Shown here: positions 1 to 64,000 of the stretch, piece by piece
Position numbering within the stretch: the stretch's first letter is position 1
How the letters are laid out: the number at the start of each line of letters is the position of its first letter
Origin: an uncultured Alphaproteobacteria bacterium
Lineage (GTDB): Bacteria; Pseudomonadota; Alphaproteobacteria; HIMB59
Direction of reading: 5' to 3'
Assembly (NCBI GenBank): GCA_902619375.1
Contig: CACNEB010000007.1
Coordinates: 2,118 to 66,117, forward strand
DNA length: 64,000 nucleotides
Notes under the pieces: model-generated
What the model was told of the DNA's origin: nothing
Database searches by the model: none
What the model saw: only the letters and a program-made list of their open reading frames with translations
Translations under genes and position numbers: made by a program

Positions 1-483
1 ATATGAAATTAATGACAAAATAATACTTACAGCAATTGTCCATAAAAAAAAACCACTAACAGTCTTAGTTTCAACTCTTTTTTTTGGAACTAAATAAAAA
101 TATTCTAATTTTTTTTCGTCGAAAAATATAAAATAGGTTTGATTTTGTAGAACTTCAAAATTTCCAGATATTTGATCAAGAGAATTTTTCATTCGTTTTT
201 TGAATATCCAATTTGATACTTTCTCAGTTTCACTCAAATCTATACTATCAGTTCTTATAATTTGTAAAGTATTTGCATAATTATTAATAGAAGGTGAATC
301 TTTCTGCATTTCCAAGATTTTTATTTCATTAGAAATTGATTGAGCGCTTCTTTTTAAAACTAAATCCCAGTGTAATTCAAAAAATATGACAATCCCTATA
401 ATTTGAACAAGTACTATTGGTATTGTTATTAGATAAACAGATCTTACTAAAAGGCTTTCTGAAAAGTTACTCCATTTAAACAT
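1..483 (-). CDS. EnvZ-like sensor histidine kinase, N-terminal part (runs off window start)
   Basis: Own translation from ATG 483: MFKWSNFSESLLVRSVYLITIPIVLVQIIGIVIFFELHWDLVLKR..., with TM helix; directly follows the OmpR-type regulator. Confidence 0.75.
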   Translation of the reverse strand, partial: MFKWSNFSESLLVRSVYLITIPIVLVQIIGIVIFFELHWDLVLKRSAQSISNEIKILEMQKDSPSINNYANTLQIIRTDSIDLSETEKVSNWIFKKRMKNSLDQISGNFEVLQNQTYFIFFDEKKLEYFYLVPKKRVETKTVSGFFLWTIAVSIILSLISY

Positions 484-1151
484 TAAATGAAAATTTTATA
501 TCCTTTTCCATGAACCGATCTAATTATATCTTTTAAATTACACATTTTTTTTAGTTTCAATCTCAATCTTGAAATTTGCATATCCCCACTTCTCGATAAA
601 TAATCAAGCCCTAGTTCAGTATTTAGCAAATCTCTAGTTAAATACTGATGGGAATTATTAATCAGCAATTTCAATATTTTTACCTCATTACTTGAAAGAT
701 TTATGGTTTGATTTTTAAATTTTAATATTTCTCTTTTTAAATCGAATTCTGTTTCATTTCCAAAGTTTATTAAATCATTTGATTGTTTTTTTGAAATATT
801 TTTTTTTATCTTAAGTAACAGTTCCCTTGAGTCGAATGGTTTTCCAATATAATCATCAGCCCCAAGCTCTAACCCAGTTACTCTGTCGTCTACATTACTT
901 AATGCAGACAGAAATATTACAGGAGTATTGACCCTATTTTTTATATTATTTTCATAAAAATCTAAACCTGTGCTATCCGGAAGCATTACATCTAAAATTA
1001 TCAAATCAAATAAAAATAATTTTATTAATTTTTTTGCTTCACCAATATTTATAGCTTTTGAAACTATATAATTGTTATTCACTAATAATTTTTCAATAAG
1101 AGCTTGAAGCATTTCATCATCTTCAACTAAAAGTATATGCTTAAAATTCAT
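483..1151 (-). CDS. OmpR/PetR-family response regulator
   Basis: Receiver motifs LLVEDD, LDVMLP, GADDYIGKPF; winged-helix end RSVHGKGY. Confidence 0.92.
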   Translation of the reverse strand: MNFKHILLVEDDEMLQALIEKLLVNNNYIVSKAINIGEAKKLIKLFLFDLIILDVMLPDSTGLDFYENNIKNRVNTPVIFLSALSNVDDRVTGLELGADDYIGKPFDSRELLLKIKKNISKKQSNDLINFGNETEFDLKREILKFKNQTINLSSNEVKILKLLINNSHQYLTRDLLNTELGLDYLSRSGDMQISRLRLKLKKMCNLKDIIRSVHGKGYKIFI

Positions 1152-1567
1152 TATAATGACTCTATTATATTTATAAATCCGGACATATTTTTAGGATCTA
1201 TTTTTTTAAAAATTTTTATAATTTTTTCATTTATTCTATTTGTTGTTTTTTCAATTAATATCTCACCATAATCAGTTATTGATATATTTTTATTGTCTAA
1301 GTTTAATACATTTTTATTTTGAAGGTCTTTAAGAATTAAATTCAAATTTTGTTTTTTTAGATACAGTTTATTTGCTATATCTATTTTTCTTCTAAATCCT
1401 TTTTTAATTTCTAAAGAAACTATTAATTCATTAAAAGTTAAATTATGTAATTCACAACAAATTTGGATTTCTCTTTGTAGTGATCTATACGATCTATGAA
1501 GGCCTAAAATTATTTCTAGGATATTTTCTTTTTTAAAATATAAAGTGTCGGCAAAACTCAAATTCAT
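1151..1567 (-). CDS. MarR-family (PetP-like) regulator
   Basis: Size, winged-helix pattern (IANKLYLKKQNL...ITDYGE), position between ilvE and the OmpR regulator. Confidence 0.65.
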   Translation of the reverse strand: MNLSFADTLYFKKENILEIILGLHRSYRSLQREIQICCELHNLTFNELIVSLEIKKGFRRKIDIANKLYLKKQNLNLILKDLQNKNVLNLDNKNISITDYGEILIEKTTNRINEKIIKIFKKIDPKNMSGFINIIESL

Positions 1568-1626
1568 AAAATATAACTATAATTATATTGTGAATTTTAA
1601 TAAATAATAATACATTATTTTGGATC

Positions 1627-2514
1627 ATGGAAATTATTCCCTTCGATAAAAGAATTGGTTTTATTTGGTATAATGGCGAGTTTGTTGAATGGCAGAATGC
1701 TACCACTCATGTGTTAAACCATGGACTCCATTACGGTAGTTGTGTTTTTGAAGGATTAAGGGTTTATGGGGAAAAAATTTATGAATTAGAAAAACATACT
1801 GATAGACTATTTTTTTCTGCGCAAAGAATGGGCATAGAAGTACCATATTCAAAGGATGAAATAAATAATGCTCAAAAAGCGACTATAAAAAAAATGAACA
1901 TAAAATATGGTTATGTTCGCCCAGTGATTTGGAGAGGAAGTGAAATGATGGCTATCTCTGCACAGAAAAATAAAATTAATGTAGCTGTTGCTACTTGGGA
2001 ATGGCCTAGTTATTTCACTAAAGAAGACCGATTAAAGGGCATATCTCTTCAAACAGCAGTGTGGAAAAGGCCGCCCCCAGATTGCATACCAACTGACACT
2101 AAAGCTGCAGGACTATATATGATTTGTACTTTAAGTAAGCATGAAGCTGAAAAAAATGGTTTTACAGATGCTTTGATGCTTGATTATAAAGGTAGAGTAA
2201 GCGAGTCGACTGGATCAAATATTTTTTTGGTAATTAATGGAGAAATTCATACTCCTGTGCCTGATTGTTTTTTAAATGGAATTACACGTCAGGCTGTTAT
2301 TGAAATTGCTAAAAATGAGGGTATCAAAGTTATTGAAAGAGATATATATCCAGATGAAATAAAAAATGCCGAAGAAATTTTCTTAACAGGCTCTGCTGTA
2401 GAAGTAACTCCCGTAGGAAAAATAGATAATCAAACTTTTAAAGTTGGAGATATTACAGCTAAGATTTCAAGTCTGTACATGAAAGAGGTTGACCCCAACT
2501 ACAAAGATAATTAA
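1627..2514 (+). CDS. ilvE: Branched-chain amino acid aminotransferase
   Basis: HGLHYGSCVFEGLR, KAAGLY, LNGITRQ, EIFLTGSAVEVTPV. Confidence 0.95.
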   Translation: MEIIPFDKRIGFIWYNGEFVEWQNATTHVLNHGLHYGSCVFEGLRVYGEKIYELEKHTDRLFFSAQRMGIEVPYSKDEINNAQKATIKKMNIKYGYVRPVIWRGSEMMAISAQKNKINVAVATWEWPSYFTKEDRLKGISLQTAVWKRPPPDCIPTDTKAAGLYMICTLSKHEAEKNGFTDALMLDYKGRVSESTGSNIFLVINGEIHTPVPDCFLNGITRQAVIEIAKNEGIKVIERDIYPDEIKNAEEIFLTGSAVEVTPVGKIDNQTFKVGDITAKISSLYMKEVDPNYKDN

Positions 2515-2972
2515 TAAATAATATCTTTCCATTTTAACATTTTTTCATTATCTAAGTTTTTTTGTAGTACCGTTTCTTTTTCATCATTATCTAATAAATG
2601 AAATTTCCAAAAAGCTACATCTATCTTTAAGCTATCAATTACAAACTCACAAGCTTCTATAGCGTTTGCACGATGAGAAGAGGCAGTAATTACTAAGACA
2701 ATTTTTTCTCCTAAATCCAATTTTCCTATTCGGTGAATTATTAAACATTCATTTAGTTTCCAACTACTTAATGCTTTGCTTCTTATTTTCTTAAGCTGAG
2801 CTAATGCTAATTCTTCATAACACTCCAAATAAATTCCTTTTATTTTCTTATTTGATGAGCTTAAATCAGATCTAACTGTTCCTAAGAAGAAACTGTATGC
2901 ACCATTTATATCGGATGAAACACATTTAAATTCCGTTTCCAGATCAAAATTATCATTAGTTATTTTAATCAT
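2511..2972 (-). CDS. moaE: Molybdopterin synthase catalytic subunit
   Basis: FLGTVR, IHRIGKL, SSHR, LK..VAFWK. Confidence 0.92.
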   Translation of the reverse strand: MIKITNDNFDLETEFKCVSSDINGAYSFFLGTVRSDLSSSNKKIKGIYLECYEELALAQLKKIRSKALSSWKLNECLIIHRIGKLDLGEKIVLVITASSHRANAIEACEFVIDSLKIDVAFWKFHLLDNDEKETVLQKNLDNEKMLKWKDIIY

Positions 2973-3226
2973 TATCCACCTGTAACGGGAGGTAACAAAG
3001 CTAATATATCACCATTATTTAGTGTTTGATTATCATCATCTATTTCCGTCAAGTTTAAAAAATATTTTACACTCTTATCCTCAAATATTTCTTGAAATAC
3101 AGGGTCTTTTGAAATGAGATTATTTTTCAACTGTTTAAAACTTATTGTTTGATTTAATTCAATTAAGTCATGACTTTTTTTAAGTTTTACTCTTATCCAA
3201 GAAAAATATTTTAATGTAATATTCAA
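2972..3226 (-). CDS. moaD: Molybdopterin synthase sulfur carrier
   Basis: C-terminal PPVTGG; adjacent to moaE. Confidence 0.92.
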   Translation of the reverse strand: MNITLKYFSWIRVKLKKSHDLIELNQTISFKQLKNNLISKDPVFQEIFEDKSVKYFLNLTEIDDDNQTLNNGDILALLPPVTGG

Positions 3227-3777
3227 ATATGTTTAAGACCTTTTGCAACATAATTATATCCAGATAACAAAGTAATTATAGCGGCTAGCCATAATGTTAC
3301 TAAGCCTAAATTCCAAAGAAAATCATTTAATTCAAAACCTAATCCTATTATGAGAATAGATAAGCTAACCATTTGAAATGTAGTTTTATATTTAGCTAGT
3401 TTGCTCACTGGCATATCAGTATTTAGTTTAGCTAAAAATTCTCTTAAACCAGAAATAGCAATTTCTCTTAATAAAATAATTATTGCTGGAATAACATGAA
3501 TGTCAGCAATTACTCTTGTGTCTATCAAAACTATGATGACAGCTGCTATTAATAGTTTATCAGCGATAGGATCAAGTAGAGTACCAAGCTTAGATGATTG
3601 ATTCAATGTTCTTGCTAAATATCCATCAAAATAATCAGATATAGATGAAACTATAAAAAGTAAGCCTGCAACAAGAACCACTTTAGAATTATCGGAGAAC
3701 AGTAAATATAAAATTATGGGAATTAAAATAATTCTTACAAAAGTAATTATATTGGGAATAGTGTAAATTTTAGCCAT
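3223..3777 (-). CDS. pgsA: Phosphatidylglycerophosphate synthase
   Basis: DYFDGYLAR...G..LDPIADK motif; uvrC-pgsA order. Confidence 0.95.
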   Translation of the reverse strand: MAKIYTIPNIITFVRIILIPIILYLLFSDNSKVVLVAGLLFIVSSISDYFDGYLARTLNQSSKLGTLLDPIADKLLIAAVIIVLIDTRVIADIHVIPAIIILLREIAISGLREFLAKLNTDMPVSKLAKYKTTFQMVSLSILIIGLGFELNDFLWNLGLVTLWLAAIITLLSGYNYVAKGLKHI

Positions 3778-5572
3778 TAATCTTATCCAATATAGCCTTA
3801 ATATTTTTCGAATTTAATCCTTTTATTTGAGTTAACTCATCTCTATTAGCTTTCTTTAGATTTTGAACACTTCCAAAAAAATTGATGACCCTCATTTTTT
3901 TTATTTTCCCAATGCCAGATATATCATCTAAAAAACTCGTTTTTAGGGAGTCGGACATCCTTTTCATGCTATTTTTTTTGGATAATTTGTGAGCCTGATC
4001 TCTCATTTTTTGAATAAAACCCTCTATTTGAGGGCTATCCTTCAAAGATAGATTTTTTTCACTTAGAGTATGATATCTATCAAATCTAAAATCTCGTTTA
4101 AAACCTTTAGACACTCCAATTAACTTTATACTTTCGCTAATACCGCTATCATCAATAATTTCTTGGCAAATTTTCAAATAAGGTTGACCCCCGTCAATTA
4201 TTATTAAATCTGGTAAAATTTTATCATCTTTGGAGAAACGAGATTTAAAAACCTTTCGCATCAAATCTGCATCACCAAATTTTTTTAAATCATAATCTTT
4301 AAATTTATATGTTCTAGAGTCTTTTATACTAAATCCCTCTTCATTAAATACTACATATGATGCCACAGCATAGTTGTTACCAAAAAAACTATTATCGTAA
4401 GCCTCAACACGTTCAATTTTATTATCAATATTAAACCTATTTTTCATTAAAGTTAAAATTTCTTGATTATTAATAAACTTTTGTTTTTGAAGATTTACTT
4501 CTTTATCATTTCTTTTTGCGGTAAGTTTCGAAATTTTCTGAACACCATTAATTTTGCTACTTTTTAGAAATACATCAATCTTATAATTATCTCTCATAAT
4601 TGACTTTAATTCATTATATCCGTTAATTTTTTTTGAAATTATTATTTTATTAGGTCTGAAGTTTTTTAAATAAAATTGTATAATTAAAGAGGTAAGGTCT
4701 ATATCATCTTCAAACTTTTCAGAATAGTAAATTAAATTCCCGCCAAGATATCGCCCATACCTAATGAAACCAATGTATATTGATAAATGTTTTTTATCAT
4801 CAATATGGATATAGTCATAATTTGTATCTTGAGTGCTGATTTTCACTTCCTCCCTAATGATAAAATTTAAAGATTGTATACTATCTCTTAGCTCTGCTGC
4901 CTTTTCATAGTTTTGGCTTTCACTAAAATAAACCATTTGTTTTTCTAATTTATCAAATATTTTTTTTTGCCCTCCTTGAAAAAATTTAACTGTATCATCA
5001 ACTTGATTTTTGTATTCATTTTGGCTAACTTTATTTACGCATGGAGCGGAGCATTGTTTTAAGTCATAAAGTAGGCATGCCCGTTTTCTATTTTTAAACT
5101 CTAAGTCACTACAACTCCTTAACTTAAAAGATTTCTGCAAGATTTTTATGACTTTGTCTGTTTTTAACGCAGAGGTAAATGGACCAAATACTTTATCCTC
5201 ATTAGAAAATTCATTTCTAAATCTTGTCAGTCTTGGAAAGTCACCTTTAGTAATTTTAATTAATGGAAAGCTCTTATCATCTTTTAAACGAATATTATAT
5301 CTTGGTGAAAATTTCTTGATAAGTAAAGCCTCTAATAATAATGCATTTCTTTCAGACTCTGTTAACTCAAAATCAATATTTACTGTTTGTGAAACCATTT
5401 TTTGAAGTCTTCTTGGAAGTTTTGGTAAATTACCGTAATTAGATAATCTCCTTTTGATATTAATAGCTTTTCCTATATAGATCGGGTTATCTTTTTTATT
5501 TTTAAAAAGATAAACCCCTGAACTTTGAGGTGCGTCTTTTATTTTATTTTTAAGAATTTCAAGTCCAATCAT
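3770..5572 (-). CDS. uvrC: Excinuclease ABC subunit C
   Basis: GIY-YIG (GVY..IYIGKA), PRYNI.LKDDKSFP, DGG, C-terminal HhH. Confidence 0.95.
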   Translation of the reverse strand: MIGLEILKNKIKDAPQSSGVYLFKNKKDNPIYIGKAINIKRRLSNYGNLPKLPRRLQKMVSQTVNIDFELTESERNALLLEALLIKKFSPRYNIRLKDDKSFPLIKITKGDFPRLTRFRNEFSNEDKVFGPFTSALKTDKVIKILQKSFKLRSCSDLEFKNRKRACLLYDLKQCSAPCVNKVSQNEYKNQVDDTVKFFQGGQKKIFDKLEKQMVYFSESQNYEKAAELRDSIQSLNFIIREEVKISTQDTNYDYIHIDDKKHLSIYIGFIRYGRYLGGNLIYYSEKFEDDIDLTSLIIQFYLKNFRPNKIIISKKINGYNELKSIMRDNYKIDVFLKSSKINGVQKISKLTAKRNDKEVNLQKQKFINNQEILTLMKNRFNIDNKIERVEAYDNSFFGNNYAVASYVVFNEEGFSIKDSRTYKFKDYDLKKFGDADLMRKVFKSRFSKDDKILPDLIIIDGGQPYLKICQEIIDDSGISESIKLIGVSKGFKRDFRFDRYHTLSEKNLSLKDSPQIEGFIQKMRDQAHKLSKKNSMKRMSDSLKTSFLDDISGIGKIKKMRVINFFGSVQNLKKANRDELTQIKGLNSKNIKAILDKING

Positions 5573-5665
5573 AAGTCTATATTACAGACATTTTATAAAT
5601 CACAAAAAAAATTAATAAGTTTCTAATCAAAAAATAGATAGTATAAATAAATATTATATTAAAAC

Positions 5666-6553
5666 ATGGACTGGGATAAACTTAAAATTTTTCATAATGT
5701 TGCACTAGATCTTAATATCTCAGAAGCAGCCAATAAAATGAATATAAGTCATTCATCCATAAGTAGACAGATTAGTTCATTAGAGAGAGATTTGAAAGTA
5801 TCACTATTTAAAAGACATGCCAGAGGACTAACATTGACTGAACAAGGTAAAATTTTATTCAAAACAGCACATGATATATTTGGAAAGATCGCTCTAACTG
5901 AGTCTCAATTAACTTCCTCAAAAGAAAAACCTACAGGTTCACTACATATAGCTGCCACTGTTGCATTTGGTACCACATGGCTTGCCCCAAGAATAGCAAA
6001 GTTTTCAAACTCATATCCTGATATTGATATTTCTATAAGAATTGAAAATAAATATACAGATCTTTCCTTAGGTGAAGCTGATGTAGCTTTACGATTAAAA
6101 GAGCCTACACAAATGGATTTAATTCGTTTTCCTTTATATGAGTTTCAGTTTAAAATCTACTCCTCACCAGAATACATTGAAAAATTTGGTATACCAAAAA
6201 GTGTGAGTGATTTATCAAAACATACAATAATTGCTTTTGGTCATGATGTTGAGCCATCTATACCCGATGTAAACTGTATTTTGGATTTAATTCCTAAATC
6301 AAAAAAACCCAAGACCATTTATATATCTAATATGTATGGAGTTATGAGAGCTATTGGAGGAGGAGCGGGCATTGGTGCCTTACCAGAATATATGAAAATA
6401 TCTAATAACAATCTTGTTCCTATTTTACCAAATGCAAATACGCCAAAGACAATCATTTATTTTACTTATCCCCCTGAATTAAAGGGTTCTAAAAAAATTG
6501 AAGCCCTCAGGGATTTTTTAGTGAGAGAAGTAAATAAAGAAAAAAAAGTTTAG
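5666..6553 (+). CDS. LysR-family transcriptional regulator
   Basis: MDWDKLKIF...SRQISSLE..L...LF.RHARGL.LTEQG. Confidence 0.93.
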   Translation: MDWDKLKIFHNVALDLNISEAANKMNISHSSISRQISSLERDLKVSLFKRHARGLTLTEQGKILFKTAHDIFGKIALTESQLTSSKEKPTGSLHIAATVAFGTTWLAPRIAKFSNSYPDIDISIRIENKYTDLSLGEADVALRLKEPTQMDLIRFPLYEFQFKIYSSPEYIEKFGIPKSVSDLSKHTIIAFGHDVEPSIPDVNCILDLIPKSKKPKTIYISNMYGVMRAIGGGAGIGALPEYMKISNNNLVPILPNANTPKTIIYFTYPPELKGSKKIEALRDFLVREVNKEKKV

Positions 6554-6726
6554 TCTTTTTTTATAAATTTTTTATTACAGTAGTTACACACAATTTCTTT
6601 TTTTTTACCAAATTTAAAATAAACAGCTGGATGACCTAAATCACCACTACCGCCATCGCACATTACTATATCAGTATTTTTTGAAACATATTCGATGGGA
6701 TCTGCTATTTTGTTTTGATCACTCAT
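6550..6726 (-). CDS. zf-CHCC zinc-finger protein (58 aa, not in ORF track)
   Basis: Own translation MSDQNKIADPIEYVSKNTDIVMCDGGSGDLGHPAVYFKFGKKKEIVCNYCNKKFIKKD; start overlaps the htpG stop. Confidence 0.88.
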   Translation of the reverse strand: MSDQNKIADPIEYVSKNTDIVMCDGGSGDLGHPAVYFKFGKKKEIVCNYCNKKFIKKD

Positions 6727-8585
6727 AACGAAACAAGTTCTGAGACTAAATTCGTATATTTTTTCGGATCATCAAGGCTTTCACCTTCCATAAGCTTTGC
6801 GTGATCATAAAGAATTTCACAGAATTTGTCTTTTTGATTTTTATCTAAAGATTTTAATTTATTAACTAATTCATGATTAATATTTATTTCTAAAATTCTT
6901 TTTTCATCAGAAATATTTTGATTATTTGCAGCCATCAGTTTTTTTAAATGCATATCCATATCATTCTCATCAGCTACTAAACATGAAGCACTTGTAGTTA
7001 GTCTTTTAGAAATTTTTACATCTTTAACTTTATCTTTCAAATTGTCTTTTAGAAATCCAACAAAATCTTTATCTTCCTTTGGCTCTTCTTTCTCTTTTTT
7101 TGACTCTTTTTTATCCTCAATATCTATTTCACCTTTAGTAATAGATGTAAATTCATAATCTTTGAATTTCATTTTCATTGGCATCCAGAATTCGTCAACT
7201 GGATCCGTAATTAACAAAACATTTATTTTTTTATTTTTAAATAGTTCCATTTGAGGGCTATTGATGAGATTTTCCTTGTTTTCACCTGATATATAGTAGA
7301 TTTTCTTTTTATCATTTGAAAAATCAGTTACGTATTGATCTAAAGTTATCATCTCCTCTTTCTCAGAGCAGTTGAACGTTGAAAACTCAAATATTTGATC
7401 ATGAAAATCATTAAATTCATAAAGTCCCTCTTTTACAACAGGACCAAAATTCTTCCAAAAATCTTTAAATTCATCTGGTTTCTTTCTTTTTAATTCTAGA
7501 ATTTCTTTAAGAACTCTTTTTGTAATAGCATTAGATATTTTATTAATTACAGCATTATTTTGTAAAATTTCTCTTGAAATATTTAAACTAAGATCTTCTG
7601 TGTCTACCACACCTGGCACAAATCTAAGCCAAGCTGGAATTAATGCATCTAACTTATCAGAAATAAATACTTTATTCACATATAGCTTTAACTTGTTTTT
7701 TCGATCTGGATGGTAAAGATCTTGCGGCTGCGATTTTGGTAAATATAAAAGTGCAGTATAATTTACAACTCCCTCAGCTTTAAAGTGAATAGTTGTTAAA
7801 GGCTCATCATAATAGTTTGAAACTTGATTATAAAAAGATTTGTAGTCATCTTTTTTAATTTTTGATTTATCTTTTAGCCAAATGGCTTCAGCAGAGTTTA
7901 CTTGTTCTTCAGTCTTATCATCTTTTTTCTTATCATTTTTATCCTCTTCGGATGTTACAAAAATGGGGAAAGGAACAAAATCAGAATACTTTTTTATTAT
8001 TTCCTCTATTTTATATTTACTTAAGAACTCTTTCTCATCCTTCTTAATTGATAACGTAATTTCAGTTCCAATTTCATTGTATTCTGTTTCCTCAATTGAA
8101 AATGTACCTTTACCATCTGAAGTCCATAGGTAACCACTGGATGAGTCATATTTCTTTGATCTAACTACTACTTGATCTGAAACCATAAATGATGAATAGA
8201 AACCAACTCCAAATTTACCAATTTGATTGATATCTCCCTTTTTATCACCCATCTTTTTAATAAACTCTTCCGTGCCAGATTTAGCTATTGTGCCTAAATT
8301 TGATTGCATATCTTTATCATCCATGCCAATCCCATTATCTTTAATTGAGATGGTTTTATTTTTTTCATTAAGATGAATTCGAATTAGGAATTTATTTGTT
8401 TTAGGAGCTTTCGAGTCAGTCTGACTAACATATCTTAGCTTTTCGCAAGCATCTGATGAATTTGATATTAATTCTCGTAAAAATATTTCCTTTTCGGTAT
8501 AGAGTGAATTAGCAACTATATCTAGGAGTTTTGATACTTCGGTTTCAAATTTTACAGTTTTCTTTTCCGCTTGTTGTTTAGTCAT
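6723..8585 (-). CDS. htpG: Hsp90 chaperone
   Basis: EIFLRELISNSSDA, DNGIGM, IGKFGVGFYS, LNISREILQ. Confidence 0.97.
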   Translation of the reverse strand: MTKQQAEKKTVKFETEVSKLLDIVANSLYTEKEIFLRELISNSSDACEKLRYVSQTDSKAPKTNKFLIRIHLNEKNKTISIKDNGIGMDDKDMQSNLGTIAKSGTEEFIKKMGDKKGDINQIGKFGVGFYSSFMVSDQVVVRSKKYDSSSGYLWTSDGKGTFSIEETEYNEIGTEITLSIKKDEKEFLSKYKIEEIIKKYSDFVPFPIFVTSEEDKNDKKKDDKTEEQVNSAEAIWLKDKSKIKKDDYKSFYNQVSNYYDEPLTTIHFKAEGVVNYTALLYLPKSQPQDLYHPDRKNKLKLYVNKVFISDKLDALIPAWLRFVPGVVDTEDLSLNISREILQNNAVINKISNAITKRVLKEILELKRKKPDEFKDFWKNFGPVVKEGLYEFNDFHDQIFEFSTFNCSEKEEMITLDQYVTDFSNDKKKIYYISGENKENLINSPQMELFKNKKINVLLITDPVDEFWMPMKMKFKDYEFTSITKGEIDIEDKKESKKEKEEPKEDKDFVGFLKDNLKDKVKDVKISKRLTTSASCLVADENDMDMHLKKLMAANNQNISDEKRILEININHELVNKLKSLDKNQKDKFCEILYDHAKLMEGESLDDPKKYTNLVSELVSL

Positions 8586-8612
8586 TTTTTTCTAATATCC
8601 TTATTATAAGTA

Positions 8613-9953
8613 ATGTTTACCAATGATAATACTGAGTGTTCTACAAAAATTTCTGTCATTTCACAAAGTAAATTTGATAAATGGTTGTTAATACAATCAT
8701 CTTTTACTAAAAATTGGGCTTTATCTAATAATTTCAAGGCAGAATCAGGAAAAATTCTCAAAATTCCCTATGAGGATGGAAGATTGAAAGAGGTCATATT
8801 AGGAGAGGGCACAGATAAAAACCTAGAGGCAATTAGTGCTTTTTCTGCGTCTAACATTGGTAGCTATTATATTTCTAATAAATTTGCCAAATCAAAGGAG
8901 TCTGAAATATACAAAGCATGGGCTTGGGGCAACTATAAGTATCAGTCTAAATCCAAAAAAAATTTATTATACATCAAGGAACAAAAGGAATGTGAGTTTT
9001 TAACTTTTTACTCAGATTGTATAAATTTTTCAAGAGACTTGATAAATAGTCCTGCAAATAAATTAAACCCATCAACCTATTACTCAAAAATTAAAAATAA
9101 TAATTTGTTTAAAAATTTTAATTTTATTGATTACACTGAAAAAGAAATAAATTCAAATTTTCCTTTGACATGTGCTGTTGGCAAATCTTCCTCTTTAAAA
9201 CCAAAAGTGATTGAAATAACAAATCGAAAACTTTCAAAAAAAGATAAACCATTGGTTATTATTGGGAAAGGCGTTACATTTGACACAGGTGGTGTAAATA
9301 TAAAACCAGGTACCTCAATGAGAAATATGAAAAAAGATATGGGAGGATCTGCTATCGCTATATCATTATTTTTGTTAGCAAATTATTTTTTAAAAAAAAC
9401 TAAAATTGTTTTAATTGCCCCAATCGCTGAAAATGCAATATCATCCAAATCAATGAGACCTGGTGATGTATATTCATCTGTATCAGGAAAGTCTGTCGAA
9501 ATTTCTCATACAGATGCTGAGGGAAGACTTTTGTTAGCAGATGCAATAGAAAAAGCATCTTCTTATAACCCATGTATGATTATTGATTTTGCAACGCTTA
9601 CTGGAGCAGCAAGAGTAGCTCTGGGTGAAGACCTTCCTGCTTATTTTTGTAATAATGAAACATTTGCAAAAAAAATCGAAAATTTAAATAAAGAAAAATT
9701 GAGATGTTGGAGATTACCCTTGTACTCTCCTTACTTGTTTAAAATTAAATCTCAAGTAGCAGATCTTAGTAATGCATCTTTAGATGGTATGGCTGGATCT
9801 ATTACAGCAGCACTTTTTCTTCAAGAATTTTTAAAATCTCCCAATATACCTTGGTTTCACTTTGACACCTTTGCTTGGTCTCAAGACTCCAAAGGAGCTG
9901 CATTACAGGGATTAGATATAATGAGTGATTTTTTAAGGAAAAATTTTAATTAG
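8613..9953 (+). CDS. M17 leucyl aminopeptidase
   Basis: GKGVTFDTGG, MKKDMGG, TDAEGRL, DFATLTGA. Confidence 0.93.
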   Translation: MFTNDNTECSTKISVISQSKFDKWLLIQSSFTKNWALSNNFKAESGKILKIPYEDGRLKEVILGEGTDKNLEAISAFSASNIGSYYISNKFAKSKESEIYKAWAWGNYKYQSKSKKNLLYIKEQKECEFLTFYSDCINFSRDLINSPANKLNPSTYYSKIKNNNLFKNFNFIDYTEKEINSNFPLTCAVGKSSSLKPKVIEITNRKLSKKDKPLVIIGKGVTFDTGGVNIKPGTSMRNMKKDMGGSAIAISLFLLANYFLKKTKIVLIAPIAENAISSKSMRPGDVYSSVSGKSVEISHTDAEGRLLLADAIEKASSYNPCMIIDFATLTGAARVALGEDLPAYFCNNETFAKKIENLNKEKLRCWRLPLYSPYLFKIKSQVADLSNASLDGMAGSITAALFLQEFLKSPNIPWFHFDTFAWSQDSKGAALQGLDIMSDFLRKNFN

Positions 9954-10537
9954 TGAAGTACTTACTTTTATTTTTTCTATTATTAACAGGTTGTATTACA
10001 ACCGATAGGTCTTTTAACACAGCAAATATTTGCGATATTTTCAAAACAAATCCTAAATGGAAATCATATGCAGAAAAAACAAAAGAAAAATGGGGAGTTC
10101 CAGTTAGTTTGCAATTAAGCTTTATTAAACAAGAGTCCTCTTTTGAAAGAACTGCAAGGCCTCCGAGGAAAAAGGTATTGGGTTTTATACCTGGTTTAAG
10201 GCCATCAAGTGCTTATGGTTACAGTCAGGCCTTAGATGGAACATGGGAGGAGTATAAAGTTTCAACAAAAAACTTTAATGCCGATAGAAAAAATTTTAAA
10301 GATGCTAGCGATTTTATAGGTTGGTATGTTGATGGAAGTTACCGTCTGTTGAAAATTGACAAAAGTGACGTTTATAATCATTACCTTGCTTATCATGAGG
10401 GCAAGGGTGGATATCAAAAAAAATCTTATAACAAAAAAAAATGGCTTTTAGAGGTGGCAAAAAAAGTAGAACGTCAAGCTAAAGATTATTCTAATCAAAT
10501 AACAAAATGTAATTTTCATAAAAATAGTGTGTTTTAA
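9953..10537 (+). CDS. Transglycosylase SLT-like lipoprotein
   Basis: Lipobox LLTGC; QESSF, SSAYGYSQALDGTW, YLAYHEG. Confidence 0.8.
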   Translation: MKYLLLFFLLLTGCITTDRSFNTANICDIFKTNPKWKSYAEKTKEKWGVPVSLQLSFIKQESSFERTARPPRKKVLGFIPGLRPSSAYGYSQALDGTWEEYKVSTKNFNADRKNFKDASDFIGWYVDGSYRLLKIDKSDVYNHYLAYHEGKGGYQKKSYNKKKWLLEVAKKVERQAKDYSNQITKCNFHKNSVF

Positions 10538-11872
10538 TTGTTACAAAAATCAGATCTTATAAATTATTTCTACTCCAATTTTACTGATCCTGAGTATAAA
10601 GGCATTGGAACTGAACATGAAAAATTTATCTTTTATAAAGATAATAAAAGATTTCAATTTGATGGAGAGGTAAGTATACAAAATTTATTTCAATTTTTCT
10701 TATCAAAGGGTTGGCAAAAAAAAGAATACAATAGTTTCAATCAATTAATATCTTTGTCTAAAAATGGTGCTAGCATTACTTTAGAGCCAGGGTGTCAACT
10801 AGAATTATCTGGTAAAATTTTAAAGAATGTTCATCAAACATGTACGGAGTCTTATGAACATTTAAGAGAATTAAAAGAATATGCCGAATTGAATGAATTA
10901 TGCATTTTAGGACTAGGATTTGATCCAATAAGTAAATTAGAGGATTTAACTTTTATTCCAAAAGAGCGTTATAAAATTATGAGTGAATATATGCCTAAAG
11001 TTGGCTCAAGAGGATTAGATATGATGACCCGAACATGTACTGTTCAAGCAAATTTAGATTATTTTAATGAAACAGATCTCATTAAAAAATTTGTTGTTTC
11101 TAATAGAATTCAACCAATAGTTATGGGTGTATTTTGTAACTCGCCCTTTCGTGAGTCGAAATATAATAATTTAGTGAGTAATCGAATTTATACATGGCAA
11201 GACACTGATGATCAAAGATGTGGAATAAAAAGATCATTTCTTAACAAGAGTTTTTCTATTGAGGAATATGTTGACTTTGTTTTGGAAGTAAAAAACTATT
11301 TTTTAAAGATAAATGGAAAACAATATGACACAACAGATTATACTTTTAATGAATTGTTAACTAAAAACACCTCAAATAAAGACCTTTCAAATTACAACAT
11401 ATCAATACAAGATTGGATAAATCATCTCTCCACAATTTTTACAGAGGTAAGATTGAAGTCATATATAGAACTTAGAGGTGCAGACGCTGGGAAATGGGAA
11501 ATGATTTGTGCTCTTCCAGCATTTTGGATTGGTATACTTTATGATGATGAAAATCTTGAACATCTGTGGAAAGAAACTAGTTCTTGGCCAGAGAATGATA
11601 TTTTAAATTTGTATCAAGAGGTCCCTTATAAAGGACTTAAAAGCAACTTTATTAATTCGCCCTTATATGAGCATGGTAAAAACCTTCTTAACCTCGCTAA
11701 AAAGGGATTAGAAAAAAGAGGTTATCTAAATTCTGAAGGAAGTGATGAAAGTATTCATCTTGAAAAATTATATAATATTGTTGAAAAACAAAAAAATCCT
11801 GCAGATTTGTTAATTGAAGAGTTTAAGGATAAAAAAGATATATTATCATTATTAAATAATACCTATTATTGA
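10538..11872 (+). CDS. gshA: Glutamate-cysteine ligase (alphaproteobacterial/plant type)
   Basis: IGTEHEKF, ITLEPG.QLELSG, TCTVQANLD, EVRLK.YIELRGAD. Confidence 0.93.
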   Translation: MLQKSDLINYFYSNFTDPEYKGIGTEHEKFIFYKDNKRFQFDGEVSIQNLFQFFLSKGWQKKEYNSFNQLISLSKNGASITLEPGCQLELSGKILKNVHQTCTESYEHLRELKEYAELNELCILGLGFDPISKLEDLTFIPKERYKIMSEYMPKVGSRGLDMMTRTCTVQANLDYFNETDLIKKFVVSNRIQPIVMGVFCNSPFRESKYNNLVSNRIYTWQDTDDQRCGIKRSFLNKSFSIEEYVDFVLEVKNYFLKINGKQYDTTDYTFNELLTKNTSNKDLSNYNISIQDWINHLSTIFTEVRLKSYIELRGADAGKWEMICALPAFWIGILYDDENLEHLWKETSSWPENDILNLYQEVPYKGLKSNFINSPLYEHGKNLLNLAKKGLEKRGYLNSEGSDESIHLEKLYNIVEKQKNPADLLIEEFKDKKDILSLLNNTYY

Positions 11873-11879
11873 ATTTGCT

Positions 11880-12824
11880 ATGAAATTTCTTTTTCAAATG
11901 GATGATCCCAAAAAAATAAATATTAACGAGGACTCTACTTATATGTTAATCAAGGAATCTTTAAATAGGGGTATAGATTGTTATTACAATGATCCAAGAT
12001 GGGTATTTAGTGAGATTAATAAAGTTAATAAAATTAAATCCAACGTTTCTAGATTAAGTTTGAAAAAAAATAATCAGCTTTCGTATCAAAGAAAGATCCT
12101 AAAAGAAATTGATTTAGAACATATGAATGCCATTTTTATTCGACAAGATCCACCCTTCGATTTAAATTATATTTCTAATACCTATTTATTAGATCAATTA
12201 AAAAAACCTTTAATTTTAAATAATTCAAAGGAGATTAGGAACTTCCCAGAAAAACATATTATGATGAACTTCCCAGAATTAACTCCCCCGACGTTAATAT
12301 CATCAAATATAGAAGCCATCATAAAGTTTATAAAGAAGAATAAAGAGGTCATTATAAAACCCGCTTATGGAAATGGGGGATTAGGAATTCAAAAAATTAG
12401 CCATAATAAGACTAATCTCAATACATTCTTAAAAAATTACATAAAAAAATTTTCGAATTGCCCAGTAATTATTCAAAGATTCCTTAAAAATTTCAAAAAA
12501 GGAGACAAAAGAATTATTCTCATAAACGGGGACATTGCTGGAGCTGTATTAAGAGTGCCTAGAACTAATAGCATAAAGGCCAATTTTCATGCTGGTGGAA
12601 GGGCAGTAGAAACCAATATCACTGACAAAGATAAGTACATTTGTAAAAAAATAAAATCATTTTTGGTGAAAAAAAAATTATTTTTTGTTGGTATTGATGT
12701 AATAGATGGCTATCTAACAGAAATAAATATTACATCTCCTACTGGAATTCAAGAAATCAACAGATTAAATAAAAGTAAGATTGAAAAAGATATTATTGAT
12801 TTTGTTTTAAGATCACTGAAATAA
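11880..12824 (+). CDS. gshB: Glutathione synthetase
   Basis: FQMD, RQDPPFD, GDKRI, TEINITSPTG. Confidence 0.95.
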   Translation: MKFLFQMDDPKKININEDSTYMLIKESLNRGIDCYYNDPRWVFSEINKVNKIKSNVSRLSLKKNNQLSYQRKILKEIDLEHMNAIFIRQDPPFDLNYISNTYLLDQLKKPLILNNSKEIRNFPEKHIMMNFPELTPPTLISSNIEAIIKFIKKNKEVIIKPAYGNGGLGIQKISHNKTNLNTFLKNYIKKFSNCPVIIQRFLKNFKKGDKRIILINGDIAGAVLRVPRTNSIKANFHAGGRAVETNITDKDKYICKKIKSFLVKKKLFFVGIDVIDGYLTEINITSPTGIQEINRLNKSKIEKDIIDFVLRSLK

Positions 12825-15005
12825 ATTTTCAAAAAGCTTATTTATATTTTTTTGAATTAAATCTTCTATAGGTTTTTTTACAGTCCCATCAGGTATGACT
12901 CTTTCATAGGAATAATTTCCATTTTGATATTTTATAACAAAATTCTCATTGTCGATAATATCAAAAATTGTAATTTTAAAATTATTCAAAGCTAATTCTA
13001 ATTCTGCCTCTAAAGTCTCTCCGTTTGGTGATGTTAAAATTAAGTTTTTAATTTTCAATTCATTTAAATTATTATTTGAAATTTGTCCAGAAATAGAACT
13101 ACTTTGATTAATGAAAGAATTTGTTAATGTGTTTAAAAATTCATTAATTTGTTCAAAATCCTCAATGTCTTGAGATAGAGATTGAATAAATAAAACTAGT
13201 GCAAATTCCTCTTCAGTAATATTAACATTAATATCACCATCTATGATTCCAGATATATTTTTAATATTTTTAAGATTAACAGGTTCAGAAACATCTAAAG
13301 TTAAATCAATTTTTCCTTTAATACGAGATGTATTTAAAAATAAACGATCAAAATTAGATAAATTTAAATCATTTAATTTGACTGTACCAGTAAACATCTG
13401 ATTTTTAATTGATCCAGAAATATTTGAAATTTTATCTTTATTTATTAGATCTAAATTTTCTATCAAAAATAGATCACTGACTGGATCAACGTATAAGCTT
13501 GATTCTAAATAATCAAAGTCAACAAGATCCACAATATTCGTAAAATCCTCTTCAGTTAATTCAGAGATGATATTTAATAGTTCTGTTTTATTTAAATTTT
13601 CAATTCCAATATTTAAAGAGGCATTATTAAAATTATTAAGATCCAAATTACCGTCAATTAATAAATTAGAACCCTTTAAATTAACAAATTTAAGATCTTC
13701 AATAGTTAAATTTGTGCCATTTATAAGGCCTCTCATGTTGATATGTTCCGTATTTAATGTTTTTAACAATTTAATTAATGAGTTAGATGGAATTAACTCA
13801 AATTGTCTAAACTGGTTTAATTGAATATCTAATTGTAGACTATTGATATCACCAAGCCCATAACTGCCGCTAATTTGAATAATATTTTCATCTTTATTAG
13901 TTATATTTATTTGATCAATTGTAAAAATATTATTTGTGAAATTGCTTGATAATTCAATTTCATCAAATTCAAATTGATTTACTAACTTCGAATAAGGTAA
14001 AAATTCTAATAATACTGATAAGTCATCTTTGGAACTAGAATTAAGTCTAACATTAAAGTTAGCATTATAAAAATCAAGATTTTCAATATTTCCGTTTAAA
14101 TCTAAGTTTGTTCCATGATCAGAGATATACAAGATTTTATTAATAGTTAAATTATTAGAATTGTAGTTTAAATCAAAAGTCTCAATTATTCCTTGAGGAA
14201 TATCTATAATTTCATTGAAAATATTTATATTACTAATCATTTGAAATAAATTATTTGAAGAGATATTTTGACCTCTAATTGATAAATCAGATCTAATTAA
14301 ATTGCTTAAATTGATATTCCCCTCAATATTAATTTGTGATTTATCAGCTAAAGTAATAACTAGGTTTTCAATATTTAAATTTTCTTTTACATATTCACCT
14401 TTTATGTCAAGACTTTGAAAATTTATTTTTTTTAAAACTTCCTGGTAATTTTCTCCTAAAAGTAATATTAGTTCATCTATTTCCAGATTTTCTATGGAAA
14501 AATCAATTTTATTTATGTCGGAGTCAGTTGTAAAAATATCAAAATATAAATCAGAGCCTTTATATTTAAATTTATTTGATATTATTCTTGTATTATTGCC
14601 CTCGTTAGAGATCTTTAATTTTAAATTATCGATATCACCCTCTAGTAAAATCGCATTGTTAACAAAATTTGAATTTATATTTTCTATTCTTGCTTGGTTG
14701 AGTGTAATTGAAATATCATCTGCGTTAAAAATAGATCTAGAAATTTCAATATCAGAAGCTACAAAATCAGTTTGGATTAAATAATGATTAATCATGAAAT
14801 TTGAATTATCAATAGAGAGAATTGGTTTAGGCATAATTTTTAAAGTTTGATTTGATAAACTGTTCAATGTAACAAAACCTTTAGTTTCTCTTTCGACCAT
14901 TTCTTGAGATAAAATATTCATAGGCAACCTTAGAAAACTAAGTCCAAATAAAATCACTAAAATTAAAAATATTGCTATGAGTATTGGGACTTTTAATTTT
15001 TTCAT
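12813..15005 (-). CDS. Membrane-anchored protein with repeated beta-rich modules, AsmA-like
   Basis: N-terminal TM anchor; recurring modules such as NLNIENL..INIEGNINL and NLTIEDL..LLIDGNLDL. Confidence 0.5.
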   Translation of the reverse strand: MKKLKVPILIAIFLILVILFGLSFLRLPMNILSQEMVERETKGFVTLNSLSNQTLKIMPKPILSIDNSNFMINHYLIQTDFVASDIEISRSIFNADDISITLNQARIENINSNFVNNAILLEGDIDNLKLKISNEGNNTRIISNKFKYKGSDLYFDIFTTDSDINKIDFSIENLEIDELILLLGENYQEVLKKINFQSLDIKGEYVKENLNIENLVITLADKSQINIEGNINLSNLIRSDLSIRGQNISSNNLFQMISNINIFNEIIDIPQGIIETFDLNYNSNNLTINKILYISDHGTNLDLNGNIENLDFYNANFNVRLNSSSKDDLSVLLEFLPYSKLVNQFEFDEIELSSNFTNNIFTIDQINITNKDENIIQISGSYGLGDINSLQLDIQLNQFRQFELIPSNSLIKLLKTLNTEHINMRGLINGTNLTIEDLKFVNLKGSNLLIDGNLDLNNFNNASLNIGIENLNKTELLNIISELTEEDFTNIVDLVDFDYLESSLYVDPVSDLFLIENLDLINKDKISNISGSIKNQMFTGTVKLNDLNLSNFDRLFLNTSRIKGKIDLTLDVSEPVNLKNIKNISGIIDGDINVNITEEEFALVLFIQSLSQDIEDFEQINEFLNTLTNSFINQSSSISGQISNNNLNELKIKNLILTSPNGETLEAELELALNNFKITIFDIIDNENFVIKYQNGNYSYERVIPDGTVKKPIEDLIQKNINKLFENLFQ

Positions 15006-15014
15006 TTATTCATT

Positions 15015-15941
15015 CTACAAATATAGGAACACAAAATAGATCATATAGGCTAATATAAAGCCAAGAGAAATTAATTTTCCAGCTAATTTTAAAGAAATAA
15101 TTATAAAAAATAATAAAGAAGTTATTAAAAATAGCCATTTATCAATTTGACCAAGTAATTCATAAAAATTTATACTTCCATTGATTAGTACAGCAATAAT
15201 CGTTATTCCAAATATGTTGGCTATATTTGATCCGAGAATATTTCCAATTGCCAAATTATTTTGTTTTTTCACAATTGATAAAATTGTTGCAATTACTTCA
15301 GGCAAAGAAGTACCAAAAGCAACAATTGTTATTCCAATCGTAGTTTCTGCAACACCAAATATGCTAGTTAAATCTTTTGCATAAACAATAAAATATTTAG
15401 AACTAAAAAATAAAGCTATAAATGCTAATATTATTTTTAAAATAATAAAAAAAGATGAAGAATGTGTTATCTCGGATATTGTGTTAGTTTCATCAATTGG
15501 TTTTTTTAATTCAAAATAAATAAAAAAACAAAGTAATCCAAAAAGTAAAGCACCGTACATGTAGCTAATATTAAAATTAAATATTATGAAAATAAAAAAA
15601 ACGATTGAAAAAATTAAAAAAAATAAAAAAGTACTTTTATCCCTTTTATCAGTTACTAACATAGTAATGGGATATAACATGATACCCCCTACCAATAAAA
15701 TATTTGCAATATTACTTCCAACAAGATTACCTGCTACTATTCCCACAGAATTTAACTTTAATGCTTGAAATGTTGCTGCAAACTCAGGGAGGGAAGTGCC
15801 AATAGCTATTATAAATATTCCAACAAGGATTGGCCTAATTTTATAAACGTGTGAGATTAATATTGAATTTTTTATTGCAAAATCACATGACCATATTAAT
15901 AGAGCAAGACTTATTAATACTCCTAATAAACTCTCAATCAA
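15015..15941 (-). CDS. Ca2+/Na+ antiporter (YrbG/CaCA family)
   Basis: Two GTSLPE ... GN..GSNIAN repeats. Confidence 0.92.
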
Positions 15942-17920
15942 TTCACACCCATTTGATCTTTTTTAAGTTTCCTTATCTCATCTCTGAACATTGCAGCTTT
16001 TTCAAAATCTAAATTTTCAGCTGCAGATAACATTTTTTTCTCTAATTTTTGAACATGTTTTTCAAATTTATTAGGACTCAATTTATCAATTTCAGATGTA
16101 CCGACAGTATAGCTATCTTTTTCATAGATGCTCTCGATAATTTCACCAATATTTCTTTTCACTGATTGAGGAGTAATGTTATTTTTCTTATTAAATTCAA
16201 TTTGTTTATTTTTTCTGTATTTTGTTTCCTCAAGAGCTGCTTTAATACTTTTAGTTAATACATCTGCATATAAAATCACCTTTCCATCTATATTTCTAGC
16301 TGCACGACCTATAGTTTGGACCAAACTAGTTTTTGACCTTAAGTAACCCTCTTTGTCAGCGTCAAGAATGGCGACTAAACCACACTCAGGAATATCTAGT
16401 CCTTCTCTGAGTAAATTAATACCAATTAAAATATCAATCTCCCCAATTCTTAAAGAGCGAATAAGTTTTATTCTATCAATAGTCTCAACATCAGAGTGCA
16501 TATATTCAGCCTTTAAATTATGTTCTTTTAAGTAATTGGTTAAGTCCTCGGCATTTTTTTTTGTAAGAGTTGTAATCAATACTCTATTTTTATTATTAAG
16601 TGTTATTTTAATTTCACCCATCAAATCTTCCACTTGATTGACAGTTGTTTTGATCACACACTCAGGATCAATTAGACCTGTGGGTCGTATGATTTGTTCA
16701 ACATACTCATTTTCGACTTCATTCAATTCCCATGGGCCAGGAGTTGCAGATAAAAAAATAGTGGGGGGACGCATCATATTCCATTCTTCAAAAGTTAAAG
16801 GTCGATTATCCAATGCAGATGGAAGTCTAAATCCATAATCTGATAAAGTTTTTTTTCTAGATCGGTCACCTTTATACATTCCATTTATTTGAGGCACGGA
16901 TACATGAGACTCATCAATTATAAGAAGCGAGTTTTCTGGAATAAACTCGTATAGAGTTGGTGGTGCTTCACCAGGTTGTCTTCCACTTAAATATCTCGAG
17001 TAATTCTCAATTCCTGAACATGTTCCCGTTGCCTGTATCATTTCCAAATCAAAATTAGTTCTCTCTTTTAATCTTTGAAATTCAAGCAACTTTTTTTCCT
17101 TATCAAACTCTTCAAGTCTTATTTTTAAATCTTTCTTAATTTCTTTAATTGCGTTCTCTAATCGTGGTTTTGGAGTAATGTAATGACTATTTGCAAAGAT
17201 TTTTACTTCTTCAAAGCTTTGAATGAATTCACCTGTGAGAGGATCAAACTCTTTAATGTCTTCCACCTCATCTCCAAAAAAACTTATCCTCCAAGCTATA
17301 TCCTCTAAATGCGCAGGAAAAACATCAACCCGATCTCCAGTTACTCGAAACATACCTCTTCTAAAATCAATATTATTTCTTTTATACTGTAACTCTACTA
17401 ATTCTCTCAGGAACTCCATTAAATTAATGTTCTGTCCTTTTTTTATTTCTAAAGTCATTTTAGAGTAAGAGTCAACGGACCCGATGCCGTATATACATGA
17501 AACACTTGCTACAATAATTACATCTTCTCTTTCTACTAATGATCTAGTTGCTGAGTGTCTAAAACGATCTATTTGCTCATTTATAGAGGACTCTTTTTCT
17601 ATGAATGTATCTGATCGAGGTACATAAGCTTCTGGTTGATAATAATCATAATAACTCACAAAATACTCAACTGCATTTTTAGGAAACAATACTTTTAACT
17701 CCTCATATAATTGCGCAGCCAAAGTCTTATTTGGAGCCATAATCAATGTTGGTCTGTTATATTTTTCAATAACATTTGCAATTGTAAATGTTTTTCCAGA
17801 GCCGGTTACACCCAATAATACTTGGCTTTGTTTCCTTTTTTCTAAACCATCAATCAATTTTTTAATTGCTTGGGGCTGATCTCCTTTAGGTTTATTTTCA
17901 CTTACTATTTTAAACGGCAT
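15938..17920 (-). CDS. uvrB: Excinuclease ABC subunit B
   Basis: [24 protein letters not shown]-terminal UVR domain. Confidence 0.97.
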
Positions 17921-17967
17921 ACTTGTAGAAATTTATAAATAAGTTTATAGATAACTAAATAAAAAAA

Positions 17968-19164
17968 ATGATTTCAAATAGAGTAAATAACATAAAACCA
18001 TCATTAACAATAGCCACCAATATGAAGGCCCAGGAACTGAAAAGAGCTGGTAAGGATGTGATTGTTTTAGCAGCCGGAGAACCAGATTTTGATACACCTG
18101 ATCACATTAAAAGCGCAGCTATTGAGGCCATAAATAAGGGTTTTACTAAGTATGTACCAGGTAAAGGAACACCAGACTTGCAGGTCGCAATTCAAAAAAA
18201 ATTTCAAAGAGATAATAACTTGGATTATGAACTTGGTAATATTACAGTTGGAGTTGGTGGAAAGCATATAATTTATAATGCTTTCTCTGCAACAATTAAT
18301 CAAGGTGATGAAGTTATTATCCCTGCCCCATATTGGGTGAGTTACCCCGACATTGTAATTTTAAATGATGGAATACCTATAATTGTTGAGTGTGGTGAGC
18401 AAAATGGTTTTAAAATCACACCTGAGGATTTGGAAAAAAATATATCTTCAAAAACAAAATGGCTGATGCTAAATAGCCCAAGTAATCCAACTGGATCTAT
18501 GTATACCAAAGAGGAATTGGTAGCTATAGGAGATGTTCTTAAAAGTTATGAAAATATTTATATTTTATCAGATGATATTTATGAAAAGATCGTTTACGAC
18601 ACCAATGAGTTCAAAACAATAGCTGAAGTTTGCCCATTTTTAAAAGAAAGAACGTTAACGATGAATGGATTATCCAAGTCTTATTGCATGACAGGCTGGA
18701 GAGTAGGTTACGCAGCAGGTCCAATCAGTCTCATTAATGCAATGAACAAAGTTCAATCACAAAACGTATCCTCAACAGCATCAATATCAATGGCAGCCTC
18801 TGTTGAAGCATTAAATGGAGATCAAAGTTTTATCTTGTCAAACAATGAATCTTTTCTTAGAAGACGTAATTTAGTTGTAAAACATTTAAATGAAACACCT
18901 GGATTGTCTTGCAGAACTCCAGAGGGTGCTTTTTATGTTTTTGCTTCATGTAAAGATGTTTTAGGTAAGACAACTAAGTCTGGTAAAAAACTTTTAACTG
19001 ATGGTGACTTTATGGATTATCTTCTTGAAGAGGTGGGTGTTGCGGGTGTACAAGGTTCTGCATTTGGATTAGAGGGTTTCTTTAGAATTTCTTATGCAAC
19101 TTCTGACTCAATATTACAGGATGCCTGCCAAAGAATTAAAACTGCTTGTTCTAAATTAAGTTAA
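17968..19164 (+). CDS. Class I PLP aminotransferase (aspartate aminotransferase type)
   Basis: GEPDFDTP, NSPSNPTG, SDDIYE, SKSYCMTGWRVG. Confidence 0.92.
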   Translation: MISNRVNNIKPSLTIATNMKAQELKRAGKDVIVLAAGEPDFDTPDHIKSAAIEAINKGFTKYVPGKGTPDLQVAIQKKFQRDNNLDYELGNITVGVGGKHIIYNAFSATINQGDEVIIPAPYWVSYPDIVILNDGIPIIVECGEQNGFKITPEDLEKNISSKTKWLMLNSPSNPTGSMYTKEELVAIGDVLKSYENIYILSDDIYEKIVYDTNEFKTIAEVCPFLKERTLTMNGLSKSYCMTGWRVGYAAGPISLINAMNKVQSQNVSSTASISMAASVEALNGDQSFILSNNESFLRRRNLVVKHLNETPGLSCRTPEGAFYVFASCKDVLGKTTKSGKKLLTDGDFMDYLLEEVGVAGVQGSAFGLEGFFRISYATSDSILQDACQRIKTACSKLS

Positions 19165-20592
19165 TTTACTATTAGAAATAATTTTAGCTATTCGAAGAAT
19201 ATTTGTATTTCCAACTTTTCCAAAAGGTACTCCAGCCGTGATTATTATTTTTTCACCATGTTTTAGTATTTTTCTTACCTTTGCTATTTTACAGGCACGG
19301 TCAACCATCTCAGTTGACGATGAAATTTCATCTACAACATCCATAAAAGTACCCCAAGTTAAAGCATTTTGACGAGCAACTTTTTTATTTGTTGTTAATC
19401 CTATTAAAGTCACATCAGGCCTCATCCTTGCGACTCTTAAAACAGATCTTCCTGATTGAGAAAATGTTGCGATACAATTGCATTCAGCAATTGTAGCCAC
19501 TTCAAGTGCTGCAGTAGCAATAGCCTCTGTTGATGTTTTTACAATATTCAAATTGTAATTTTGAATATTAGCTAAATATTTAGGATCATTTTCAACACGT
19601 TTAATTATTTTATCCATCATTTCTACAGACTCTTTGGGATAATTTCCAGCAGCTGACTCTGCAGATAGCATTACAGCGTCTACCCCTTGAAATACTGCTG
19701 TAGCAACATCAGAGGCCTCTGCTCTTGTCGGAGTAGGTGAGTCAATCATACTTTCAAGCATTTGGGTTGCAACAATACACGGCTTTCCAAATTTTCTACA
19801 TGCAGCTACCATTGTTCTTTGATGAATTGGCACATCTTCTGGATTAGTTTCTACACCCAGATCTCCTCTAGCAACCATAATTCCATCAGAATTTTCAGTT
19901 ATCGACTCAATTTCTTCCATAGCAGACGGTTTTTCTACTTTAACCATTACTTTAAATTTTGCAGGAATAAGTTTTTTTGCTGTTAATAAATCTTTTGTAG
20001 TTTGAATAAATGAAAGAGCAATCCAATCAACATCAAGTTTAATAGCTAGTTCTAAATCTTTTTTATCTTTTGGAGTAATTATTTTTAAATCAAGTTTTGT
20101 ATCTGGAATATTCAATCCTTTGTTATTAGAAATTTCTCCACCATCTGTTACAACGCATTTAATTGCAGAAGCAGATTTTGATTTTACTTTTAATCTTACC
20201 TTACCATCATTAACTAACAGCCTTTGTCCTATCGCTATAGATTTGAAAATTTCTTTATGAGGCAAGTAGACTCGAGAACTATCACCGTCTTTTTTATTTT
20301 GATCAAAAGTAAATATTTGGTTTTTTTTTAGTTGTTCTTTGACATTTAGAAATCTACCAACTCTGAATTTGGGACCCTGCAAGTCACCTAAAATACAAAT
20401 ATAACGATTATGTTTTTTTTCTAAATTTCGAATAATTTTAACTTTTTTTTTGTGATCCTCATGATCACCATGACTAAAATTAAGACGAAATACGTCAGCA
20501 CCGCATAAAAATAATTTCTCAATAGCTTTTTCAGTCTCACAGGCTGGTCCTAAAGTTGCAACGATTTTGGCTTTACGGTTTCTAAGTTTCAT
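19156..20592 (-). CDS. pyk: Pyruvate kinase
   Basis: KIVATLGP, RLNFSHG, MVARGDLG, ATQMLESM, PTRAE. Confidence 0.97.
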   Translation of the reverse strand: MKLRNRKAKIVATLGPACETEKAIEKLFLCGADVFRLNFSHGDHEDHKKKVKIIRNLEKKHNRYICILGDLQGPKFRVGRFLNVKEQLKKNQIFTFDQNKKDGDSSRVYLPHKEIFKSIAIGQRLLVNDGKVRLKVKSKSASAIKCVVTDGGEISNNKGLNIPDTKLDLKIITPKDKKDLELAIKLDVDWIALSFIQTTKDLLTAKKLIPAKFKVMVKVEKPSAMEEIESITENSDGIMVARGDLGVETNPEDVPIHQRTMVAACRKFGKPCIVATQMLESMIDSPTPTRAEASDVATAVFQGVDAVMLSAESAAGNYPKESVEMMDKIIKRVENDPKYLANIQNYNLNIVKTSTEAIATAALEVATIAECNCIATFSQSGRSVLRVARMRPDVTLIGLTTNKKVARQNALTWGTFMDVVDEISSSTEMVDRACKIAKVRKILKHGEKIIITAGVPFGKVGNTNILRIAKIISNSKLT

Positions 20593-20639
20593 TTGATTTG
20601 TTTAGAAATTAATAAATAACATGATATTAGTAAATTACC

Positions 20640-20933
20640 ATGAGTAAAATATCAAAAGAACAAGAATACAAAATTAAAGCTAACGTGCTTGATCATTTAA
20701 TTAATCATTTAAGAGATAGGACTGATGTACAAAATATTGACCTGATGAATCTTAGTGGATTTTGCAGAAATTGTTTATCAAAATGGTATTTAAAATATGC
20801 AAAAGAGGAAAACTATGATCTAGACTATGAGGAATCAAGAAAGATTATTTATGGAATGGCTTACTCTGAATGGAAAAGTAAATATCAGTCAGAGGCGACA
20901 AAAGAACAAATAGAACAATTTAAAAAAAAATAG
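20640..20933 (+). CDS. DUF1244-like protein
   Basis: DVQNIDLMNLSGFCRNCLSKWY. Confidence 0.85.
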   Translation: MSKISKEQEYKIKANVLDHLINHLRDRTDVQNIDLMNLSGFCRNCLSKWYLKYAKEENYDLDYEESRKIIYGMAYSEWKSKYQSEATKEQIEQFKKK

Positions 20934-20938
20934 TTTAG

Positions 20939-22690
20939 ATGACCGAGAAATTGCCGAACTGGAATTTAGGAGATTTTTACTCTTCTATAAAAGATGAAGG
21001 AATTAATCTTGATCTAGAAAAATATAGAAATTTTTCTAAATCTTTTAACAATAAATATAAAGGTCAATTAGTTAATCAAGCTCAAAACATCGAAGGCATC
21101 ATAAAAGAGTATGAAGACGGTAATGAGCTTGGTGACAAGCTTGGAAATTTTGCTTTTTTGATATACGCAACAAATATGAACGACCAAGAGACGGTTCAAT
21201 TCTATCAAGGTATAAATGAAAAACTCACAGAGATATCATCAAACTTGATTTTTTTTACAAACGAAATAAATGCAACAAATGATCAAGAATTTGAAAAATT
21301 TTTATTAAATGCTGGCAAATATAAAAATTGGTTAACTAACATTCGTCGATATAAACAACATCAACTTGATGAAAAGAGTGAGATGATTTTCCTTGATAAG
21401 AACTTAACCTCTAACTCTTCATGGGTGAGATTTTTTGAAGAACAAATAAATGATTTAAAATTTAAAATCGATGATAAAGATTTAAATAGTTCAGAAGCAT
21501 TAAATTTATTATCTGATCATAAAGCAACAACCAGAAAAAAAGCAGCAAAAAGTATTGAAGATGTTTTTAAATCGAATGTTAAGACTTTTTCTTTTATTAC
21601 AAACACTCTCGCAAAAGATAAAATTACTAATGATAAGTGGAGAAAATACAAATCTCCAACAGACTCAAGAAATTTAGCGAACAATGTTGAAAATGAAGTT
21701 GTCGAGGCACTAACTGAAAGTGTTACTTCCAATTACAAGAATATTTCACATCGATACTATAAAATTAAGGCCAAACTTTTTAATCAAGAAAAACTTAATT
21801 ATTGGGATAGAAATGCGCCTTATCCTGACTCACCTAATAAAAAGATAAATTGGTCTGAGGCAAAAGATATTGTAATACGCTCATATGCTAACTTTGATAA
21901 AAGTTTTAAAGATATTGTATTACTATTTTTTAATAACAGTTGGATTGATGCAGAATTAAAATCAGGTAAATCTCCAGGAGCATTTGCAGCTTCTACAATT
22001 CCTTCAATACACCCTTACATTTTGACAAACTTCCACGGTAAAACCAGAGATGTAATGACATTAGCTCATGAACTTGGACATGGATGTCATCAATATTTGT
22101 CTTCTAAACAAGGTTTATTGTTATCCAGCACTCCTCTTACTCTAGCAGAGACAGCAAGTGTTTTTGGAGAGATGATGACTTTTCGAACACTACTTGAAGA
22201 AAGTGATAAGAGTGCCAGAAAATATCTTTTAGCATCAAAAATAGAAGACATGATTAACACTGTTATCAGGCAAATATCATTTTTTGAATTTGAAAAGTTA
22301 GTTCACAATGAGAGAAAAAAAGGAGAATTATCATCTGATCAACTTTGTGATTTTTGGATGAAAACACAATCAGAAAGTCTTGGGCCTAATATTGAATTAA
22401 CAGATGGATATAGATATTTTTGGACATACATACCTCATTTTATTCATACTCCTTTTTATGTATATGCATATGCTTTTGGAGATTGTTTAGTAAACATTTT
22501 GATTCAACTTTATGATGAGGGCCTACCAAACTTTAAGGAAAGTTACATTAATCTTTTAAAAAGCGGTGGTTCGAAACACTACAGTGAAGTTTTAAAACCA
22601 TTTAATGTGGATCTCAAACAAAAAAATAGTTGGGAAAAAGGCCTCTCAATGATTTCAGGTCTAATAGATGAGTTTGAAAAAAGTATTTAG
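20939..22690 (+). CDS. M3 oligoendopeptidase (PepF family)
   Basis: TLAHELGHG, AETAS.FGE, IPHFIHTPFYVYAY. Confidence 0.93.
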   Translation: MTEKLPNWNLGDFYSSIKDEGINLDLEKYRNFSKSFNNKYKGQLVNQAQNIEGIIKEYEDGNELGDKLGNFAFLIYATNMNDQETVQFYQGINEKLTEISSNLIFFTNEINATNDQEFEKFLLNAGKYKNWLTNIRRYKQHQLDEKSEMIFLDKNLTSNSSWVRFFEEQINDLKFKIDDKDLNSSEALNLLSDHKATTRKKAAKSIEDVFKSNVKTFSFITNTLAKDKITNDKWRKYKSPTDSRNLANNVENEVVEALTESVTSNYKNISHRYYKIKAKLFNQEKLNYWDRNAPYPDSPNKKINWSEAKDIVIRSYANFDKSFKDIVLLFFNNSWIDAELKSGKSPGAFAASTIPSIHPYILTNFHGKTRDVMTLAHELGHGCHQYLSSKQGLLLSSTPLTLAETASVFGEMMTFRTLLEESDKSARKYLLASKIEDMINTVIRQISFFEFEKLVHNERKKGELSSDQLCDFWMKTQSESLGPNIELTDGYRYFWTYIPHFIHTPFYVYAYAFGDCLVNILIQLYDEGLPNFKESYINLLKSGGSKHYSEVLKPFNVDLKQKNSWEKGLSMISGLIDEFEKSI

Positions 22691-22696
22691 TTTAAA

Positions 22697-24025
22697 ATGA
22701 AAGAAGAAAATAATTTAGTATCAAGAGTAAAAAGGTACTCAAAAGTCACAACTTCCATGACTTCTTTAGCTACTAAATTTGCAGGTAAAAAATATTTAAA
22801 TTTTGATTTAAGTGATCAAAAGTATGCAGCCCAAATTACAGAGATTTTAGGTAATTTAAAAGGACCTTTGATGAAGGTAGCACAACTAAGCGCTACTATT
22901 CCAGATTTACTGCCTGAAGAATATGCAAGAAAATTAGCTGAATTACAGTCAAATGCACCTCCGATGTCTTGGGTGTTTGTTAAAAGAAGAATGAAAGCTG
23001 AATTAGGTGAAAATTGGCAAAATAACTTTGAAGAATTTAATCAAGAAGCAAGTTTTGCTGCCTCTTTAGGTCAAGTTCATAAGGCCAAATTGAAAACCAA
23101 TGATTATGTTGCTTGTAAACTCCAATATCCTGATATGTCTTCAGCAGTAGAGGCTGACTTAAACCAACTAAAAATAATATTTAAAATTTACTCTAGTTAT
23201 AATAAATCGATACAAATTAGAGAGATCTATAAAGAAATAGAAGCAAGACTAAAAGAAGAATTAAATTATAGCTTAGAAAACAAACATTTAAAAATTTTTA
23301 AATTTATTCATAAAAATAACACTTATATAAAAATTCCAAATGTTTACGAAAAAATCTCTACAAATAGACTTTTAGTCATGGAATTTCTTAATGGTAAAAA
23401 ATTAATTGAATACAAAAATGCACCACAAAAAACTAGAAATGAATTAGCAAAAAAATTATTCATGGCATGGTACTTACCCTTTTATAAATACGGTATAATT
23501 CATGGAGATCCACACTTAGGTAATTACTCAGTAGATAATAAAAATAATATTAATCTATTTGATTATGGCTGTGTAAGAATATTTCCACCTAAGTTTGTAA
23601 AGGGCGTAATAGACCTTTATTTTGCTCTAAAAGAAAAAGACAACAAAAAGATAAAAACTGCTTATCAAGTATGGGGGTTTAAAGACATTGATGATAAATT
23701 AATGAATGTTTTAAATAAATGGGCTTTATTCTTGTATGATCCAATCTTAAAAAATGAGGTTCGAAAAATACAAGACTCAGATAGTGGTATTTATGGAGCT
23801 AAAATTGCTAGCGAAGTCCATAAAGAGCTCAAAAAATATGGAGGAGTTAAACCTCCTAGAGAGTTTGTATTTATGGATAGAGCAGCGGTTGGTTTGGGGT
23901 CAATCTTTATTCATTTGAAAGCTGAAATAAATTGGTACAAGCTTTTTCATGACTTAATTAAAGATTTTTCAGTTAAAAGTGTTGAGTCCAATCAAAAAAA
24001 AGCGTTCAAATTTGCCGGTTTATGA
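22697..24025 (+). CDS. ABC1/UbiB/AarF-family atypical kinase
   Basis: LKGPLMKVAQ, AASLGQVH, K.QYP, HGDPH.GN, DYG. Confidence 0.92.
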   Translation: MKEENNLVSRVKRYSKVTTSMTSLATKFAGKKYLNFDLSDQKYAAQITEILGNLKGPLMKVAQLSATIPDLLPEEYARKLAELQSNAPPMSWVFVKRRMKAELGENWQNNFEEFNQEASFAASLGQVHKAKLKTNDYVACKLQYPDMSSAVEADLNQLKIIFKIYSSYNKSIQIREIYKEIEARLKEELNYSLENKHLKIFKFIHKNNTYIKIPNVYEKISTNRLLVMEFLNGKKLIEYKNAPQKTRNELAKKLFMAWYLPFYKYGIIHGDPHLGNYSVDNKNNINLFDYGCVRIFPPKFVKGVIDLYFALKEKDNKKIKTAYQVWGFKDIDDKLMNVLNKWALFLYDPILKNEVRKIQDSDSGIYGAKIASEVHKELKKYGGVKPPREFVFMDRAAVGLGSIFIHLKAEINWYKLFHDLIKDFSVKSVESNQKKAFKFAGL

Positions 24026-24121
24026 TGACTTTCAACAAATGTTTAATAAATTTTATAAATCTTAGACTTAACAAATTAGATTTATCTGATATACAACATA
24101 CCTTCTAAAAGGAACAAGTTA

Positions 24122-25237
24122 ATGATAATAGGCGCAGTTAAAGAAAAAAAAAAATTTGAGAATAGAGTTTCTATTTCTCCTGATGATGTAAAAAACTATG
24201 TAAAAGCTGGTCACCAAGTATTTATTGAAAAAGGGGCAGGTTCACTTTCAGGTTTTAATGATAAATCGTATAAAGAGTCTGGAGCAACTCTATCTACTTC
24301 TAAAGAAGTTTTTAAGAATTCTGATATTATTTTAAAAATAAATTGCCCAACCCCAGATGAATCTAAATTAATAAAAAATAATTCTATGGTTATTTGTCAA
24401 ATCAGTATACAGAACAACCAAGACAGTATTAAAATTTTAAATTCTAAAAAAATATCGGCGTTTGCATTAGAACTAGTCCCAAGAATTACTCGAGCTCAAG
24501 ATATGGATATTTTGTCCTCTCAAGCAAACTTAGCAGGATATCATGCGGTTATAGATGCTGCTCAAGAATTTAACAGAGTATTACCATTATTTATGACTGC
24601 TGCTGGTAAAGTTACTCCGGCAAATGTTTTAGTGATAGGTGCAGGTGTTGCAGGTTTACAAGCTATAGCAACTGCTAAACGATTAGGTGCTATTGTTTTT
24701 GCTACAGACGTAAGAATAGCCTCAAAAGAGCAAGTTGAGAGTCTTGGCGGTAAATTTGTTATGGTCGAGGATGAGGAGTCTAAGAATGCTGAAACGAAGG
24801 GTGGTTATGCAAAAGAAATGAGTGCAGAGTACCAAAAAAAACAAGAGGCTTTATTAGCAGAAACTTTAAAGACAATGGATATTGTAATATGTACTGCTCA
24901 AATACCAGGAAGAAAAGCACCTTTAATTTTGAAAAAAGAAATGTTGGAGAACATGCAAAATGGTTCAGTTATTGTTGATCTAGCTGTAGAGTCAGGAGGG
25001 AACTGCGAATTTAGCCAAGTTGGAAAAGTCGTTTCAAAAAATGGTCTTAAGATTGTAGGTCATGCCAACGTTCCTGGCAGAGTAGCAAATAACGCCTCAA
25101 GCCTTTTTTCAAAAAATATTTCTAACTTTTTAAAATTAATGAACTTTGAAGATAAGAAAAAATCTATGATTAATAAAAGTGATGAAATTATTAAAGCTAC
25201 AATGATTTGCTCAGCTGGAAAGATTTTAATAAAATAA
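24122..25237 (+). CDS. pntA: NAD(P) transhydrogenase alpha subunit, part 1
   Basis: RITRAQDMD.LSSQ, GAGVAGLQAIA, GGYAKEMS. Confidence 0.95.
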   Translation: MIIGAVKEKKKFENRVSISPDDVKNYVKAGHQVFIEKGAGSLSGFNDKSYKESGATLSTSKEVFKNSDIILKINCPTPDESKLIKNNSMVICQISIQNNQDSIKILNSKKISAFALELVPRITRAQDMDILSSQANLAGYHAVIDAAQEFNRVLPLFMTAAGKVTPANVLVIGAGVAGLQAIATAKRLGAIVFATDVRIASKEQVESLGGKFVMVEDEESKNAETKGGYAKEMSAEYQKKQEALLAETLKTMDIVICTAQIPGRKAPLILKKEMLENMQNGSVIVDLAVESGGNCEFSQVGKVVSKNGLKIVGHANVPGRVANNASSLFSKNISNFLKLMNFEDKKKSMINKSDEIIKATMICSAGKILIK

Positions 25238-25249
25238 AAAGGAGTTACT

Positions 25250-25639
25250 ATGTCAGAAATTTCAAATCAATTAGAAAGTTTATCATACAAAGCACAACAA
25301 ATTGCAAATGAAGCAAGCCAGTTAGCATCTAGTGTGGCCGAAACATCTGGAGGCCATAGTGACTTTATTATTTTTGGTATAACTGTTTTGGTATTGGCTT
25401 GTTTTGTAGGTTATTATGTAGTTTGGTCGGTTACCCCAGCTTTACACAGTCCCTTAATGGGTGTCACAAACGCTATTTCGTCCGTAATTATTGTTGGAGC
25501 TTTATTGGCCGCAGGTCCTGTTGATAGTAACATTTCTAAATATTTTGGTTTAGTTGCTGTAACTCTTGCTGCCGTTAACATATTTGGGGGGTTCGTTGTA
25601 ACAAATCGAATGCTCTCCATGTTTAAAAAGAAACAATAG
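25250..25639 (+). CDS. NAD(P) transhydrogenase alpha subunit, part 2 (membrane)
   Basis: [30 protein letters not shown]. Confidence 0.93.
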
Positions 25640-25646
25640 GTAAAAA

Positions 25647-27038
25647 ATGTCAACTTTAACAACTGCAGCATATTTAGTTTCATCGGTTTTATTTATACTT
25701 TCTCTAAGAGGGTTATCACATCCCTCAACTGCAAGGAGAGGAAATTTTTTAGGAATTTTAGGGATGGCTATAGCCATAGTCACAACACTGTCCAATCCTG
25801 GTGTGCTCAGCTATAAAGAAATTGGAATAGCTTTTTTAATAGGAGGTTTGATTGGAACATCAATCGCAGTTAAAATTCAAATGACTGCTTTACCACAATT
25901 AGTTGCTGCTTTCCATAGCTTGGTAGGATTAGCTGCTGTGTTTGTTGCTGCCTCTGCATATTACAATCCTAGTGCCTTTAATATAGGTACTGTTGGATCT
26001 ATTCCAATGGGAAGTTTAATAGAAATGTCAATTGGAACAGCAATAGGTGCTGTGACTTTTACAGGATCTATAATAGCTTTTGGAAAACTCCAAGGTTTTG
26101 TCTCAGGAAATCCTTTAGTTTTCAAAGGTCAACATTTTATTAATTTACTTTTGGGTTTAGGAATTATCGCTTTAATTGTTAAGTTTTGCATCGATCAAAA
26201 CCAAGAATTATTTTGGCTTATCGTTTTTGCTTCATTTGTTATCGGGGTGCTTTTAATTGTCCCAATTGGAGGAGCAGATATGCCAGTTATTGTCTCAATG
26301 TTAAACTCATATTCCGGATGGGCCGCTGCTGGAATTGGTTTCACTCTATCTAATAACTTATTGATTATTACTGGCGCACTCGTTGGTTCGTCAGGAGCTA
26401 TCTTGAGTTACATAATGTGCAAGGGAATGAATAGATCTTTCTTAAACGTTTTACTTGGAGGATTTGGTGGTGAACAAGCAGCTAGTGCTGGCGGAGTAAA
26501 AGATGATCGTCAAGCAAAACAAGGTAACGCTGCTGATGCTGCTTTTATGATGAAAAATAGCAAAACAATAATCATTGTTCCTGGTTACGGAATGGCTGTT
26601 GCTCAAGCACAACATGCACTGAGAGAGATGGGTGATTTACTTAAAGCAGCAGGTGCAGAAGTGAGATATGCAATCCATCCTGTAGCTGGAAGAATGCCGG
26701 GACACATGAACGTGTTACTTGCAGAAGCAAATGTTCCTTATGATGAAGTCCTAGAACTTGATGAAATTAACAGAGATTTCTCTGAGACTGATGTTGCATT
26801 TGTGATTGGTGCTAATGATGTAACAAACCCAGCTGCAAAAACTGATAAGACTAGTGCCATTTATGGTATGCCTATTTTAGATGTGGAAAATGCTGGTCAA
26901 GTATTTTTCGTTAAAAGAGGTATGGCTAGTGGATATGCAGGTGTTCAAAATGAACTATTTTTCAGAGACAATACCTTAATGCTATTTGGAGATGCTAAGA
27001 AAGTTTGTGAAGATATAATTAAAGGACTTGAGAACTAG
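25647..27038 (+). CDS. pntB: NAD(P) transhydrogenase beta subunit
   Basis: [38 protein letters not shown]. Confidence 0.96.
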
Positions 27039-27235
27039 TCGAATTTCTTCTTACGCATAAGTTTTTTAAATCTTTTAATTGATTCGGCTTTTTCGCGGAG
27101 CTTTCTCTCTGATGGTTTTTCATAATTTTTTCTAAGCTTTAATTCTTTGAAAATACCCTCTCTTAAAAGCTTTTTTTTGAGTACGCGTATAGCAGCCTCA
27201 ACATTATTATCTCTGACTTGAACTTCTATTGCCAA
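27035..27235 (-). CDS. rpsU: 30S ribosomal protein S21
   Basis: [17 protein letters not shown]...YEKPSE; TTG start at 27235 with GAGG upstream; shorter than the track ORF. Confidence 0.93.
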
Positions 27236-27272
27236 TCTAGTAACCTCATAAAGGCGTAATTTATATATAAAT

Positions 27273-27902
27273 ATGAAGTCAAAGCAAGAAAAATTAGCTA
27301 ACTTATTTATTAATGAAGTACCCAAATTTGGTTGGTCTAGAGAAACTCTCTTACAATGTGCAAAAAAGCAAAGAATTTCAACATCTGTTCTAGCAAAATT
27401 ATTTCCATCTTTTGAATATGATGTCTTAAAATTCATCATTGCTCAAAATAACATTCAAGTTGAGAAAAATTACAACTCCTTCAACAACTCACGATTAAAA
27501 ACTAGAGATAAAATTAAAATAATCATGGAGTTGAAATTTGAAAATAACAATCATCTAAAAAAAGCATTGCCTGAAATGCTAAAATTTCTTTTGAGACCTG
27601 GTAACATATTAATGTCCATTAAAATGCTTCATGAAAATAGTGACTTTATATGGAGTTTATCAGGTGATAAATCAAATGATTTTAGTTACTACTCAAAGCG
27701 AGGTTTGCTTTCAATGATTTATCTTGCCACATTAATTTATTGGCTTAACGATAAGTCAGAAAAAGATATTGCTACCAAAAACTTTATCAGCAAATCAGTT
27801 GATGGAATAGTTGATGGGGTTTCAAGACTCAAACAATTAAGCATATTAAAGAATTTAGCTGAAAACTTCATGTCAAGATACGCATCAAAAAGAACGTCTT
27901 AA
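27273..27902 (+). CDS. COQ9-family protein divergent from rpsU
   Basis: [21 protein letters not shown]; typical position. Confidence 0.88.
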
Positions 27903-27964
27903 ACTAATAAATTTTCTTCATCTAATATTTTAATTCATTATAATAGTTTTATAACTTAGGAGGA

Positions 27965-29356
27965 TTGATGAATTTGCAGAAAACTATAACGCCTATTGAT
28001 AATTCTATATACCTAGAGAGAGAATTAGCTTCAGATAGTAAAATTAATTCAGTCATAGATAAAGCCTCAACAAGTTTTGAAATTTGGAAAAACACATCTC
28101 TTGATGACCGAATTAATATTGTTAATAAATTTATTAATAACTTAATCGATCTCAAAGATGAAATATCAAAAGAAATTTGTTGGCAAATTGGAAGGCCCAT
28201 ATCTCAATGTGCAGGAGAATTAAGAGGCTTTGAAGAGCGCTCAAGACACATGGTAGATATTGCGAAAGACTCATTACAAAATCTTCCAGCCACTCAAAAT
28301 GAAGAATTTGACAACTATATATACAAAACACCTCTTGGGGTGATTTTTGTAATGGCCCCATGGAATTATCCGATTATTACTGCAACTAACACAATTGTTC
28401 CTGCTATAATTTCAGGTAATAGTTTAATTTTAAAACATTCATCTCAAACACCAAGATGTGCAGAACTAATTTTTCAAGCTTTTGAAAATACGGGGATACC
28501 TGAAGGTGTTTTCCAATTTATTCATACTGATCATAAAGCTTGTGAAAAAATAATCTCTGACTCAAGAATAGCTCACGTTGTTTTTACTGGCTCTGTAAGA
28601 GGAGGTCAGGAGGTAAAAAAATATATAGGAACACGATTTATTAATGCTGGTCTAGAATTAGGAGGGAAAGATCCTGCCTACGTTAGAGCAGATGCTGATT
28701 TAAAACACGCAATTGAAAACCTCGCAGACGGTGCATTATTTAATTCTGGTCAATCTTGTTGTGGTATAGAAAGAATTTATGTAGATAAAAAAATTTATAA
28801 AGAGTTTATAGATGGCTTCAAAAGCATTACTGAAAATTATAATTTAAACGATCCCTCAAAACCTGACACAAATTTAGGCCCTGTAGTAAGACAATCAGCA
28901 GCTAATTTTATTAGAGCTCAAATAAATGAAGCGGAGAGCAGCGGAGCAAAACGTCTTATTGATGAGAGTAAATTTACAATATCCAGAGAAGATAATTGTT
29001 ATGTTAGCCCTCAAGTAATGGTTGATGTCAATCATGATATGAGATTCATGATGGAGGAAACTTTTGGTCCTGCTGTTGGAATTATGCCAGTAGATGATGA
29101 TAAAGAAGCAAAAAATTTGATGAATGATAGCCCTTATGGACTAACTGCATCTATTTGGACAAAAGATTTGGAGTTTGCTAAAGAATTTGGAAAAAATATT
29201 CAAACAGGAACTTTCTTCATGAATAGATGTGATTACTTAGATCCGGCACTTGCATGGACAGGCGTAAAAGACACTGGTATCGGTTGCTCACTTTCAGTAT
29301 TAGCATTTGATCAATTTACAAGACCACAGAGTTTTCATATGCGCAAAGTAGTTTAG
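27965..29356 (+). CDS. Aldehyde dehydrogenase
   Basis: PWNYP, FTGS, LELGGKDP, NSGQSCC, EETFGP. Confidence 0.94.
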   Translation: MMNLQKTITPIDNSIYLERELASDSKINSVIDKASTSFEIWKNTSLDDRINIVNKFINNLIDLKDEISKEICWQIGRPISQCAGELRGFEERSRHMVDIAKDSLQNLPATQNEEFDNYIYKTPLGVIFVMAPWNYPIITATNTIVPAIISGNSLILKHSSQTPRCAELIFQAFENTGIPEGVFQFIHTDHKACEKIISDSRIAHVVFTGSVRGGQEVKKYIGTRFINAGLELGGKDPAYVRADADLKHAIENLADGALFNSGQSCCGIERIYVDKKIYKEFIDGFKSITENYNLNDPSKPDTNLGPVVRQSAANFIRAQINEAESSGAKRLIDESKFTISREDNCYVSPQVMVDVNHDMRFMMEETFGPAVGIMPVDDDKEAKNLMNDSPYGLTASIWTKDLEFAKEFGKNIQTGTFFMNRCDYLDPALAWTGVKDTGIGCSLSVLAFDQFTRPQSFHMRKVV

Positions 29357-29417
29357 AGCATTGGTCTACATAGTTATTAATAAAATGTTAAAATATTTAA
29401 TTATTTAGTTTTCGACT

Positions 29418-30779
29418 ATGAGCATTACTTTTAAAGAATTAGAAAAAAAAATAAAATCAAAAGAGATTGATACTGTTTTAGTATCTCTATCCGATATGCA
29501 AGGTCGACTAGTGGGAAAAAGAGTAACAGGTAAGGCTTTTTTAGACTACGTTCACAAAGAAACTCATTTTTGTGACTATCTTTATACGGTTGATATGGAT
29601 ATGTATACAGTTCCCGGATTTAAATCATCCTCTTGGGAGACTGGGTACGGAGATATGACTGTTAAGCCTGACCAAAGAACCATCAAAGTTTTACCATGGT
29701 TAGAGAAAACAGCTTTAGTTCTCGGCGATGCTTTTCAACATGATGGAAAGACTCCTGTTTCGCATTCCACAAGACAAGTTTTAAGAGAGGCGATTATAAA
29801 AGCAAATAAAATGGGATTTGAACCGATGTTAGGTTCAGAATTAGAATTCTTTCTTTTCAAACAAACTTATGAAGATATACATTCTAGTTATTATAAAAAT
29901 TTAAAAGAAACATCATGGTACATAGAAGATTATATGATATTTCAAACTTCAAAAGAGGAGCCTTTTAACCAAGAGTTAAGAAATAGTTTATTAGACTCCG
30001 GTATATATGTTGAGTGCACTAAAGGGGAGGCATCACCTGGCCAACAAGAAATAAATGTAGTTTTTACTGATGCTCTTAGTATGGCAGATAACCATATATT
30101 AATTAAAAATGCTGCAAAAGAGATTGCTTTTAAACATAATCGTGCTGTTAGTTTTATGGCAAAATACAAACAAGATTTCTGTGGAAGTTCCTGCCACATT
30201 CATAATTCTTTATTCGATATAAAAACAAAAAAAAATATTTTCTCTGATACCAAAGACAAATATGGAATGTCTAAAATTTTCAAAAGCTATGTAGCTGGAC
30301 AAATTTTATTTTTGAGGGATCTATCAATTTTTTTAGCTCCAAACGTAAACTCTTATAAAAGATTTCAAGAGTCTTCTTTTGCTCCTACTTCTGCCGCCTG
30401 GGGAATTGATAATAGAACAGCTGGATTTAGATTAGCAGGACATGGAAGTTCAATAAGAATTGAATGTAGAGTTCCTGGGGCAGATGTTAATCCCTACCTT
30501 GCTTTTGCTGGATTGATTCAAGCAGGTCTGTATGGAATTGAGAATAAATTAGAACTTGAAGAGCCATTATCTGGAAATATATATCAAAATAGAAAGGCAA
30601 AAAATGTTCCAGGTACACTTTATGAAGCAATTGAACTCGCTAAGAAATCAAAATTATTACCAAAGATTTTCCATTCTGATGTTTTAGACCACTATATTCA
30701 TGCTGCAAAATGGGAGCAGAGTGAATATGATAAGTCTGTAAATGACTGGGAGCACCGTCGTTATTTTGAGAGAGGATAA
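29418..30779 (+). CDS. Glutamine synthetase-like gamma-glutamyl ligase
   Basis: DMQGRL.GKR, ELEFF, GQQEIN, GSSCHIH, DNRT, IECRVPGAD.NPY. Confidence 0.9.
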   Translation: MSITFKELEKKIKSKEIDTVLVSLSDMQGRLVGKRVTGKAFLDYVHKETHFCDYLYTVDMDMYTVPGFKSSSWETGYGDMTVKPDQRTIKVLPWLEKTALVLGDAFQHDGKTPVSHSTRQVLREAIIKANKMGFEPMLGSELEFFLFKQTYEDIHSSYYKNLKETSWYIEDYMIFQTSKEEPFNQELRNSLLDSGIYVECTKGEASPGQQEINVVFTDALSMADNHILIKNAAKEIAFKHNRAVSFMAKYKQDFCGSSCHIHNSLFDIKTKKNIFSDTKDKYGMSKIFKSYVAGQILFLRDLSIFLAPNVNSYKRFQESSFAPTSAAWGIDNRTAGFRLAGHGSSIRIECRVPGADVNPYLAFAGLIQAGLYGIENKLELEEPLSGNIYQNRKAKNVPGTLYEAIELAKKSKLLPKIFHSDVLDHYIHAAKWEQSEYDKSVNDWEHRRYFERG

Positions 30780-30791
30780 ATAGGGTTATAA

Positions 30792-31937
30792 ATGCAAAAT
30801 ATGAATTGGAATTATCCAACAAATGTTTGGTTTGGAGTTGATAGATCAAAAGAAATACAAAAAGCTTGTGATACTTTAGGTATTAAAAATCCTTTAATTG
30901 TTACAGATCCTGGATTATTGCAAACATCAATTATTGATGAAATCAATAGTGGCCTCTCATCTAATACGCAAATTTTCAGTGATGTTCAAGGAAACCCAAC
31001 TGGTTCAAATGTAACTAATGGTGTAAAGGTTTTTTTAGAGGGTAACCATGACGGAGTAATAGCCATAGGTGGCGGATCTGGAATGGACGCTGGAAAAGGA
31101 ATAGCTTTTTTAGCTCATCAATCAAGACCACTTTGGGATTTTGAAGATATTGGAGATTGGTGGACAAGAGCAGACTCAAGTGTAATTAAACCTATAATAG
31201 CTATACCTACGACTGCAGGAACAGGTTCCGAAGTGGGAAGAGCAGCTGTCTTTTTAAATGAAGAAAATCATAAAAAGAAAATAATTTTTCACCCAAAAAT
31301 GTTACCACAGATTGCGATACTAGACCCATCTTTGACATTAAATTTACCAAAAAGTATTACAGCTGGAACAGGAATGGATGCATTGGCACACTGTATTGAA
31401 GCTTATTCGTCTCCTTTTTATCACCCAATGGCAGAGGGCACAGCTTTAGAGGGTTTAAGACTAGTCAAAGAAAATATTCAAGAGGTTTATCATAATGGAA
31501 ATAATGTTGAAGCAAGATCGCATATGTTAGTTGCTTCTATGATGGGTGCAGCTGCATTTCAAAAGGGTCTAGGAGCTATTCACTCTGTTACACACCCAGT
31601 AAATTCCTTATACAAGACTCATCATGGAACTACAAATGGTACAGTTATGCCATTTGTTTTGAATTATAACCGTAGCACTATTGAAGAAAAATTTACTAGA
31701 TTGGCAAATTTTTTAGATATTAAAAATGGCTTCGAGGGTATCGTTGATTGGATTATTGAATTAAAAAAAGATATGGAGATACCTGAAACACTTAAAGATA
31801 TGGGTGTTAATGAGGGAGATGAGATTAAATTGGCGCCATTAGCGCAAGAGGATCCAAGCACTGGTGCAAACCCACTAGAGATGACAGTAGAAAGATTTCA
31901 AGAATTAATATTAAATTGTATTTCCGGAAAATATTAA
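30792..31937 (+). CDS. Iron-containing alcohol dehydrogenase
   Basis: GGGSGMD, PTTAGTGSE, GMDALAH, H..HHG. Confidence 0.93.
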   Translation: MQNMNWNYPTNVWFGVDRSKEIQKACDTLGIKNPLIVTDPGLLQTSIIDEINSGLSSNTQIFSDVQGNPTGSNVTNGVKVFLEGNHDGVIAIGGGSGMDAGKGIAFLAHQSRPLWDFEDIGDWWTRADSSVIKPIIAIPTTAGTGSEVGRAAVFLNEENHKKKIIFHPKMLPQIAILDPSLTLNLPKSITAGTGMDALAHCIEAYSSPFYHPMAEGTALEGLRLVKENIQEVYHNGNNVEARSHMLVASMMGAAAFQKGLGAIHSVTHPVNSLYKTHHGTTNGTVMPFVLNYNRSTIEEKFTRLANFLDIKNGFEGIVDWIIELKKDMEIPETLKDMGVNEGDEIKLAPLAQEDPSTGANPLEMTVERFQELILNCISGKY

Positions 31938-32716
31938 ATTTTTAGAAATTGTTGGTGCGCTTTTTTTGAAATTGATGCAACAACATCACCATTTGATTGA
32001 AAATTTAAAGGATTTCCTCTCCAATCACTTATTATACCACCGCTCTCTTCTACAATATTAACTAAAGGAATATAATCATAAGGTTTTAAGAAAGACTCTA
32101 CTACTAAGGGTATTCTTTTTTCAGCTAAAAGTCCGTATTGCACACAATCACCACCAAAGGTTGCATATTTAGTTTTTTTAATCAGAGCATTATATTTTTT
32201 ATTCTTATTATTTGACTTGAAAGCTGTCATTCCAGAGGTACTAAAATATAATTTAGATAAGTTTAAATTATTTTGAGATTTCTTAATTTTTATTCCATTA
32301 CAATAAGCACCATTGTCTCTAATTCCAATCCATGTTTTTTTTATATCAGGACAGTTAATAATTCCAATTACGGGTATTTTATCAATACACAAAGAAATTA
32401 ATGTGCCAAAATTACTATTTCCATTAATAAAATTTTTTGTTCCATCTATTGGATCAATTACCCATACAAATGGAGAGTTATTTGATTTATTTTTGTATTC
32501 CTCTCCGTATATATCGTGACCAGGATATTTTTTAATGATCATTGATCGCAATTCTTTTTCAATTTTCATGTCTATTTTAGTTACGGGTGATTTATCCGAT
32601 TTGAAATCTATTTTTAGTCGATGAGAGGGTGTTTTTTTTAATATTCTTTCTGATGCACTAACAAGTTTTTTAGCAAAGTTTAAATATTGAGATAAATCTT
32701 TAATTTTTAAAGGCAT
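31934..32716 (-). CDS. Inositol monophosphatase family (HisN-like)
   Basis: SPVT..D, GEE, WVIDPIDGT. Confidence 0.85.
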   Translation of the reverse strand: MPLKIKDLSQYLNFAKKLVSASERILKKTPSHRLKIDFKSDKSPVTKIDMKIEKELRSMIIKKYPGHDIYGEEYKNKSNNSPFVWVIDPIDGTKNFINGNSNFGTLISLCIDKIPVIGIINCPDIKKTWIGIRDNGAYCNGIKIKKSQNNLNLSKLYFSTSGMTAFKSNNKNKKYNALIKKTKYATFGGDCVQYGLLAEKRIPLVVESFLKPYDYIPLVNIVEESGGIISDWRGNPLNFQSNGDVVASISKKAHQQFLKI

Positions 32717-32757
32717 TTACAAAATATATAGAAAAAAAGCATTACTACTAATAATTT

Positions 32758-33393
32758 TTAATTTAAACTATTTTTAAGCTTCTGAAAAATAATCTCAAAA
32801 TTTTCTGATGTCTGAGCACCATTTATTACAATTTGTTTATTTATTATAAATGTAGGAATGCTATTTATTCCCATCTTTCTAGCTTGAATTTCTTCATTGG
32901 CGAGTGGCTCAATATTTTCTTGATCAGACAAATAACTTTTAAAATCTTCAGCGCCAATTTGATGTTTAATAGCTATATCTAACAATATATTGGGGTCACC
33001 TATGTCTTCACCATTCAAGAAATAAGACTCAAATAAACTATCTAAAACATTTTCCTGTATACCCTGTTTATATGCTAAAGCTAAAAGTCTATGTGAATTA
33101 AAGGAATTAGGGGTTGTCATTATAGAATCAAAGTTAAAATTAATTCCCTCTACAAGTCCTTCATCATAGATATTGTCATAAATCGTCTTTGCTGCATCAG
33201 CACTTCCAAATTTAGAAATTAAATATTCTTGCCTATCCATTCCATCAGGTGGCATGCCTGGATTTAATTGAAAAGGCCTCCAAGTTTGTTTGAATTTTGT
33301 ATCTTTATGATTAATGATTGCTCTTTCCAATCTTTTTTTACCAATATAGCACCACGGGCAAACAGTATCTGAAAATATATCAAGTTCGATCAT
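32758..33393 (-). CDS. DsbA/FrnE-family oxidoreductase
   Basis: SD.VCPWCYIG, PFQLNP. Confidence 0.9.
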   Translation of the reverse strand: MIELDIFSDTVCPWCYIGKKRLERAIINHKDTKFKQTWRPFQLNPGMPPDGMDRQEYLISKFGSADAAKTIYDNIYDEGLVEGINFNFDSIMTTPNSFNSHRLLALAYKQGIQENVLDSLFESYFLNGEDIGDPNILLDIAIKHQIGAEDFKSYLSDQENIEPLANEEIQARKMGINSIPTFIINKQIVINGAQTSENFEIIFQKLKNSLN

Positions 33394-33483
33394 AAATTTA
33401 TTTCAATATTCATGACATAAAAAAATAATAATTCATAGTCATTAAATTTAAAAATCTGATAAAATCTAATATGGGAGATTCAT

Positions 33484-33891
33484 ATGATAGAAAATTTTAA
33501 CGGAATATTTTATTTAATAATTTTTTTAATTATTTTAGTAATGAATGCTTTTTACGGTTTTAACTGTTTGTTTAATACCAAAAACTTCATAAGCAAATAT
33601 GGAATTGATGTGACAGCTGCATTTTTTGCAAGGTTTGCTGGAGCAGTAATTGTAGGTGCTGTATTAATGCAGTTATATATTTTATTTAGAGGTACAGATG
33701 CTACATGGGCATTCTTTAATTTTATGTTTATAATCATGACCATAATAGCAATATCAGCTTTTTACACTGGTGAGATAGATAAATTAGGAAGAACTGACCA
33801 ATATTCAAGAGAGGGATGGCTATCAACAGGTGGTCTTGCACTAGGTTGGGCTATTCTTTGTTTTGGATTAGCAGATAAGATTTATATTTAG
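33484..33891 (+). CDS. Hypothetical 4-TM membrane protein
   Basis: ORF with GGAG RBS and hydrophobic segments. Confidence 0.7.
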   Translation: MIENFNGIFYLIIFLIILVMNAFYGFNCLFNTKNFISKYGIDVTAAFFARFAGAVIVGAVLMQLYILFRGTDATWAFFNFMFIIMTIIAISAFYTGEIDKLGRTDQYSREGWLSTGGLALGWAILCFGLADKIYI

Positions 33892-34733
33892 CGATTTCTT
33901 ATAAAATAAATAAATATTAAAGATGTTAAGTACATTATGACGCTATAAGTAGCAGCAGGTATTATATATAGACCCCCACCAAAAACACTTGTGCCTACAA
34001 AAATTGCTAAAGTTCCGTTTTGAAGACCACACTCTATTGAAATAGCTTTTTGTTGTGAGGTTCCTGTTCCAAAGAACTTTGCCCAGTAAAAAGCAATTAT
34101 CATCATTAATATATTGAGAGAAAGGACTACCAACCCAGTTTGAGCAAAATACTCAATTAAATTTTCTCTCTCAGCTAAAATAGCTCCAATCAAAACTAAA
34201 ACAAATAAAGCAGTTGAAAGTATTCTAGCAAACTTCTCAATTCTCTTCGTTAAAAAGGACAAGCTAGCTCTGAAAGTCATTCCAATTAAAACAGGTAATG
34301 TCACAATCAAAAACATACTTATAGCTATTCCTGTAAGTGAGATTGAGCCTAGAGAGTTGTCAGAAATCAATACCATTGATATACCCAAAACAATAGGCAC
34401 AGAAATTACACTTAAAAGGCTCATTACTGCAGTTAAAGATATTGATAAAGCAACATCTCCTTTAGCAAAAGATGTAAGAATATTAGAAGTTACTCCACCT
34501 GGAGCAGCAGCGATTAATATTAAACCTATAGCTAATTCAGGTTGAAGTGGCCAAACCAAAACAATTATTAAAGCAACTATTGGAAGAAAAATTAATTGAC
34601 TAATTAAACCTATGATAAAATTTTTAGGTGCCTTCACTACTCTAGCAAAATCTGAAAACGTCAAACCCAAGCCTAAAGTGAACATAATAAAAGCTAAGGC
34701 TAATGGTAGAATTACATCAGTTATGAAATTCAT
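33888..34733 (-). CDS. Bile acid:sodium symporter family transporter
   Basis: PGGVTSN, GDVALS, IECGLQNG. Confidence 0.92.
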   Translation of the reverse strand: MNFITDVILPLALAFIMFTLGLGLTFSDFARVVKAPKNFIIGLISQLIFLPIVALIIVLVWPLQPELAIGLILIAAAPGGVTSNILTSFAKGDVALSISLTAVMSLLSVISVPIVLGISMVLISDNSLGSISLTGIAISMFLIVTLPVLIGMTFRASLSFLTKRIEKFARILSTALFVLVLIGAILAERENLIEYFAQTGLVVLSLNILMMIIAFYWAKFFGTGTSQQKAISIECGLQNGTLAIFVGTSVFGGGLYIIPAATYSVIMYLTSLIFIYFIRNR

Positions 34734-34762
34734 AGTTAGATATTAACAAAAACTCAAAATAA

Positions 34763-35707
34763 TCATATCTCATAACCAAGTTGTTTTTCCTCTAAGTCTA
34801 ACAATTCTTCAGGATATCCCTCAGCTCTAAATGCAGTATTATATTTATTTTCAAGCCTTTTTACGACCATTGAGGACCATGCACGATCACCAAAAGTCTT
34901 TTTTGCATCTTTAATAATATCAAGAACCAAAGGTGAAATTTCCAATTCGACCCCAAGTTTTGAGGCGAGATCCTGAAAAAGACCAACATCTTTCTCAACT
35001 AAGTCCATTGTAAAATTTATATTATATGAACCATTCAATATTACTTGACTTTCAGTTTCATGGACAAATGAGTTACCTGAAGAAGCTGCAATTCCTTTAA
35101 ATGTTTTGTTCAAATCAAGATTTGATTTACTCGCAATAGTCCAAGCTTCTCCCAATGCAACTAAGTGAACAGTAGCTAAATAATTTGTAATAACTTTAAG
35201 AATAGATGCACTTCCAAAGTCTCCAGTATACAAAATTTTTCTACCAAGACATTTTAATACTGGCATTGCTTTATCAAATCCCTCTCTACTTCCTCCAACA
35301 AAAATAGAAATGTTACCAGTTGCTGCCCTATGACAACCCCCACTTACAGGAGCTTCTAAAGCTATTGCATTTTTCTGCTGAATTAATGAGGCATGTTTTT
35401 TTAGTTGTTCATCTTCAGTTGTGCTCATCTCAATCCAAATTTGATCTTTTTGTATAGTATCAATAATACCATCTTTGGACTCTAAAACTTCTGCACATAT
35501 CTTGGGAGAGGGAAGACAAGTTATTAAAATATCAGAATTCATCACAAGATCTTTTATTGATTTAGCTGTCTTAGCACCTTTTAAATTAAACTCCTCCATT
35601 AATATGTGATTTTTATCTAAAACTGATATTTGAAAATTATTTTCAAGAAGATTATTTGCTAGTTTTCCACCCACATTACCAAGTCCAACAAAACCTATTT
35701 TCATCAC
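34763..35707 (-). CDS. 3-hydroxyisobutyrate dehydrogenase-family oxidoreductase
   Basis: IGFVGLGNVG, EAPVSGG, catalytic K in LKVITNY. Confidence 0.88.
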   Translation of the reverse strand: MMKIGFVGLGNVGGKLANNLLENNFQISVLDKNHILMEEFNLKGAKTAKSIKDLVMNSDILITCLPSPKICAEVLESKDGIIDTIQKDQIWIEMSTTEDEQLKKHASLIQQKNAIALEAPVSGGCHRAATGNISIFVGGSREGFDKAMPVLKCLGRKILYTGDFGSASILKVITNYLATVHLVALGEAWTIASKSNLDLNKTFKGIAASSGNSFVHETESQVILNGSYNINFTMDLVEKDVGLFQDLASKLGVELEISPLVLDIIKDAKKTFGDRAWSSMVVKRLENKYNTAFRAEGYPEELLDLEEKQLGYEI

Positions 35708-35783
35708 TACCCCCTTTGTTTAATAAAATACTATTACTTTATTTTTCAATGTTAATATTAAATAATTCTTATAAAATTAAATA

Positions 35784-36251
35784 ATGTCAATTTACCTTAG
35801 AACAGAAAAAATTATTTCAGATTGGACAGACTATAATGGTCATATGAATTTAGCATTTTATATCCACTTATTCGATCAAGGATGGGATGTGTTGCTTGAT
35901 AGATTTCAAATGGGAGGAGAGTCAGCTAAAAATGAGAAAAAATCAACATTTGCTGTTGAATCCCACACTAAATATATTCAAGAGGTTAAAGAGGGAGATG
36001 AAGTTGATATAAACTTACTATTCTTAGACCGTGATAAAAAAAGATTTGTATATCAATTGGAAATTGTAAGTAAAAGAGGGAATTTTAGAGCAGCTACATC
36101 TGAAGTTTGCTCTCTTTATGTTGACTTAAGTATCCGCAAAGTTATTGAAATGGAAGACCATAAATTAAAGTTAGTAGATGATTTCATAGCTGAAAATAAA
36201 AATCAATTTTCACCAATAGAATTTTATCTTTTAGATAAATTAAAAAAGTAA
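35784..36251 (+). CDS. Hot-dog fold acyl-CoA thioesterase
   Basis: WTDYNGHMN.A.Y...FD. Confidence 0.85.
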   Translation: MSIYLRTEKIISDWTDYNGHMNLAFYIHLFDQGWDVLLDRFQMGGESAKNEKKSTFAVESHTKYIQEVKEGDEVDINLLFLDRDKKRFVYQLEIVSKRGNFRAATSEVCSLYVDLSIRKVIEMEDHKLKLVDDFIAENKNQFSPIEFYLLDKLKK

Positions 36252-37469
36252 ATGAAAGTTGCTATCATTGGGTCGGGCATTGTTGGTCTCACAATTGCAT
36301 ATACCTTAAGTAAAGAAAATATCGACATAACTATTTTTGAGAAAGAGAGAGACTCACTATCACATGGAACTGGAAGAAATAGCGGTGTTATTCACTCTGG
36401 AATCTACTATCAACCTAAAACTTTAAGGTCAACTCTATGCATCAGAGGTTCAAAGTTAATGAAAAAATTTATTAGTGAGAACAATCTTTATATCAATAAT
36501 TGTGGAAAGTTATTACTTCCAAAAACAAAAAAAGATATCGAAACACTTAATTTATTGTATGAGAGATCGAAGGAGGTAGGAGTCGAAACAATCAAGTTAA
36601 ATAGTTTCGATGAGATTTTAAAAATAGAGCCAAACTGCAATCCCTTATTTAATGATGCTCTTTTTATTAAAGAAACAGCCATAGCTGATCCAAAAGAGGT
36701 ATCAAACAAATTGATTGAAATTTTAAAAAAAAGAGGCGTGATAATTAAATACGATACAAAAGTGGACTCAATTTCATCTAACAATACAATTATTATATCA
36801 AATAATAAAATTCATAATTTCGATCTTATTATTAACTCTGCAGGTTTACACGCAGACTATCTGGCAAATAAATCAAATTTAAAAACTAGATACACATCTT
36901 TACCTTTTAAAGGTAAATATTGGAAAATTAGTTTTGGAGATAAAAATGAAATTCCAAATAGATTAATTTATCCAGTGCCAAATTTAGACCAACCTTTTTT
37001 AGGAGTCCATACTGTATACGATAAAGATGGAAACTTCTATTTAGGCCCAAGTAGCACTCCTGTATTTGGAAGAGAAGCCTATAGGCCTTTTAGAAAATTT
37101 AATTTTTTAGAGTTTTGTGCCTTAAGTTATAAATTCATTTTGAAAATAATTTTTAATGAGAATAACCTTAGAAATTTAGCTATTAGTGAGTTTAAAAATT
37201 TATTTTTGTCTAGTGTCATGAAATCGTCTAATGCTTACTTCAGGCATAAACCAGTAAAAATTGAATTGAGTAGTAAAGTGGGGATTAGATCTCAAATGTT
37301 TGATAAAAATAGTAAAAAACTATTTAATGATTTTGTAGTTATTAAGCAAAATAACATTATACATATTCTTAATGCTATATCTCCGGCATGGACATCTTCT
37401 TTTGCTATGGCCGAATTTATATGTGAAAAATATACTATAAAAAATAGGAATAATAATGAAAGCGCCTAA
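36252..37469 (+). CDS. lhgO: L-2-hydroxyglutarate oxidase-like FAD oxidoreductase
   Basis: GSGIVG, NSGVIHSGIYY, IYPVP..PFLGVH, NAISPAWT. Confidence 0.85.
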   Translation: MKVAIIGSGIVGLTIAYTLSKENIDITIFEKERDSLSHGTGRNSGVIHSGIYYQPKTLRSTLCIRGSKLMKKFISENNLYINNCGKLLLPKTKKDIETLNLLYERSKEVGVETIKLNSFDEILKIEPNCNPLFNDALFIKETAIADPKEVSNKLIEILKKRGVIIKYDTKVDSISSNNTIIISNNKIHNFDLIINSAGLHADYLANKSNLKTRYTSLPFKGKYWKISFGDKNEIPNRLIYPVPNLDQPFLGVHTVYDKDGNFYLGPSSTPVFGREAYRPFRKFNFLEFCALSYKFILKIIFNENNLRNLAISEFKNLFLSSVMKSSNAYFRHKPVKIELSSKVGIRSQMFDKNSKKLFNDFVVIKQNNIIHILNAISPAWTSSFAMAEFICEKYTIKNRNNNESA

Positions 37470-37899
37470 TTTTAAGTTGCCAAGCACTTCTGGAATATTT
37501 CAACTAAGTGATTATTTAGGGAAAAACATAATTTTGTATTTTTACCCGAGAGACAATACAAAAGGATGTACTTTAGAGGCAATTGATTTCAATAGTTCTC
37601 TTAAAACTATAAATAAATATAATTGCATTGTAGTAGGTGTTTCAAAAGACTCAATTGAAAGTCATCAAAAATTTAAAAAAAAAAATAAATTAAATTTTGA
37701 TTTGTTATTTGATGAAAAAATAAAAGTCTTAAAAAAATACAAAGCTTGGGGACTTAAGAAATTTTTAGGCAAAGAATATTATGGTATAATTAGAACTACA
37801 GTATTAATTAATGAAAAAGGCAAAATTGTAAAAATCTGGAGTAATGTCAGAGTAAAAGATCATGTAAAAAATGTAATTAACGAACTATCTAATATTTAA
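37456..37899 (+). CDS. bcp: Peroxiredoxin BCP
   Basis: LYFYPRDNT.GCT.EA. Confidence 0.92.
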   Translation: MKAPNFKLPSTSGIFQLSDYLGKNIILYFYPRDNTKGCTLEAIDFNSSLKTINKYNCIVVGVSKDSIESHQKFKKKNKLNFDLLFDEKIKVLKKYKAWGLKKFLGKEYYGIIRTTVLINEKGKIVKIWSNVRVKDHVKNVINELSNI

Positions 37900-37962
37900 T
37901 TTAATCCAAAACACTTATTCACAAATTATAAACAGAAAAATTTATTTTTTTATCTTTTGTTA

Positions 37963-37991
37963 TTGTATAAAAATATAATTTATTTTAACAT
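37963..37991 (+). promoter_or_regulatory. Putative sigma70 promoter of the candidate sRNA
   Basis: TTGTAT-N17-TAACAT; AT-rich context makes chance matches likely. Confidence 0.4.
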
Positions 37992-37997
37992 TAAAAA

Positions 37998-38112
37998 TGT
38001 AGAGGGTAGGAAACTTCCCAAAACAAAGAAAAGAGCCAAAGTAGTAGAGGCATAGAGAAGGGAAACCGGAACTAAGTCGAGACAACTGAGGCTCTTTTCT
38101 GCTTTTAACCCC
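37998..38112 (+). ncRNA. Candidate structured small RNA, family unknown
   Basis: GC-enriched intergenic block; GGGTAG-GAAA-CTTCCC hairpin; perfect 11-bp AGAAAAGAGCC/GGCTCTTTTCT stem. Confidence 0.5.
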
Positions 38113-38158
38113 AGATTTAATTATTGAATTCGTTAGATTAAAAAGTTTATCATTACAT

Positions 38159-38602
38159 GTGAAAAAAATTTTCAAATACACTTTTATTTTTATTATTGGT
38201 TTTAATTTAAAGCTATTTTCTGGTCCGTTTACAGATGAGTTTGCTAAGTGCATTGTGATGAAAACAACAACTCAAGAAAAAACTGATTTAGTAAGATGGA
38301 TTTATGTGACAATGTCATTTCACCCCCAACTTATGGATTTGTCTAATCTAACAGCTGATGATGTTGAAATGGTGAATATAAGAGTAGCTGACTACATGAC
38401 CAATGTCTTAGCTTATAAGTGCAATGAAGAGTTAAATATGGCTATAGATTACGAGGGTGAAGAGAGTGTTTATTATGCATTTGAACTCTTGGGAGAAATA
38501 GCAATGTCAGAGTTAATGGAAGATCAAGGGGTTAGTGCGGCAAGTGAACTATTTATTGATTATATAGATGTTTCAATTTTTGAGGAAATATTGAACTATT
38601 AA
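38159..38602 (+). CDS. Hypothetical exported acidic protein
   Basis: Signal-peptide-like N-terminus; TTGAAT-N18-TATCAT immediately upstream (possibly leaderless). Confidence 0.7.
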   Translation: MKKIFKYTFIFIIGFNLKLFSGPFTDEFAKCIVMKTTTQEKTDLVRWIYVTMSFHPQLMDLSNLTADDVEMVNIRVADYMTNVLAYKCNEELNMAIDYEGEESVYYAFELLGEIAMSELMEDQGVSAASELFIDYIDVSIFEEILNY

Positions 38603-38728
38603 ACTTATCAGTATTTATATAAATACGTTAATGCTGATAGCTATCTAATTAAACTTCCAATACCATATTACAAATCATAGGTAATACTTTATTTTGTTAA
38701 GATAATTGAAAAGTATAATAATTAATTA

Positions 38729-40801
38729 ATGAAAAATAAACCATCTAAAGAACAAGTAGATAATTTAATATACTTACTTAAACAAAAATCTTTTGATCTT
38801 TTAGTATCAAAAACAGCAGATTTAATAAATCAATTCCCTGACTCAATCTTATTACTAAATCTTAGTGGTATAGCAAATGCAAATTTAAAGAATTACAAAA
38901 AATCTATAGAATGTTTCGAGAAAATATTGTCCATAGATAACAACTCGACAGATGCATATTATAATTTAGGTAATTTAAAACAAAAAACTGGTGATATGGA
39001 GTCAGCTAAGTTTTTTTTTAATAAGACAATTGAATTAAATAAAAATTTTTATCAAGCATACAATAATTTAGGAATAATATACAAATTCGAAAAAAATTTT
39101 AAACAAGCAACATACTTTTTTAAATGCGCACATAATATAAATCAAAAACATTACCAATCATTAATAAATTTAGGTTTATTATCACAACTTCAAAATAATA
39201 ATTTAGAAGCTATTAATTATTTTGTTCAATCATATATGATAAAATCAAATAAATTTTCTTTAATCTATTTAGGAAATTCTCTTGCGCAATATAGATTTAT
39301 CGAACGTAGACCTGATCTTTATCAAATTATTTATGATTTAATAACTACAAATAATCTTGTTTCTCCAACTAATATTATTAAATCAGTAATTAGCCTTATT
39401 GTTAAAGAGGATGAAATTAACAAAATTCTTAACACAAATAAAAATTTAACTTCGGTCGATGATTTTAACCATATCATTAATGAAATTTCAAAGTATCCTT
39501 TTTTTATAGAAATTATAAAGTTATGTCCTTTAACAGATTTAAAATTTGAAAAACTATTTATAAAAATTAGATACTATTTATTATTAAATATTTCAAAGAT
39601 TAAACTTTCTGAGCAGACTCAAAAATTTCTTTATGCATTGGCATTGCAGTGTTTTGTCAACGAATTTGTCTACAATGAGACTGAAATAGAAACTGAAAAA
39701 ATAAAAGAATACGAGGAATTAATAAATAAAAATCTCTCTTTACAAATTCAACCAAATACCATTACATTGCTTTGTTTTTGTTTATATAGAAATTTAAATA
39801 ATTACAAGTGGTCTGCCAAATTAAAATTCTCAGACAATTTAATTTATTTAAAAAAAACATTAATCGTTGATGATATTATCGAAAAAGAAAATATATCAAA
39901 TATCGAAAAATTTAAAAAAGTTACTGACCACATATCTCTAAAAGTACAAAATCAGTATGAAGAAAATCCTTATCCTAGATGGATTAAAATGAGAACTGAG
40001 TTCGATGATTTATCAATCAAAGATTTAATAGAAAATAATGAATTAAAAATTATTAAATCCGATATTAGAGAGGTATTTGAGCCAGATATTTTGATTGCTG
40101 GGTGTGGTACTGGACAACATGCTATATACACAGCACTAAATTATAAAAATTCAAACGTTTTAGCACTAGATTTAAGTCTTTCAAGTCTAGCTTATGCTAA
40201 AAGAAAAGTTGATGAGTATGAAATCAAAAATATAAATTTTATTCATTCTGATCTCTCAGATGTTAAAAACTTTAATAAAAAATTTGACATAATTGAGAGC
40301 GTTGGTGTTTTGCATCATATGAACAATCCCTATGAAGGTATGAGATGTTTAGTGGATGTTTTAAAAGATTTTGGCCTAATTAACTTAGGCCTTTATAGTA
40401 AGTATGCCAGGAAACACATATCTAAAATAAGGCAAGATATACAATCAAAAAAAATCGTTCCATCAAACATTGAGATAAAAAAGTATAGAAACTATATTTT
40501 TAATTCTAATAATAATGAAAATATAATGATCAAAAATTCAAAGGATTTTTACACTACAAGTTCAGCTAGAGACTTATTATTTCACGTTCAGGAGCATCAA
40601 TTCGATTTAATAGAAATAAAAAATTATTTAAAAAAATTAAATTTATTTTTTTGTGGATTTGATAATTCAAATTTAAAAACAAAGTTTAAATCAATCTATA
40701 ATTTCGATGATATATACGATTTAGAAAAATGGGATGAATTTGAAAGGAAAAATCCAAATTCTTTTGATGGGATGTATCAGTTTTATTGCCAAAAGATATA
40801 A
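38729..40801 (+). CDS. TPR-repeat class I SAM methyltransferase
   Basis: TPR repeats (AYYNLG, AYNNLG); QYEENPYPRW; ILIAGCGTG; GVLHH. Confidence 0.88.
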   Translation: MKNKPSKEQVDNLIYLLKQKSFDLLVSKTADLINQFPDSILLLNLSGIANANLKNYKKSIECFEKILSIDNNSTDAYYNLGNLKQKTGDMESAKFFFNKTIELNKNFYQAYNNLGIIYKFEKNFKQATYFFKCAHNINQKHYQSLINLGLLSQLQNNNLEAINYFVQSYMIKSNKFSLIYLGNSLAQYRFIERRPDLYQIIYDLITTNNLVSPTNIIKSVISLIVKEDEINKILNTNKNLTSVDDFNHIINEISKYPFFIEIIKLCPLTDLKFEKLFIKIRYYLLLNISKIKLSEQTQKFLYALALQCFVNEFVYNETEIETEKIKEYEELINKNLSLQIQPNTITLLCFCLYRNLNNYKWSAKLKFSDNLIYLKKTLIVDDIIEKENISNIEKFKKVTDHISLKVQNQYEENPYPRWIKMRTEFDDLSIKDLIENNELKIIKSDIREVFEPDILIAGCGTGQHAIYTALNYKNSNVLALDLSLSSLAYAKRKVDEYEIKNINFIHSDLSDVKNFNKKFDIIESVGVLHHMNNPYEGMRCLVDVLKDFGLINLGLYSKYARKHISKIRQDIQSKKIVPSNIEIKKYRNYIFNSNNNENIMIKNSKDFYTTSSARDLLFHVQEHQFDLIEIKNYLKKLNLFFCGFDNSNLKTKFKSIYNFDDIYDLEKWDEFERKNPNSFDGMYQFYCQKI

Positions 40802-40836
40802 TCCTCTTATGTTTTTTATTTTGGAGACTGCAATAA

Positions 40837-40888
40837 TGGTGCCACTGAGAAGAATTGAACTTCCAACCCCACCCTTACCAAGGGTGTG
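40837..40888 (-). repeat. Direct-repeat copy of the tRNA-Thr 3' end (att-like)
   Basis: 49/52 identical to 41763-41814, same orientation. Confidence 0.93.
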
Positions 40889-40960
40889 AATTCTCCACAC
40901 TTCTCTACTTCCTTAGCTTTTTCAGCGATAATATACACCGAATTTCCCTTTAACAGAAAG

Positions 40961-40984
40961 TTTGTGTATCAATTTGTGTATCAA
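40961..40984. repeat. Tandem TTTGTGTATCAA x2 (arm-type site candidate); third copy TTTGTGTTTCAA at 41708-41719
   Basis: Read directly from sequence. Confidence 0.8.
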
Positions 40985-41006
40985 TTTTTTTTTGATATTT
41001 TTAACT

Positions 41007-41690
41007 ATGAAAAATTTATTAACTATTATTTTTATCATTATCCCATTTATCGTTTTAGGCAATAGCGATTTAGAAAAAATTAATAGCCTATATAATAAAG
41101 CTGTTTTAGATGAAGTCAGTTATATCAAGTCAATTAACGATCTAGGCATAAATACATTGAGTAATGAATTCTCAGATGTTTTAGAACTATTTAAAAAGGG
41201 AAGTATAGATTTTAATACATTTAATGATGCAATTTTGAATCTAAATAAATCACAATCAATTAAACAAAGTAATTCAAATTTAAGAACTTTCAAATTTGGT
41301 GAATGTAGGGGCAGCAGTTTGCTCTGTAACGAGTTATTCAAACTTTCTGAGGAAGACCTTATGACCGAAATATCCACTGATGATTTTGATAGTTGCGAGG
41401 AAGCCATAAGCTCATTCAATGAACAAGAGGATATCTTTGATGATGCTACTGAAAAACAAGGATGGAAAGAAATAAATAGAAAGCTTTTCATAAAAAATAA
41501 TAATTTTTCAGTAGTTATAAATTTCTTATATTTTATTCCTCAGTATGGACGCAATGTGGATGTGAAAATGTTTATTAAAGGTGATTTAGGAACAGAGGAA
41601 AATGCTTGTAAGGATTTCTCACTTTTTAACCTCGGATTAGATGTAATGGGTAGAAATATAGGTACTATTGAATTAGAAGAGGTTTTTTAA
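41007..41690 (+). CDS. Hypothetical exported protein (cassette cargo)
   Basis: ATG 41007 gives signal-peptide-like MKNLLTIIFIIIPFIVLG; the upstream track extension translates the tandem repeat. Confidence 0.7.
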   Translation: MKNLLTIIFIIIPFIVLGNSDLEKINSLYNKAVLDEVSYIKSINDLGINTLSNEFSDVLELFKKGSIDFNTFNDAILNLNKSQSIKQSNSNLRTFKFGECRGSSLLCNELFKLSEEDLMTEISTDDFDSCEEAISSFNEQEDIFDDATEKQGWKEINRKLFIKNNNFSVVINFLYFIPQYGRNVDVKMFIKGDLGTEENACKDFSLFNLGLDVMGRNIGTIELEEVF

Positions 41691-41762
41691 TTCTTTAATT
41701 CCAACAATTTGTGTTTCAATTGAAGCAAGTAAGAGTAGGTGGTTAAAATTAACCTTAGTATA

Positions 41763-41837
41763 TGGTGCCGCCGAGAAGAATTGAACTTCCGACCCCACCC
41801 TTACCAAGGGTGTGCTCTACCACTGAGCTACGGCGGC
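41763..41837 (-). tRNA. tRNA-Thr(GGT)
   Basis: GCCGCCGTAGCTCAGTGGTAGAGCACACCCTTGGTAAGGGTGGGGTCGGAAGTTCAATTCTTCTCGGCGGCACCA; cloverleaf, encoded CCA. Confidence 0.97.
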
Positions 41838-41857
41838 GTTTTTAAAATTATAGACTA

Positions 41858-42043
41858 TTAATACATATTAAAAAACATTAACAAAAGACAACCAGCTGTA
41901 AGGTATTTAGAGATTTCATAAATAAATTTCCATTTATTATTATTTTGACTTACGCGCCATGTAGCGAATGTAATTGCCAAAAAAACAAATGATACAAACC
42001 ACATTAAATTAGGGTTTTTTGTTAATTCAATAATAACTAACAT
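41858..42043 (-). CDS. Small 2-TM hypothetical protein
   Basis: ORF track; hydrophobic; tandem with neighbours. Confidence 0.55.
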   Translation of the reverse strand: MLVIIELTKNPNLMWFVSFVFLAITFATWRVSQNNNKWKFIYEISKYLTAGCLLLMFFNMY

Positions 42044-42045
42044 GA

Positions 42046-42234
42046 TTAATTCACAAGGTAAAACTTATCTACCAGATAGTTTATTAACAAGACTAATCCA
42101 ATCATAAATATCCAATATAGTTTTTTGTTGTTTCTAATAAAAGGTATCCCGATAGCACTGTATCTAAATAATTTATGAAGTCCCCAAATAACTAAGGGGA
42201 TCAAAAATAACCAAAAAATAATTTCCCAAATCAT
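42046..42234 (-). CDS. Small 2-TM hypothetical protein
   Basis: ORF track; hydrophobic. Confidence 0.55.
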   Translation of the reverse strand: MIWEIIFWLFLIPLVIWGLHKLFRYSAIGIPFIRNNKKLYWIFMIGLVLLINYLVDKFYLVN

Positions 42235-42247
42235 TTTCTAACTTTAA

Positions 42248-42859
42248 TTATTTCTTTTTTAATAAAACTATCCTAATTTTAATATCAAAACCAAAATCTT
42301 TATTTTTTGGAAGGTAATTTAAAGGTCTTGATATATAAATTGAGTCAAAATCAGTTAATTTTTCTAAAACATTATCAAATTTTAATTCTTTCCATAAATC
42401 TACTCTTTGTGTAAATTTAAAATAACCATTTTTTACAAGATAATAAGAAACCAGTTTAAAAAGTGACTGGTGATTTTTACAATATGTCATTGCATCAATA
42501 AGACTTACCACACTGTACTTATTTACTATTTTAATTTTATTCTCAAAACTTTTCTTATAAAGATATCTATATTTTCCATTTCTTTTAGAAATATCTAATA
42601 TATTCCTAGAAATATCTGATCCATCACAAATACAGTCAGGGTAAATTTGTAAAAATTTATCAACAAAAAGCCCTGTGCCACATGCTAAATCTTAAATAAA
42701 TTTTGGTTTTGTTTTGATATATTTCTTTAAAATTTTAATTGATTGCAATGGAGCTTTGTAGTTCCATTTATACAATGTCTCATCATATGAACTAGACCAG
42801 TTATCATAATATTTCTCTATATCTTTTTTGTTACCAATACCTTTAAGAAGAGATTTCAT
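42248..42859 (-). pseudogene. Class I SAM methyltransferase with in-frame TAA
   Basis: MKSLLKG...YYDNWSSSYDE..WNYKAP...KFI*DLACGTG; stop at 42692-42694; frame continues into track ORF 42248-42511. Confidence 0.85.
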
Positions 42860-42948
42860 TTAAATTTTAAAACTCACTAATTTATTACCATTTATCAATT
42901 AATCTTCATCTTATTGTAATTTTTGTAAAATGATGATATTTAAATTTT

Positions 42949-43029
42949 ATGGATAATAATAAACCAAAACCTGATTGTGGTTGTTCTTGCTCATGCTGTT
43001 GCACATGTGGCGACGGTTGTTGTCAATAA
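42949..43029 (+). CDS. 26-aa Cys-rich peptide, metallothionein-like (not in ORF track)
   Basis: MDNNKPKPDCGCSCSCCCTCGDGCCQ*; 9 Cys encoded by mixed TGT/TGC codons. Confidence 0.7.
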   Translation: MDNNKPKPDCGCSCSCCCTCGDGCCQ

Positions 43030-43181
43030 ATAATTTTAATAAGAACAATTATTCCTAAAATAATACCGAATATTACATCCACGTATTTTCCTTTTTTTCT
43101 GGCCATAAGATAAAAAGAAATTAAAGCTAGACTAATTACTATAATGCTCGATAAGTTTGTTACAAAAGAAGAGGGCTCCAT
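43023..43181 (-). CDS. 52-aa 2-TM protein (not in ORF track)
   Basis: MEPSSFVTNLSSIIVISLALISFYLMARKKGKYVDVIFGIILGIIVLIKIIY*; starts 3 nt after the Anbu stop. Confidence 0.6.
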   Translation of the reverse strand: MEPSSFVTNLSSIIVISLALISFYLMARKKGKYVDVIFGIILGIIVLIKIIY

Positions 43182-43184
43182 TTA

Positions 43185-43910
43185 TTATTCTTCCCATTTA
43201 AAACGATCGAAAGATTTAAAAATTTCAAATATTCCTTTTTCCCATTGTTTAGATATGTATTGATAATCGTCATCATTAATTTCAAGAGATTGCTGATAAA
43301 CTATTTTTGATAATTTATTTTTATAGACAACTAAGTCGATCGGCGGACCAACAGATAAATCTGCTTTCATTGTACTGTCCATACTTATCAACGCACATCT
43401 TGCTGCATCACCTAAATATGTGTCAGATTTAACAACTCTATCTAAAATTGGCTTACCATACTTAATTTCTCCTATAACAAGATAAGGTTTGAATTCACTT
43501 GATTTAATAAAGTTACCCTGTGGGTAAACCAAATATAATTCCGACTCTTGATCTTTTATATGTCCACCAACTATAAAAGTTGAACCTAATTCAATAGTCT
43601 CTTGATTAATACCATCTGGTGAGGAATGTTTAACATTTAATCTCCCAATGTATTTTGCTATTTCATTTAAATTAAATAAATTATTTAAATTATTCCCGTT
43701 TTTATCGTCTTCTAAATCTTTAGTAATCGAATTAAAGACTGCTTGAGATGTAGCTAAATTTCCTGAAGTTAAAATTATTATATTTCTATCAATGCCTTTA
43801 TGGACATACATTTTAGAATAAGAGTTAAAGTTATCTAGGCCTGCATTTGTTCTCCTGTCAGATGCAAAAACCATCCCTTCATTTACTTTAATTCCTACAC
43901 AGTAAGTCAC
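43185..43910 (-). CDS. Anbu proteasome-type Ntn protease
   Basis: N-terminal (M)TYCVG, SD.RTNAG.D, GNLATSQ, IGE.KYGKPILDR, LSVGPP.D. Confidence 0.92.
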   Translation of the reverse strand: MTYCVGIKVNEGMVFASDRRTNAGLDNFNSYSKMYVHKGIDRNIIILTSGNLATSQAVFNSITKDLEDDKNGNNLNNLFNLNEIAKYIGRLNVKHSSPDGINQETIELGSTFIVGGHIKDQESELYLVYPQGNFIKSSEFKPYLVIGEIKYGKPILDRVVKSDTYLGDAARCALISMDSTMKADLSVGPPIDLVVYKNKLSKIVYQQSLEINDDDYQYISKQWEKGIFEIFKSFDRFKWEE

Positions 43911-44015
43911 ATCTTAATTAAATAGCTAATTTTTTAAAAATACAAACGATTATTTACATACCTTCAATCTAAACTATGCATAACTATTAATAGGCATTTA
44001 TAGTATTTTTATACA

Positions 44016-45461
44016 GTGAGTATAAATTGGAAAAATTACAATTCAAAAAACAGCTATGATGAGTATTTAACCCCTGAAAAAAGTCTCAGAAAAGAAGCTA
44101 AAGTAATTTCTAAAATATTAAATAGTTACTCAGTCAAAGATTTAGAAAGAATTGAACAAAATTGTCAAAGCACAATAAGTTCTCGCGGCATCAATTTTAA
44201 AGTTTACTCAGCTGATAAAAAAGCTGCAGAGGAAAAAAAATGGCCATTGGATATAATTCCTAGGATTATATTGAAATCTCAATGGTTAAAGGTAAGAAAA
44301 GGATTAATACAAAGGTGTAAAGCTTTAAATCTTTTTATAAATGATGTTTATAATCAAAAAAAAATATTTAAAGACAACATTGTTCCAAAAGATTTAGTAT
44401 TTAAATCTCAAAATTATTTAAAACAATGTGAAGGATTTATGCCTAAAAGAAAAATTTGGTCTCATATTTCAGGAATAGATTTAATAAGAAATATTGATGG
44501 AAAATTTTTAGTGTTAGAAGATAATCTTCGCGTTCCTTCAGGTGTTTCATACATGCTTGAAAACAGAATGGTAATGGGAGAGGTATTTCCTGAATTATTT
44601 ACTCGTTATAGAGTTTCACCGATTAATCACTATTGCAATAGACTCTATCACTGTATGTTAGATGCAATACCTTATAAAAAAAATAACCCAACAATGGTTG
44701 TATTAACGCCAGGAGTTTATAACTCTGCATACTTTGAGCATTCATTTTTAGCACAACAAATGGGTATAGCTCTTGTTGAGGGAAAAGATCTTTATGTCGA
44801 AAATGATAAAGTTTATGTAAAGACAGTAAAAGGAGGTTTGAGAGTTGATTGTATATACAGAAGGATTGATGATACTTTTTTAGATCCCAAAACTTTTTTT
44901 AAAGGATCTTTGTTAGGTGTAGCGGGTTTATACAAATCTTACAGAAAAGGCAATGTTGGACTTTTAAATGCTCCTGGTAGTGGGGTAGCAGATGATAAAG
45001 TTATATACTCATATGTTCCTAAAATAATTAAGTATTATTTAGATGAAGAGCCTAAATTGGACCAAGTAGAGACATATTTATGTCATAATAAATCCGAGAG
45101 AGATCACGTAATTTCTAATATTTCAAAAATGATAGTAAAACCAGCTGATGGATCTGGTGGTTATGGAATTATAGTAGGGCCCAAATCCTCTAAATCTGAG
45201 AGAGAGGCATACATTAGAAAAATTTTACATAACCCAAGAAACTTTATTGCTCAACCTTTAGAAATATTATCAACTACACCAACTTTACAGGGGAATTTAA
45301 TTGAACCTCGACACCAAGATTTACGACCATTTATTCTTTCTGGAAAGGAGACATATGTAACTATGGGCGGTTTGACTAGAGTTGCTCTTAAAAAGGGAAG
45401 CACGATCGTAAATAGCTCACAAGGTGGAGGTTCAAAAGACACTATGATTGTAGAAGATTAA
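44016..45461 (+). CDS. Circularly permuted type 2 ATP-grasp protein
   Basis: LEDNLRVPSGVSYMLENR, NSAYFEHSFLA, IYRRIDD.FLDP, GGLTRVAL, VNSSQGGGSKDT. Confidence 0.93.
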   Translation: MSINWKNYNSKNSYDEYLTPEKSLRKEAKVISKILNSYSVKDLERIEQNCQSTISSRGINFKVYSADKKAAEEKKWPLDIIPRIILKSQWLKVRKGLIQRCKALNLFINDVYNQKKIFKDNIVPKDLVFKSQNYLKQCEGFMPKRKIWSHISGIDLIRNIDGKFLVLEDNLRVPSGVSYMLENRMVMGEVFPELFTRYRVSPINHYCNRLYHCMLDAIPYKKNNPTMVVLTPGVYNSAYFEHSFLAQQMGIALVEGKDLYVENDKVYVKTVKGGLRVDCIYRRIDDTFLDPKTFFKGSLLGVAGLYKSYRKGNVGLLNAPGSGVADDKVIYSYVPKIIKYYLDEEPKLDQVETYLCHNKSERDHVISNISKMIVKPADGSGGYGIIVGPKSSKSEREAYIRKILHNPRNFIAQPLEILSTTPTLQGNLIEPRHQDLRPFILSGKETYVTMGGLTRVALKKGSTIVNSSQGGGSKDTMIVED

Positions 45462-45465
45462 ATTT

Positions 45466-46902
45466 TTAAATCTTTTGCTTCACAACTATTGTCTGATTTA
45501 AATTTTCAACCTCTAATGTTTCCTCATCCCCATTAGTCCATTTAATTTTAATTTTAAACTCATTTTCATTATCTCTAATTCCATAGTGAGCAACTGGCTC
45601 CATTTGACATAAATAACCTGATCCTGCATCGATTGTTTTAGAATGAGTTCTTACATTTGTGTAAAGAGTTACTGTTGCTCCTCTTGCTGGTGCCCCATGG
45701 ATATTCAAAGGCCTTACTCTTAAAAAAGATCTTTGCTCATCATTATTATATTTAAATAGGGTCAATGGTTGAGCACCGGACTCACCATGAGATAAAAGAA
45801 GTTCTAGTACTCCATCATTATCAATATCTGCAACCGCTGCCCCTGTTCCAAGACCATTTGGCTCAAGAGCTTGATCTAGTTTTATTTCTTTAAAGACACC
45901 GTTTTCAATTATTTTATAAAGTCTATTTGGTTCACCTATGTTATTTAGAAACACTTCATCATAACCATCATTATCAAAATCTGCTGAGATTACTGTTCTA
46001 ATTTTTGTTGGTTCGTCAAAAGAAGAGTTAGCAATATTTTTAAATTTATCATTATCCAAAACATAGGCTCTGTTAAAACCTGTCCAATTACCGTTTAAAA
46101 TATCAAGTCTTCCTCGATAAAGGATGTCAGATAACGCTGTTCCTCTTCCATTTTGATAAATATCTTTGACATTCATCTCGCCAGCAACTTCTGAATACTT
46201 ACCATTTTGATTTAAATATAGAAAATTCGGACCTCTTTCATTAGCTGCAAACACATCTATTTGATCAGACAAGATGTGACCAGCAACTACAGCTCTACCT
46301 CCTGTAACTTTATCAAGCCCTAGACTTGCAGCTAGATCTACAACTCTATTATCAATAAACTCATAGAATCTTGTTGGGCCACCATAATTAGCAACATAAA
46401 TTCCGTAATTTCCATTACCCTCTCTATCGACACAAACTACTGATCTTCCTGCTGTTAAATTCAATTCACTTTTATTAATTTCTTTTTCGAATAAGTCCTC
46501 TATTACATCCTTGGAATTTATTAAAAGCCTGTCTGAATACATTTTTACCCCACTATAAGTATCTGTATTAAGAAAATAAATCTCCTCAAGACCATCTTTA
46601 TCTATGTCACATGCTGCAACTCCAATTGTAGATCTCTCTGGGTCAGAAAAAATATTATTAGTAATTTTATTTTCAAGTCTTTCTCCATTAAAACCTAAAG
46701 CTAAATTACTATATCTAAATCCAGTAACTATAAATTCATCATTTCCATCATTGTCAAAATCGCTTACAGCTACACCGTAACTTAGTCTAGAACTTTGATC
46801 GGGTAATAAATTACTGATATTTTTGAAATAACTTTTTTCTGCAAATACATTCATAGAATAAAAAAATAATAAAAATAAAAACGAAAATTTATAAAATTTC
46901 AT
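45466..46902 (-). CDS. CRTAC1-like FG-GAP / ASPIC-UnbV secreted protein
   Basis: DFDNDG, DIDKDG, DIDNDG repeats; C-terminal IDAGSGYLCQMEPVAHYG; start moved to ATG 46902. Confidence 0.85.
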   Translation of the reverse strand: MKFYKFSFLFLLFFYSMNVFAEKSYFKNISNLLPDQSSRLSYGVAVSDFDNDGNDEFIVTGFRYSNLALGFNGERLENKITNNIFSDPERSTIGVAACDIDKDGLEEIYFLNTDTYSGVKMYSDRLLINSKDVIEDLFEKEINKSELNLTAGRSVVCVDREGNGNYGIYVANYGGPTRFYEFIDNRVVDLAASLGLDKVTGGRAVVAGHILSDQIDVFAANERGPNFLYLNQNGKYSEVAGEMNVKDIYQNGRGTALSDILYRGRLDILNGNWTGFNRAYVLDNDKFKNIANSSFDEPTKIRTVISADFDNDGYDEVFLNNIGEPNRLYKIIENGVFKEIKLDQALEPNGLGTGAAVADIDNDGVLELLLSHGESGAQPLTLFKYNNDEQRSFLRVRPLNIHGAPARGATVTLYTNVRTHSKTIDAGSGYLCQMEPVAHYGIRDNENEFKIKIKWTNGDEETLEVENLNQTIVVKQKI

Positions 46903-46959
46903 ATATTTAATACTATTTTTAGGATGATCTAGATTTAGATATGATTTGTAAATTAACAA

Positions 46960-47694
46960 GTGAATACAAAACTTCTGATATTTGTTAAAAACAATATTAT
47001 TTTAGCTTTAATAACCGTCTTACTTGTACTGATTGTTAATAAAAATATTTACTCTAGTGAAAATATAAAAGGTGAGTCTTACTACTATGATACACTTGCT
47101 AAGAATTGGGGTAAAATTTTTCCAGATGGAAATAGAAATGCTGCAGGACCTAAGTTTTTTAAATATCTAATAGATCAAGAACTCAGTTTTAATGATTTTG
47201 TTGAATTCAATAAAAGATATTGCCCAGTTTCTGGTTCATTGATAGCGCCTGGATCTGAACCAGCATTTATAAGTATGAATGATGTTGGCTCAGATAATAA
47301 AGTATGTGGAAGTATGTATCGTTGTTGTTGGCCGTGCGTTTGTGACTCTATGAAATATGCAAAAGCTATGGAGATATCATATAAATTTCAGGGTATTGAA
47401 GAAAGATTTACTGTTATGACTATTGATAACCCATGTAATAAAAAAGATTTCCCACTAGAGGTAAACAGGGATTATTTTTGTAACGGTGATCAAATGAATG
47501 AAAACCAAGTGTATACAATAGATCAAAAAATGGTTATTGGCTATTTACACAACCCAACTAGCTGTAATAGTAGCGACCTTTTAGCTATAAATAATCATCC
47601 CGTTGTTGGTGAACAATGCAAGATAAGAAATTCTACCGATGAAGATGAACTTATTTCTGGTATGGGAGATATATTTATTAAACTATCGAAATAA
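46960..47694 (+). CDS. Cys-rich exported hypothetical protein
   Basis: N-terminal hydrophobic segment; 10 Cys including YCPVSGS and RCCWPCVCD. Confidence 0.75.
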   Translation: MNTKLLIFVKNNIILALITVLLVLIVNKNIYSSENIKGESYYYDTLAKNWGKIFPDGNRNAAGPKFFKYLIDQELSFNDFVEFNKRYCPVSGSLIAPGSEPAFISMNDVGSDNKVCGSMYRCCWPCVCDSMKYAKAMEISYKFQGIEERFTVMTIDNPCNKKDFPLEVNRDYFCNGDQMNENQVYTIDQKMVIGYLHNPTSCNSSDLLAINNHPVVGEQCKIRNSTDEDELISGMGDIFIKLSK

Positions 47695-47709
47695 ATTTAA
47701 ATTATTATT

Positions 47710-48192
47710 TTAGTACTTTGATTTAATCCCTGGGCATTCATCCATAAGATCGTACATCGCATTTTCAAATCTAGAGATATCAACTAATATTGGAAAAAAT
47801 ATTGTTGTACTTGGCCCAGGTTCTATACCAAAAATCCAAAGACCCTCTGTAGCATCTTCCCCATAAGCATCATATGCATATACTTCTTGAACGCCAATTT
47901 CGCCATTTAGAATAAAATACTCTCTTCCATCCTCACCTATTTGACTTGATGCTGAATTCCATAATGCTTTATTAAAATCATAAATTGCAATAAGGTTCAT
48001 ATCTCCGAGAGCTTGAACATAAGTCGTCACACAACCATCAATTTCATATTCATTTGTAACAGCGCCCCATCCACCATCCCCACCGATCATAAAACCAAGA
48101 GCATCATGGACTACATTCTCGTTTACTCTGGAAAAGGCAGAACTAAAACTAAAAAACAAAAAAGTGAAAAAAATAAATATTTTTTTATACAT
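47710..48192 (-). CDS. Hypothetical exported acidic protein
   Basis: Signal peptide ending SAFS. Confidence 0.7.
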   Translation of the reverse strand: MYKKIFIFFTFLFFSFSSAFSRVNENVVHDALGFMIGGDGGWGAVTNEYEIDGCVTTYVQALGDMNLIAIYDFNKALWNSASSQIGEDGREYFILNGEIGVQEVYAYDAYGEDATEGLWIFGIEPGPSTTIFFPILVDISRFENAMYDLMDECPGIKSKY

Positions 48193-48197
48193 ACTAA

Positions 48198-48383
48198 TTA
48201 ATCGATTAATAAATAATCAGCATAGACTATAGTATTACTACTTTTTAATCTATATTTTTTGACTAATTTTACAGCTTTATATTTTTTACGTAATTTTTTT
48301 AGTTCTAGTGATGCTTCTTTTCTATATTTTATGTTTTTCCACCATGATGAATTACCAATTTCTAAAGTAATTACTTTCTTCAT
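48198..48383 (-). CDS. Small basic hypothetical protein
   Basis: ORF track; tightly packed with neighbours. Confidence 0.55.
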   Translation of the reverse strand: MKKVITLEIGNSSWWKNIKYRKEASLELKKLRKKYKAVKLVKKYRLKSSNTIVYADYLLID

Positions 48384-48812
48384 TCAAAAAACAATAAATA
48401 TTAAAAAAACATATCTAGATATCTTTGAAATACTTACTAATGTCAAAAAAGTTAAAAACCTTACTCTCAAAATCCCAGCTATAATTGTCAGTGGATCACC
48501 AATAACTGGTAGCCAGGCTAGTAGTAGAGACCAAATACCGTATTTTTTGAAATAAATTTCACTTCTTTCTATTTGCGTTTCACTTGCAGGAAACCACTTC
48601 TTATCTTTAAAAATTAATATTTTTTTTCCTAAATACCAATTAACTGATGAACCAAGAATATTTCCGAAACTTGCTACCACCAAAAGTAAATATTTATCAA
48701 ATGAACCTGTTAATAGCATTGTTGATAAAACTAACTCGGAAGATAGGGGAAGTATAGTAGCCGCGAGAAAACTAATAAGGACAAGTTGGAAGTATGAGAT
48801 GAATATAATCAA
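48384..48812 (-). CDS. YqaA/DedA-family membrane protein
   Basis: SFLAATILP..SE, GN.LGS..N, W.PVIGDPL. Confidence 0.88.
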   Translation of the reverse strand: MIIFISYFQLVLISFLAATILPLSSELVLSTMLLTGSFDKYLLLVVASFGNILGSSVNWYLGKKILIFKDKKWFPASETQIERSEIYFKKYGIWSLLLAWLPVIGDPLTIIAGILRVRFLTFLTLVSISKISRYVFLIFIVF

Positions 48813-48823
48813 ATCAATATTAA

Positions 48824-49237
48824 TTAAATATAGGTTTCAGCTTTTAAAATATCTAATATTAACATAAACGTAAAATAACCTGCATTTATGAATACAATAA
48901 AACTAAACATATAAATAATTTCCTTTGAGACATTTTCACTTACAAAATTAGGAAAGAAATATTTTCCAAGAAGAAAACTTATTTCTGAATATATTACTGT
49001 TATTGTAGCAGCAATAAAAAGAACATAAGTAAATTTTCCAAAAAAATTTACAATTAGTAAGCTAGCAAAAGTAATTAATAATAGAAAAAGAGAGGAATAT
49101 ATTGACAAATTTGAAATTGTTAATTTTTGTTTATAAATTTTTCTTGTTAGGAGTAGTAAAAAAAAAATTATTGTTAATATTGATGATACTAAAAAAACCT
49201 TAGTGTTATAAAGAGAGTCTGAAAAAAAAATGTCCAA
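48824..49237 (-). CDS. Hypothetical membrane protein
   Basis: ORF track; 4 hydrophobic segments. Confidence 0.55.
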   Translation of the reverse strand: MDIFFSDSLYNTKVFLVSSILTIIFFLLLLTRKIYKQKLTISNLSIYSSLFLLLITFASLLIVNFFGKFTYVLFIAATITVIYSEISFLLGKYFFPNFVSENVSKEIIYMFSFIVFINAGYFTFMLILDILKAETYI

Positions 49238-49240
49238 AAA

Positions 49241-49333
49241 TTATTTTTTTCTAATTTTTCTGATAGTCATCACTGAAAGGAACAATACAAAAAATATTAA
49301 AGCAAATGCCCCAATTAAAAATATCCATTTCAT
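49241..49333 (-). CDS. 30-aa single-TM peptide (not in ORF track)
   Basis: MKWIFLIGAFALIFFVLFLSVMTIRKIRKK*; fills the gap exactly. Confidence 0.45.
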   Translation of the reverse strand: MKWIFLIGAFALIFFVLFLSVMTIRKIRKK

Positions 49334-49368
49334 AGTTTAATTATACAAATTTTGCTTTAAGTTGGAAG

Positions 49369-51948
49369 TTATGATCTCAAAACTCTAAGGTTTTTATTGG
49401 CAATTACTAATCCATATTTATCTTTAGAAAAAATTAATTTATCTTCAATATTTTCACCAATATCTAGAATTACCTCTGATAAGGGGTTTAAAACTTCATC
49501 TTGCAGTAATCTTTTCAAAGGTCTGGCTCCAAATAATGGATCAAACCCTTTTTCTTTTAAATAGTTAAAGGCTTCATCAGTAAAACCAATTGAAATACCT
49601 TTCGAGGAGACTCTTCTTTCGATTAGTTGAATTTGATTATTTAAAATCGCACTAATATTTTCTTTCGATAATTTGTTAAATAAAATAATGTCATCAATTC
49701 TATTCAAAAACTCTAATCGAAAATGATTTTTTAGTTCTTCAAGAGCAAGGTTCTTTTTTGTCGTATAGTCAAAATTATCATCAACAGGGATTTGTGAGCC
49801 TATATTAGAGGTCATGATAATAAGAGTATTTTTAAAATTCACTATTTTTCCTTTAGAGTCTGTTAACCTACCATCATCCAAAATTTGTAGGAGAATATTA
49901 AATACATCGGGGTGAGCTTTTTCAATTTCATCAAACAAAATAACCTGATACGGGCGCCTACGCACAGAATCAGTTAACTTTCCACCATCATCGTAACCGA
50001 TATAACCAGGCGGAGATCCAATAAGCTTACTTACAGAGTGTTTTTCCATGTACTCGGACATATCAAGTCTTAGCATTTGTTTTTCATTGTCAAAAACATA
50101 TTCTGCTAAAGCTTTGGATAATTCAGTTTTTCCTACGCCAGTTGGGCCTAAAAAAAGGAACGAACCCAAAGGTTTATCAGGATCTTGAAGACCTGCTTTT
50201 GAAATTTTAATAGCTTTAGATACTTTCTCAATAGCATCTTGTTGGCCAATAACTCTTTTTTCTAAAAGTTTTTCTATGTTTATTAACTTATCTTTTTCGC
50301 CTCCGATAAGTTTTTCTAAAGGTATACCCGTCCACTTTGATACCACACTTGCAATATCTTCAGCATTAATCACTTCATTTATTATTGTAGCCTGCTCTTT
50401 TTTATTCAATTCTTCATATTCTTTTTGAAGACTAGGGAGCAAGCCATACATAATTTCACTTGCTTTTGTTAAATCACCACTTCTTTGAGCACTTTCGAGG
50501 TCTTCTTTTGCTTGATCAATTCTTTCATTTAAATTTCTTTTTGTATCTAGTATCTTTTTTTCTGACTCCCAAGTGCTATTGAGCATATTCAGTTTTTCTT
50601 GAATATCTGATATTTGACTTTCAATTTTTTTATTTTTTTTCTCATCTTTTTCATTGTCTTTTGAAAGAACATTTTTTTCCATCTGCAGTTTAATAAGATC
50701 TCTGTCAAGCTGGTCTATTTCCTCAGGTTTACTGTCAATTTCCATTTTAACTTTACTCGCAGCCTCATCCATTAAATCAATCGCTTTATCAGGCAAAAAA
50801 CGATCAGTTATATATCGATCAGATAATTGAACTGATGATAAAATAGCCTCATCACTAATTCTTATTCCGTGATGGATTTCATATTTTTCTTTTAGACCTC
50901 TTAAAATAGCAACAGCATCAGTTGAAGAGGGCTCATTAACAAAAACTGGTTGAAAACGTCTAGTTAAAGCCGCATCTTTCTCAAAATATTTTTTATATTC
51001 ATCTAAAGTTGTTGCACCAACGCAATGTAATTCACCTCTAGCTAATGCTGGCTTTAGCATGTTGGATGCATCCATCGCTCCATCTGTCTTTCCAGCACCA
51101 ACAAGCGTATGAATTTCATCAATAAATAAAATAATTGAACCATTTTGTTTATGAATTTCTTTTAAGACATTTTGAAGTCTTTCTTCGAATTCTCCACGAT
51201 ACTTGGCACCAGCAAGCAATAATCCTAGATCAAGAATACGAATAACTTTATTTTCTAATGAGCGTGGAACATCTTTATTTGCTATTCTTTGTGCTAAACC
51301 CTCTATCAATGCAGTTTTACCCACACCAGGGTCTCCAATTAATATTGGATTATTTTTAGTTCTCCTTGATAAAACTTGAATAGTTCTTCTAATTTCCTCA
51401 TCTCTTCCAATAACCGGATCTAACTCTCTTTTTTGTGCTTTTTGAGTAACATTGATTGTATACTTTTCTAAAGCGTTAAAATTATCATCAGAATTTTCGC
51501 TTTCAGATTTTCCATCTTTTCTGAAATCTCGTATTTTTGTTTTAACTAATTCAAGACTTAGCCCATTTTTTTTTAATATTTTTTCAATTTGGTCATCTGA
51601 TTTTATACAACTTAAAAATAAAGAGTCGATCGATACAAAACTATCTTGATTAGACTTTGCAATTGTTTCTGCACCTTCGAAAAGACTCAATAATTTAGGA
51701 TCTGCATAAATTTGAACACTGCTTGAGTTATTTACTTGTTCTTTAGATAATATTTCAGAAATAGATTTTTTAATTATACCAGTATCAGTTTTCTCAAAAA
51801 TTTTGTTTATTAATTCGTGATTGGAATTTAATAATTCATAAAAAATATGAATAGGGGCAATTTTTTGATGTTTTTTACTTAATGCTAAATTTTGAGCAGA
51901 ATTAATAATTTTTTTTGAACTATTAGTATATTTTTCAAAATTCATCAT
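49369..51948 (-). CDS. clpB: ClpB disaggregase
   Basis: Two AAA+ modules ([16 protein letters not shown]), middle coiled coil, GARPL. Confidence 0.97.
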
Positions 51949-51954
51949 ATAATT

Positions 51955-51983
51955 TATTTGGTAATAATTTATGAAGAAACAAG
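51955..51983 (-). promoter_or_regulatory. Putative RpoH (sigma32) promoter of clpB
   Basis: Minus strand CTTG-N18-CCAAAT, close to the alphaproteobacterial CTTG-N18-CCTAT pattern. Confidence 0.5.
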
Positions 51984-52078
51984 ACCTAATAAAAAAAAAT
52001 TTTGAACAACAAAAAAAAGATAAATTAGCTCAAAAATTAAGAGAAAATCTAAAAAAAAGAAAAAAAATTAAGAAATAA
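51971..52078 (+). CDS. 35-aa basic protein upstream of murA (not in ORF track)
   Basis: MKKQDLIKKNFEQQKKDKLAQKLRENLKKRKKIKK*; I recall LA..LRENL.RRK from small ORFs preceding alphaproteobacterial murA. Confidence 0.6.
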   Translation: MKKQDLIKKNFEQQKKDKLAQKLRENLKKRKKIKK

Positions 52079-52081
52079 AAA

Positions 52082-53338
52082 ATGCAAACGGTAGTTATAA
52101 AAGGTCCTTCAACCTTGAAAGGGAAAATAAAAATCTCTGGTTCAAAAAATGCTTCTTTGCCTATTATTATTTCGACTCTGTTGGCAAAAGGTGAGTGTCT
52201 TATTCATAATGTACCTAACCTTAGAGATACAAGATTTTTAATCTCAATTTTAAAAGATTTAGGTTGTGATGTTGATTTTCAAAAAAACACTCTATTTGTT
52301 AGAAGTTCTGCTATTACAAAAAAATCAGCTGATTACGAATATGTTCGTCAAATGAGAGCATCTATTGTTATTTTAGGACCTGCGATTTCAAGATATAAAA
52401 AATTTAAAATAGCTCTTCCTGGTGGTTGCTCAATTGGCACAAGAGGAATTGATTTGCACTTAAATGCTCTAAAGTTAATGGGTGTAAAAATCTCAATAAA
52501 AAATGGTTATGTAATAGCTGAGAGAAAAAAAAATAATTTAATTTCAATTGACTATAAATTTCCAAAAATCAGTGTAGGTGCAACACAAAATATTTTAATG
52601 GCAGCTAGTCTTGCAAGTGGAAAAAGTACATTAAAAAATTGTGCCATCGAGCCTGAAGTCATAGATTTAATTAATTTTTTAAATAAATGTGGCGCACTTA
52701 TAAAAGTAAAAAATAGGACAATTACAGTTAGAGGAGTAGAAGAACTAAAACTTCAAGATTACAAAGTAATACCTGACAGGATAGAAGCTGGCTCATATAT
52801 TTTAGCAACTATGGCAACAAAAGGTAGACTCAAATTATATAACTTCAATCCAAAAGACTTAGCTCTTCCTTTGAAACTTTACAAAGGAATGGGTCTAAAA
52901 ATAAAAAAGCTATCTAATACCTCTTATGAAATTTATTGTAAAACACTTAAACCAATAAAAAAAATTTCTACAAAAGAATTTCCAGGATACCCTACAGATT
53001 TACAGGCTCAGCTAATAGCAACACAACTTAAGTCTGGTTTAAAGTCGAAAGTGGTCGAAAATATATTTGAAAATAGATTTATTCATATTCCAGAGCTGAG
53101 AAGATTTGGGGCAAATTTATCAATCAAAGGAAATACAGTAACAATTGATAAAACATCTAATTTACTGGGCGCAGAGGTCATGGCGACAGATATAAGGGCT
53201 AGTTTTTCCCTTATAATCGCAGCAATGATGTCTAAGGGAAAAACTGTAATAAATAGAATTTATCATCTTGATAGAGGATATGAAGATTTTGATTTAAAAT
53301 TAAAAAAATGTGGCGTAAACATTAGTAGAAAAAAATGA
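52082..53338 (+). CDS. murA: UDP-N-acetylglucosamine enolpyruvyl transferase
   Basis: GSKNA, MRAS, LPGGC.IG.R, PDRIEAG, HLDRGY. Confidence 0.96.
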   Translation: MQTVVIKGPSTLKGKIKISGSKNASLPIIISTLLAKGECLIHNVPNLRDTRFLISILKDLGCDVDFQKNTLFVRSSAITKKSADYEYVRQMRASIVILGPAISRYKKFKIALPGGCSIGTRGIDLHLNALKLMGVKISIKNGYVIAERKKNNLISIDYKFPKISVGATQNILMAASLASGKSTLKNCAIEPEVIDLINFLNKCGALIKVKNRTITVRGVEELKLQDYKVIPDRIEAGSYILATMATKGRLKLYNFNPKDLALPLKLYKGMGLKIKKLSNTSYEIYCKTLKPIKKISTKEFPGYPTDLQAQLIATQLKSGLKSKVVENIFENRFIHIPELRRFGANLSIKGNTVTIDKTSNLLGAEVMATDIRASFSLIIAAMMSKGKTVINRIYHLDRGYEDFDLKLKKCGVNISRKK

Positions 53339-53970
53339 ATAATCAAAATTTAATAATTGCCTGCCCTAAAGGTAGGCTTGAAGAAAAAGTTGTAAAATTT
53401 TTATCTGAAAGAGGTTTAAGAATAGAAGAGGCTTTCTTCAATGATAGTGTTAGAAAATTAACTTTTGATACAAATCTTAACGAGATAAAAGTAATTAAGT
53501 TAAAACCATCTGATATTCGATCGTATATTATGCTAGGTGCAGCTGATATTGGATTTGTTGGATATGACGAGATTCTCGAAAATAGCTCAGAAAATATTGT
53601 TCTTTTAAAAAAGACTAAAATAGGAAAGTGTAGAATATCTATAGCTTCAAATAAAAAAAAAATAAATTTTTCGGAAAAGAAAATTTTTAAAGTTGCAACA
53701 AAATTTAAAAATATCGCTGAGAATTATTTTAAAGATTTAAATATACAGACTGAAACAATAAAATTAAATGGTTCTATCGAGCTTGCAGTAAAATATGGAA
53801 TAGCTGATTTTATCTTAGATTTAGTTCAATCAGGCAAGACATTAAAAGACAATCAGCTTTACGAAAATGTAGTAATAAACAATGACATCTCAACTGTAAT
53901 AATTAGTAGCTATTTTGCGTACGATTTAAAAAAAAAATTTATTAAAAAAATTTTTATGCAAGGTTTATAG
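53335..53970 (+). CDS. hisG: ATP phosphoribosyltransferase, short form
   Basis: PKGRL, VATKF, LNGSIELA, DLVQSG.TL. Confidence 0.93.
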   Translation: MNNQNLIIACPKGRLEEKVVKFLSERGLRIEEAFFNDSVRKLTFDTNLNEIKVIKLKPSDIRSYIMLGAADIGFVGYDEILENSSENIVLLKKTKIGKCRISIASNKKKINFSEKKIFKVATKFKNIAENYFKDLNIQTETIKLNGSIELAVKYGIADFILDLVQSGKTLKDNQLYENVVINNDISTVIISSYFAYDLKKKFIKKIFMQGL

Positions 53971-55241
53971 TGAAATTTGTAAATAAAAAATGGATTTTTG
54001 ATAATATCAACTCATCTAAAAATACAAATTCCAAAATAAGTTTAGCTGTAAAAAAAATTATACATGACGTAAAAAAAAATAAGGATGTAGCTTTATTAAA
54101 GTATGTAAAAAAGTTTGAGAACAAAAAAGCAAATTTAAAAAGTATAATAATTTCAAAAAAAACTTTAAAGGATGCTTATAATTCTCTTTCAAATGAAAAT
54201 AAAAAATCTCTTAATTTAGCTTACAAAAGAATTTTTTATTATCACTCAAAACAAAAAAAAACATCTTATTCTTTCAAAGATCAACTTGACTCGAAGTTTT
54301 ATATTGAATGGAAACCAATTGAAAATGTTGGTTTATACATTCCTGGTGGGTTAGCTTCATATCCATCAACTGTTTTAATGACAGCCATACCTGCAAAAAT
54401 AGCCAAAGTTCCAAATATTATGATTTGTGTTCCTTCTCAAAATGGTCAAACATCAAAACTAACTCTTGCAGCTGCGTATTTATGCGGTGTAAATGTTGTT
54501 TACAACGTTGGTGGTGCTCAAGCAATAGCAGCTCTCGCTTTTGGCACAAATATCATAAAAAAGGCGGATAAAGTATTTGGCCCAGGAAACCAATACGTAG
54601 CTGAAGCAAAAAAACAATTATTTGGAGTTATAGGAATAGATTTACCAGCTGGCCCGTCTGAGGTCCTAGTAATAGCAAATAATAATTCTAATCCTACTTG
54701 GATAGCCTACGATGTTCTCGCCCAAGGCGAACATGACCCAAATGCAAAAACGTATGTTTTATCTAAATCCAAAAATATTTTAATTAAAGTTAAAAATGAA
54801 ATAAAAAGAATTACGGAAGATACAAAATTTAAAAATGTTGATCAATCTATAAAAAATAATTGCAATTTAATTTTAGCTAAAAGTCAAAAAGAAATATATG
54901 AAATTTCAAATTTTATTGCTCCAGAGCATCTTCATATTCATGAAAAATTTACCAAAAATATATTAAAAAATATAAAAAATGCTGGATCTGTATTTTTAGG
55001 TGAAAAATCTCCTGTTGCTTTGGGAGATTATACAATTGGAACTAATCACGTCTTACCAACAGATCAAACTGCAAAATTTTCATCTGGCTTGGGTGTTGAA
55101 GATTACACTAAAAAAACAGTTTTTATTGACCCTAGAAAAAAAACTCTTAAGAAAATAGCAAATCACACAATTAATCTTGCGAGACAAGAGGGTTTGGAGG
55201 CACACGCTTTATCAGTTGAAATTAGAAAGATCAAACAATAA
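53970..55241 (+). CDS. hisD: Histidinol dehydrogenase
   Basis: GGAQAIAALA.G, GPGN.YV, AGPSE, PEHL. Confidence 0.95.
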   Translation: MKFVNKKWIFDNINSSKNTNSKISLAVKKIIHDVKKNKDVALLKYVKKFENKKANLKSIIISKKTLKDAYNSLSNENKKSLNLAYKRIFYYHSKQKKTSYSFKDQLDSKFYIEWKPIENVGLYIPGGLASYPSTVLMTAIPAKIAKVPNIMICVPSQNGQTSKLTLAAAYLCGVNVVYNVGGAQAIAALAFGTNIIKKADKVFGPGNQYVAEAKKQLFGVIGIDLPAGPSEVLVIANNNSNPTWIAYDVLAQGEHDPNAKTYVLSKSKNILIKVKNEIKRITEDTKFKNVDQSIKNNCNLILAKSQKEIYEISNFIAPEHLHIHEKFTKNILKNIKNAGSVFLGEKSPVALGDYTIGTNHVLPTDQTAKFSSGLGVEDYTKKTVFIDPRKKTLKKIANHTINLARQEGLEAHALSVEIRKIKQ

Positions 55242-55252
55242 AATAAAATTAT

Positions 55253-55474
55253 ATGTCTAAAGAAGATGCAATAGAATTTCAAGGTGTAGTTTCAGAGCTA
55301 CTTCCAAATGCTATGTTTAAAGTTAAGTTAGATAATGACCATGAAGTCATTGCCCATACATCTGGAAAAATGAGGAAAAATAGAATAAGAGTACTCGCAG
55401 GAGACCGAGTAACAGTTGAGATGACACCATATGATTTAACTAAGGGCAGAATAACATTTAGGTCGAAGAACTAA
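55253..55474 (+). CDS. infA: Translation initiation factor IF-1
   Basis: [22 protein letters not shown]. Confidence 0.97.
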
Positions 55475-55502
55475 TGAATAATTTTTTAAAAGGAGCAATG
55501 CC

Positions 55503-56630
55503 ATGTCTACAAAACTTATTGTTACAAACTATAAAAATTTTAAGTGCGGAGTCAAACTCAATGAAGGGGAATTGGTTAATATTCGCTTTCAACCCAACGA
55601 AGATGTTCAAATTGGTGATATCTATAAAGTAAAAATTACAGAAATTTTACCAAATGATAGTGGAGCATTTGTTTCATATGGGAACGGAGATCAAAGAGGT
55701 TTCTTTAAAAGAATAAATTATCCTAATGGCGAAAAGGCACATGAAGGACAATCTTTATTACTTCAAGTAAGAAGCATAGGCTCTAAAGATAAAGTTCATC
55801 TTTTTACAAATAATGTTATTTTAACTGGTAAATTTATAAATTTATTACCATATGGTGATGAAATTATTCTTAGTAGAAGAACTAGAAAAAATTTAGACAC
55901 AAATCAACAAGATAAAATTATGGATGCTCTAAGTGAGTCTGAAGTCGGATTGATAGCTAGGCATAATCTTATTCCTGAAAATATTGAAATTGCTCAATCT
56001 GAGTTGAATGATTTAAATAATCAATGGAAAGAAATAGAATTAAATGCAAAAGAATTAAGCGATGAGGGTCTTGTTTTCCAAAATACATATTTTGATCAAA
56101 ATTTTGTTTGTGATTACTCTGATAAAAATACTGATCAAATCATCTTTAGTGATAATGATCGTTTCGAAAGAGTAAAAAACTGGGATGAAAAACTGGACTC
56201 TACTTTTGCAAATCTATGTGAAGAGATGTCCAATGAACAAATTGAAGAGGTATTTAATTTAGGTGAAAAGATAGATTATTTAATCGGTCACAATTACGAT
56301 TTACCTAGTGGAGGTAATATTATGATTGGTAAAACAGATGCTCTTACAGCAATTGATGTTAATACGGGATCAGCAAAAAGATTTGATACAAATAGAGAAG
56401 CTATTCAATTAATCTCAAGGCTTATAAAATTAAAAAATATTTCTGGAAAAGTGGTTATTGACCCTGTAGCCAGCGACCAAAATACACTCAGAAAACTTGT
56501 TGGTATGTTAAAAAATGAATTTAGAGATGATTTAAGTATTACAAATGTTTATGGCTACACAAGGGGAGGGCTTTTAGAGTTGAGCAGGTCAAGAAACGAT
56601 CGTTCAATTGATGAATTAAACCTTCAATAG
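55503..56630 (+). CDS. RNase E/G-family ribonuclease (short)
   Basis: S1 region GDIY..AFV; LTAIDVNTG; VVID; GLLELSR.R. Confidence 0.85.
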   Translation: MSTKLIVTNYKNFKCGVKLNEGELVNIRFQPNEDVQIGDIYKVKITEILPNDSGAFVSYGNGDQRGFFKRINYPNGEKAHEGQSLLLQVRSIGSKDKVHLFTNNVILTGKFINLLPYGDEIILSRRTRKNLDTNQQDKIMDALSESEVGLIARHNLIPENIEIAQSELNDLNNQWKEIELNAKELSDEGLVFQNTYFDQNFVCDYSDKNTDQIIFSDNDRFERVKNWDEKLDSTFANLCEEMSNEQIEEVFNLGEKIDYLIGHNYDLPSGGNIMIGKTDALTAIDVNTGSAKRFDTNREAIQLISRLIKLKNISGKVVIDPVASDQNTLRKLVGMLKNEFRDDLSITNVYGYTRGGLLELSRSRNDRSIDELNLQ

Positions 56631-56640
56631 TCTTTCAAAG

Positions 56641-56716
<76 letters not shown>

Positions 56717-56792
56717 ATAGCGAATTATTACTATTATAAATAAATTCTTTTTACTAGTAAAAATTGATTATTATATAAGAGAGGAGTTTTAT

Positions 56793-57164
56793 ATGACAAA
56801 TTTTGAAAAAGTGAAGTTATTTATGAAAACTTATGGTCAAGAAGTAAAAGATAAATCTGGACTCAGTGACGCTAAGACTAACAAGTTAAGAATTGACCTT
56901 ATCAAAGAGGAATTAGAAGAATTAACTGAAGCAATGAAGGATGAAAATTTACTTGAGGTAGCAGATGCATTAACCGACATACTTTATGTCACTTATGGAG
57001 CCGGTCATGCTTTTGGTATTGATTTAGATAAGTGTTTTGAGGAAGTTCAAAACTCTAATATGAGCAAATTAGGTGAGGATGGAAAACCCATATATAATGA
57101 GGCTGGAAAAGTAATGAAAGGCCCGAACTATTTTAAACCAGACCTTTCAAAATATTTAAATTAA
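56793..57164 (+). CDS. MazG-like (PRA-PH family) NTP pyrophosphohydrolase
   Basis: LIKEELEEL, EVADALTDILYV.YG, EVQ.SNMSK, GKVMKG. Confidence 0.88.
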   Translation: MTNFEKVKLFMKTYGQEVKDKSGLSDAKTNKLRIDLIKEELEELTEAMKDENLLEVADALTDILYVTYGAGHAFGIDLDKCFEEVQNSNMSKLGEDGKPIYNEAGKVMKGPNYFKPDLSKYLN

Positions 57165-57485
57165 TTACTTTGGCATATTTGTGGCACCAGTTTCTAAAGA
57201 AAAGATTTTACCATCTTTGAAAGTGAATACTGCCATAACTGCCTGTGTGTTACCATCTGAAAAAGTTACAAATGAGTGCTCAATCCCAATTTCATCATTT
57301 TCATAAATAATTCGGACCTTGTCTCTATTAATATCATCGCTCATTGCCCACTGTATAACATCTTGTTTAGTTAAAACTTTTCCAGAAGCATGCATTGTGA
57401 ATTTATAATCATCATGAAGCACCTCATTCATACCAGCTTCATCTTTATTCATAAAGACCTCATCATATTTTTTTAATATTGACAT
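57165..57485 (-). CDS. NTF2/SnoaL-like protein
   Basis: LHDDY.F, IYEND, FKDGKI...ETGAT. Confidence 0.75.
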   Translation of the reverse strand: MSILKKYDEVFMNKDEAGMNEVLHDDYKFTMHASGKVLTKQDVIQWAMSDDINRDKVRIIYENDEIGIEHSFVTFSDGNTQAVMAVFTFKDGKIFSLETGATNMPK

Positions 57486-57498
57486 TTTTAATCCTTTT

Positions 57499-57801
57499 TT
57501 ATTCGTCTAATGAGACTTGTGTTAATTCGAACAATTCAATGCTTTGTATACATTCATCATAAATTGGCTTCATAACAGGGTTAGTTCCTTTAACGATACC
57601 CATCATTTCCTCTTCATTATGAACATGAACTTTAAACATGATACCGCTTTTATCAGGTAAAATTCCAGGAACTGTTTTTTCTACATGTGCTGCAGCTTTC
57701 CTCATTTCCATCCCCTCTTCAGATTGAAAAAAAGCCATAAATTTTTCAAATTTACCTTCACCCTCTTTTAATCTACCAATAGCTAACATCATTTTTTCCA
57801 T
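57499..57801 (-). CDS. Met-rich hypothetical protein
   Basis: Strong AAGGAGG RBS; ORF track. Confidence 0.7.
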   Translation of the reverse strand: MEKMMLAIGRLKEGEGKFEKFMAFFQSEEGMEMRKAAAHVEKTVPGILPDKSGIMFKVHVHNEEEMMGIVKGTNPVMKPIYDECIQSIELFELTQVSLDE

Positions 57802-57938
57802 AAAAAATTCCTCCTTAATTATTGTCTATTATGATTTAAAATATTTTTAATACAACACTATGAAAAAAAAACATATTAATCTCTTATAAAAGTTAATAGG
57901 TTATCATCTAATAATTTGATTAAAATCGTAATAGAAAT

Positions 57939-58130
57939 ATGAAAACTATCTTTAAAATTGGTTCCAAAAGTCATACACTGAAATATCAAAGAAAAATGCC
58001 AGAGGGTGAAGTAAAAAAAATGAAATCTTTTGTTACATCTAAAGGCATAAAGTTGGAAAAAACAGCTAAGTTTAAGATAATTGATATCAGTGATCAGAAA
58101 GACTCTAGAACATTCAAAATTAATCTATAA
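57939..58130 (+). CDS. Small basic hypothetical protein
   Basis: ORF track. Confidence 0.6.
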   Translation: MKTIFKIGSKSHTLKYQRKMPEGEVKKMKSFVTSKGIKLEKTAKFKIIDISDQKDSRTFKINL

Positions 58131-58238
58131 CAGATCATTTTATTCATGATAGAGTTGTTCTGAAGATAGAAATTGTTTAGTCTTATCAGTGCAATTAATA
58201 TATTGACCATAATTAATTATTTTTCTAATTTGAGCTAA

Positions 58239-58613
58239 ATGGAGTTATCAATAATTTTTATTATTATAATTTTAATATTTTTCTCACCTTTAATTTTAGG
58301 ATTAATTTTTATGGGTGCCCAAAAGAAAATTAACCTTAGACATACAAATTCTAGTTTAAATAAACCAGGGTTTGTTGGTTATTGTTGGACTTATTTCTTC
58401 TTCAGTTTTTTTGTTCCTATTTTTCGTGGAGAAATTTTAATTGGAGTGCTCCATTTGATCTTTTCAGTAGTAACATTTGGTCTTTTTCAGTTAGTTATTC
58501 CTTTTCTTTATAACAAACAATTTACTAGTCGCATGTTGACAAGTGGTTGGGAATTAAGTGACACTGAAGAGAATATGCAAGCTGCAAGACTCAAGTTAGG
58601 CATAGGAAATTAA
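58239..58613 (+). CDS. DUF2628/HrgC-like membrane protein
   Basis: VGY.WT.FFF.FFVP.FRG, FLYNK.....L..GW. Confidence 0.65.
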   Translation: MELSIIFIIIILIFFSPLILGLIFMGAQKKINLRHTNSSLNKPGFVGYCWTYFFFSFFVPIFRGEILIGVLHLIFSVVTFGLFQLVIPFLYNKQFTSRMLTSGWELSDTEENMQAARLKLGIGN

Positions 58614-58656
58614 AAGGGGGCGTTCTGTTTCCTAACACATCGTCCCTAAGTCGCAC
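58611..58656 (-). repeat. Diverged direct-repeat copy of the tmRNA coding-piece 3' end (att-like)
   Basis: GGGGCGTTCTGTT exact at 58617-58629 and 59421-59433; similarity continues (CGTCCCTAAGTCGCAC vs CGCCCCAAAGCCGCGC). Confidence 0.85.
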
Positions 58657-58675
58657 TATATAATGATTTTATAAT

Positions 58676-58698
58676 AGTGTCTGCTAAAAGTGTCTGCT
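58676..58698. repeat. Tandem AGTGTCTGCT x2 (left arm-type site candidate)
   Basis: Copies at 58676-58685 and 58689-58698. Confidence 0.85.
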
Positions 58699-58782
58699 CT
58701 GATTTTTAGTTTTTTACGAATTTGCGACTTCTGTTTTTAATAAAGTATACAAATAGTTCTAAATAAATGTTATTATTAATAT

Positions 58783-59298
58783 GTGATTAAAATTATTTTT
58801 TCATTCTTACTTGTATTTTCATTTAACTCTTTTGCTTTAGATATTAGTTCCCCAGCATTTAATGATGGTGATAATATTCCAAAAAAATATGGATGTAAGT
58901 ATAATGGAGGTAATAATATATCTATCCCATTAGAGTTTTCAGATATTCCAGATGATGCAAAATCTCTTGCACTAATTATTGATGACCCTGATGCAATGAG
59001 TGTTGCTGGTAAAATATGGGTGCATTGGATTTTAGTAGATATACCAACAAATACAAAAGAACTTAAAGAGGTCAAAGATGGAAAATTAGGTATTGGAAAA
59101 ACCGGAAGAAATAGTAATGGTAGTAAAAATTATGGTGGACCTTGCCCACCCAACGGAGTTCATGTTTATAATATAAAAGTTTATGCCTTAAACATTGAAA
59201 TAAACAAAAGTTTAGGCGAAATGACACAAAAAAAATTCGAAAAAAAATATAAGAATGAAATTATTAGTTCATCTATGATTTCAGGAAAATATAAATAA
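58783..59298 (+). CDS. YbhB/YbcL (PEBP/RKIP-like) exported protein
   Basis: DDPDA, WVHW, YGGPCPP..H.Y...YAL; signal peptide. Confidence 0.92.
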   Translation: MIKIIFSFLLVFSFNSFALDISSPAFNDGDNIPKKYGCKYNGGNNISIPLEFSDIPDDAKSLALIIDDPDAMSVAGKIWVHWILVDIPTNTKELKEVKDGKLGIGKTGRNSNGSKNYGGPCPPNGVHVYNIKVYALNIEINKSLGEMTQKKFEKKYKNEIISSSMISGKYK

Positions 59299-59352
59299 TC
59301 TTTTCTTACTAAATTCCTTCTCTTTGATTCATCGCCTAGAATGTAACTTCAA

Positions 59353-59373
59353 AGTGTCTGCTAAGTGTCTGCT
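59353..59373. repeat. Tandem AGTGTCTGCT x2 (right arm-type site candidate)
   Basis: Copies at 59353-59362 and 59364-59373. Confidence 0.85.
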
Positions 59374-59420
59374 CTTTAAAAATAAAAAAGTAAGAAGAAA
59401 TAAAGGTTATTAAAATAAAA

Positions 59421-59681
59421 GGGGCGTTCTGTTGCCCGGCCGCCCCAAAGCCGCGCTTACCTAATTAGATTAAGCAGCGAGTGCTAATTCATTATCGTTA
59501 GCAATTATTTTAAGTTTCTATGTCGAAGAAACGCTTACAACGAGCAAAAACTATATCCTTCAGAGCACGTCAAACCTATATCACCCCCATAAAAATTTTT
59601 ATGGTGGAGGTGTCGGGTACCGCCCCCGAGTCCGATACACCTATTACATATAGCGTTTATTGCTATAGTTGATAAACAACG
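59421..59681 (-). ncRNA. ssrA: Permuted two-piece tmRNA
   Basis: Acceptor piece ends CACCTCCACCA (59602); coding piece starts GGGGGTG (59588) giving the G3.U pair; tag ANDNELALAA* at 59502-59470; ends GGCAACAGAACGCCCC; 5' end approximate. Confidence 0.95.
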
Positions 59682-59720
59682 AGGATAATATAGTCTAATA
59701 AATGAATCCTTTAAACACCT

Positions 59721-60647
59721 ATGAAGAAAAAAGTCACTAAAGTGCCAAAATTTAAAGATTTTAAAACTACTAGAGCTACTTCATCTGCTTTAGAAAAAAT
59801 TCTATATAAACAAATTCCAATTTTAGACCATGGTTTCATAAGAGTTATTGATTATATGGGAACTGACCAGTCTATAGTCCAAGCAGCCAGAGTCTCCTAT
59901 GGCGAGGGAACAAAAAAATTACGTGAGGACCGTGGTCTTATTAGATATCTTTTAAGTCATTGGCATACAACTCCGTTTGAGATGTGTGAAATTAAGTTTC
60001 ATATTAAACTCCCTATTTTTGTTGCTAGACAATGGATTAGACACAGAACTGCAAATGTAAATGAATACTCTGCGAGATATTCAGTATTAGATAAAGAGTT
60101 TTATGTTCCAGAAATGGATCAACTAGGATCTCAATCCACTACAAACAAGCAAGGGAGATCAAATACTTTAGATAAAATGTTTGCAAAACAAGCCCAAGAT
60201 TTAATTCAAAAGAATTCCGAACAGCTCTATGATGACTACCAAAATTTATTGAATGGTAAGCTTTTGAATAATGATGAATACGTTGAAGGGGAGGGTCTAG
60301 CTAGAGAACTAGCTCGAACAACTCTTCCATTAAACTATTACACACAATGGTATTGGAAAGTAGACCTTCATAATCTTATGCATTTTCTAAGATTACGAGC
60401 AGACAGCCATGCTCAGTATGAAATACAAATTTATGCTGAAAAAATGGTTGAAATTTTAAAAAAGTGGGTACCCTTAACATACGAAGCTTTTGAAGATTAC
60501 CGTTCGGACTCTTTCCAACTCTCTAAAGAGGCTTTGAAAATTGTTAAAGATAAATTAGCGAATAAAAAAATTAAGAAGGCTAATTACAAACTATCTCCAA
60601 GAGAGCTTAGAGAATTAGAAGCAAAGTTTAATATTAAATTATCTTAA
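59721..60647 (+). CDS. thyX: FAD-dependent thymidylate synthase
   Basis: AARVSY, H.TPFE, RHRTANVNEYSARY. Confidence 0.96.
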   Translation: MKKKVTKVPKFKDFKTTRATSSALEKILYKQIPILDHGFIRVIDYMGTDQSIVQAARVSYGEGTKKLREDRGLIRYLLSHWHTTPFEMCEIKFHIKLPIFVARQWIRHRTANVNEYSARYSVLDKEFYVPEMDQLGSQSTTNKQGRSNTLDKMFAKQAQDLIQKNSEQLYDDYQNLLNGKLLNNDEYVEGEGLARELARTTLPLNYYTQWYWKVDLHNLMHFLRLRADSHAQYEIQIYAEKMVEILKKWVPLTYEAFEDYRSDSFQLSKEALKIVKDKLANKKIKKANYKLSPRELRELEAKFNIKLS

Positions 60648-61390
60648 CTTTGAAATTTTTTTGTAATTGCGTTTGTTATATTTTCAAATTTTAGAGAATA
60701 ATCATCTTTATAATCAAAACAATAGGGCTTTCCATCATCACAACTTTTAGGGATATTTAAATTAAAAGGAAGTTCTTCAATTAAATTTATATTTTCTTTG
60801 AGTAGTAGAGACTTAGTCTTAGACTCACCAAAAATATATTTTTTTTCATTTTGCTCTTCTAAATAAGACATATTTTCAACTACACCAAGTATTGGAACAT
60901 TAACCTTGATAAACATATTAATACCTCTGATGACATCTTTTAAAGATAGAAGCTGTGGAGTTGTAATAATAAGAGTTCCATCTAGTTTGAGTTTTTGGGA
61001 CATTGATATTTGGACATCTCCAGTTCCAGGTGGAAAATCAACAATTAAATAGTCTAAATCACCCCAAATTGTCTTGTTAATAAGCCCATCAAGCCCTTTT
61101 GCTAACATTGGTCCTCGCCAAACAATCGCTTGTTCTTCATTGACAAGAAAACCTATTGACATTGCTTTAATCCCAAATACTTCAAAGGGTAAAAACTTCC
61201 CATCTTCAACTTTAGGTTCCTTATCTCCGATGCCAAGTAATGTTGGGACACTAGGTCCATAAATGTCTGCGTCTAAAAGGCCAACTTTGTATCCTTGGTT
61301 TGCTAAAGTTATAGCGATATTGCAAGCTACAGTTGATTTACCAACACCACCTTTACAGCTTGATATTCCAAAACAAGTCTTGATATTCAT
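60644..61390 (-). CDS. apbC: Mrp/ApbC Fe-S cluster carrier ATPase
   Basis: KGGVGKST, DADIYGPS, D.PPGTGD, ENMS. Confidence 0.9.
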   Translation of the reverse strand: MNIKTCFGISSCKGGVGKSTVACNIAITLANQGYKVGLLDADIYGPSVPTLLGIGDKEPKVEDGKFLPFEVFGIKAMSIGFLVNEEQAIVWRGPMLAKGLDGLINKTIWGDLDYLIVDFPPGTGDVQISMSQKLKLDGTLIITTPQLLSLKDVIRGINMFIKVNVPILGVVENMSYLEEQNEKKYIFGESKTKSLLLKENINLIEELPFNLNIPKSCDDGKPYCFDYKDDYSLKFENITNAITKKFQS

Positions 61391-61416
61391 ATATTAAACA
61401 CTACATATAATGTATC

Positions 61417-62514
61417 GTGAACAAAAACAAATTTAAAATTTTTGCACTTGATGGTCCATGGGGGCCTTCATCAGGGAACAATAATAGAGGTTCCGGCGGT
61501 TTCTCAGGTGGTAACAACGACTCAATTGATGACCTTCTCAAAGATTTAAAGAATAAATACAAAATTAAAATGCCTTTTAAAGGTGGTTTTAAGGGTGTTT
61601 CATTTTTAATATTAATAGCTTTTGTAATTTGGCTTGCGACAGGTTTTTATAGAGTTGAGCCTGATGAACAAGGGGTTGAACTACTTTTTGGTAAATGGAA
61701 TGAAAGTACAACAGATCCAGGGCTCCATTATTTTTTCCCAACACCTATAGGAAAAGTCTTAACTCCTAAAGTTGAAGCAATCAGGAAAATTAATGTTGGT
61801 TTTAGATCCAATGGTAATTCTACTAGAGATGTACTCGAAGAAAGTATGATGTTAACATCCGACCAAAATATATCTGATTTAGATTATACAGTTCTATACA
61901 GAATTAAAGATGCTGGGCAGTTTTTATTTAATTTAAGAGACCCTGAAGAAACAGTAAAAGTTATATCTGAAAGTGTTTTAAGAGAAGTTGTCGGTCAGAC
62001 TAACTTAGAAGGCCTACTAACCGTATCTAGACAATCAGTTGAAAGAGACTCAAGATCTTTACTACAAGAACTTTTGGATGAATATGAAGTTGGAATACTA
62101 ATTCAATCGATACAATTACAAGATGTTAACCCCCCAAGAGAGGTTATAGATGCATTTGATGATGTTCAAAAAGCAAGACAGGATAAGGAGAGAACAGTCA
62201 ACCAAGCAGAGGCTTACAGTAACAGAATTGTGCCTGAGGCAAGAGGTGAAGCTGAAAAAATACTCCAAGAGGCTGAGGGTTATAAAAATAAACTAATTAA
62301 ACAAGCTGAAGGTGAAGCAAGTAGATTTCTTCAAGTGTTAGACACATATGAGCAATCTAAAGAGACAACCAAAAAAAGAATTTATTTAGAAACATTAAGA
62401 GACGTCCTGTCAGGATCTAGTAAAATAATGATTGATCAGAATTCTGGTAACGGAGTTGTTCCGTATTTGCCTTTAAACGAGTTAAACAAGAGCAAGCAGA
62501 CAGGTAACAACTAA
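61417..62514 (+). CDS. hflK: FtsH modulator HflK
   Basis: GPWG N-terminus, SPFH domain, RIYLET, VVPYLPL. Confidence 0.93.
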   Translation: MNKNKFKIFALDGPWGPSSGNNNRGSGGFSGGNNDSIDDLLKDLKNKYKIKMPFKGGFKGVSFLILIAFVIWLATGFYRVEPDEQGVELLFGKWNESTTDPGLHYFFPTPIGKVLTPKVEAIRKINVGFRSNGNSTRDVLEESMMLTSDQNISDLDYTVLYRIKDAGQFLFNLRDPEETVKVISESVLREVVGQTNLEGLLTVSRQSVERDSRSLLQELLDEYEVGILIQSIQLQDVNPPREVIDAFDDVQKARQDKERTVNQAEAYSNRIVPEARGEAEKILQEAEGYKNKLIKQAEGEASRFLQVLDTYEQSKETTKKRIYLETLRDVLSGSSKIMIDQNSGNGVVPYLPLNELNKSKQTGNN

Positions 62515-63383
62515 TGAAAATGAGAAACTATATTATTGTTGGATTATCTTTCTTCTTTATCTTGTTTGCATCAGGCTTTTTCTTTGTTGTTGATCAAACA
62601 AAACAAGTAATTGTTTTGCAATTTGGTGAACCGCGTGCTGTGCATCAATCACCTGGTTTGAAATTTAAACTACCATTTATCCAAAACGTTGTTTACTACG
62701 ACAGTAGGGTTTTAAACTTAGATCCTGCTCAAGAAGAGGTAATACTAAGAGACCAAAAGCGTATTGTGGTCGACTCAATAGTCAGATATATGATTAAAGA
62801 TCCTTTAAAGTTTTTTCAAACAACTAGAACAGAGTTAGCCCTTAATGATCGTTTGGGTAGAATAGTAAACTCATCTGTAAGAGGTGTAATAGCTCAGTAT
62901 CAACTAAATGATTTGTTATCTGATGATCGTGATAAAATTATGGCTGAGATTTTTGAAAATGTTCGTGAAGATCAAGATACCTTTGGTATTGAAATTGTTG
63001 ACCTGAGGTTAAAAAGAACAGAACTTACACCAGAAGTTCAATCTAACGTGTTTGATAGGATGAGAACGGAAAGAGAAAGGGAAGCAAATTTATTAAGAGC
63101 GGAAGGTCAGGAGATATCACAAAAAATTAAGGCGACTGCTGATAGAGAGAAAATTGAGATTATTGCTGAAGCAGAAAAACAATCTAATATCTTAAAAGGT
63201 GAAGGTGAAGCCGCAAGAAACCAAATTTTAAATGAGGCTTTTGCAAAAGACCCTGAATTTTTTGAATTTATTAGATCAATGGAAGCATACGCAGATACTT
63301 TTAAAGATGGAACAACTACTATGGTCATTTCTCCTGATAGTGACTTCTTTGAGTACTTTGAAAACTCTGAGGGCGCCAACTAA
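62514..63383 (+). CDS. hflC: FtsH modulator HflC
   Basis: PGL.FK.PF, RM.TER, DPEFF.F.RS, SDFF.YF. Confidence 0.93.
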   Translation: MKMRNYIIVGLSFFFILFASGFFFVVDQTKQVIVLQFGEPRAVHQSPGLKFKLPFIQNVVYYDSRVLNLDPAQEEVILRDQKRIVVDSIVRYMIKDPLKFFQTTRTELALNDRLGRIVNSSVRGVIAQYQLNDLLSDDRDKIMAEIFENVREDQDTFGIEIVDLRLKRTELTPEVQSNVFDRMRTEREREANLLRAEGQEISQKIKATADREKIEIIAEAEKQSNILKGEGEAARNQILNEAFAKDPEFFEFIRSMEAYADTFKDGTTTMVISPDSDFFEYFENSEGAN

Positions 63384-63396
63384 ATAAAATTTTTAA

Positions 63397-64000
63397 ATGA
63401 AAAGACACTTAGTTTTATCTCTTTTCAGTATATTTTTTATAATCCAAAGTGCATCAGCACAATTTGAGAGAGGTTATGCAGATTTAGTTGATGAACTTCT
63501 ACCTTCAGTTGTAAGTATTGCTACTAGTCAAACCGTAGAAAGACAAACTAGGCAATTACCTGAATTACCAGAAGGCCATCCGTTCAATGATATGTTTGAT
63601 GATTTTTTTGGCAATCAAATGCCAAAACGTGAAAATCTAACAGGTCTTGGTTCAGGATTTATTATTAGCGATAAAGGTTATGTAGTAACAAATAATCACG
63701 TAATAAGTGGAGCAGATCAGATTACTGTAATTTTCAATAATGGAATTGATGAAGTTCCTGCAGAACTTGTTGGAACTGACCCAAAAACTGACATAGCTGT
63801 TTTAAAAATTGACCCCTCAACTGTTGACATACAAAGTGTTAATTGGGGAGACTCGGATTTGTCAAGAGTTGGAGATATTGTACTAGCTATTGGTAACCCT
63901 CTGGGTTTAGGCGGAACTGTAACTTCAGGAATAATATCATCTATAAATAGAGATATAGGTGGTGGCCCTTACGTTGACTTTATACAAACTGATGCACCAA
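63397..64000 (+). CDS. DegP/HtrA serine protease, N-terminal part (runs off window end)
   Basis: Own translation: signal peptide, LPSVVSI, GLGSGFII, TNNHV, D..TDIAV, AIGNPLG, IQTDA. Confidence 0.93.
   Translation, partial: MKRHLVLSLFSIFFIIQSASAQFERGYADLVDELLPSVVSIATSQTVERQTRQLPELPEGHPFNDMFDDFFGNQMPKRENLTGLGSGFIISDKGYVVTNNHVISGADQITVIFNNGIDEVPAELVGTDPKTDIAVLKIDPSTVDIQSVNWGDSDLSRVGDIVLAIGNPLGLGGTVTSGIISSINRDIGGGPYVDFIQTDAP

Follow-up and report, generated by a model that had tools for sequence, protein, structure and literature searches.

Integrase-less single-gene units bounded by RNA-gene fragments and arm-type repeats at a tRNA-Thr and a tmRNA gene of a marine alphaproteobacterium

Two units in the window

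The window (the whole 64,000-nucleotide stretch of DNA that was analysed) comes from a small-genome marine bacterium and raises the question of how single genes come to be inserted at stable-RNA genes without an integrase of their own. A preliminary description had claimed that two loci, tRNA-Thr and tmRNA, share one layout of RNA-end copies and tandem motifs around a gene, with periods of 926 and 804 bp, and that the genes nearest to each RNA gene point toward it. This layout is present in the sequence, and all six listed genes lie on the forward strand, toward the RNA 3' ends. A chance origin of the repeats is rejected at both sites, the RNA-end copies and motifs being far above chance. The proposal that they are att scars made by an integrase, complete with arm-type repeats, is likewise supported.

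The intact tRNA-Thr(GGT) gene occupies 41763..41837 on the reverse strand. Its distal att copy (40836..40888, reverse strand) is a displaced 3' fragment that extends through the anticodon stem-loop; these 53 bp match 41762-41814 with 94% identity at a period of 926. Two tandem copies of TTTGTGTATCAA form the left arm (40961..40984, forward strand) and are predicted from their position to be arm-type integrase binding sites, and a single copy of TTTGTGTTTCAA (41708..41719, forward strand), 43 bp from the tRNA end, forms the right arm. The only copies of TTTGTGTWTCAA in the window are those at 40961, 40973 and 41708 (0.04 expected; three copies were reached in 0/100 shuffles), in tandem on the left side and single on the right. 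Between the arms lies a cargo gene (41007..41690, forward strand) for a 227-aa protein with a signal-peptide-like N-terminus and no known family; Pfam, PHROG and Atlas searches returned no match, and its 13 homologs are 56-94% identical. Copies in relatives map the crossover segment to the 7-nt anticodon loop (41801-41807): this 7-mer ends the shortest 3'-side copies and starts most 5'-side copies, and is thus an overlap common to both types of insertion. The whole unit was found in a single context only (G000 and G009, at 99%). A 147-aa gene was considered as a recent cassette and rejected, because 21 of 40 Thr loci have it and a deletion truncates it in G021 and G025.

The tmRNA gene (59418..59719, reverse strand) is an intact permuted, two-piece gene, called as tmRNA* by ARAGORN and matching RF01849 and RF04321. 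The copy of a tmRNA 3' end that had been reported is real, but what is copied, with the att core at 59421-59433, is the non-tRNA 3' end that belongs to the coding piece, and not the CCA end. An att site in this position is unusual for alphaproteobacteria; Williams reportedly described a like case in cyanobacteria in 2003. The distal copy, a displaced 3' end of the coding piece (58613..58632, reverse strand), is 20 bp long, 90% identical to 59417-59436 at a period of 804, and does not fold more stably than shuffled sequences (z 0.04). Next to it is a left arm block (58633..58755, forward strand) composed of tandem AGTGTCTGCT at 58676-58698 and a conserved stretch; 21 other units, for the most part with unrelated cargo, are 71-94% identical to it at their left ends. 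The right arm (59353..59373, forward strand) again holds AGTGTCTGCT twice in tandem, at a distance of 47 bp from the core; the four positions in all are 58676, 58689, 59353 and 59364 (0.02 expected in the window; four copies were reached in 0/100 shuffles). The motif is tandem on both sides at tmRNA and on the left side alone at Thr. TTGCGA-N18-TATACA in the left arm block (58722-58751) resembles a promoter and may act as one; a promoter scan left this stretch uncalled, and the promoter and terminator scans performed at chance level. The cargo gene (58783..59298, forward strand) encodes a 171-aa protein of the PEBP family (PF01161, E 9e-33). It too has a signal-peptide-like N-terminus, a feature judged by eye in both cargo proteins, and both genes are intact.

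Three stacked cassettes had been proposed for each site. Two genes stand at tmRNA, where a 124-aa membrane protein gene (58239..58613, forward strand; phrog_4915, unknown function) is likely an older cassette. Upstream of it, a weak match to the att core (58151..58162, reverse strand) has the appearance of an eroded core from an older insertion: its offset from a 63-aa gene equals the core offset in empty alleles, it is better preserved in G010, and alleles without the 124-aa gene exist (G004, G021, G025). Only one gene per site is clearly att-bounded, and apart from these two and the 124-aa gene, the other three of the six listed genes have no att copy. The 63-aa gene was rejected as a cassette, since 15 of the 17 loci extending that far contain it.

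Relatives: empty sites, arrays and arm families

Exact empty alleles with matching left flanks were found at both sites, G062 lacking the tRNA copy at 40836..40888 and G010 the tmRNA copy at 58613..58632. Other cargo lies behind the window's flank in G001 (a 4.8-kb element with an integrase) and in G022. Empty sites and different cargo between the same arms, which the preliminary description had proposed to look for, do occur. We identified 134 distinct tmRNA units, 69 of them single-gene, with a median of 853 bp; none has an intact tyrosine integrase, as judged by our own HMM and Pfam on 111 cargo representatives. An unselected set from the genus gave 21 units at 17 of 51 loci (10 single-gene, no integrases). 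The single-gene arrays that had been postulated have counterparts in multi-unit arrays of the window's order and of Pelagibacteraceae. The units, mostly of 0.4-2.2 kb and 1-3 genes, are far commoner than autonomous elements. Restriction-modification systems and polysaccharide lyases are among their cargo, as are many small exported proteins.

The window's PEBP unit recurs in G033, G087, L231, L155 and L103, with five different left neighbours and the junction at the core, and an 800-bp unit of 93-96% identity has three different left neighbours, again joined at the core. The presence of nearly identical units next to different neighbours suggests repeated integration. Loss of a neighbour at the core is another way in which left neighbours may come to differ. 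Among the few shared units, no pair occurs in opposite order. One of 54 junctions, in L231, is arranged as it would be after the entry of a whole integrase-less circle into a resident unit at a shared arm.

The units could instead be immobile remnants resembling CIMEs, each a larger element trimmed to its useful gene and now spreading by no route other than homologous recombination in flanking genes and in the arm blocks that units share. We regard this as unlikely, though it keeps a real chance. Identity in the PEBP gene is 97%, only slightly above the flanks (92-96%); copies of the gene in G072 and G029 have lost one arm or both; and the window, G033, G022 and L231 between them have all four left/right arm combinations. 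Moreover, the window shares its left flank and left arm with G022, and homologous swapping could therefore have placed the PEBP gene. Against immobility, the 800-bp unit lies behind neighbours that have nothing but the core in common with it.

The arms bear on the same question. Their distance to the core is 47 bp in 49 of 54 units (the search pattern allowed 35-60), and in many units both arms flank one intact gene at this fixed spacing, a point against remnants. The left and right arms of a unit have a 9-mer in common in 48 of 119 units (9.0 in shuffles, maximum 17 of 500) and in 9 of 21 units of the unselected set (1.4 in shuffles, maximum 6 of 2000), and motif subtypes agree between the two sides in 27 of 37 units (12.4 in shuffles), comparisons that overstate the effect, since the genomes are related and motif was the criterion by which the large set was selected. 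Motif variants also covary on both sides between G033 and G087, which, with the 27 of 37, again counts against remnants. The arms look maintained. The remaining 71 of 119 units have no 9-mer common to both arms, and subtypes are discordant in 10 of 37; the arms are evidently also reshuffled by recombination. The preliminary description had given each site its own recognition code, and this does not hold: many arm families, ten or more unrelated motifs, occur at a single core, and one family is common to two host groups. The motifs are best read as marks of element families, not of sites.

Integrases, deletion traces and modes of movement

The window's two units contain cargo genes only and no integrase. 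Integrases from phages or islands had been suggested as helpers, and the part concerning integrase-bearing elements stands: these are rare but present at both the Thr and the tmRNA site. Two of them, in G001 and G363, carry their own integrase and a replication module. At tRNA-Thr, core and arm motif are common to an integrase-bearing helper and integrase-less units in a sister family (G001, with G075 and G083), the window's right arm being homologous, not identical, to that of the G001 element. No integrase was found beside the window's exact motifs at either site. The motifs of the three integrase elements at tmRNA are different ones and stand about 56-57 bp away from the core. The Thr arm pattern was found in 7 of 187 genomes of the order, six of them at tRNA-Thr (the window's own genome included); 8 of 401 Pelagibacteraceae genomes match, with no tRNA-Thr arm among the matches listed. 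The window's own assembly (79% complete) contains only two Xer-like genes and one integrase, the latter at tRNA-Met. A 420-aa gene in L102 was left uncounted as an integrase (weak match, E 0.03, and no Pfam or PHROG family), and tblastn matches at unit ends were discarded as artefacts of translated tRNA in stop-to-stop queries.

The part concerning phages found no support. Pattern scans of viral contigs for a phage attP found mostly nothing, with one chance-looking match within a coding region; the 15 core matches in viral contigs all lack an RNA gene or arm pairs; matches in annotated phages were tRNA genes only; and integrase scans of viral sequences gave only 25-32% relatives. The helpers that we did see are small integrative elements and not phages.

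Traces of deletion are visible in relatives. In G033 and G075, integrase-less elements still have the beginning of an integrase gene within their arms, a start codon with 16 and 36 codons, and cargo-less units of 120-147 bp exist. These make it likely that the units arise by deletion, and the earlier argument against a deletion-remnant origin was too strong, given that such 5' stumps lie beside intact arms. The stumps, the cargo-less units and a frameshifted integrase in G141 also fit immobile remnants; a stump in only 1 of 134 tmRNA units fits them less well. Neither of the window's two units holds a stump. Circles were sought in contigs, which are weak evidence for absence: contigs of four runs contained no back-joint over the Thr unit, and none of 71 metagenome loci had terminal repeats as a sign of a circle, a result that immobility would also predict. 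Contig depth in the four runs was much lower on the Thr unit than on the conserved flank, a figure that does not translate into a share of cells.

Movement could also occur solely in cis. An integrase element would integrate beside the units, excise with them as a composite and leave them in a new host, by accretion or as captured flank. Cis mobilisation has been described for CIMEs (PMC5704250) and captured flank has been proposed for Prochlorococcus tycheposon islands (10.1101/2020.12.28.424599), and integrase elements do share arrays with small units (G141 at tmRNA; the tRNA-Gly arrays L075 and L376). In the window, no autonomous element adjoins the units. We hold this explanation to be decidedly improbable. 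The distal arm alone would suffice for such movement, whereas the arms match on both sides, and in G141 the integrase-less 800-bp unit is nearer to the tmRNA gene than the frameshifted integrase element, whose arms are unrelated; from this order the unit came later.

A recombinase encoded by the host, XerC/D or a domesticated integrase, might act on every unit, as happens in a true chromosomal integron. The excess of units over integrase elements and the Xer-like genes present in nearly all genomes would agree with this, but at least ten unrelated arm motifs at one core would not. To our knowledge, tandem direct repeats 47 bp from a core are also unlike dif sites. No third recombinase common to the genus was found, nor an integrase fixed beside either site in the window or its relatives. 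Host-supplied recombination has a precedent in the description of the microcin H47 island (PMC3191183), and even so we give this explanation very little credence.

We think it probable, on balance, that the units are internally deleted descendants of small tyrosine-integrase elements that have kept their arms and would be cut out and re-inserted by a matching integrase from a rare helper. Movement in trans is what we infer from this. The tandem repeats would bind the N-terminal arm domain of the integrase. Units would arise by deletion of integrase and replication genes and would still excise as circles, integrate at the RNA gene and push older units outward. Recombination between shared arm blocks would swap cargo, fuse neighbours and leave the cargo-less units, and transfer between cells would be by vesicles or capsids.

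Known systems and the flexible genome

CIMEs and the products of tandem accretion (PMC5704250), like the ssrA islands of Dehalococcoides (PMC3146451), are described as keeping attL and attR without integrase or transfer genes, as stacking at a tRNA or tmRNA gene and as derived by decay from autonomous elements. The window's units, too, have both att sites and no integration or transfer genes. The units here differ from CIMEs as described in their small size, in far outnumbering autonomous elements, in arm repeats that match between the two sides and keep a fixed spacing, and in a standard arm block that recurs with unrelated cargo; the Dehalococcoides islands are attributed to a serine recombinase and a T-loop site (PMC3146451). 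Additive flexible islands of SAR11 (PMC11796062), Actinomarinales (PMC7771536) and Methylopumilus (PMC10872708) share the small, mostly integrase-less cassettes and the tRNA-end repeats, those of SAR11 being linked to tRNAs and one to tmRNA (PMC11796062). These accounts describe the repeat; arm motifs, their spacing, their families and helper elements are what the units here show in addition. Tycheposons (10.1101/2020.12.28.424599) resemble the present system in their tyrosine integrases at tRNA-Thr(GGT) and tmRNA, in being rare and transient, and in tandem insertion that moves older material outward, and the G001 and G363 helpers look tycheposon-like. As described, tycheposons encode an integrase and often a replication module, both lacking in the window's units, and integrase-less material in their islands is interpreted there as flank that was captured and not as units with complete att sites. 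The tDNA islands of Islander (PMC4383910) likewise combine an intact gene with a displaced fragment, an anticodon-centred crossover and 3' or, more rarely, 5' fragments. Compared with a tyrosine-integrase island of this type, the window's units have the intact gene, the fragment in the same orientation and the empty site, and lack the internal integrase. Islander filters such units out because its criteria include an integrase and a length of 2 kb or more (PMC4383910); standard island finders miss them through these filters.

The likeness to integrons lies in the arrays. Integrons grow as single-gene cassettes join an array at one site, and they have a resident intI and attC hairpins. Here the att site is an RNA gene, each unit has arm-type repeats, the junctions are RNA-gene fragments, and no resident integrase lies beside either site. 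As a possible but somewhat doubtful extension, the units may together form a "distributed integron": a population-wide, integrase-less library of sub-kilobase to 2-kb cassettes on a standard arm-plus-promoter chassis, common to Pelagibacteraceae and the HIMB59-like order. Rare passing helpers would cut the cassettes out, carry them onward and insert them again at tRNA and tmRNA ends, and the arm-binding specificity of the helper would determine which cassette family moves.

Bacteria of the SAR11 type are described as having huge flexible genomes of single genes and hardly any recognisable mobile elements (PMC11796062). The cargo of the units includes genes for traits linked to defence against phages and to the use of nutrients. 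With att cores, arm motifs and candidate helper integrases mapped, the units offer a concrete, testable route by which such flexible genomes may be built.

The two units and their sites in relatives

The window, from an assembly of 1.1 Mb that is 79% complete with about 30% G+C, contains two real single-gene units. At tRNA-Thr(GGT), a 53-bp copy of the tRNA end (40836-40888) lies 926 bp from the intact gene (41763-41837, minus strand) and encloses the gene of a 227-aa protein of no family (41007-41690). The tmRNA gene (59418-59719, minus strand) is permuted and matches alpha_tmRNA; a 20-bp copy (58613-58632) lies 804 bp from the gene, and the cargo (58783-59298) encodes a PEBP-family protein. 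The preliminary description had both layouts right. At tmRNA, the copied 3' end belongs to the coding piece, where the Rfam model ends, and is not the CCA end. In cyanobacteria, Williams (2003) reportedly described integration into the non-tRNA end of such a permuted gene. Motifs are in tandem at both ends of the tmRNA unit and in the Thr left arm; the Thr right arm has a single motif. The Thr motif occurs three times in the window against 0.04 expected, and the tmRNA motif four times against 0.02.

Empty sites and other cargo had been anticipated, and relatives contain both. The upstream gene of the Thr unit directly abuts the intact tRNA in genome G062, and in G001 a 4.8-kb element encoding an integrase and a T7-like SSB comes after the same flank. 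At tmRNA, a 124-aa gene directly abuts the tmRNA end in G010, and in G022 the window's flank and left arm are paired with three other genes. We parsed 38 of 41 Thr loci (three were left out for tRNA mismatches or orientation) and found 29 att-to-att units (16 3'-side, 13 5'-side); one contains an intact integrase and another a fragment. The 7-nt anticodon loop is where the shortest 3'-side copies end and most 5'-side copies start, matching the anticodon-centred crossover of tyrosine integrases (PMC4383910). The 5'-side insertions are stacked up to three deep (loci L038, L040, L043, L047, L050-L052, L055), and one polysaccharide-lyase gene is found on both sides with 94-95% identity.

A TPR plus methyltransferase gene (38729-40801) varies among relatives and has no att copy on its left. 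Distant homologues of the Thr cargo (28-31% identity; L437, L438) lack att copies; the one in G024 adjoins tRNA-Thr(TGT), and that in G015 adjoins tRNA-Thr(GGT) on its 5' side. Elsewhere in the genome of the window, att-bounded stretches lie at tRNA-Gly(GCC) (G000:C9:4676-5714, about 0.96 kb, with arms resembling stacked units of G077) and tRNA-Pro(GGG) (G000:C6:46242-48730, about 2.4 kb). Its only non-Xer integrase is in a 3.3-kb element at tRNA-Met(CAT) (G000:C2:59042-62424, L082), where the near-complete tRNA copy, with a single anticodon base changed, is annotated as tRNA-Lys(CTT).

Arrays and arm motifs at tmRNA

Scanning for the tmRNA arm and core gave at least 122 loci in metagenomes (108 retained as low G+C) and 87 in genomes (33 low G+C; seven duplicates removed), many labelled Pelagibacteraceae. 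The scan loci listed, 20 genus loci and the window contain at least 148 units, or 134 after dereplication. Among the matches listed, these 134 have a median length of 853 bp and hold no gene (12), one (69), two (29), three (17) or more (7), with up to 8 or 9 units in one locus (L249, L259). Our own HMM detected no tyrosine integrase in tmRNA units among the matches listed, and Pfam none in 111 cargo representatives of at least 100 aa, drawn from 149 protein clusters; one listed unit has a resolvase and one an integrase stump. A motif-unselected set, made up of the window and 50 of the 55 relatives in the genus that have a tmRNA match (some on contigs that stop early), has 21 units at 17 of 51 loci, 10 of them single-gene and none with an integrase. 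In 41 of the 69 single-gene units the gene runs toward the RNA gene, as do 157 of 217 ORFs, and a crude rule finds a hydrophobic N-terminus in 46 of 69, compared with 46 of 185 control ORFs. Neighbouring units in L098, L161 and L162 have paralogous genes (33-61% identity), such as three consecutive Adhesin_E-like genes. A 5.3-kb unit at the tmRNA core (L102:6056-11338) encodes a resolvase, a weak Rep_1 match and an unclassified 420-aa gene.

Among 119 units, tandem repeats are present at 67 left ends and 58 right ends versus 3 mid-unit controls, and 48 units share a 9-mer between their own ends (shuffled 9.0, maximum 17 in 500 shuffles). In the motif-unselected set, 9 of 21 do so (shuffled 1.4, maximum 6 in 2000 shuffles). 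The proposal that each site has its own recognition code did not hold: at least ten unrelated motifs use one and the same tmRNA core, and the motifs therefore mark element families. Within the window's tmRNA family, 49 of 54 units have a right motif that stops 47 bp short of the core, 35 of 39 have a left motif that starts 59-62 bp past it, and motif subtype agrees across the unit in 27 of 37 (12.4 shuffled). The window's left block is 71-94% identical to 21 other left ends with mostly unrelated cargo, the longest matches stopping just before the cargo. Kinship and motif-based selection inflate these comparisons. In integrase elements, the integrase starts directly inside such tandem repeats. 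By analogy with lambda-type systems, the repeats may be arm-binding sites of an integrase; it is highly improbable that a host recombinase serves the units instead. In two of three tmRNA integrase elements (L359, L360, L336), the arm lies about 56-57 bp from the core, one helical turn beyond the 47 bp seen in the window's tmRNA family.

Integrase elements and loss of the integrase

A profile built from six local integrases, covering one integrase clade only, had matches in 29 of the order's 187 genomes and in 32 of the 401 Pelagibacteraceae genomes sampled. Among the matches listed (60 loci), three integrases are located at the end of the tmRNA coding piece: G363 has an autonomous 14-kb element with an integrase and a primase-like gene (L369, G363:C1), G540 is the second, and that of G141 is frameshifted. 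The only tRNA-Thr(GGT) locus among them is the autonomous element of G001 (L044, G001:C1). In this one-clade search, none of the four elements has the window's motifs beside its integrase. Two 6.1-kb integrase elements (L067, L073) each lie between two complete tRNA-Gly genes.

The right arm of G001 is homologous to the window's Thr right arm and near-identical to the right arms of restriction-modification elements in G075 and G083 that lack an integrase. Because the integrase start is kept with 16 codons in G033 and 36 codons in G075, deletion yields integrase-less elements with intact arms, which weakens the earlier argument against deletion remnants.

Decay and possible movement of units

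Five different neighbours adjoin the PEBP unit (gene identity 90-97%) on its left, with the joint at the core. G141, L211 and G057 share an 800-bp unit that carries another motif; its copies are 93-96% identical and follow three different neighbours, and in G141 it lies closer to tmRNA than the broken integrase element. One of 54 junctions (L231) has the nested arm pattern expected for a whole circle entering at a shared arm. These observations favour the proposed movement in trans; we consider movement in cis only improbable. Loss of neighbours can mimic independent entry. Against movement in trans, the Thr unit was seen in a single context, and no circular form was seen, either as a back-joint of the Thr unit in contigs of four runs or as terminal repeats in 71 metagenome loci, contigs being weak here.

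The missing circles would also fit immobile remnants spread through homologous recombination, a reading that seems rather unlikely to us. Recombination between arms and cargo of related tmRNA units speaks for it, as do cargo-less units and arm-less PEBP copies, from which it follows that decay is ongoing. The cargo-less units (13 at tmRNA, 120-147 bp: L093, L102, L104, L106, L121, L139, L143, L151, L160, L194, L111, L211; one at Thr, 234 bp: L029) are built from a core, a left arm, a single tandem motif and a right arm, and are likely deletions between direct repeats. The 800-bp unit behind three neighbours argues against immobility.

Additive islands with partial tRNA repeats (PMC7771536, PMC11796062, PMC10872708) and CIMEs (PMC5704250) are already described in the literature. 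Literature searches, with most subscription journals outside their coverage, listed no paper on arm motifs conserved around single-gene units without an integrase in these bacteria; the repeats may appear in figure supplements to PMC11796062. On balance we favour, with modest confidence, elements that would have lost their interior but retained their arms, would be re-mobilised in trans, and would be remodelled by recombination at shared arms.

Follow-up and report, generated by a model that had tools for sequence, protein, structure and literature searches.

One-gene cassettes with att-like ends at the coding-piece hairpin of a permuted ssrA gene in streamlined marine alphaproteobacteria

The ybhB cassette behind the two-piece tmRNA gene

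The DNA stretch analysed here (the window) comprises 64,000 bp from the 1.11-Mb genome (30% GC) of a streamlined marine alphaproteobacterium, which belongs to an order with two families. G000 is the working label for this genome; other G numbers denote relatives, and L numbers denote loci. The following features were identified in and around a short cassette at the 3' end of the tmRNA gene (positions in the window).

59418–59719, minus strand: permuted (two-piece) tmRNA gene ssrA with the tag ANDNELALAA (Rfam RF01849 alpha_tmRNA, 195 bits; ARAGORN)
59421–59432, minus strand: ssrA-proximal core ACAGAACGCCCC (probable attL), 12 bp; forms the loop and 3' stem of the hairpin that ends the coding piece; a T run follows
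59364–59373, plus strand: arm-type repeat 1, +60 from the proximal core; GCAGACAC on the minus reading
59353–59362, plus strand: arm-type repeat 2, +71 from the proximal core
58783–59298, plus strand: cargo gene for a 171-aa YbhB/YbcL (PEBP-family) protein, pointing towards ssrA
58689–58698, plus strand: arm-type repeat 3, −69 from the distal core
58676–58685, plus strand: arm-type repeat 4, −56 from the distal core
58617–58628, minus strand: distal core ACAGAACGCCCC (probable attR), 804 bp from the proximal core
58239–58613, plus strand: membrane-like ORF of 124 aa with a stop codon directly adjacent to the distal core; cargo of a second, probably older unit
58152–58163, minus strand: third core, degenerate (8 of 12 positions match), which bounds the older unit of ~465 bp on its far side

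The cassette is bounded by the repeat ends TAAAAGGGGGCGTTCTGTT (58611–58629) and TAAAAGGGGCGTTCTGTT (59416–59433), spaced 804 bp apart, and contains four exact copies of the decamer AGTGTCTGCT, all on the plus strand, which start at 58676 and 58689 (13 bp apart) and at 59353 and 59364 (11 bp apart). What the initial annotation described, namely a core repeat at both ends and two tandem decamer pairs in the same orientation with only a YbhB/YbcL gene between them, is all present. The cargo gene is the sole substantial ORF inside the cassette and matches the Pfam PBP/YbhB-YbcL family (E 9e-33) and TIGR00481 (above the cut-off); the N-terminus of its product is hydrophobic and, judged by eye, looks like a signal peptide. 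No recombinase was found among the ORFs flanking the cassette. The right-hand repeat is the 3' hairpin of the permuted ssrA gene on the minus strand, and by Rfam placement and predicted fold the duplicated target is the hairpin end of the tmRNA coding piece, as proposed earlier. This hairpin folds as expected, not better than shuffled sequences (z −0.63); folding at the distal junction was likewise no better than that of shuffles (z 0.12), and promoter and terminator scans gave chance-level results only.

Elsewhere in G000, only four further exact decamers were found, all of them single (~0.003 copies are expected per 823 bp), and the clustering at the cassette is therefore not due to chance. 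Tandem decamer pairs with at most one mismatch per unit are limited to both cassette ends and one weak pair elsewhere in the genome, and the core GGGGCGTTCTGTT, at up to one mismatch, occurs at these two places only. Heterobivalent integrases such as those of lambda and HP1 use a short core with direct arm-type repeats on both sides, and share a three-domain fold with invariant R, K, R and Y residues. Arm-type repeats at fixed distances on either side of a short core are present here, and the cassette ends are very probably integrase att sites with arms. With regard to the older unit, the place in G168 that is homologous to its degenerate core contains a near-intact core. Many relatives have neither the ybhB cassette nor the older unit (58152–58613), and their ssrA joins a 63-aa gene directly.

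Polymorphic arrays and arm words in relatives and metagenomes

Sixty relatives were searched with the region. In G010, ssrA is joined directly to the next gene at the core (an empty site), whereas G013 and G022 contain other cargo behind the same repeats, and G033 carries the same ybhB cargo. The initial annotation had named decamers serving as operators at unrelated promoters, together with an invariant site, as the observations that would speak against it and had proposed a search for alternative cargo; the site proved to be variable, with arrays in further relatives, and alternative cargo with the same arms was found in G013, G022 and many metagenome units.

The exact core is present in 148 of the 187 genomes of the order, 81 of which contain two to eight copies (21 of 57 in the genus of G000 and 60 of 91 in the other family), with a few of the extra copies lying on other contigs. 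A reversed-pattern control gave four hits in the 187 genomes. One hundred ssrA-side regions were examined, which were chosen partly for containing several cores and thus provide no measure of frequency. In these regions, 115 core-bounded units from 61 genomes were delimited, having a median size of 985 bp (102 of them ≤2 kb). A single ORF was found in 73 units, and the ORFs are directed towards ssrA in 119 cases and away from it in 47. Conservation ahead of the downstream cores is 99% at the first A of ACAGAAC and 66% one base earlier in a profile whose core columns are fixed by the search pattern itself, and from this abrupt drop the crossover would lie at ACAGAAC or immediately ahead of it. 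The duplicated segment begins at ACAGAAC and not, as assumed earlier, at GGC.

Junctions were also read from assembled marine metagenome contigs. One contig contains an empty junction (58613 to 59419), another joins 58130 to 59414 and skips both the ybhB cassette and the older unit, and a third carries a copy of the ybhB cassette with one extra arm. Scanning for the core together with the arm family GCA[GTC]ACA[CG] yielded at least 128 loci, 124 of which were analysed. Many of them follow an ssrA with the tag ANESYA(I/L)AA, as in family f116, which we take as Pelagibacteraceae (SAR11-like), one homolog being named Candidatus Pelagibacter. In a class-wide draw of 401 genomes, the core with this arm was found in G000 only; because this draw contains only about three SAR11-like genomes, the result indicates rarity elsewhere and not absence.

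The repeat words differ between units (GCA[GTC]ACA[CG], CTACGAAG, ACACGAAG, CAACGAAG and others) and also among units within the single genomes G119 and G163. In the 111 units of at least 300 bp, tandem repeats were detected at the left end in 71 and in the right-end window in 57, the background rate being 129 of 3030 windows. Left and right words agree in 30 of the 41 units with tandems at both ends (shuffled mean, 14.3; none of 10000 shuffles reached 30) and, after the removal of units sharing interior or cargo, in 14 of 19 (shuffled mean, 4.2; 0 of 10000), figures that are somewhat overstated because kin are not independent. Among the ybhB cassettes, the arms are all GCAGACAC in G000, all GCATACAC in G033, GCATACAG in G179 and hybrid in G163, and the same gene has no repeat words at the ssrA-side end in G029.

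Several other features of these arrays were noted. Cargo-free stubs of <200 bp account for 21 of 224 units (20 of them at 120–152 bp; L192, L195, L199, L202, L204 and others; G053, G070 and G096), and in the inspected ones a single, shared array of arms was seen. Further YbhB/PBP-like genes turn up as cargo with the arm family of the ybhB cassette at L185:6128–6523 (PBP, E 2e-7) and, by eye, at L203, and one such recurring gene stands behind a SAR11-like ssrA. At L231:535–3412, a primase/Toprim-DUF5906 gene cluster, possibly a satellite-like element at the same site, lies upstream of a cassette array.

Integrases adjoining the same core

Three complete autonomous elements were found at this core, each with its own arm word at both ends. 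The L199 element, located at ssrA, is 5282 bp long and has CAATGAAG arms at +60/+71/+82 and −113/−69/−57, and its 420-aa integrase ORF ends over the distal arm. The G881 element (7.6 kb, TATGTACC arms) is followed by four more units, and that on contig C1 of G682 is 13.9 kb long (CTAAGAAC arms). All three also encode a serine resolvase. These helpers, together with a G077 element recognized by eye, are small integrated elements that combine a tyrosine integrase with a serine recombinase; searches of PHROGs gave no primase, terminase or capsid match and one weak helicase match. Helper elements stand in tandem with cassettes in G881, L199 and G102, which would allow mobilization in cis. In the G682 helper (L382:7378–13305), three genes resemble a type I restriction-modification set, the methyltransferase by a database match and the others by size and order.

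The integrases of these elements belong to a family of 400–420 aa, here designated type A. The 420-aa protein of L199 had no match in Pfam, PHROGs or NCBIfam, not one type A integrase was recovered with a broad PF00589-like profile, and a PDB sequence search with the type A profile returned nothing below E 0.16. The AlphaFold model of the L199 integrase (pLDDT 84) has XerH, lambda Int, XerA and Cre as its top Foldseek hits (E 4e-7 to 5e-6), its ESM Atlas neighbours are integrase clusters at 0.99, and R245, K279, R351 and Y383 are invariant in 30 type A sequences. By its modelled fold, the type A protein is predicted to be a lambda-Int-like tyrosine recombinase, in which both catalytic His positions appear, from the alignment, to be replaced. 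The N-terminal domain, modelled as a beta-sheet and a helix, gave no Foldseek match at E≤0.001; the arm-binding domain of the HPI integrase (3jtz; Z 4.8, rmsd 3.9, 65 aligned) ranked 17th, not above background. Homologs numbered 49 at E≤1e-5 in a 90% database, and 49 representatives were found at E≤1e-30 in a 50% library. The profile matched 12 of 321 f116 genomes (a tally that takes in G802, used nowhere else); two full-length f116 genes close the complete ssrA elements of G881 and G682, and six others have no core nearby. In a tree that includes ten rows without a site label, the ssrA-core integrases are separated from six other-site relatives (100/99), and the L241 and G881 integrases, which share the same arm word, are sisters (99/99). 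The six other-site integrases are located at L376–L379, L381 and L383, with no ssrA core in the 17.5–19.9 kb examined. In G810, CAATGAAG-type repeats surround a different core.

A PF00589 search identified one further family at the same core (type B), which is intact in G065, divided into two ORFs in G102 and present as remnants in G115 and G124. The gene is located just inside the ssrA-proximal end (L125:2679–3686, L124:8495–9510, L333 and L180), and the arm spacing (+69/+80 and −140/−38) differs from that of the ybhB cassette. Type B is unrelated to type A, and its homologs look like mosaics with swapped N-terminal segments. The G102 element carries genes for ArsR and an ArsP-type permease. 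The earlier idea of an integrase specificity for the permuted-ssrA core holds insofar as integrases adjoin the same core in relatives, but at least two unrelated families are involved and not one. G000 itself contains three PF00589 genes, all on contigs other than that of the cassette. One of them (L003:839–1941, contig C2) is a lone integrase gene (316 aa) that neighbours a tRNA-Lys(CTT)-like gene and is immediately preceded by a tandem repeat pair of its own.

Within the order, the type A profile matched 3 of 187 genomes, none of them in the genus of G000, and neither G000 (79% complete) nor 70 further genomes of that genus yielded a member of the family. In one genome of the order, G077, an element starts at ssrA with three GCATAGAG arms, a resolvase-like gene and an integrase N-terminus on contig C16, and contig C26 contains an integrase C-terminus, a distal core and three GCATAGAG arms; the two probably represent one element whose integrase gene is interrupted by an assembly gap. 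Its arms, at +60/+72/+83 and −114/−69/−56, match the geometry of the G000 cassette, and its ends are the most similar to those of G000 (53/71 and 80/114 identical columns vs 33–41 and 57–64 for other elements). The arm word differs from GCAGACAC at three of eight bases and from the GCATACAG variant at one. None of the elements found combines GCAGACAC arms with an intact integrase, and integrase traces are absent from all 32 units with GCA[GTC]ACA[CG] pairs at both ends. Traces were found in 11 of 224 units (3 intact), counts that include f116 regions picked for having an integrase, and 114 of the 116 units in genomes of this order have none. Because no integrase with exactly these arms was found, the link between the cassette and an integrase rests on the close G077 element, and a G077-like protein is the likely cognate enzyme of the ybhB cassette.

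Mobility of the cassettes and comparison with known systems

The explanation that we favour, with moderate confidence, is that the ybhB cassette is an integrase-less, one-gene unit inserted site-specifically at the hairpin core of the permuted ssrA gene and mobilized by a helper integrase that acts in trans through the arm-type decamers. Of the steps involved, the duplication of the core, the empty or differently filled site in relatives and the stacking of units in tandem are observed directly. The rare autonomous elements at the same core, which show the matching geometry (+60/+71 and −69/−56) and encode a divergent protein of 400–420 aa with a predicted lambda-Int-like fold next to a serine resolvase, would supply the enzyme. 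Strand exchange would occur in or beside ACAGAAC, where conservation begins, and the incoming DNA would supply ACAGAACGCCCC and the T run, so that the tmRNA end is restored. Since the arms are matched within a unit and differ between elements that carry different integrases, the arm may be regarded as an address read by the cognate integrase. A passing helper with compatible arms would then excise and re-integrate cassettes that have no integrase, and vesicles or phage particles may transport them. More tentatively, SAR11- and HIMB59-like bacteria may trade single genes in an integron-like manner, with no resident integrase and using end modules of ~130 bp that carry the address code and make a cassette for the permuted-tmRNA tail out of nearly any single gene; roving helpers with Pfam-invisible integrases would excise, reorder and spread those cassettes whose address they recognize.

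The ybhB cassette is whole in G000, G033, G163 (third in the array) and G179 and in one metagenome contig, and its boundaries at the core are precise in three different downstream-neighbour contexts. The ybhB gene is ~97% identical across the four genomes, vs 92.5–93.3% for rne and 93.6–97.7% for the thyX side. The carriers never formed one clade in 200 bootstrap trees, and G009, the nearest to G000 by rne (99.1%), has no cassette. Such patchiness could also arise by homologous recombination. The proposed search for 804-bp circles yielded one metagenome contig in which 59420 is followed by 58617 (depth 4.9; the shorter side comprises 39 letters), but the same junction would result from a tandem of two sibling cassettes, such as that in G163. 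None of the cassettes is shared whole between the two families of the order or with the SAR11-like family. Integrase remnants lie within units L187, L243, G661, G656, G115 and L236, and together with the 21 stubs of <200 bp they indicate that decay in place happens. The search of genomes and viromes proposed earlier recovered integrase elements at the core in relatives, but no related element in viral contigs or phage genomes: on viral contigs, the 36 loci with the arm-plus-core pattern were all chance matches lacking the architecture, the CTACGAAG pattern gave none, the core with an adjoining T run matched 14 loci, all unrelated, and the integrase queries found no real relative, and none was found among the INPHARED phages.

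Alternatively, the cassette may be an immobile relic similar to a cis-mobilizable element (CIME), with real att sites, that lost its integrase by internal deletion or replacement and spreads by homologous recombination via ssrA and the DNA around it or by riding an adjacent element. We consider this rather unlikely, although the integrase fragments inside several units are in line with it, as is the size of the stubs, which is that expected from deletion between direct arm pairs; moreover, no cassette is whole across families, and one f2 cassette occurs in 20 genomes, mostly in the first position, as an old insertion would. A relic does not readily account for arms that remain exact and, for a given cargo, vary jointly at the two ends, for the precise ybhB boundaries in three neighbour contexts or for the fact that the 114 trace-free units of the order are mostly of one-gene size. 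In a nested insertion, the mobile target would be the arm pair itself: a stub of ~130 bp would lie at ssrA, and cargo would enter between its duplicated arm pairs by a second mechanism. Stubs consisting of 'core to arms plus arms to core' are common, and the same end modules flank unrelated cargo. Such nesting is nevertheless improbable, because in autonomous elements these pairs occur at either end and enclose the integrase gene, the period (11 on one side, 13 on the other) and the copy number are not the same for the left and right pairs, unlike in a target duplication, and conserved spacer sequence extends inside the arms.

Two further explanations were weighed. A host chromosomal recombinase, either XerC/D-like or the integrase linked to tRNA-Lys on C2, might move the cassettes; G000 has three PF00589 genes, and helpers are rare (3 of 187 genomes) while arrays are common. 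This is very improbable, since one enzyme would not explain the varied arm words within G119 and G163, the C2 integrase is associated with a tRNA-Lys site of its own, where the repeats are different, and the cassette geometry matches that of the helper elements. Finally, the decamers might be operators of a transcription factor controlling ybhB, as one pair is located 85–107 bp upstream of its start, but the second pair lies downstream of ybhB, the same gene is accompanied by other words in G033 and G179 and by none at the ssrA-side end in G029, and the repeat spacing is fixed to the cores and not to the gene. With single copies alone outside the cassette and no other exact pair in G000, the decamer is not a genome-wide operator either, and this interpretation is largely refuted.

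Trans-mobilized cassettes of the kind that we favour resemble several known systems in part. CIMEs and their tandem accretion at one tDNA site, as outlined in PMC5704250, involve units that keep attL and attR and have no integrase or transfer genes. The ybhB cassette likewise retains both ends without integration or transfer genes, and with respect to an origin by decay, its ends resemble the G077 element, but remnants are found in other units and not inside it. In contrast to CIMEs, integrase-less units are the large majority here, are mostly 0.5–2 kb with one gene and have exact, end-matched arms; no conjugative element was seen, and mobilization is proposed to occur in trans, not in cis. 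The ssrA gene of Dehalococcoides is a standard, non-permuted gene. According to PMC3146451, Dehalococcoides islands lie in tandem behind ssrA, 15 of them without an integration module, with a short repeat (the 20-bp 3' end of ssrA) and the serine recombinase DsiB as the enzyme. The target in the present case is instead the coding-piece hairpin of a permuted gene, the recombinases are predicted to be tyrosine recombinases and arm repeats are present. In islands as defined by Islander (PMC4383910, as summarized there), a tyrosine integrase displaces a target fragment to the far end and the gene is restored, subsites lie in the tRNA-like part, at the anticodon, T loop or acceptor junction, and a PF00589 gene is required. 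The ybhB cassette has the far-end repeat in the same orientation but no internal integrase, which is found in the L199, G881, G682 and G102 elements; the core coincides with the last part of the Rfam alpha_tmRNA model, which follows the tag frame and does not belong to the tRNA-like domain. Type A integrases score no PF00589 match, and most units here have no integrase. Compared with lambda-type enzymes, the helper integrase shares the fold and the R-K-R-Y set in its model, the His positions appear to be replaced and arm binding is predicted from the repeat pattern.

Like integrons, these loci are arrays of mostly single, mostly co-oriented genes with recombination sites. Integron cassettes have no recombinase of their own, their attC sites form hairpins and the integrase IntI is resident. 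Here, units are bounded by a tDNA core and direct arm repeats; the ends are direct repeats, no boundary inverted repeat was found among the 25 longest of 66 pairs, and no resident IntI accompanies the ybhB cassette. Among small integrative elements of marine bacteria, VEIMEs are described in PMC9618062 as having Pelagibacter as a main host, some with a tyrosine integrase plus a serine recombinase and ~20% without a recognized integrase, and tycheposons are described as stacking at tRNA and tmRNA genes and leaving partial repeats (10.1101/2020.12.28.424599); the excerpted text of these two sources contains no permuted-ssrA coding-end site, arm code or one-gene cassettes. VEIME data sets may contain the present helpers. 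In the SAR11 material of PMC11796062, one island is bounded by tmRNA and four have partial tRNA repeats, with no att or arm analysis in that text, and SAR11 pangenomes are portrayed as having single-gene variable loci with almost no mobility genes, the mechanism being left open (PMC11796062; 10.64898/2026.10.07.757358). Pelagiphage attB sites, as far as the available text covers them, lie in tRNA-Cys, -Leu and -Arg, and the corresponding parts of PMC11476347, PMC11915505 and PMC11876622 mention no permuted-ssrA coding-end site. No report of integration into the end of the coding piece of a permuted ssrA emerged from the literature search. Mao et al. (2009), writing on tmRNA gene variants, are said to have noted fewer islands in permuted alphaproteobacterial ssrA genes.

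Tandem att-bounded, CIME-like islands are already known; the target subsite and the integrase family are unreported. The strongest new points are the covariation of the arms, the Pfam-invisible integrase family with matching geometry and the tie to the G077 element. The locus provides a defined route for one SAR11-type single-gene hotspot, with a 12-bp core, arm words and candidate enzymes missed by standard annotation, and could explain single-gene swapping in streamlined ocean bacteria at one locus per genome, not across the whole pangenome. In addition, two-piece tmRNA gains a target subsite that lies beyond its tRNA-like domain and that island finders requiring PF00589 would skip, and a 12-bp core with swappable arm specificities could serve genome engineering in these hosts. 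Off-site cores were observed at two loci. At L389:4309–5497 (contig C1 of G572), two ssrA 3' cores with ssrA-like left flanks lie far from ssrA, just behind a gene that we take to be pnp, and a displaced ssrA tail may have given rise to a second array site there. Off-site cores of a similar kind are present at L175 (contig C1 of G105).
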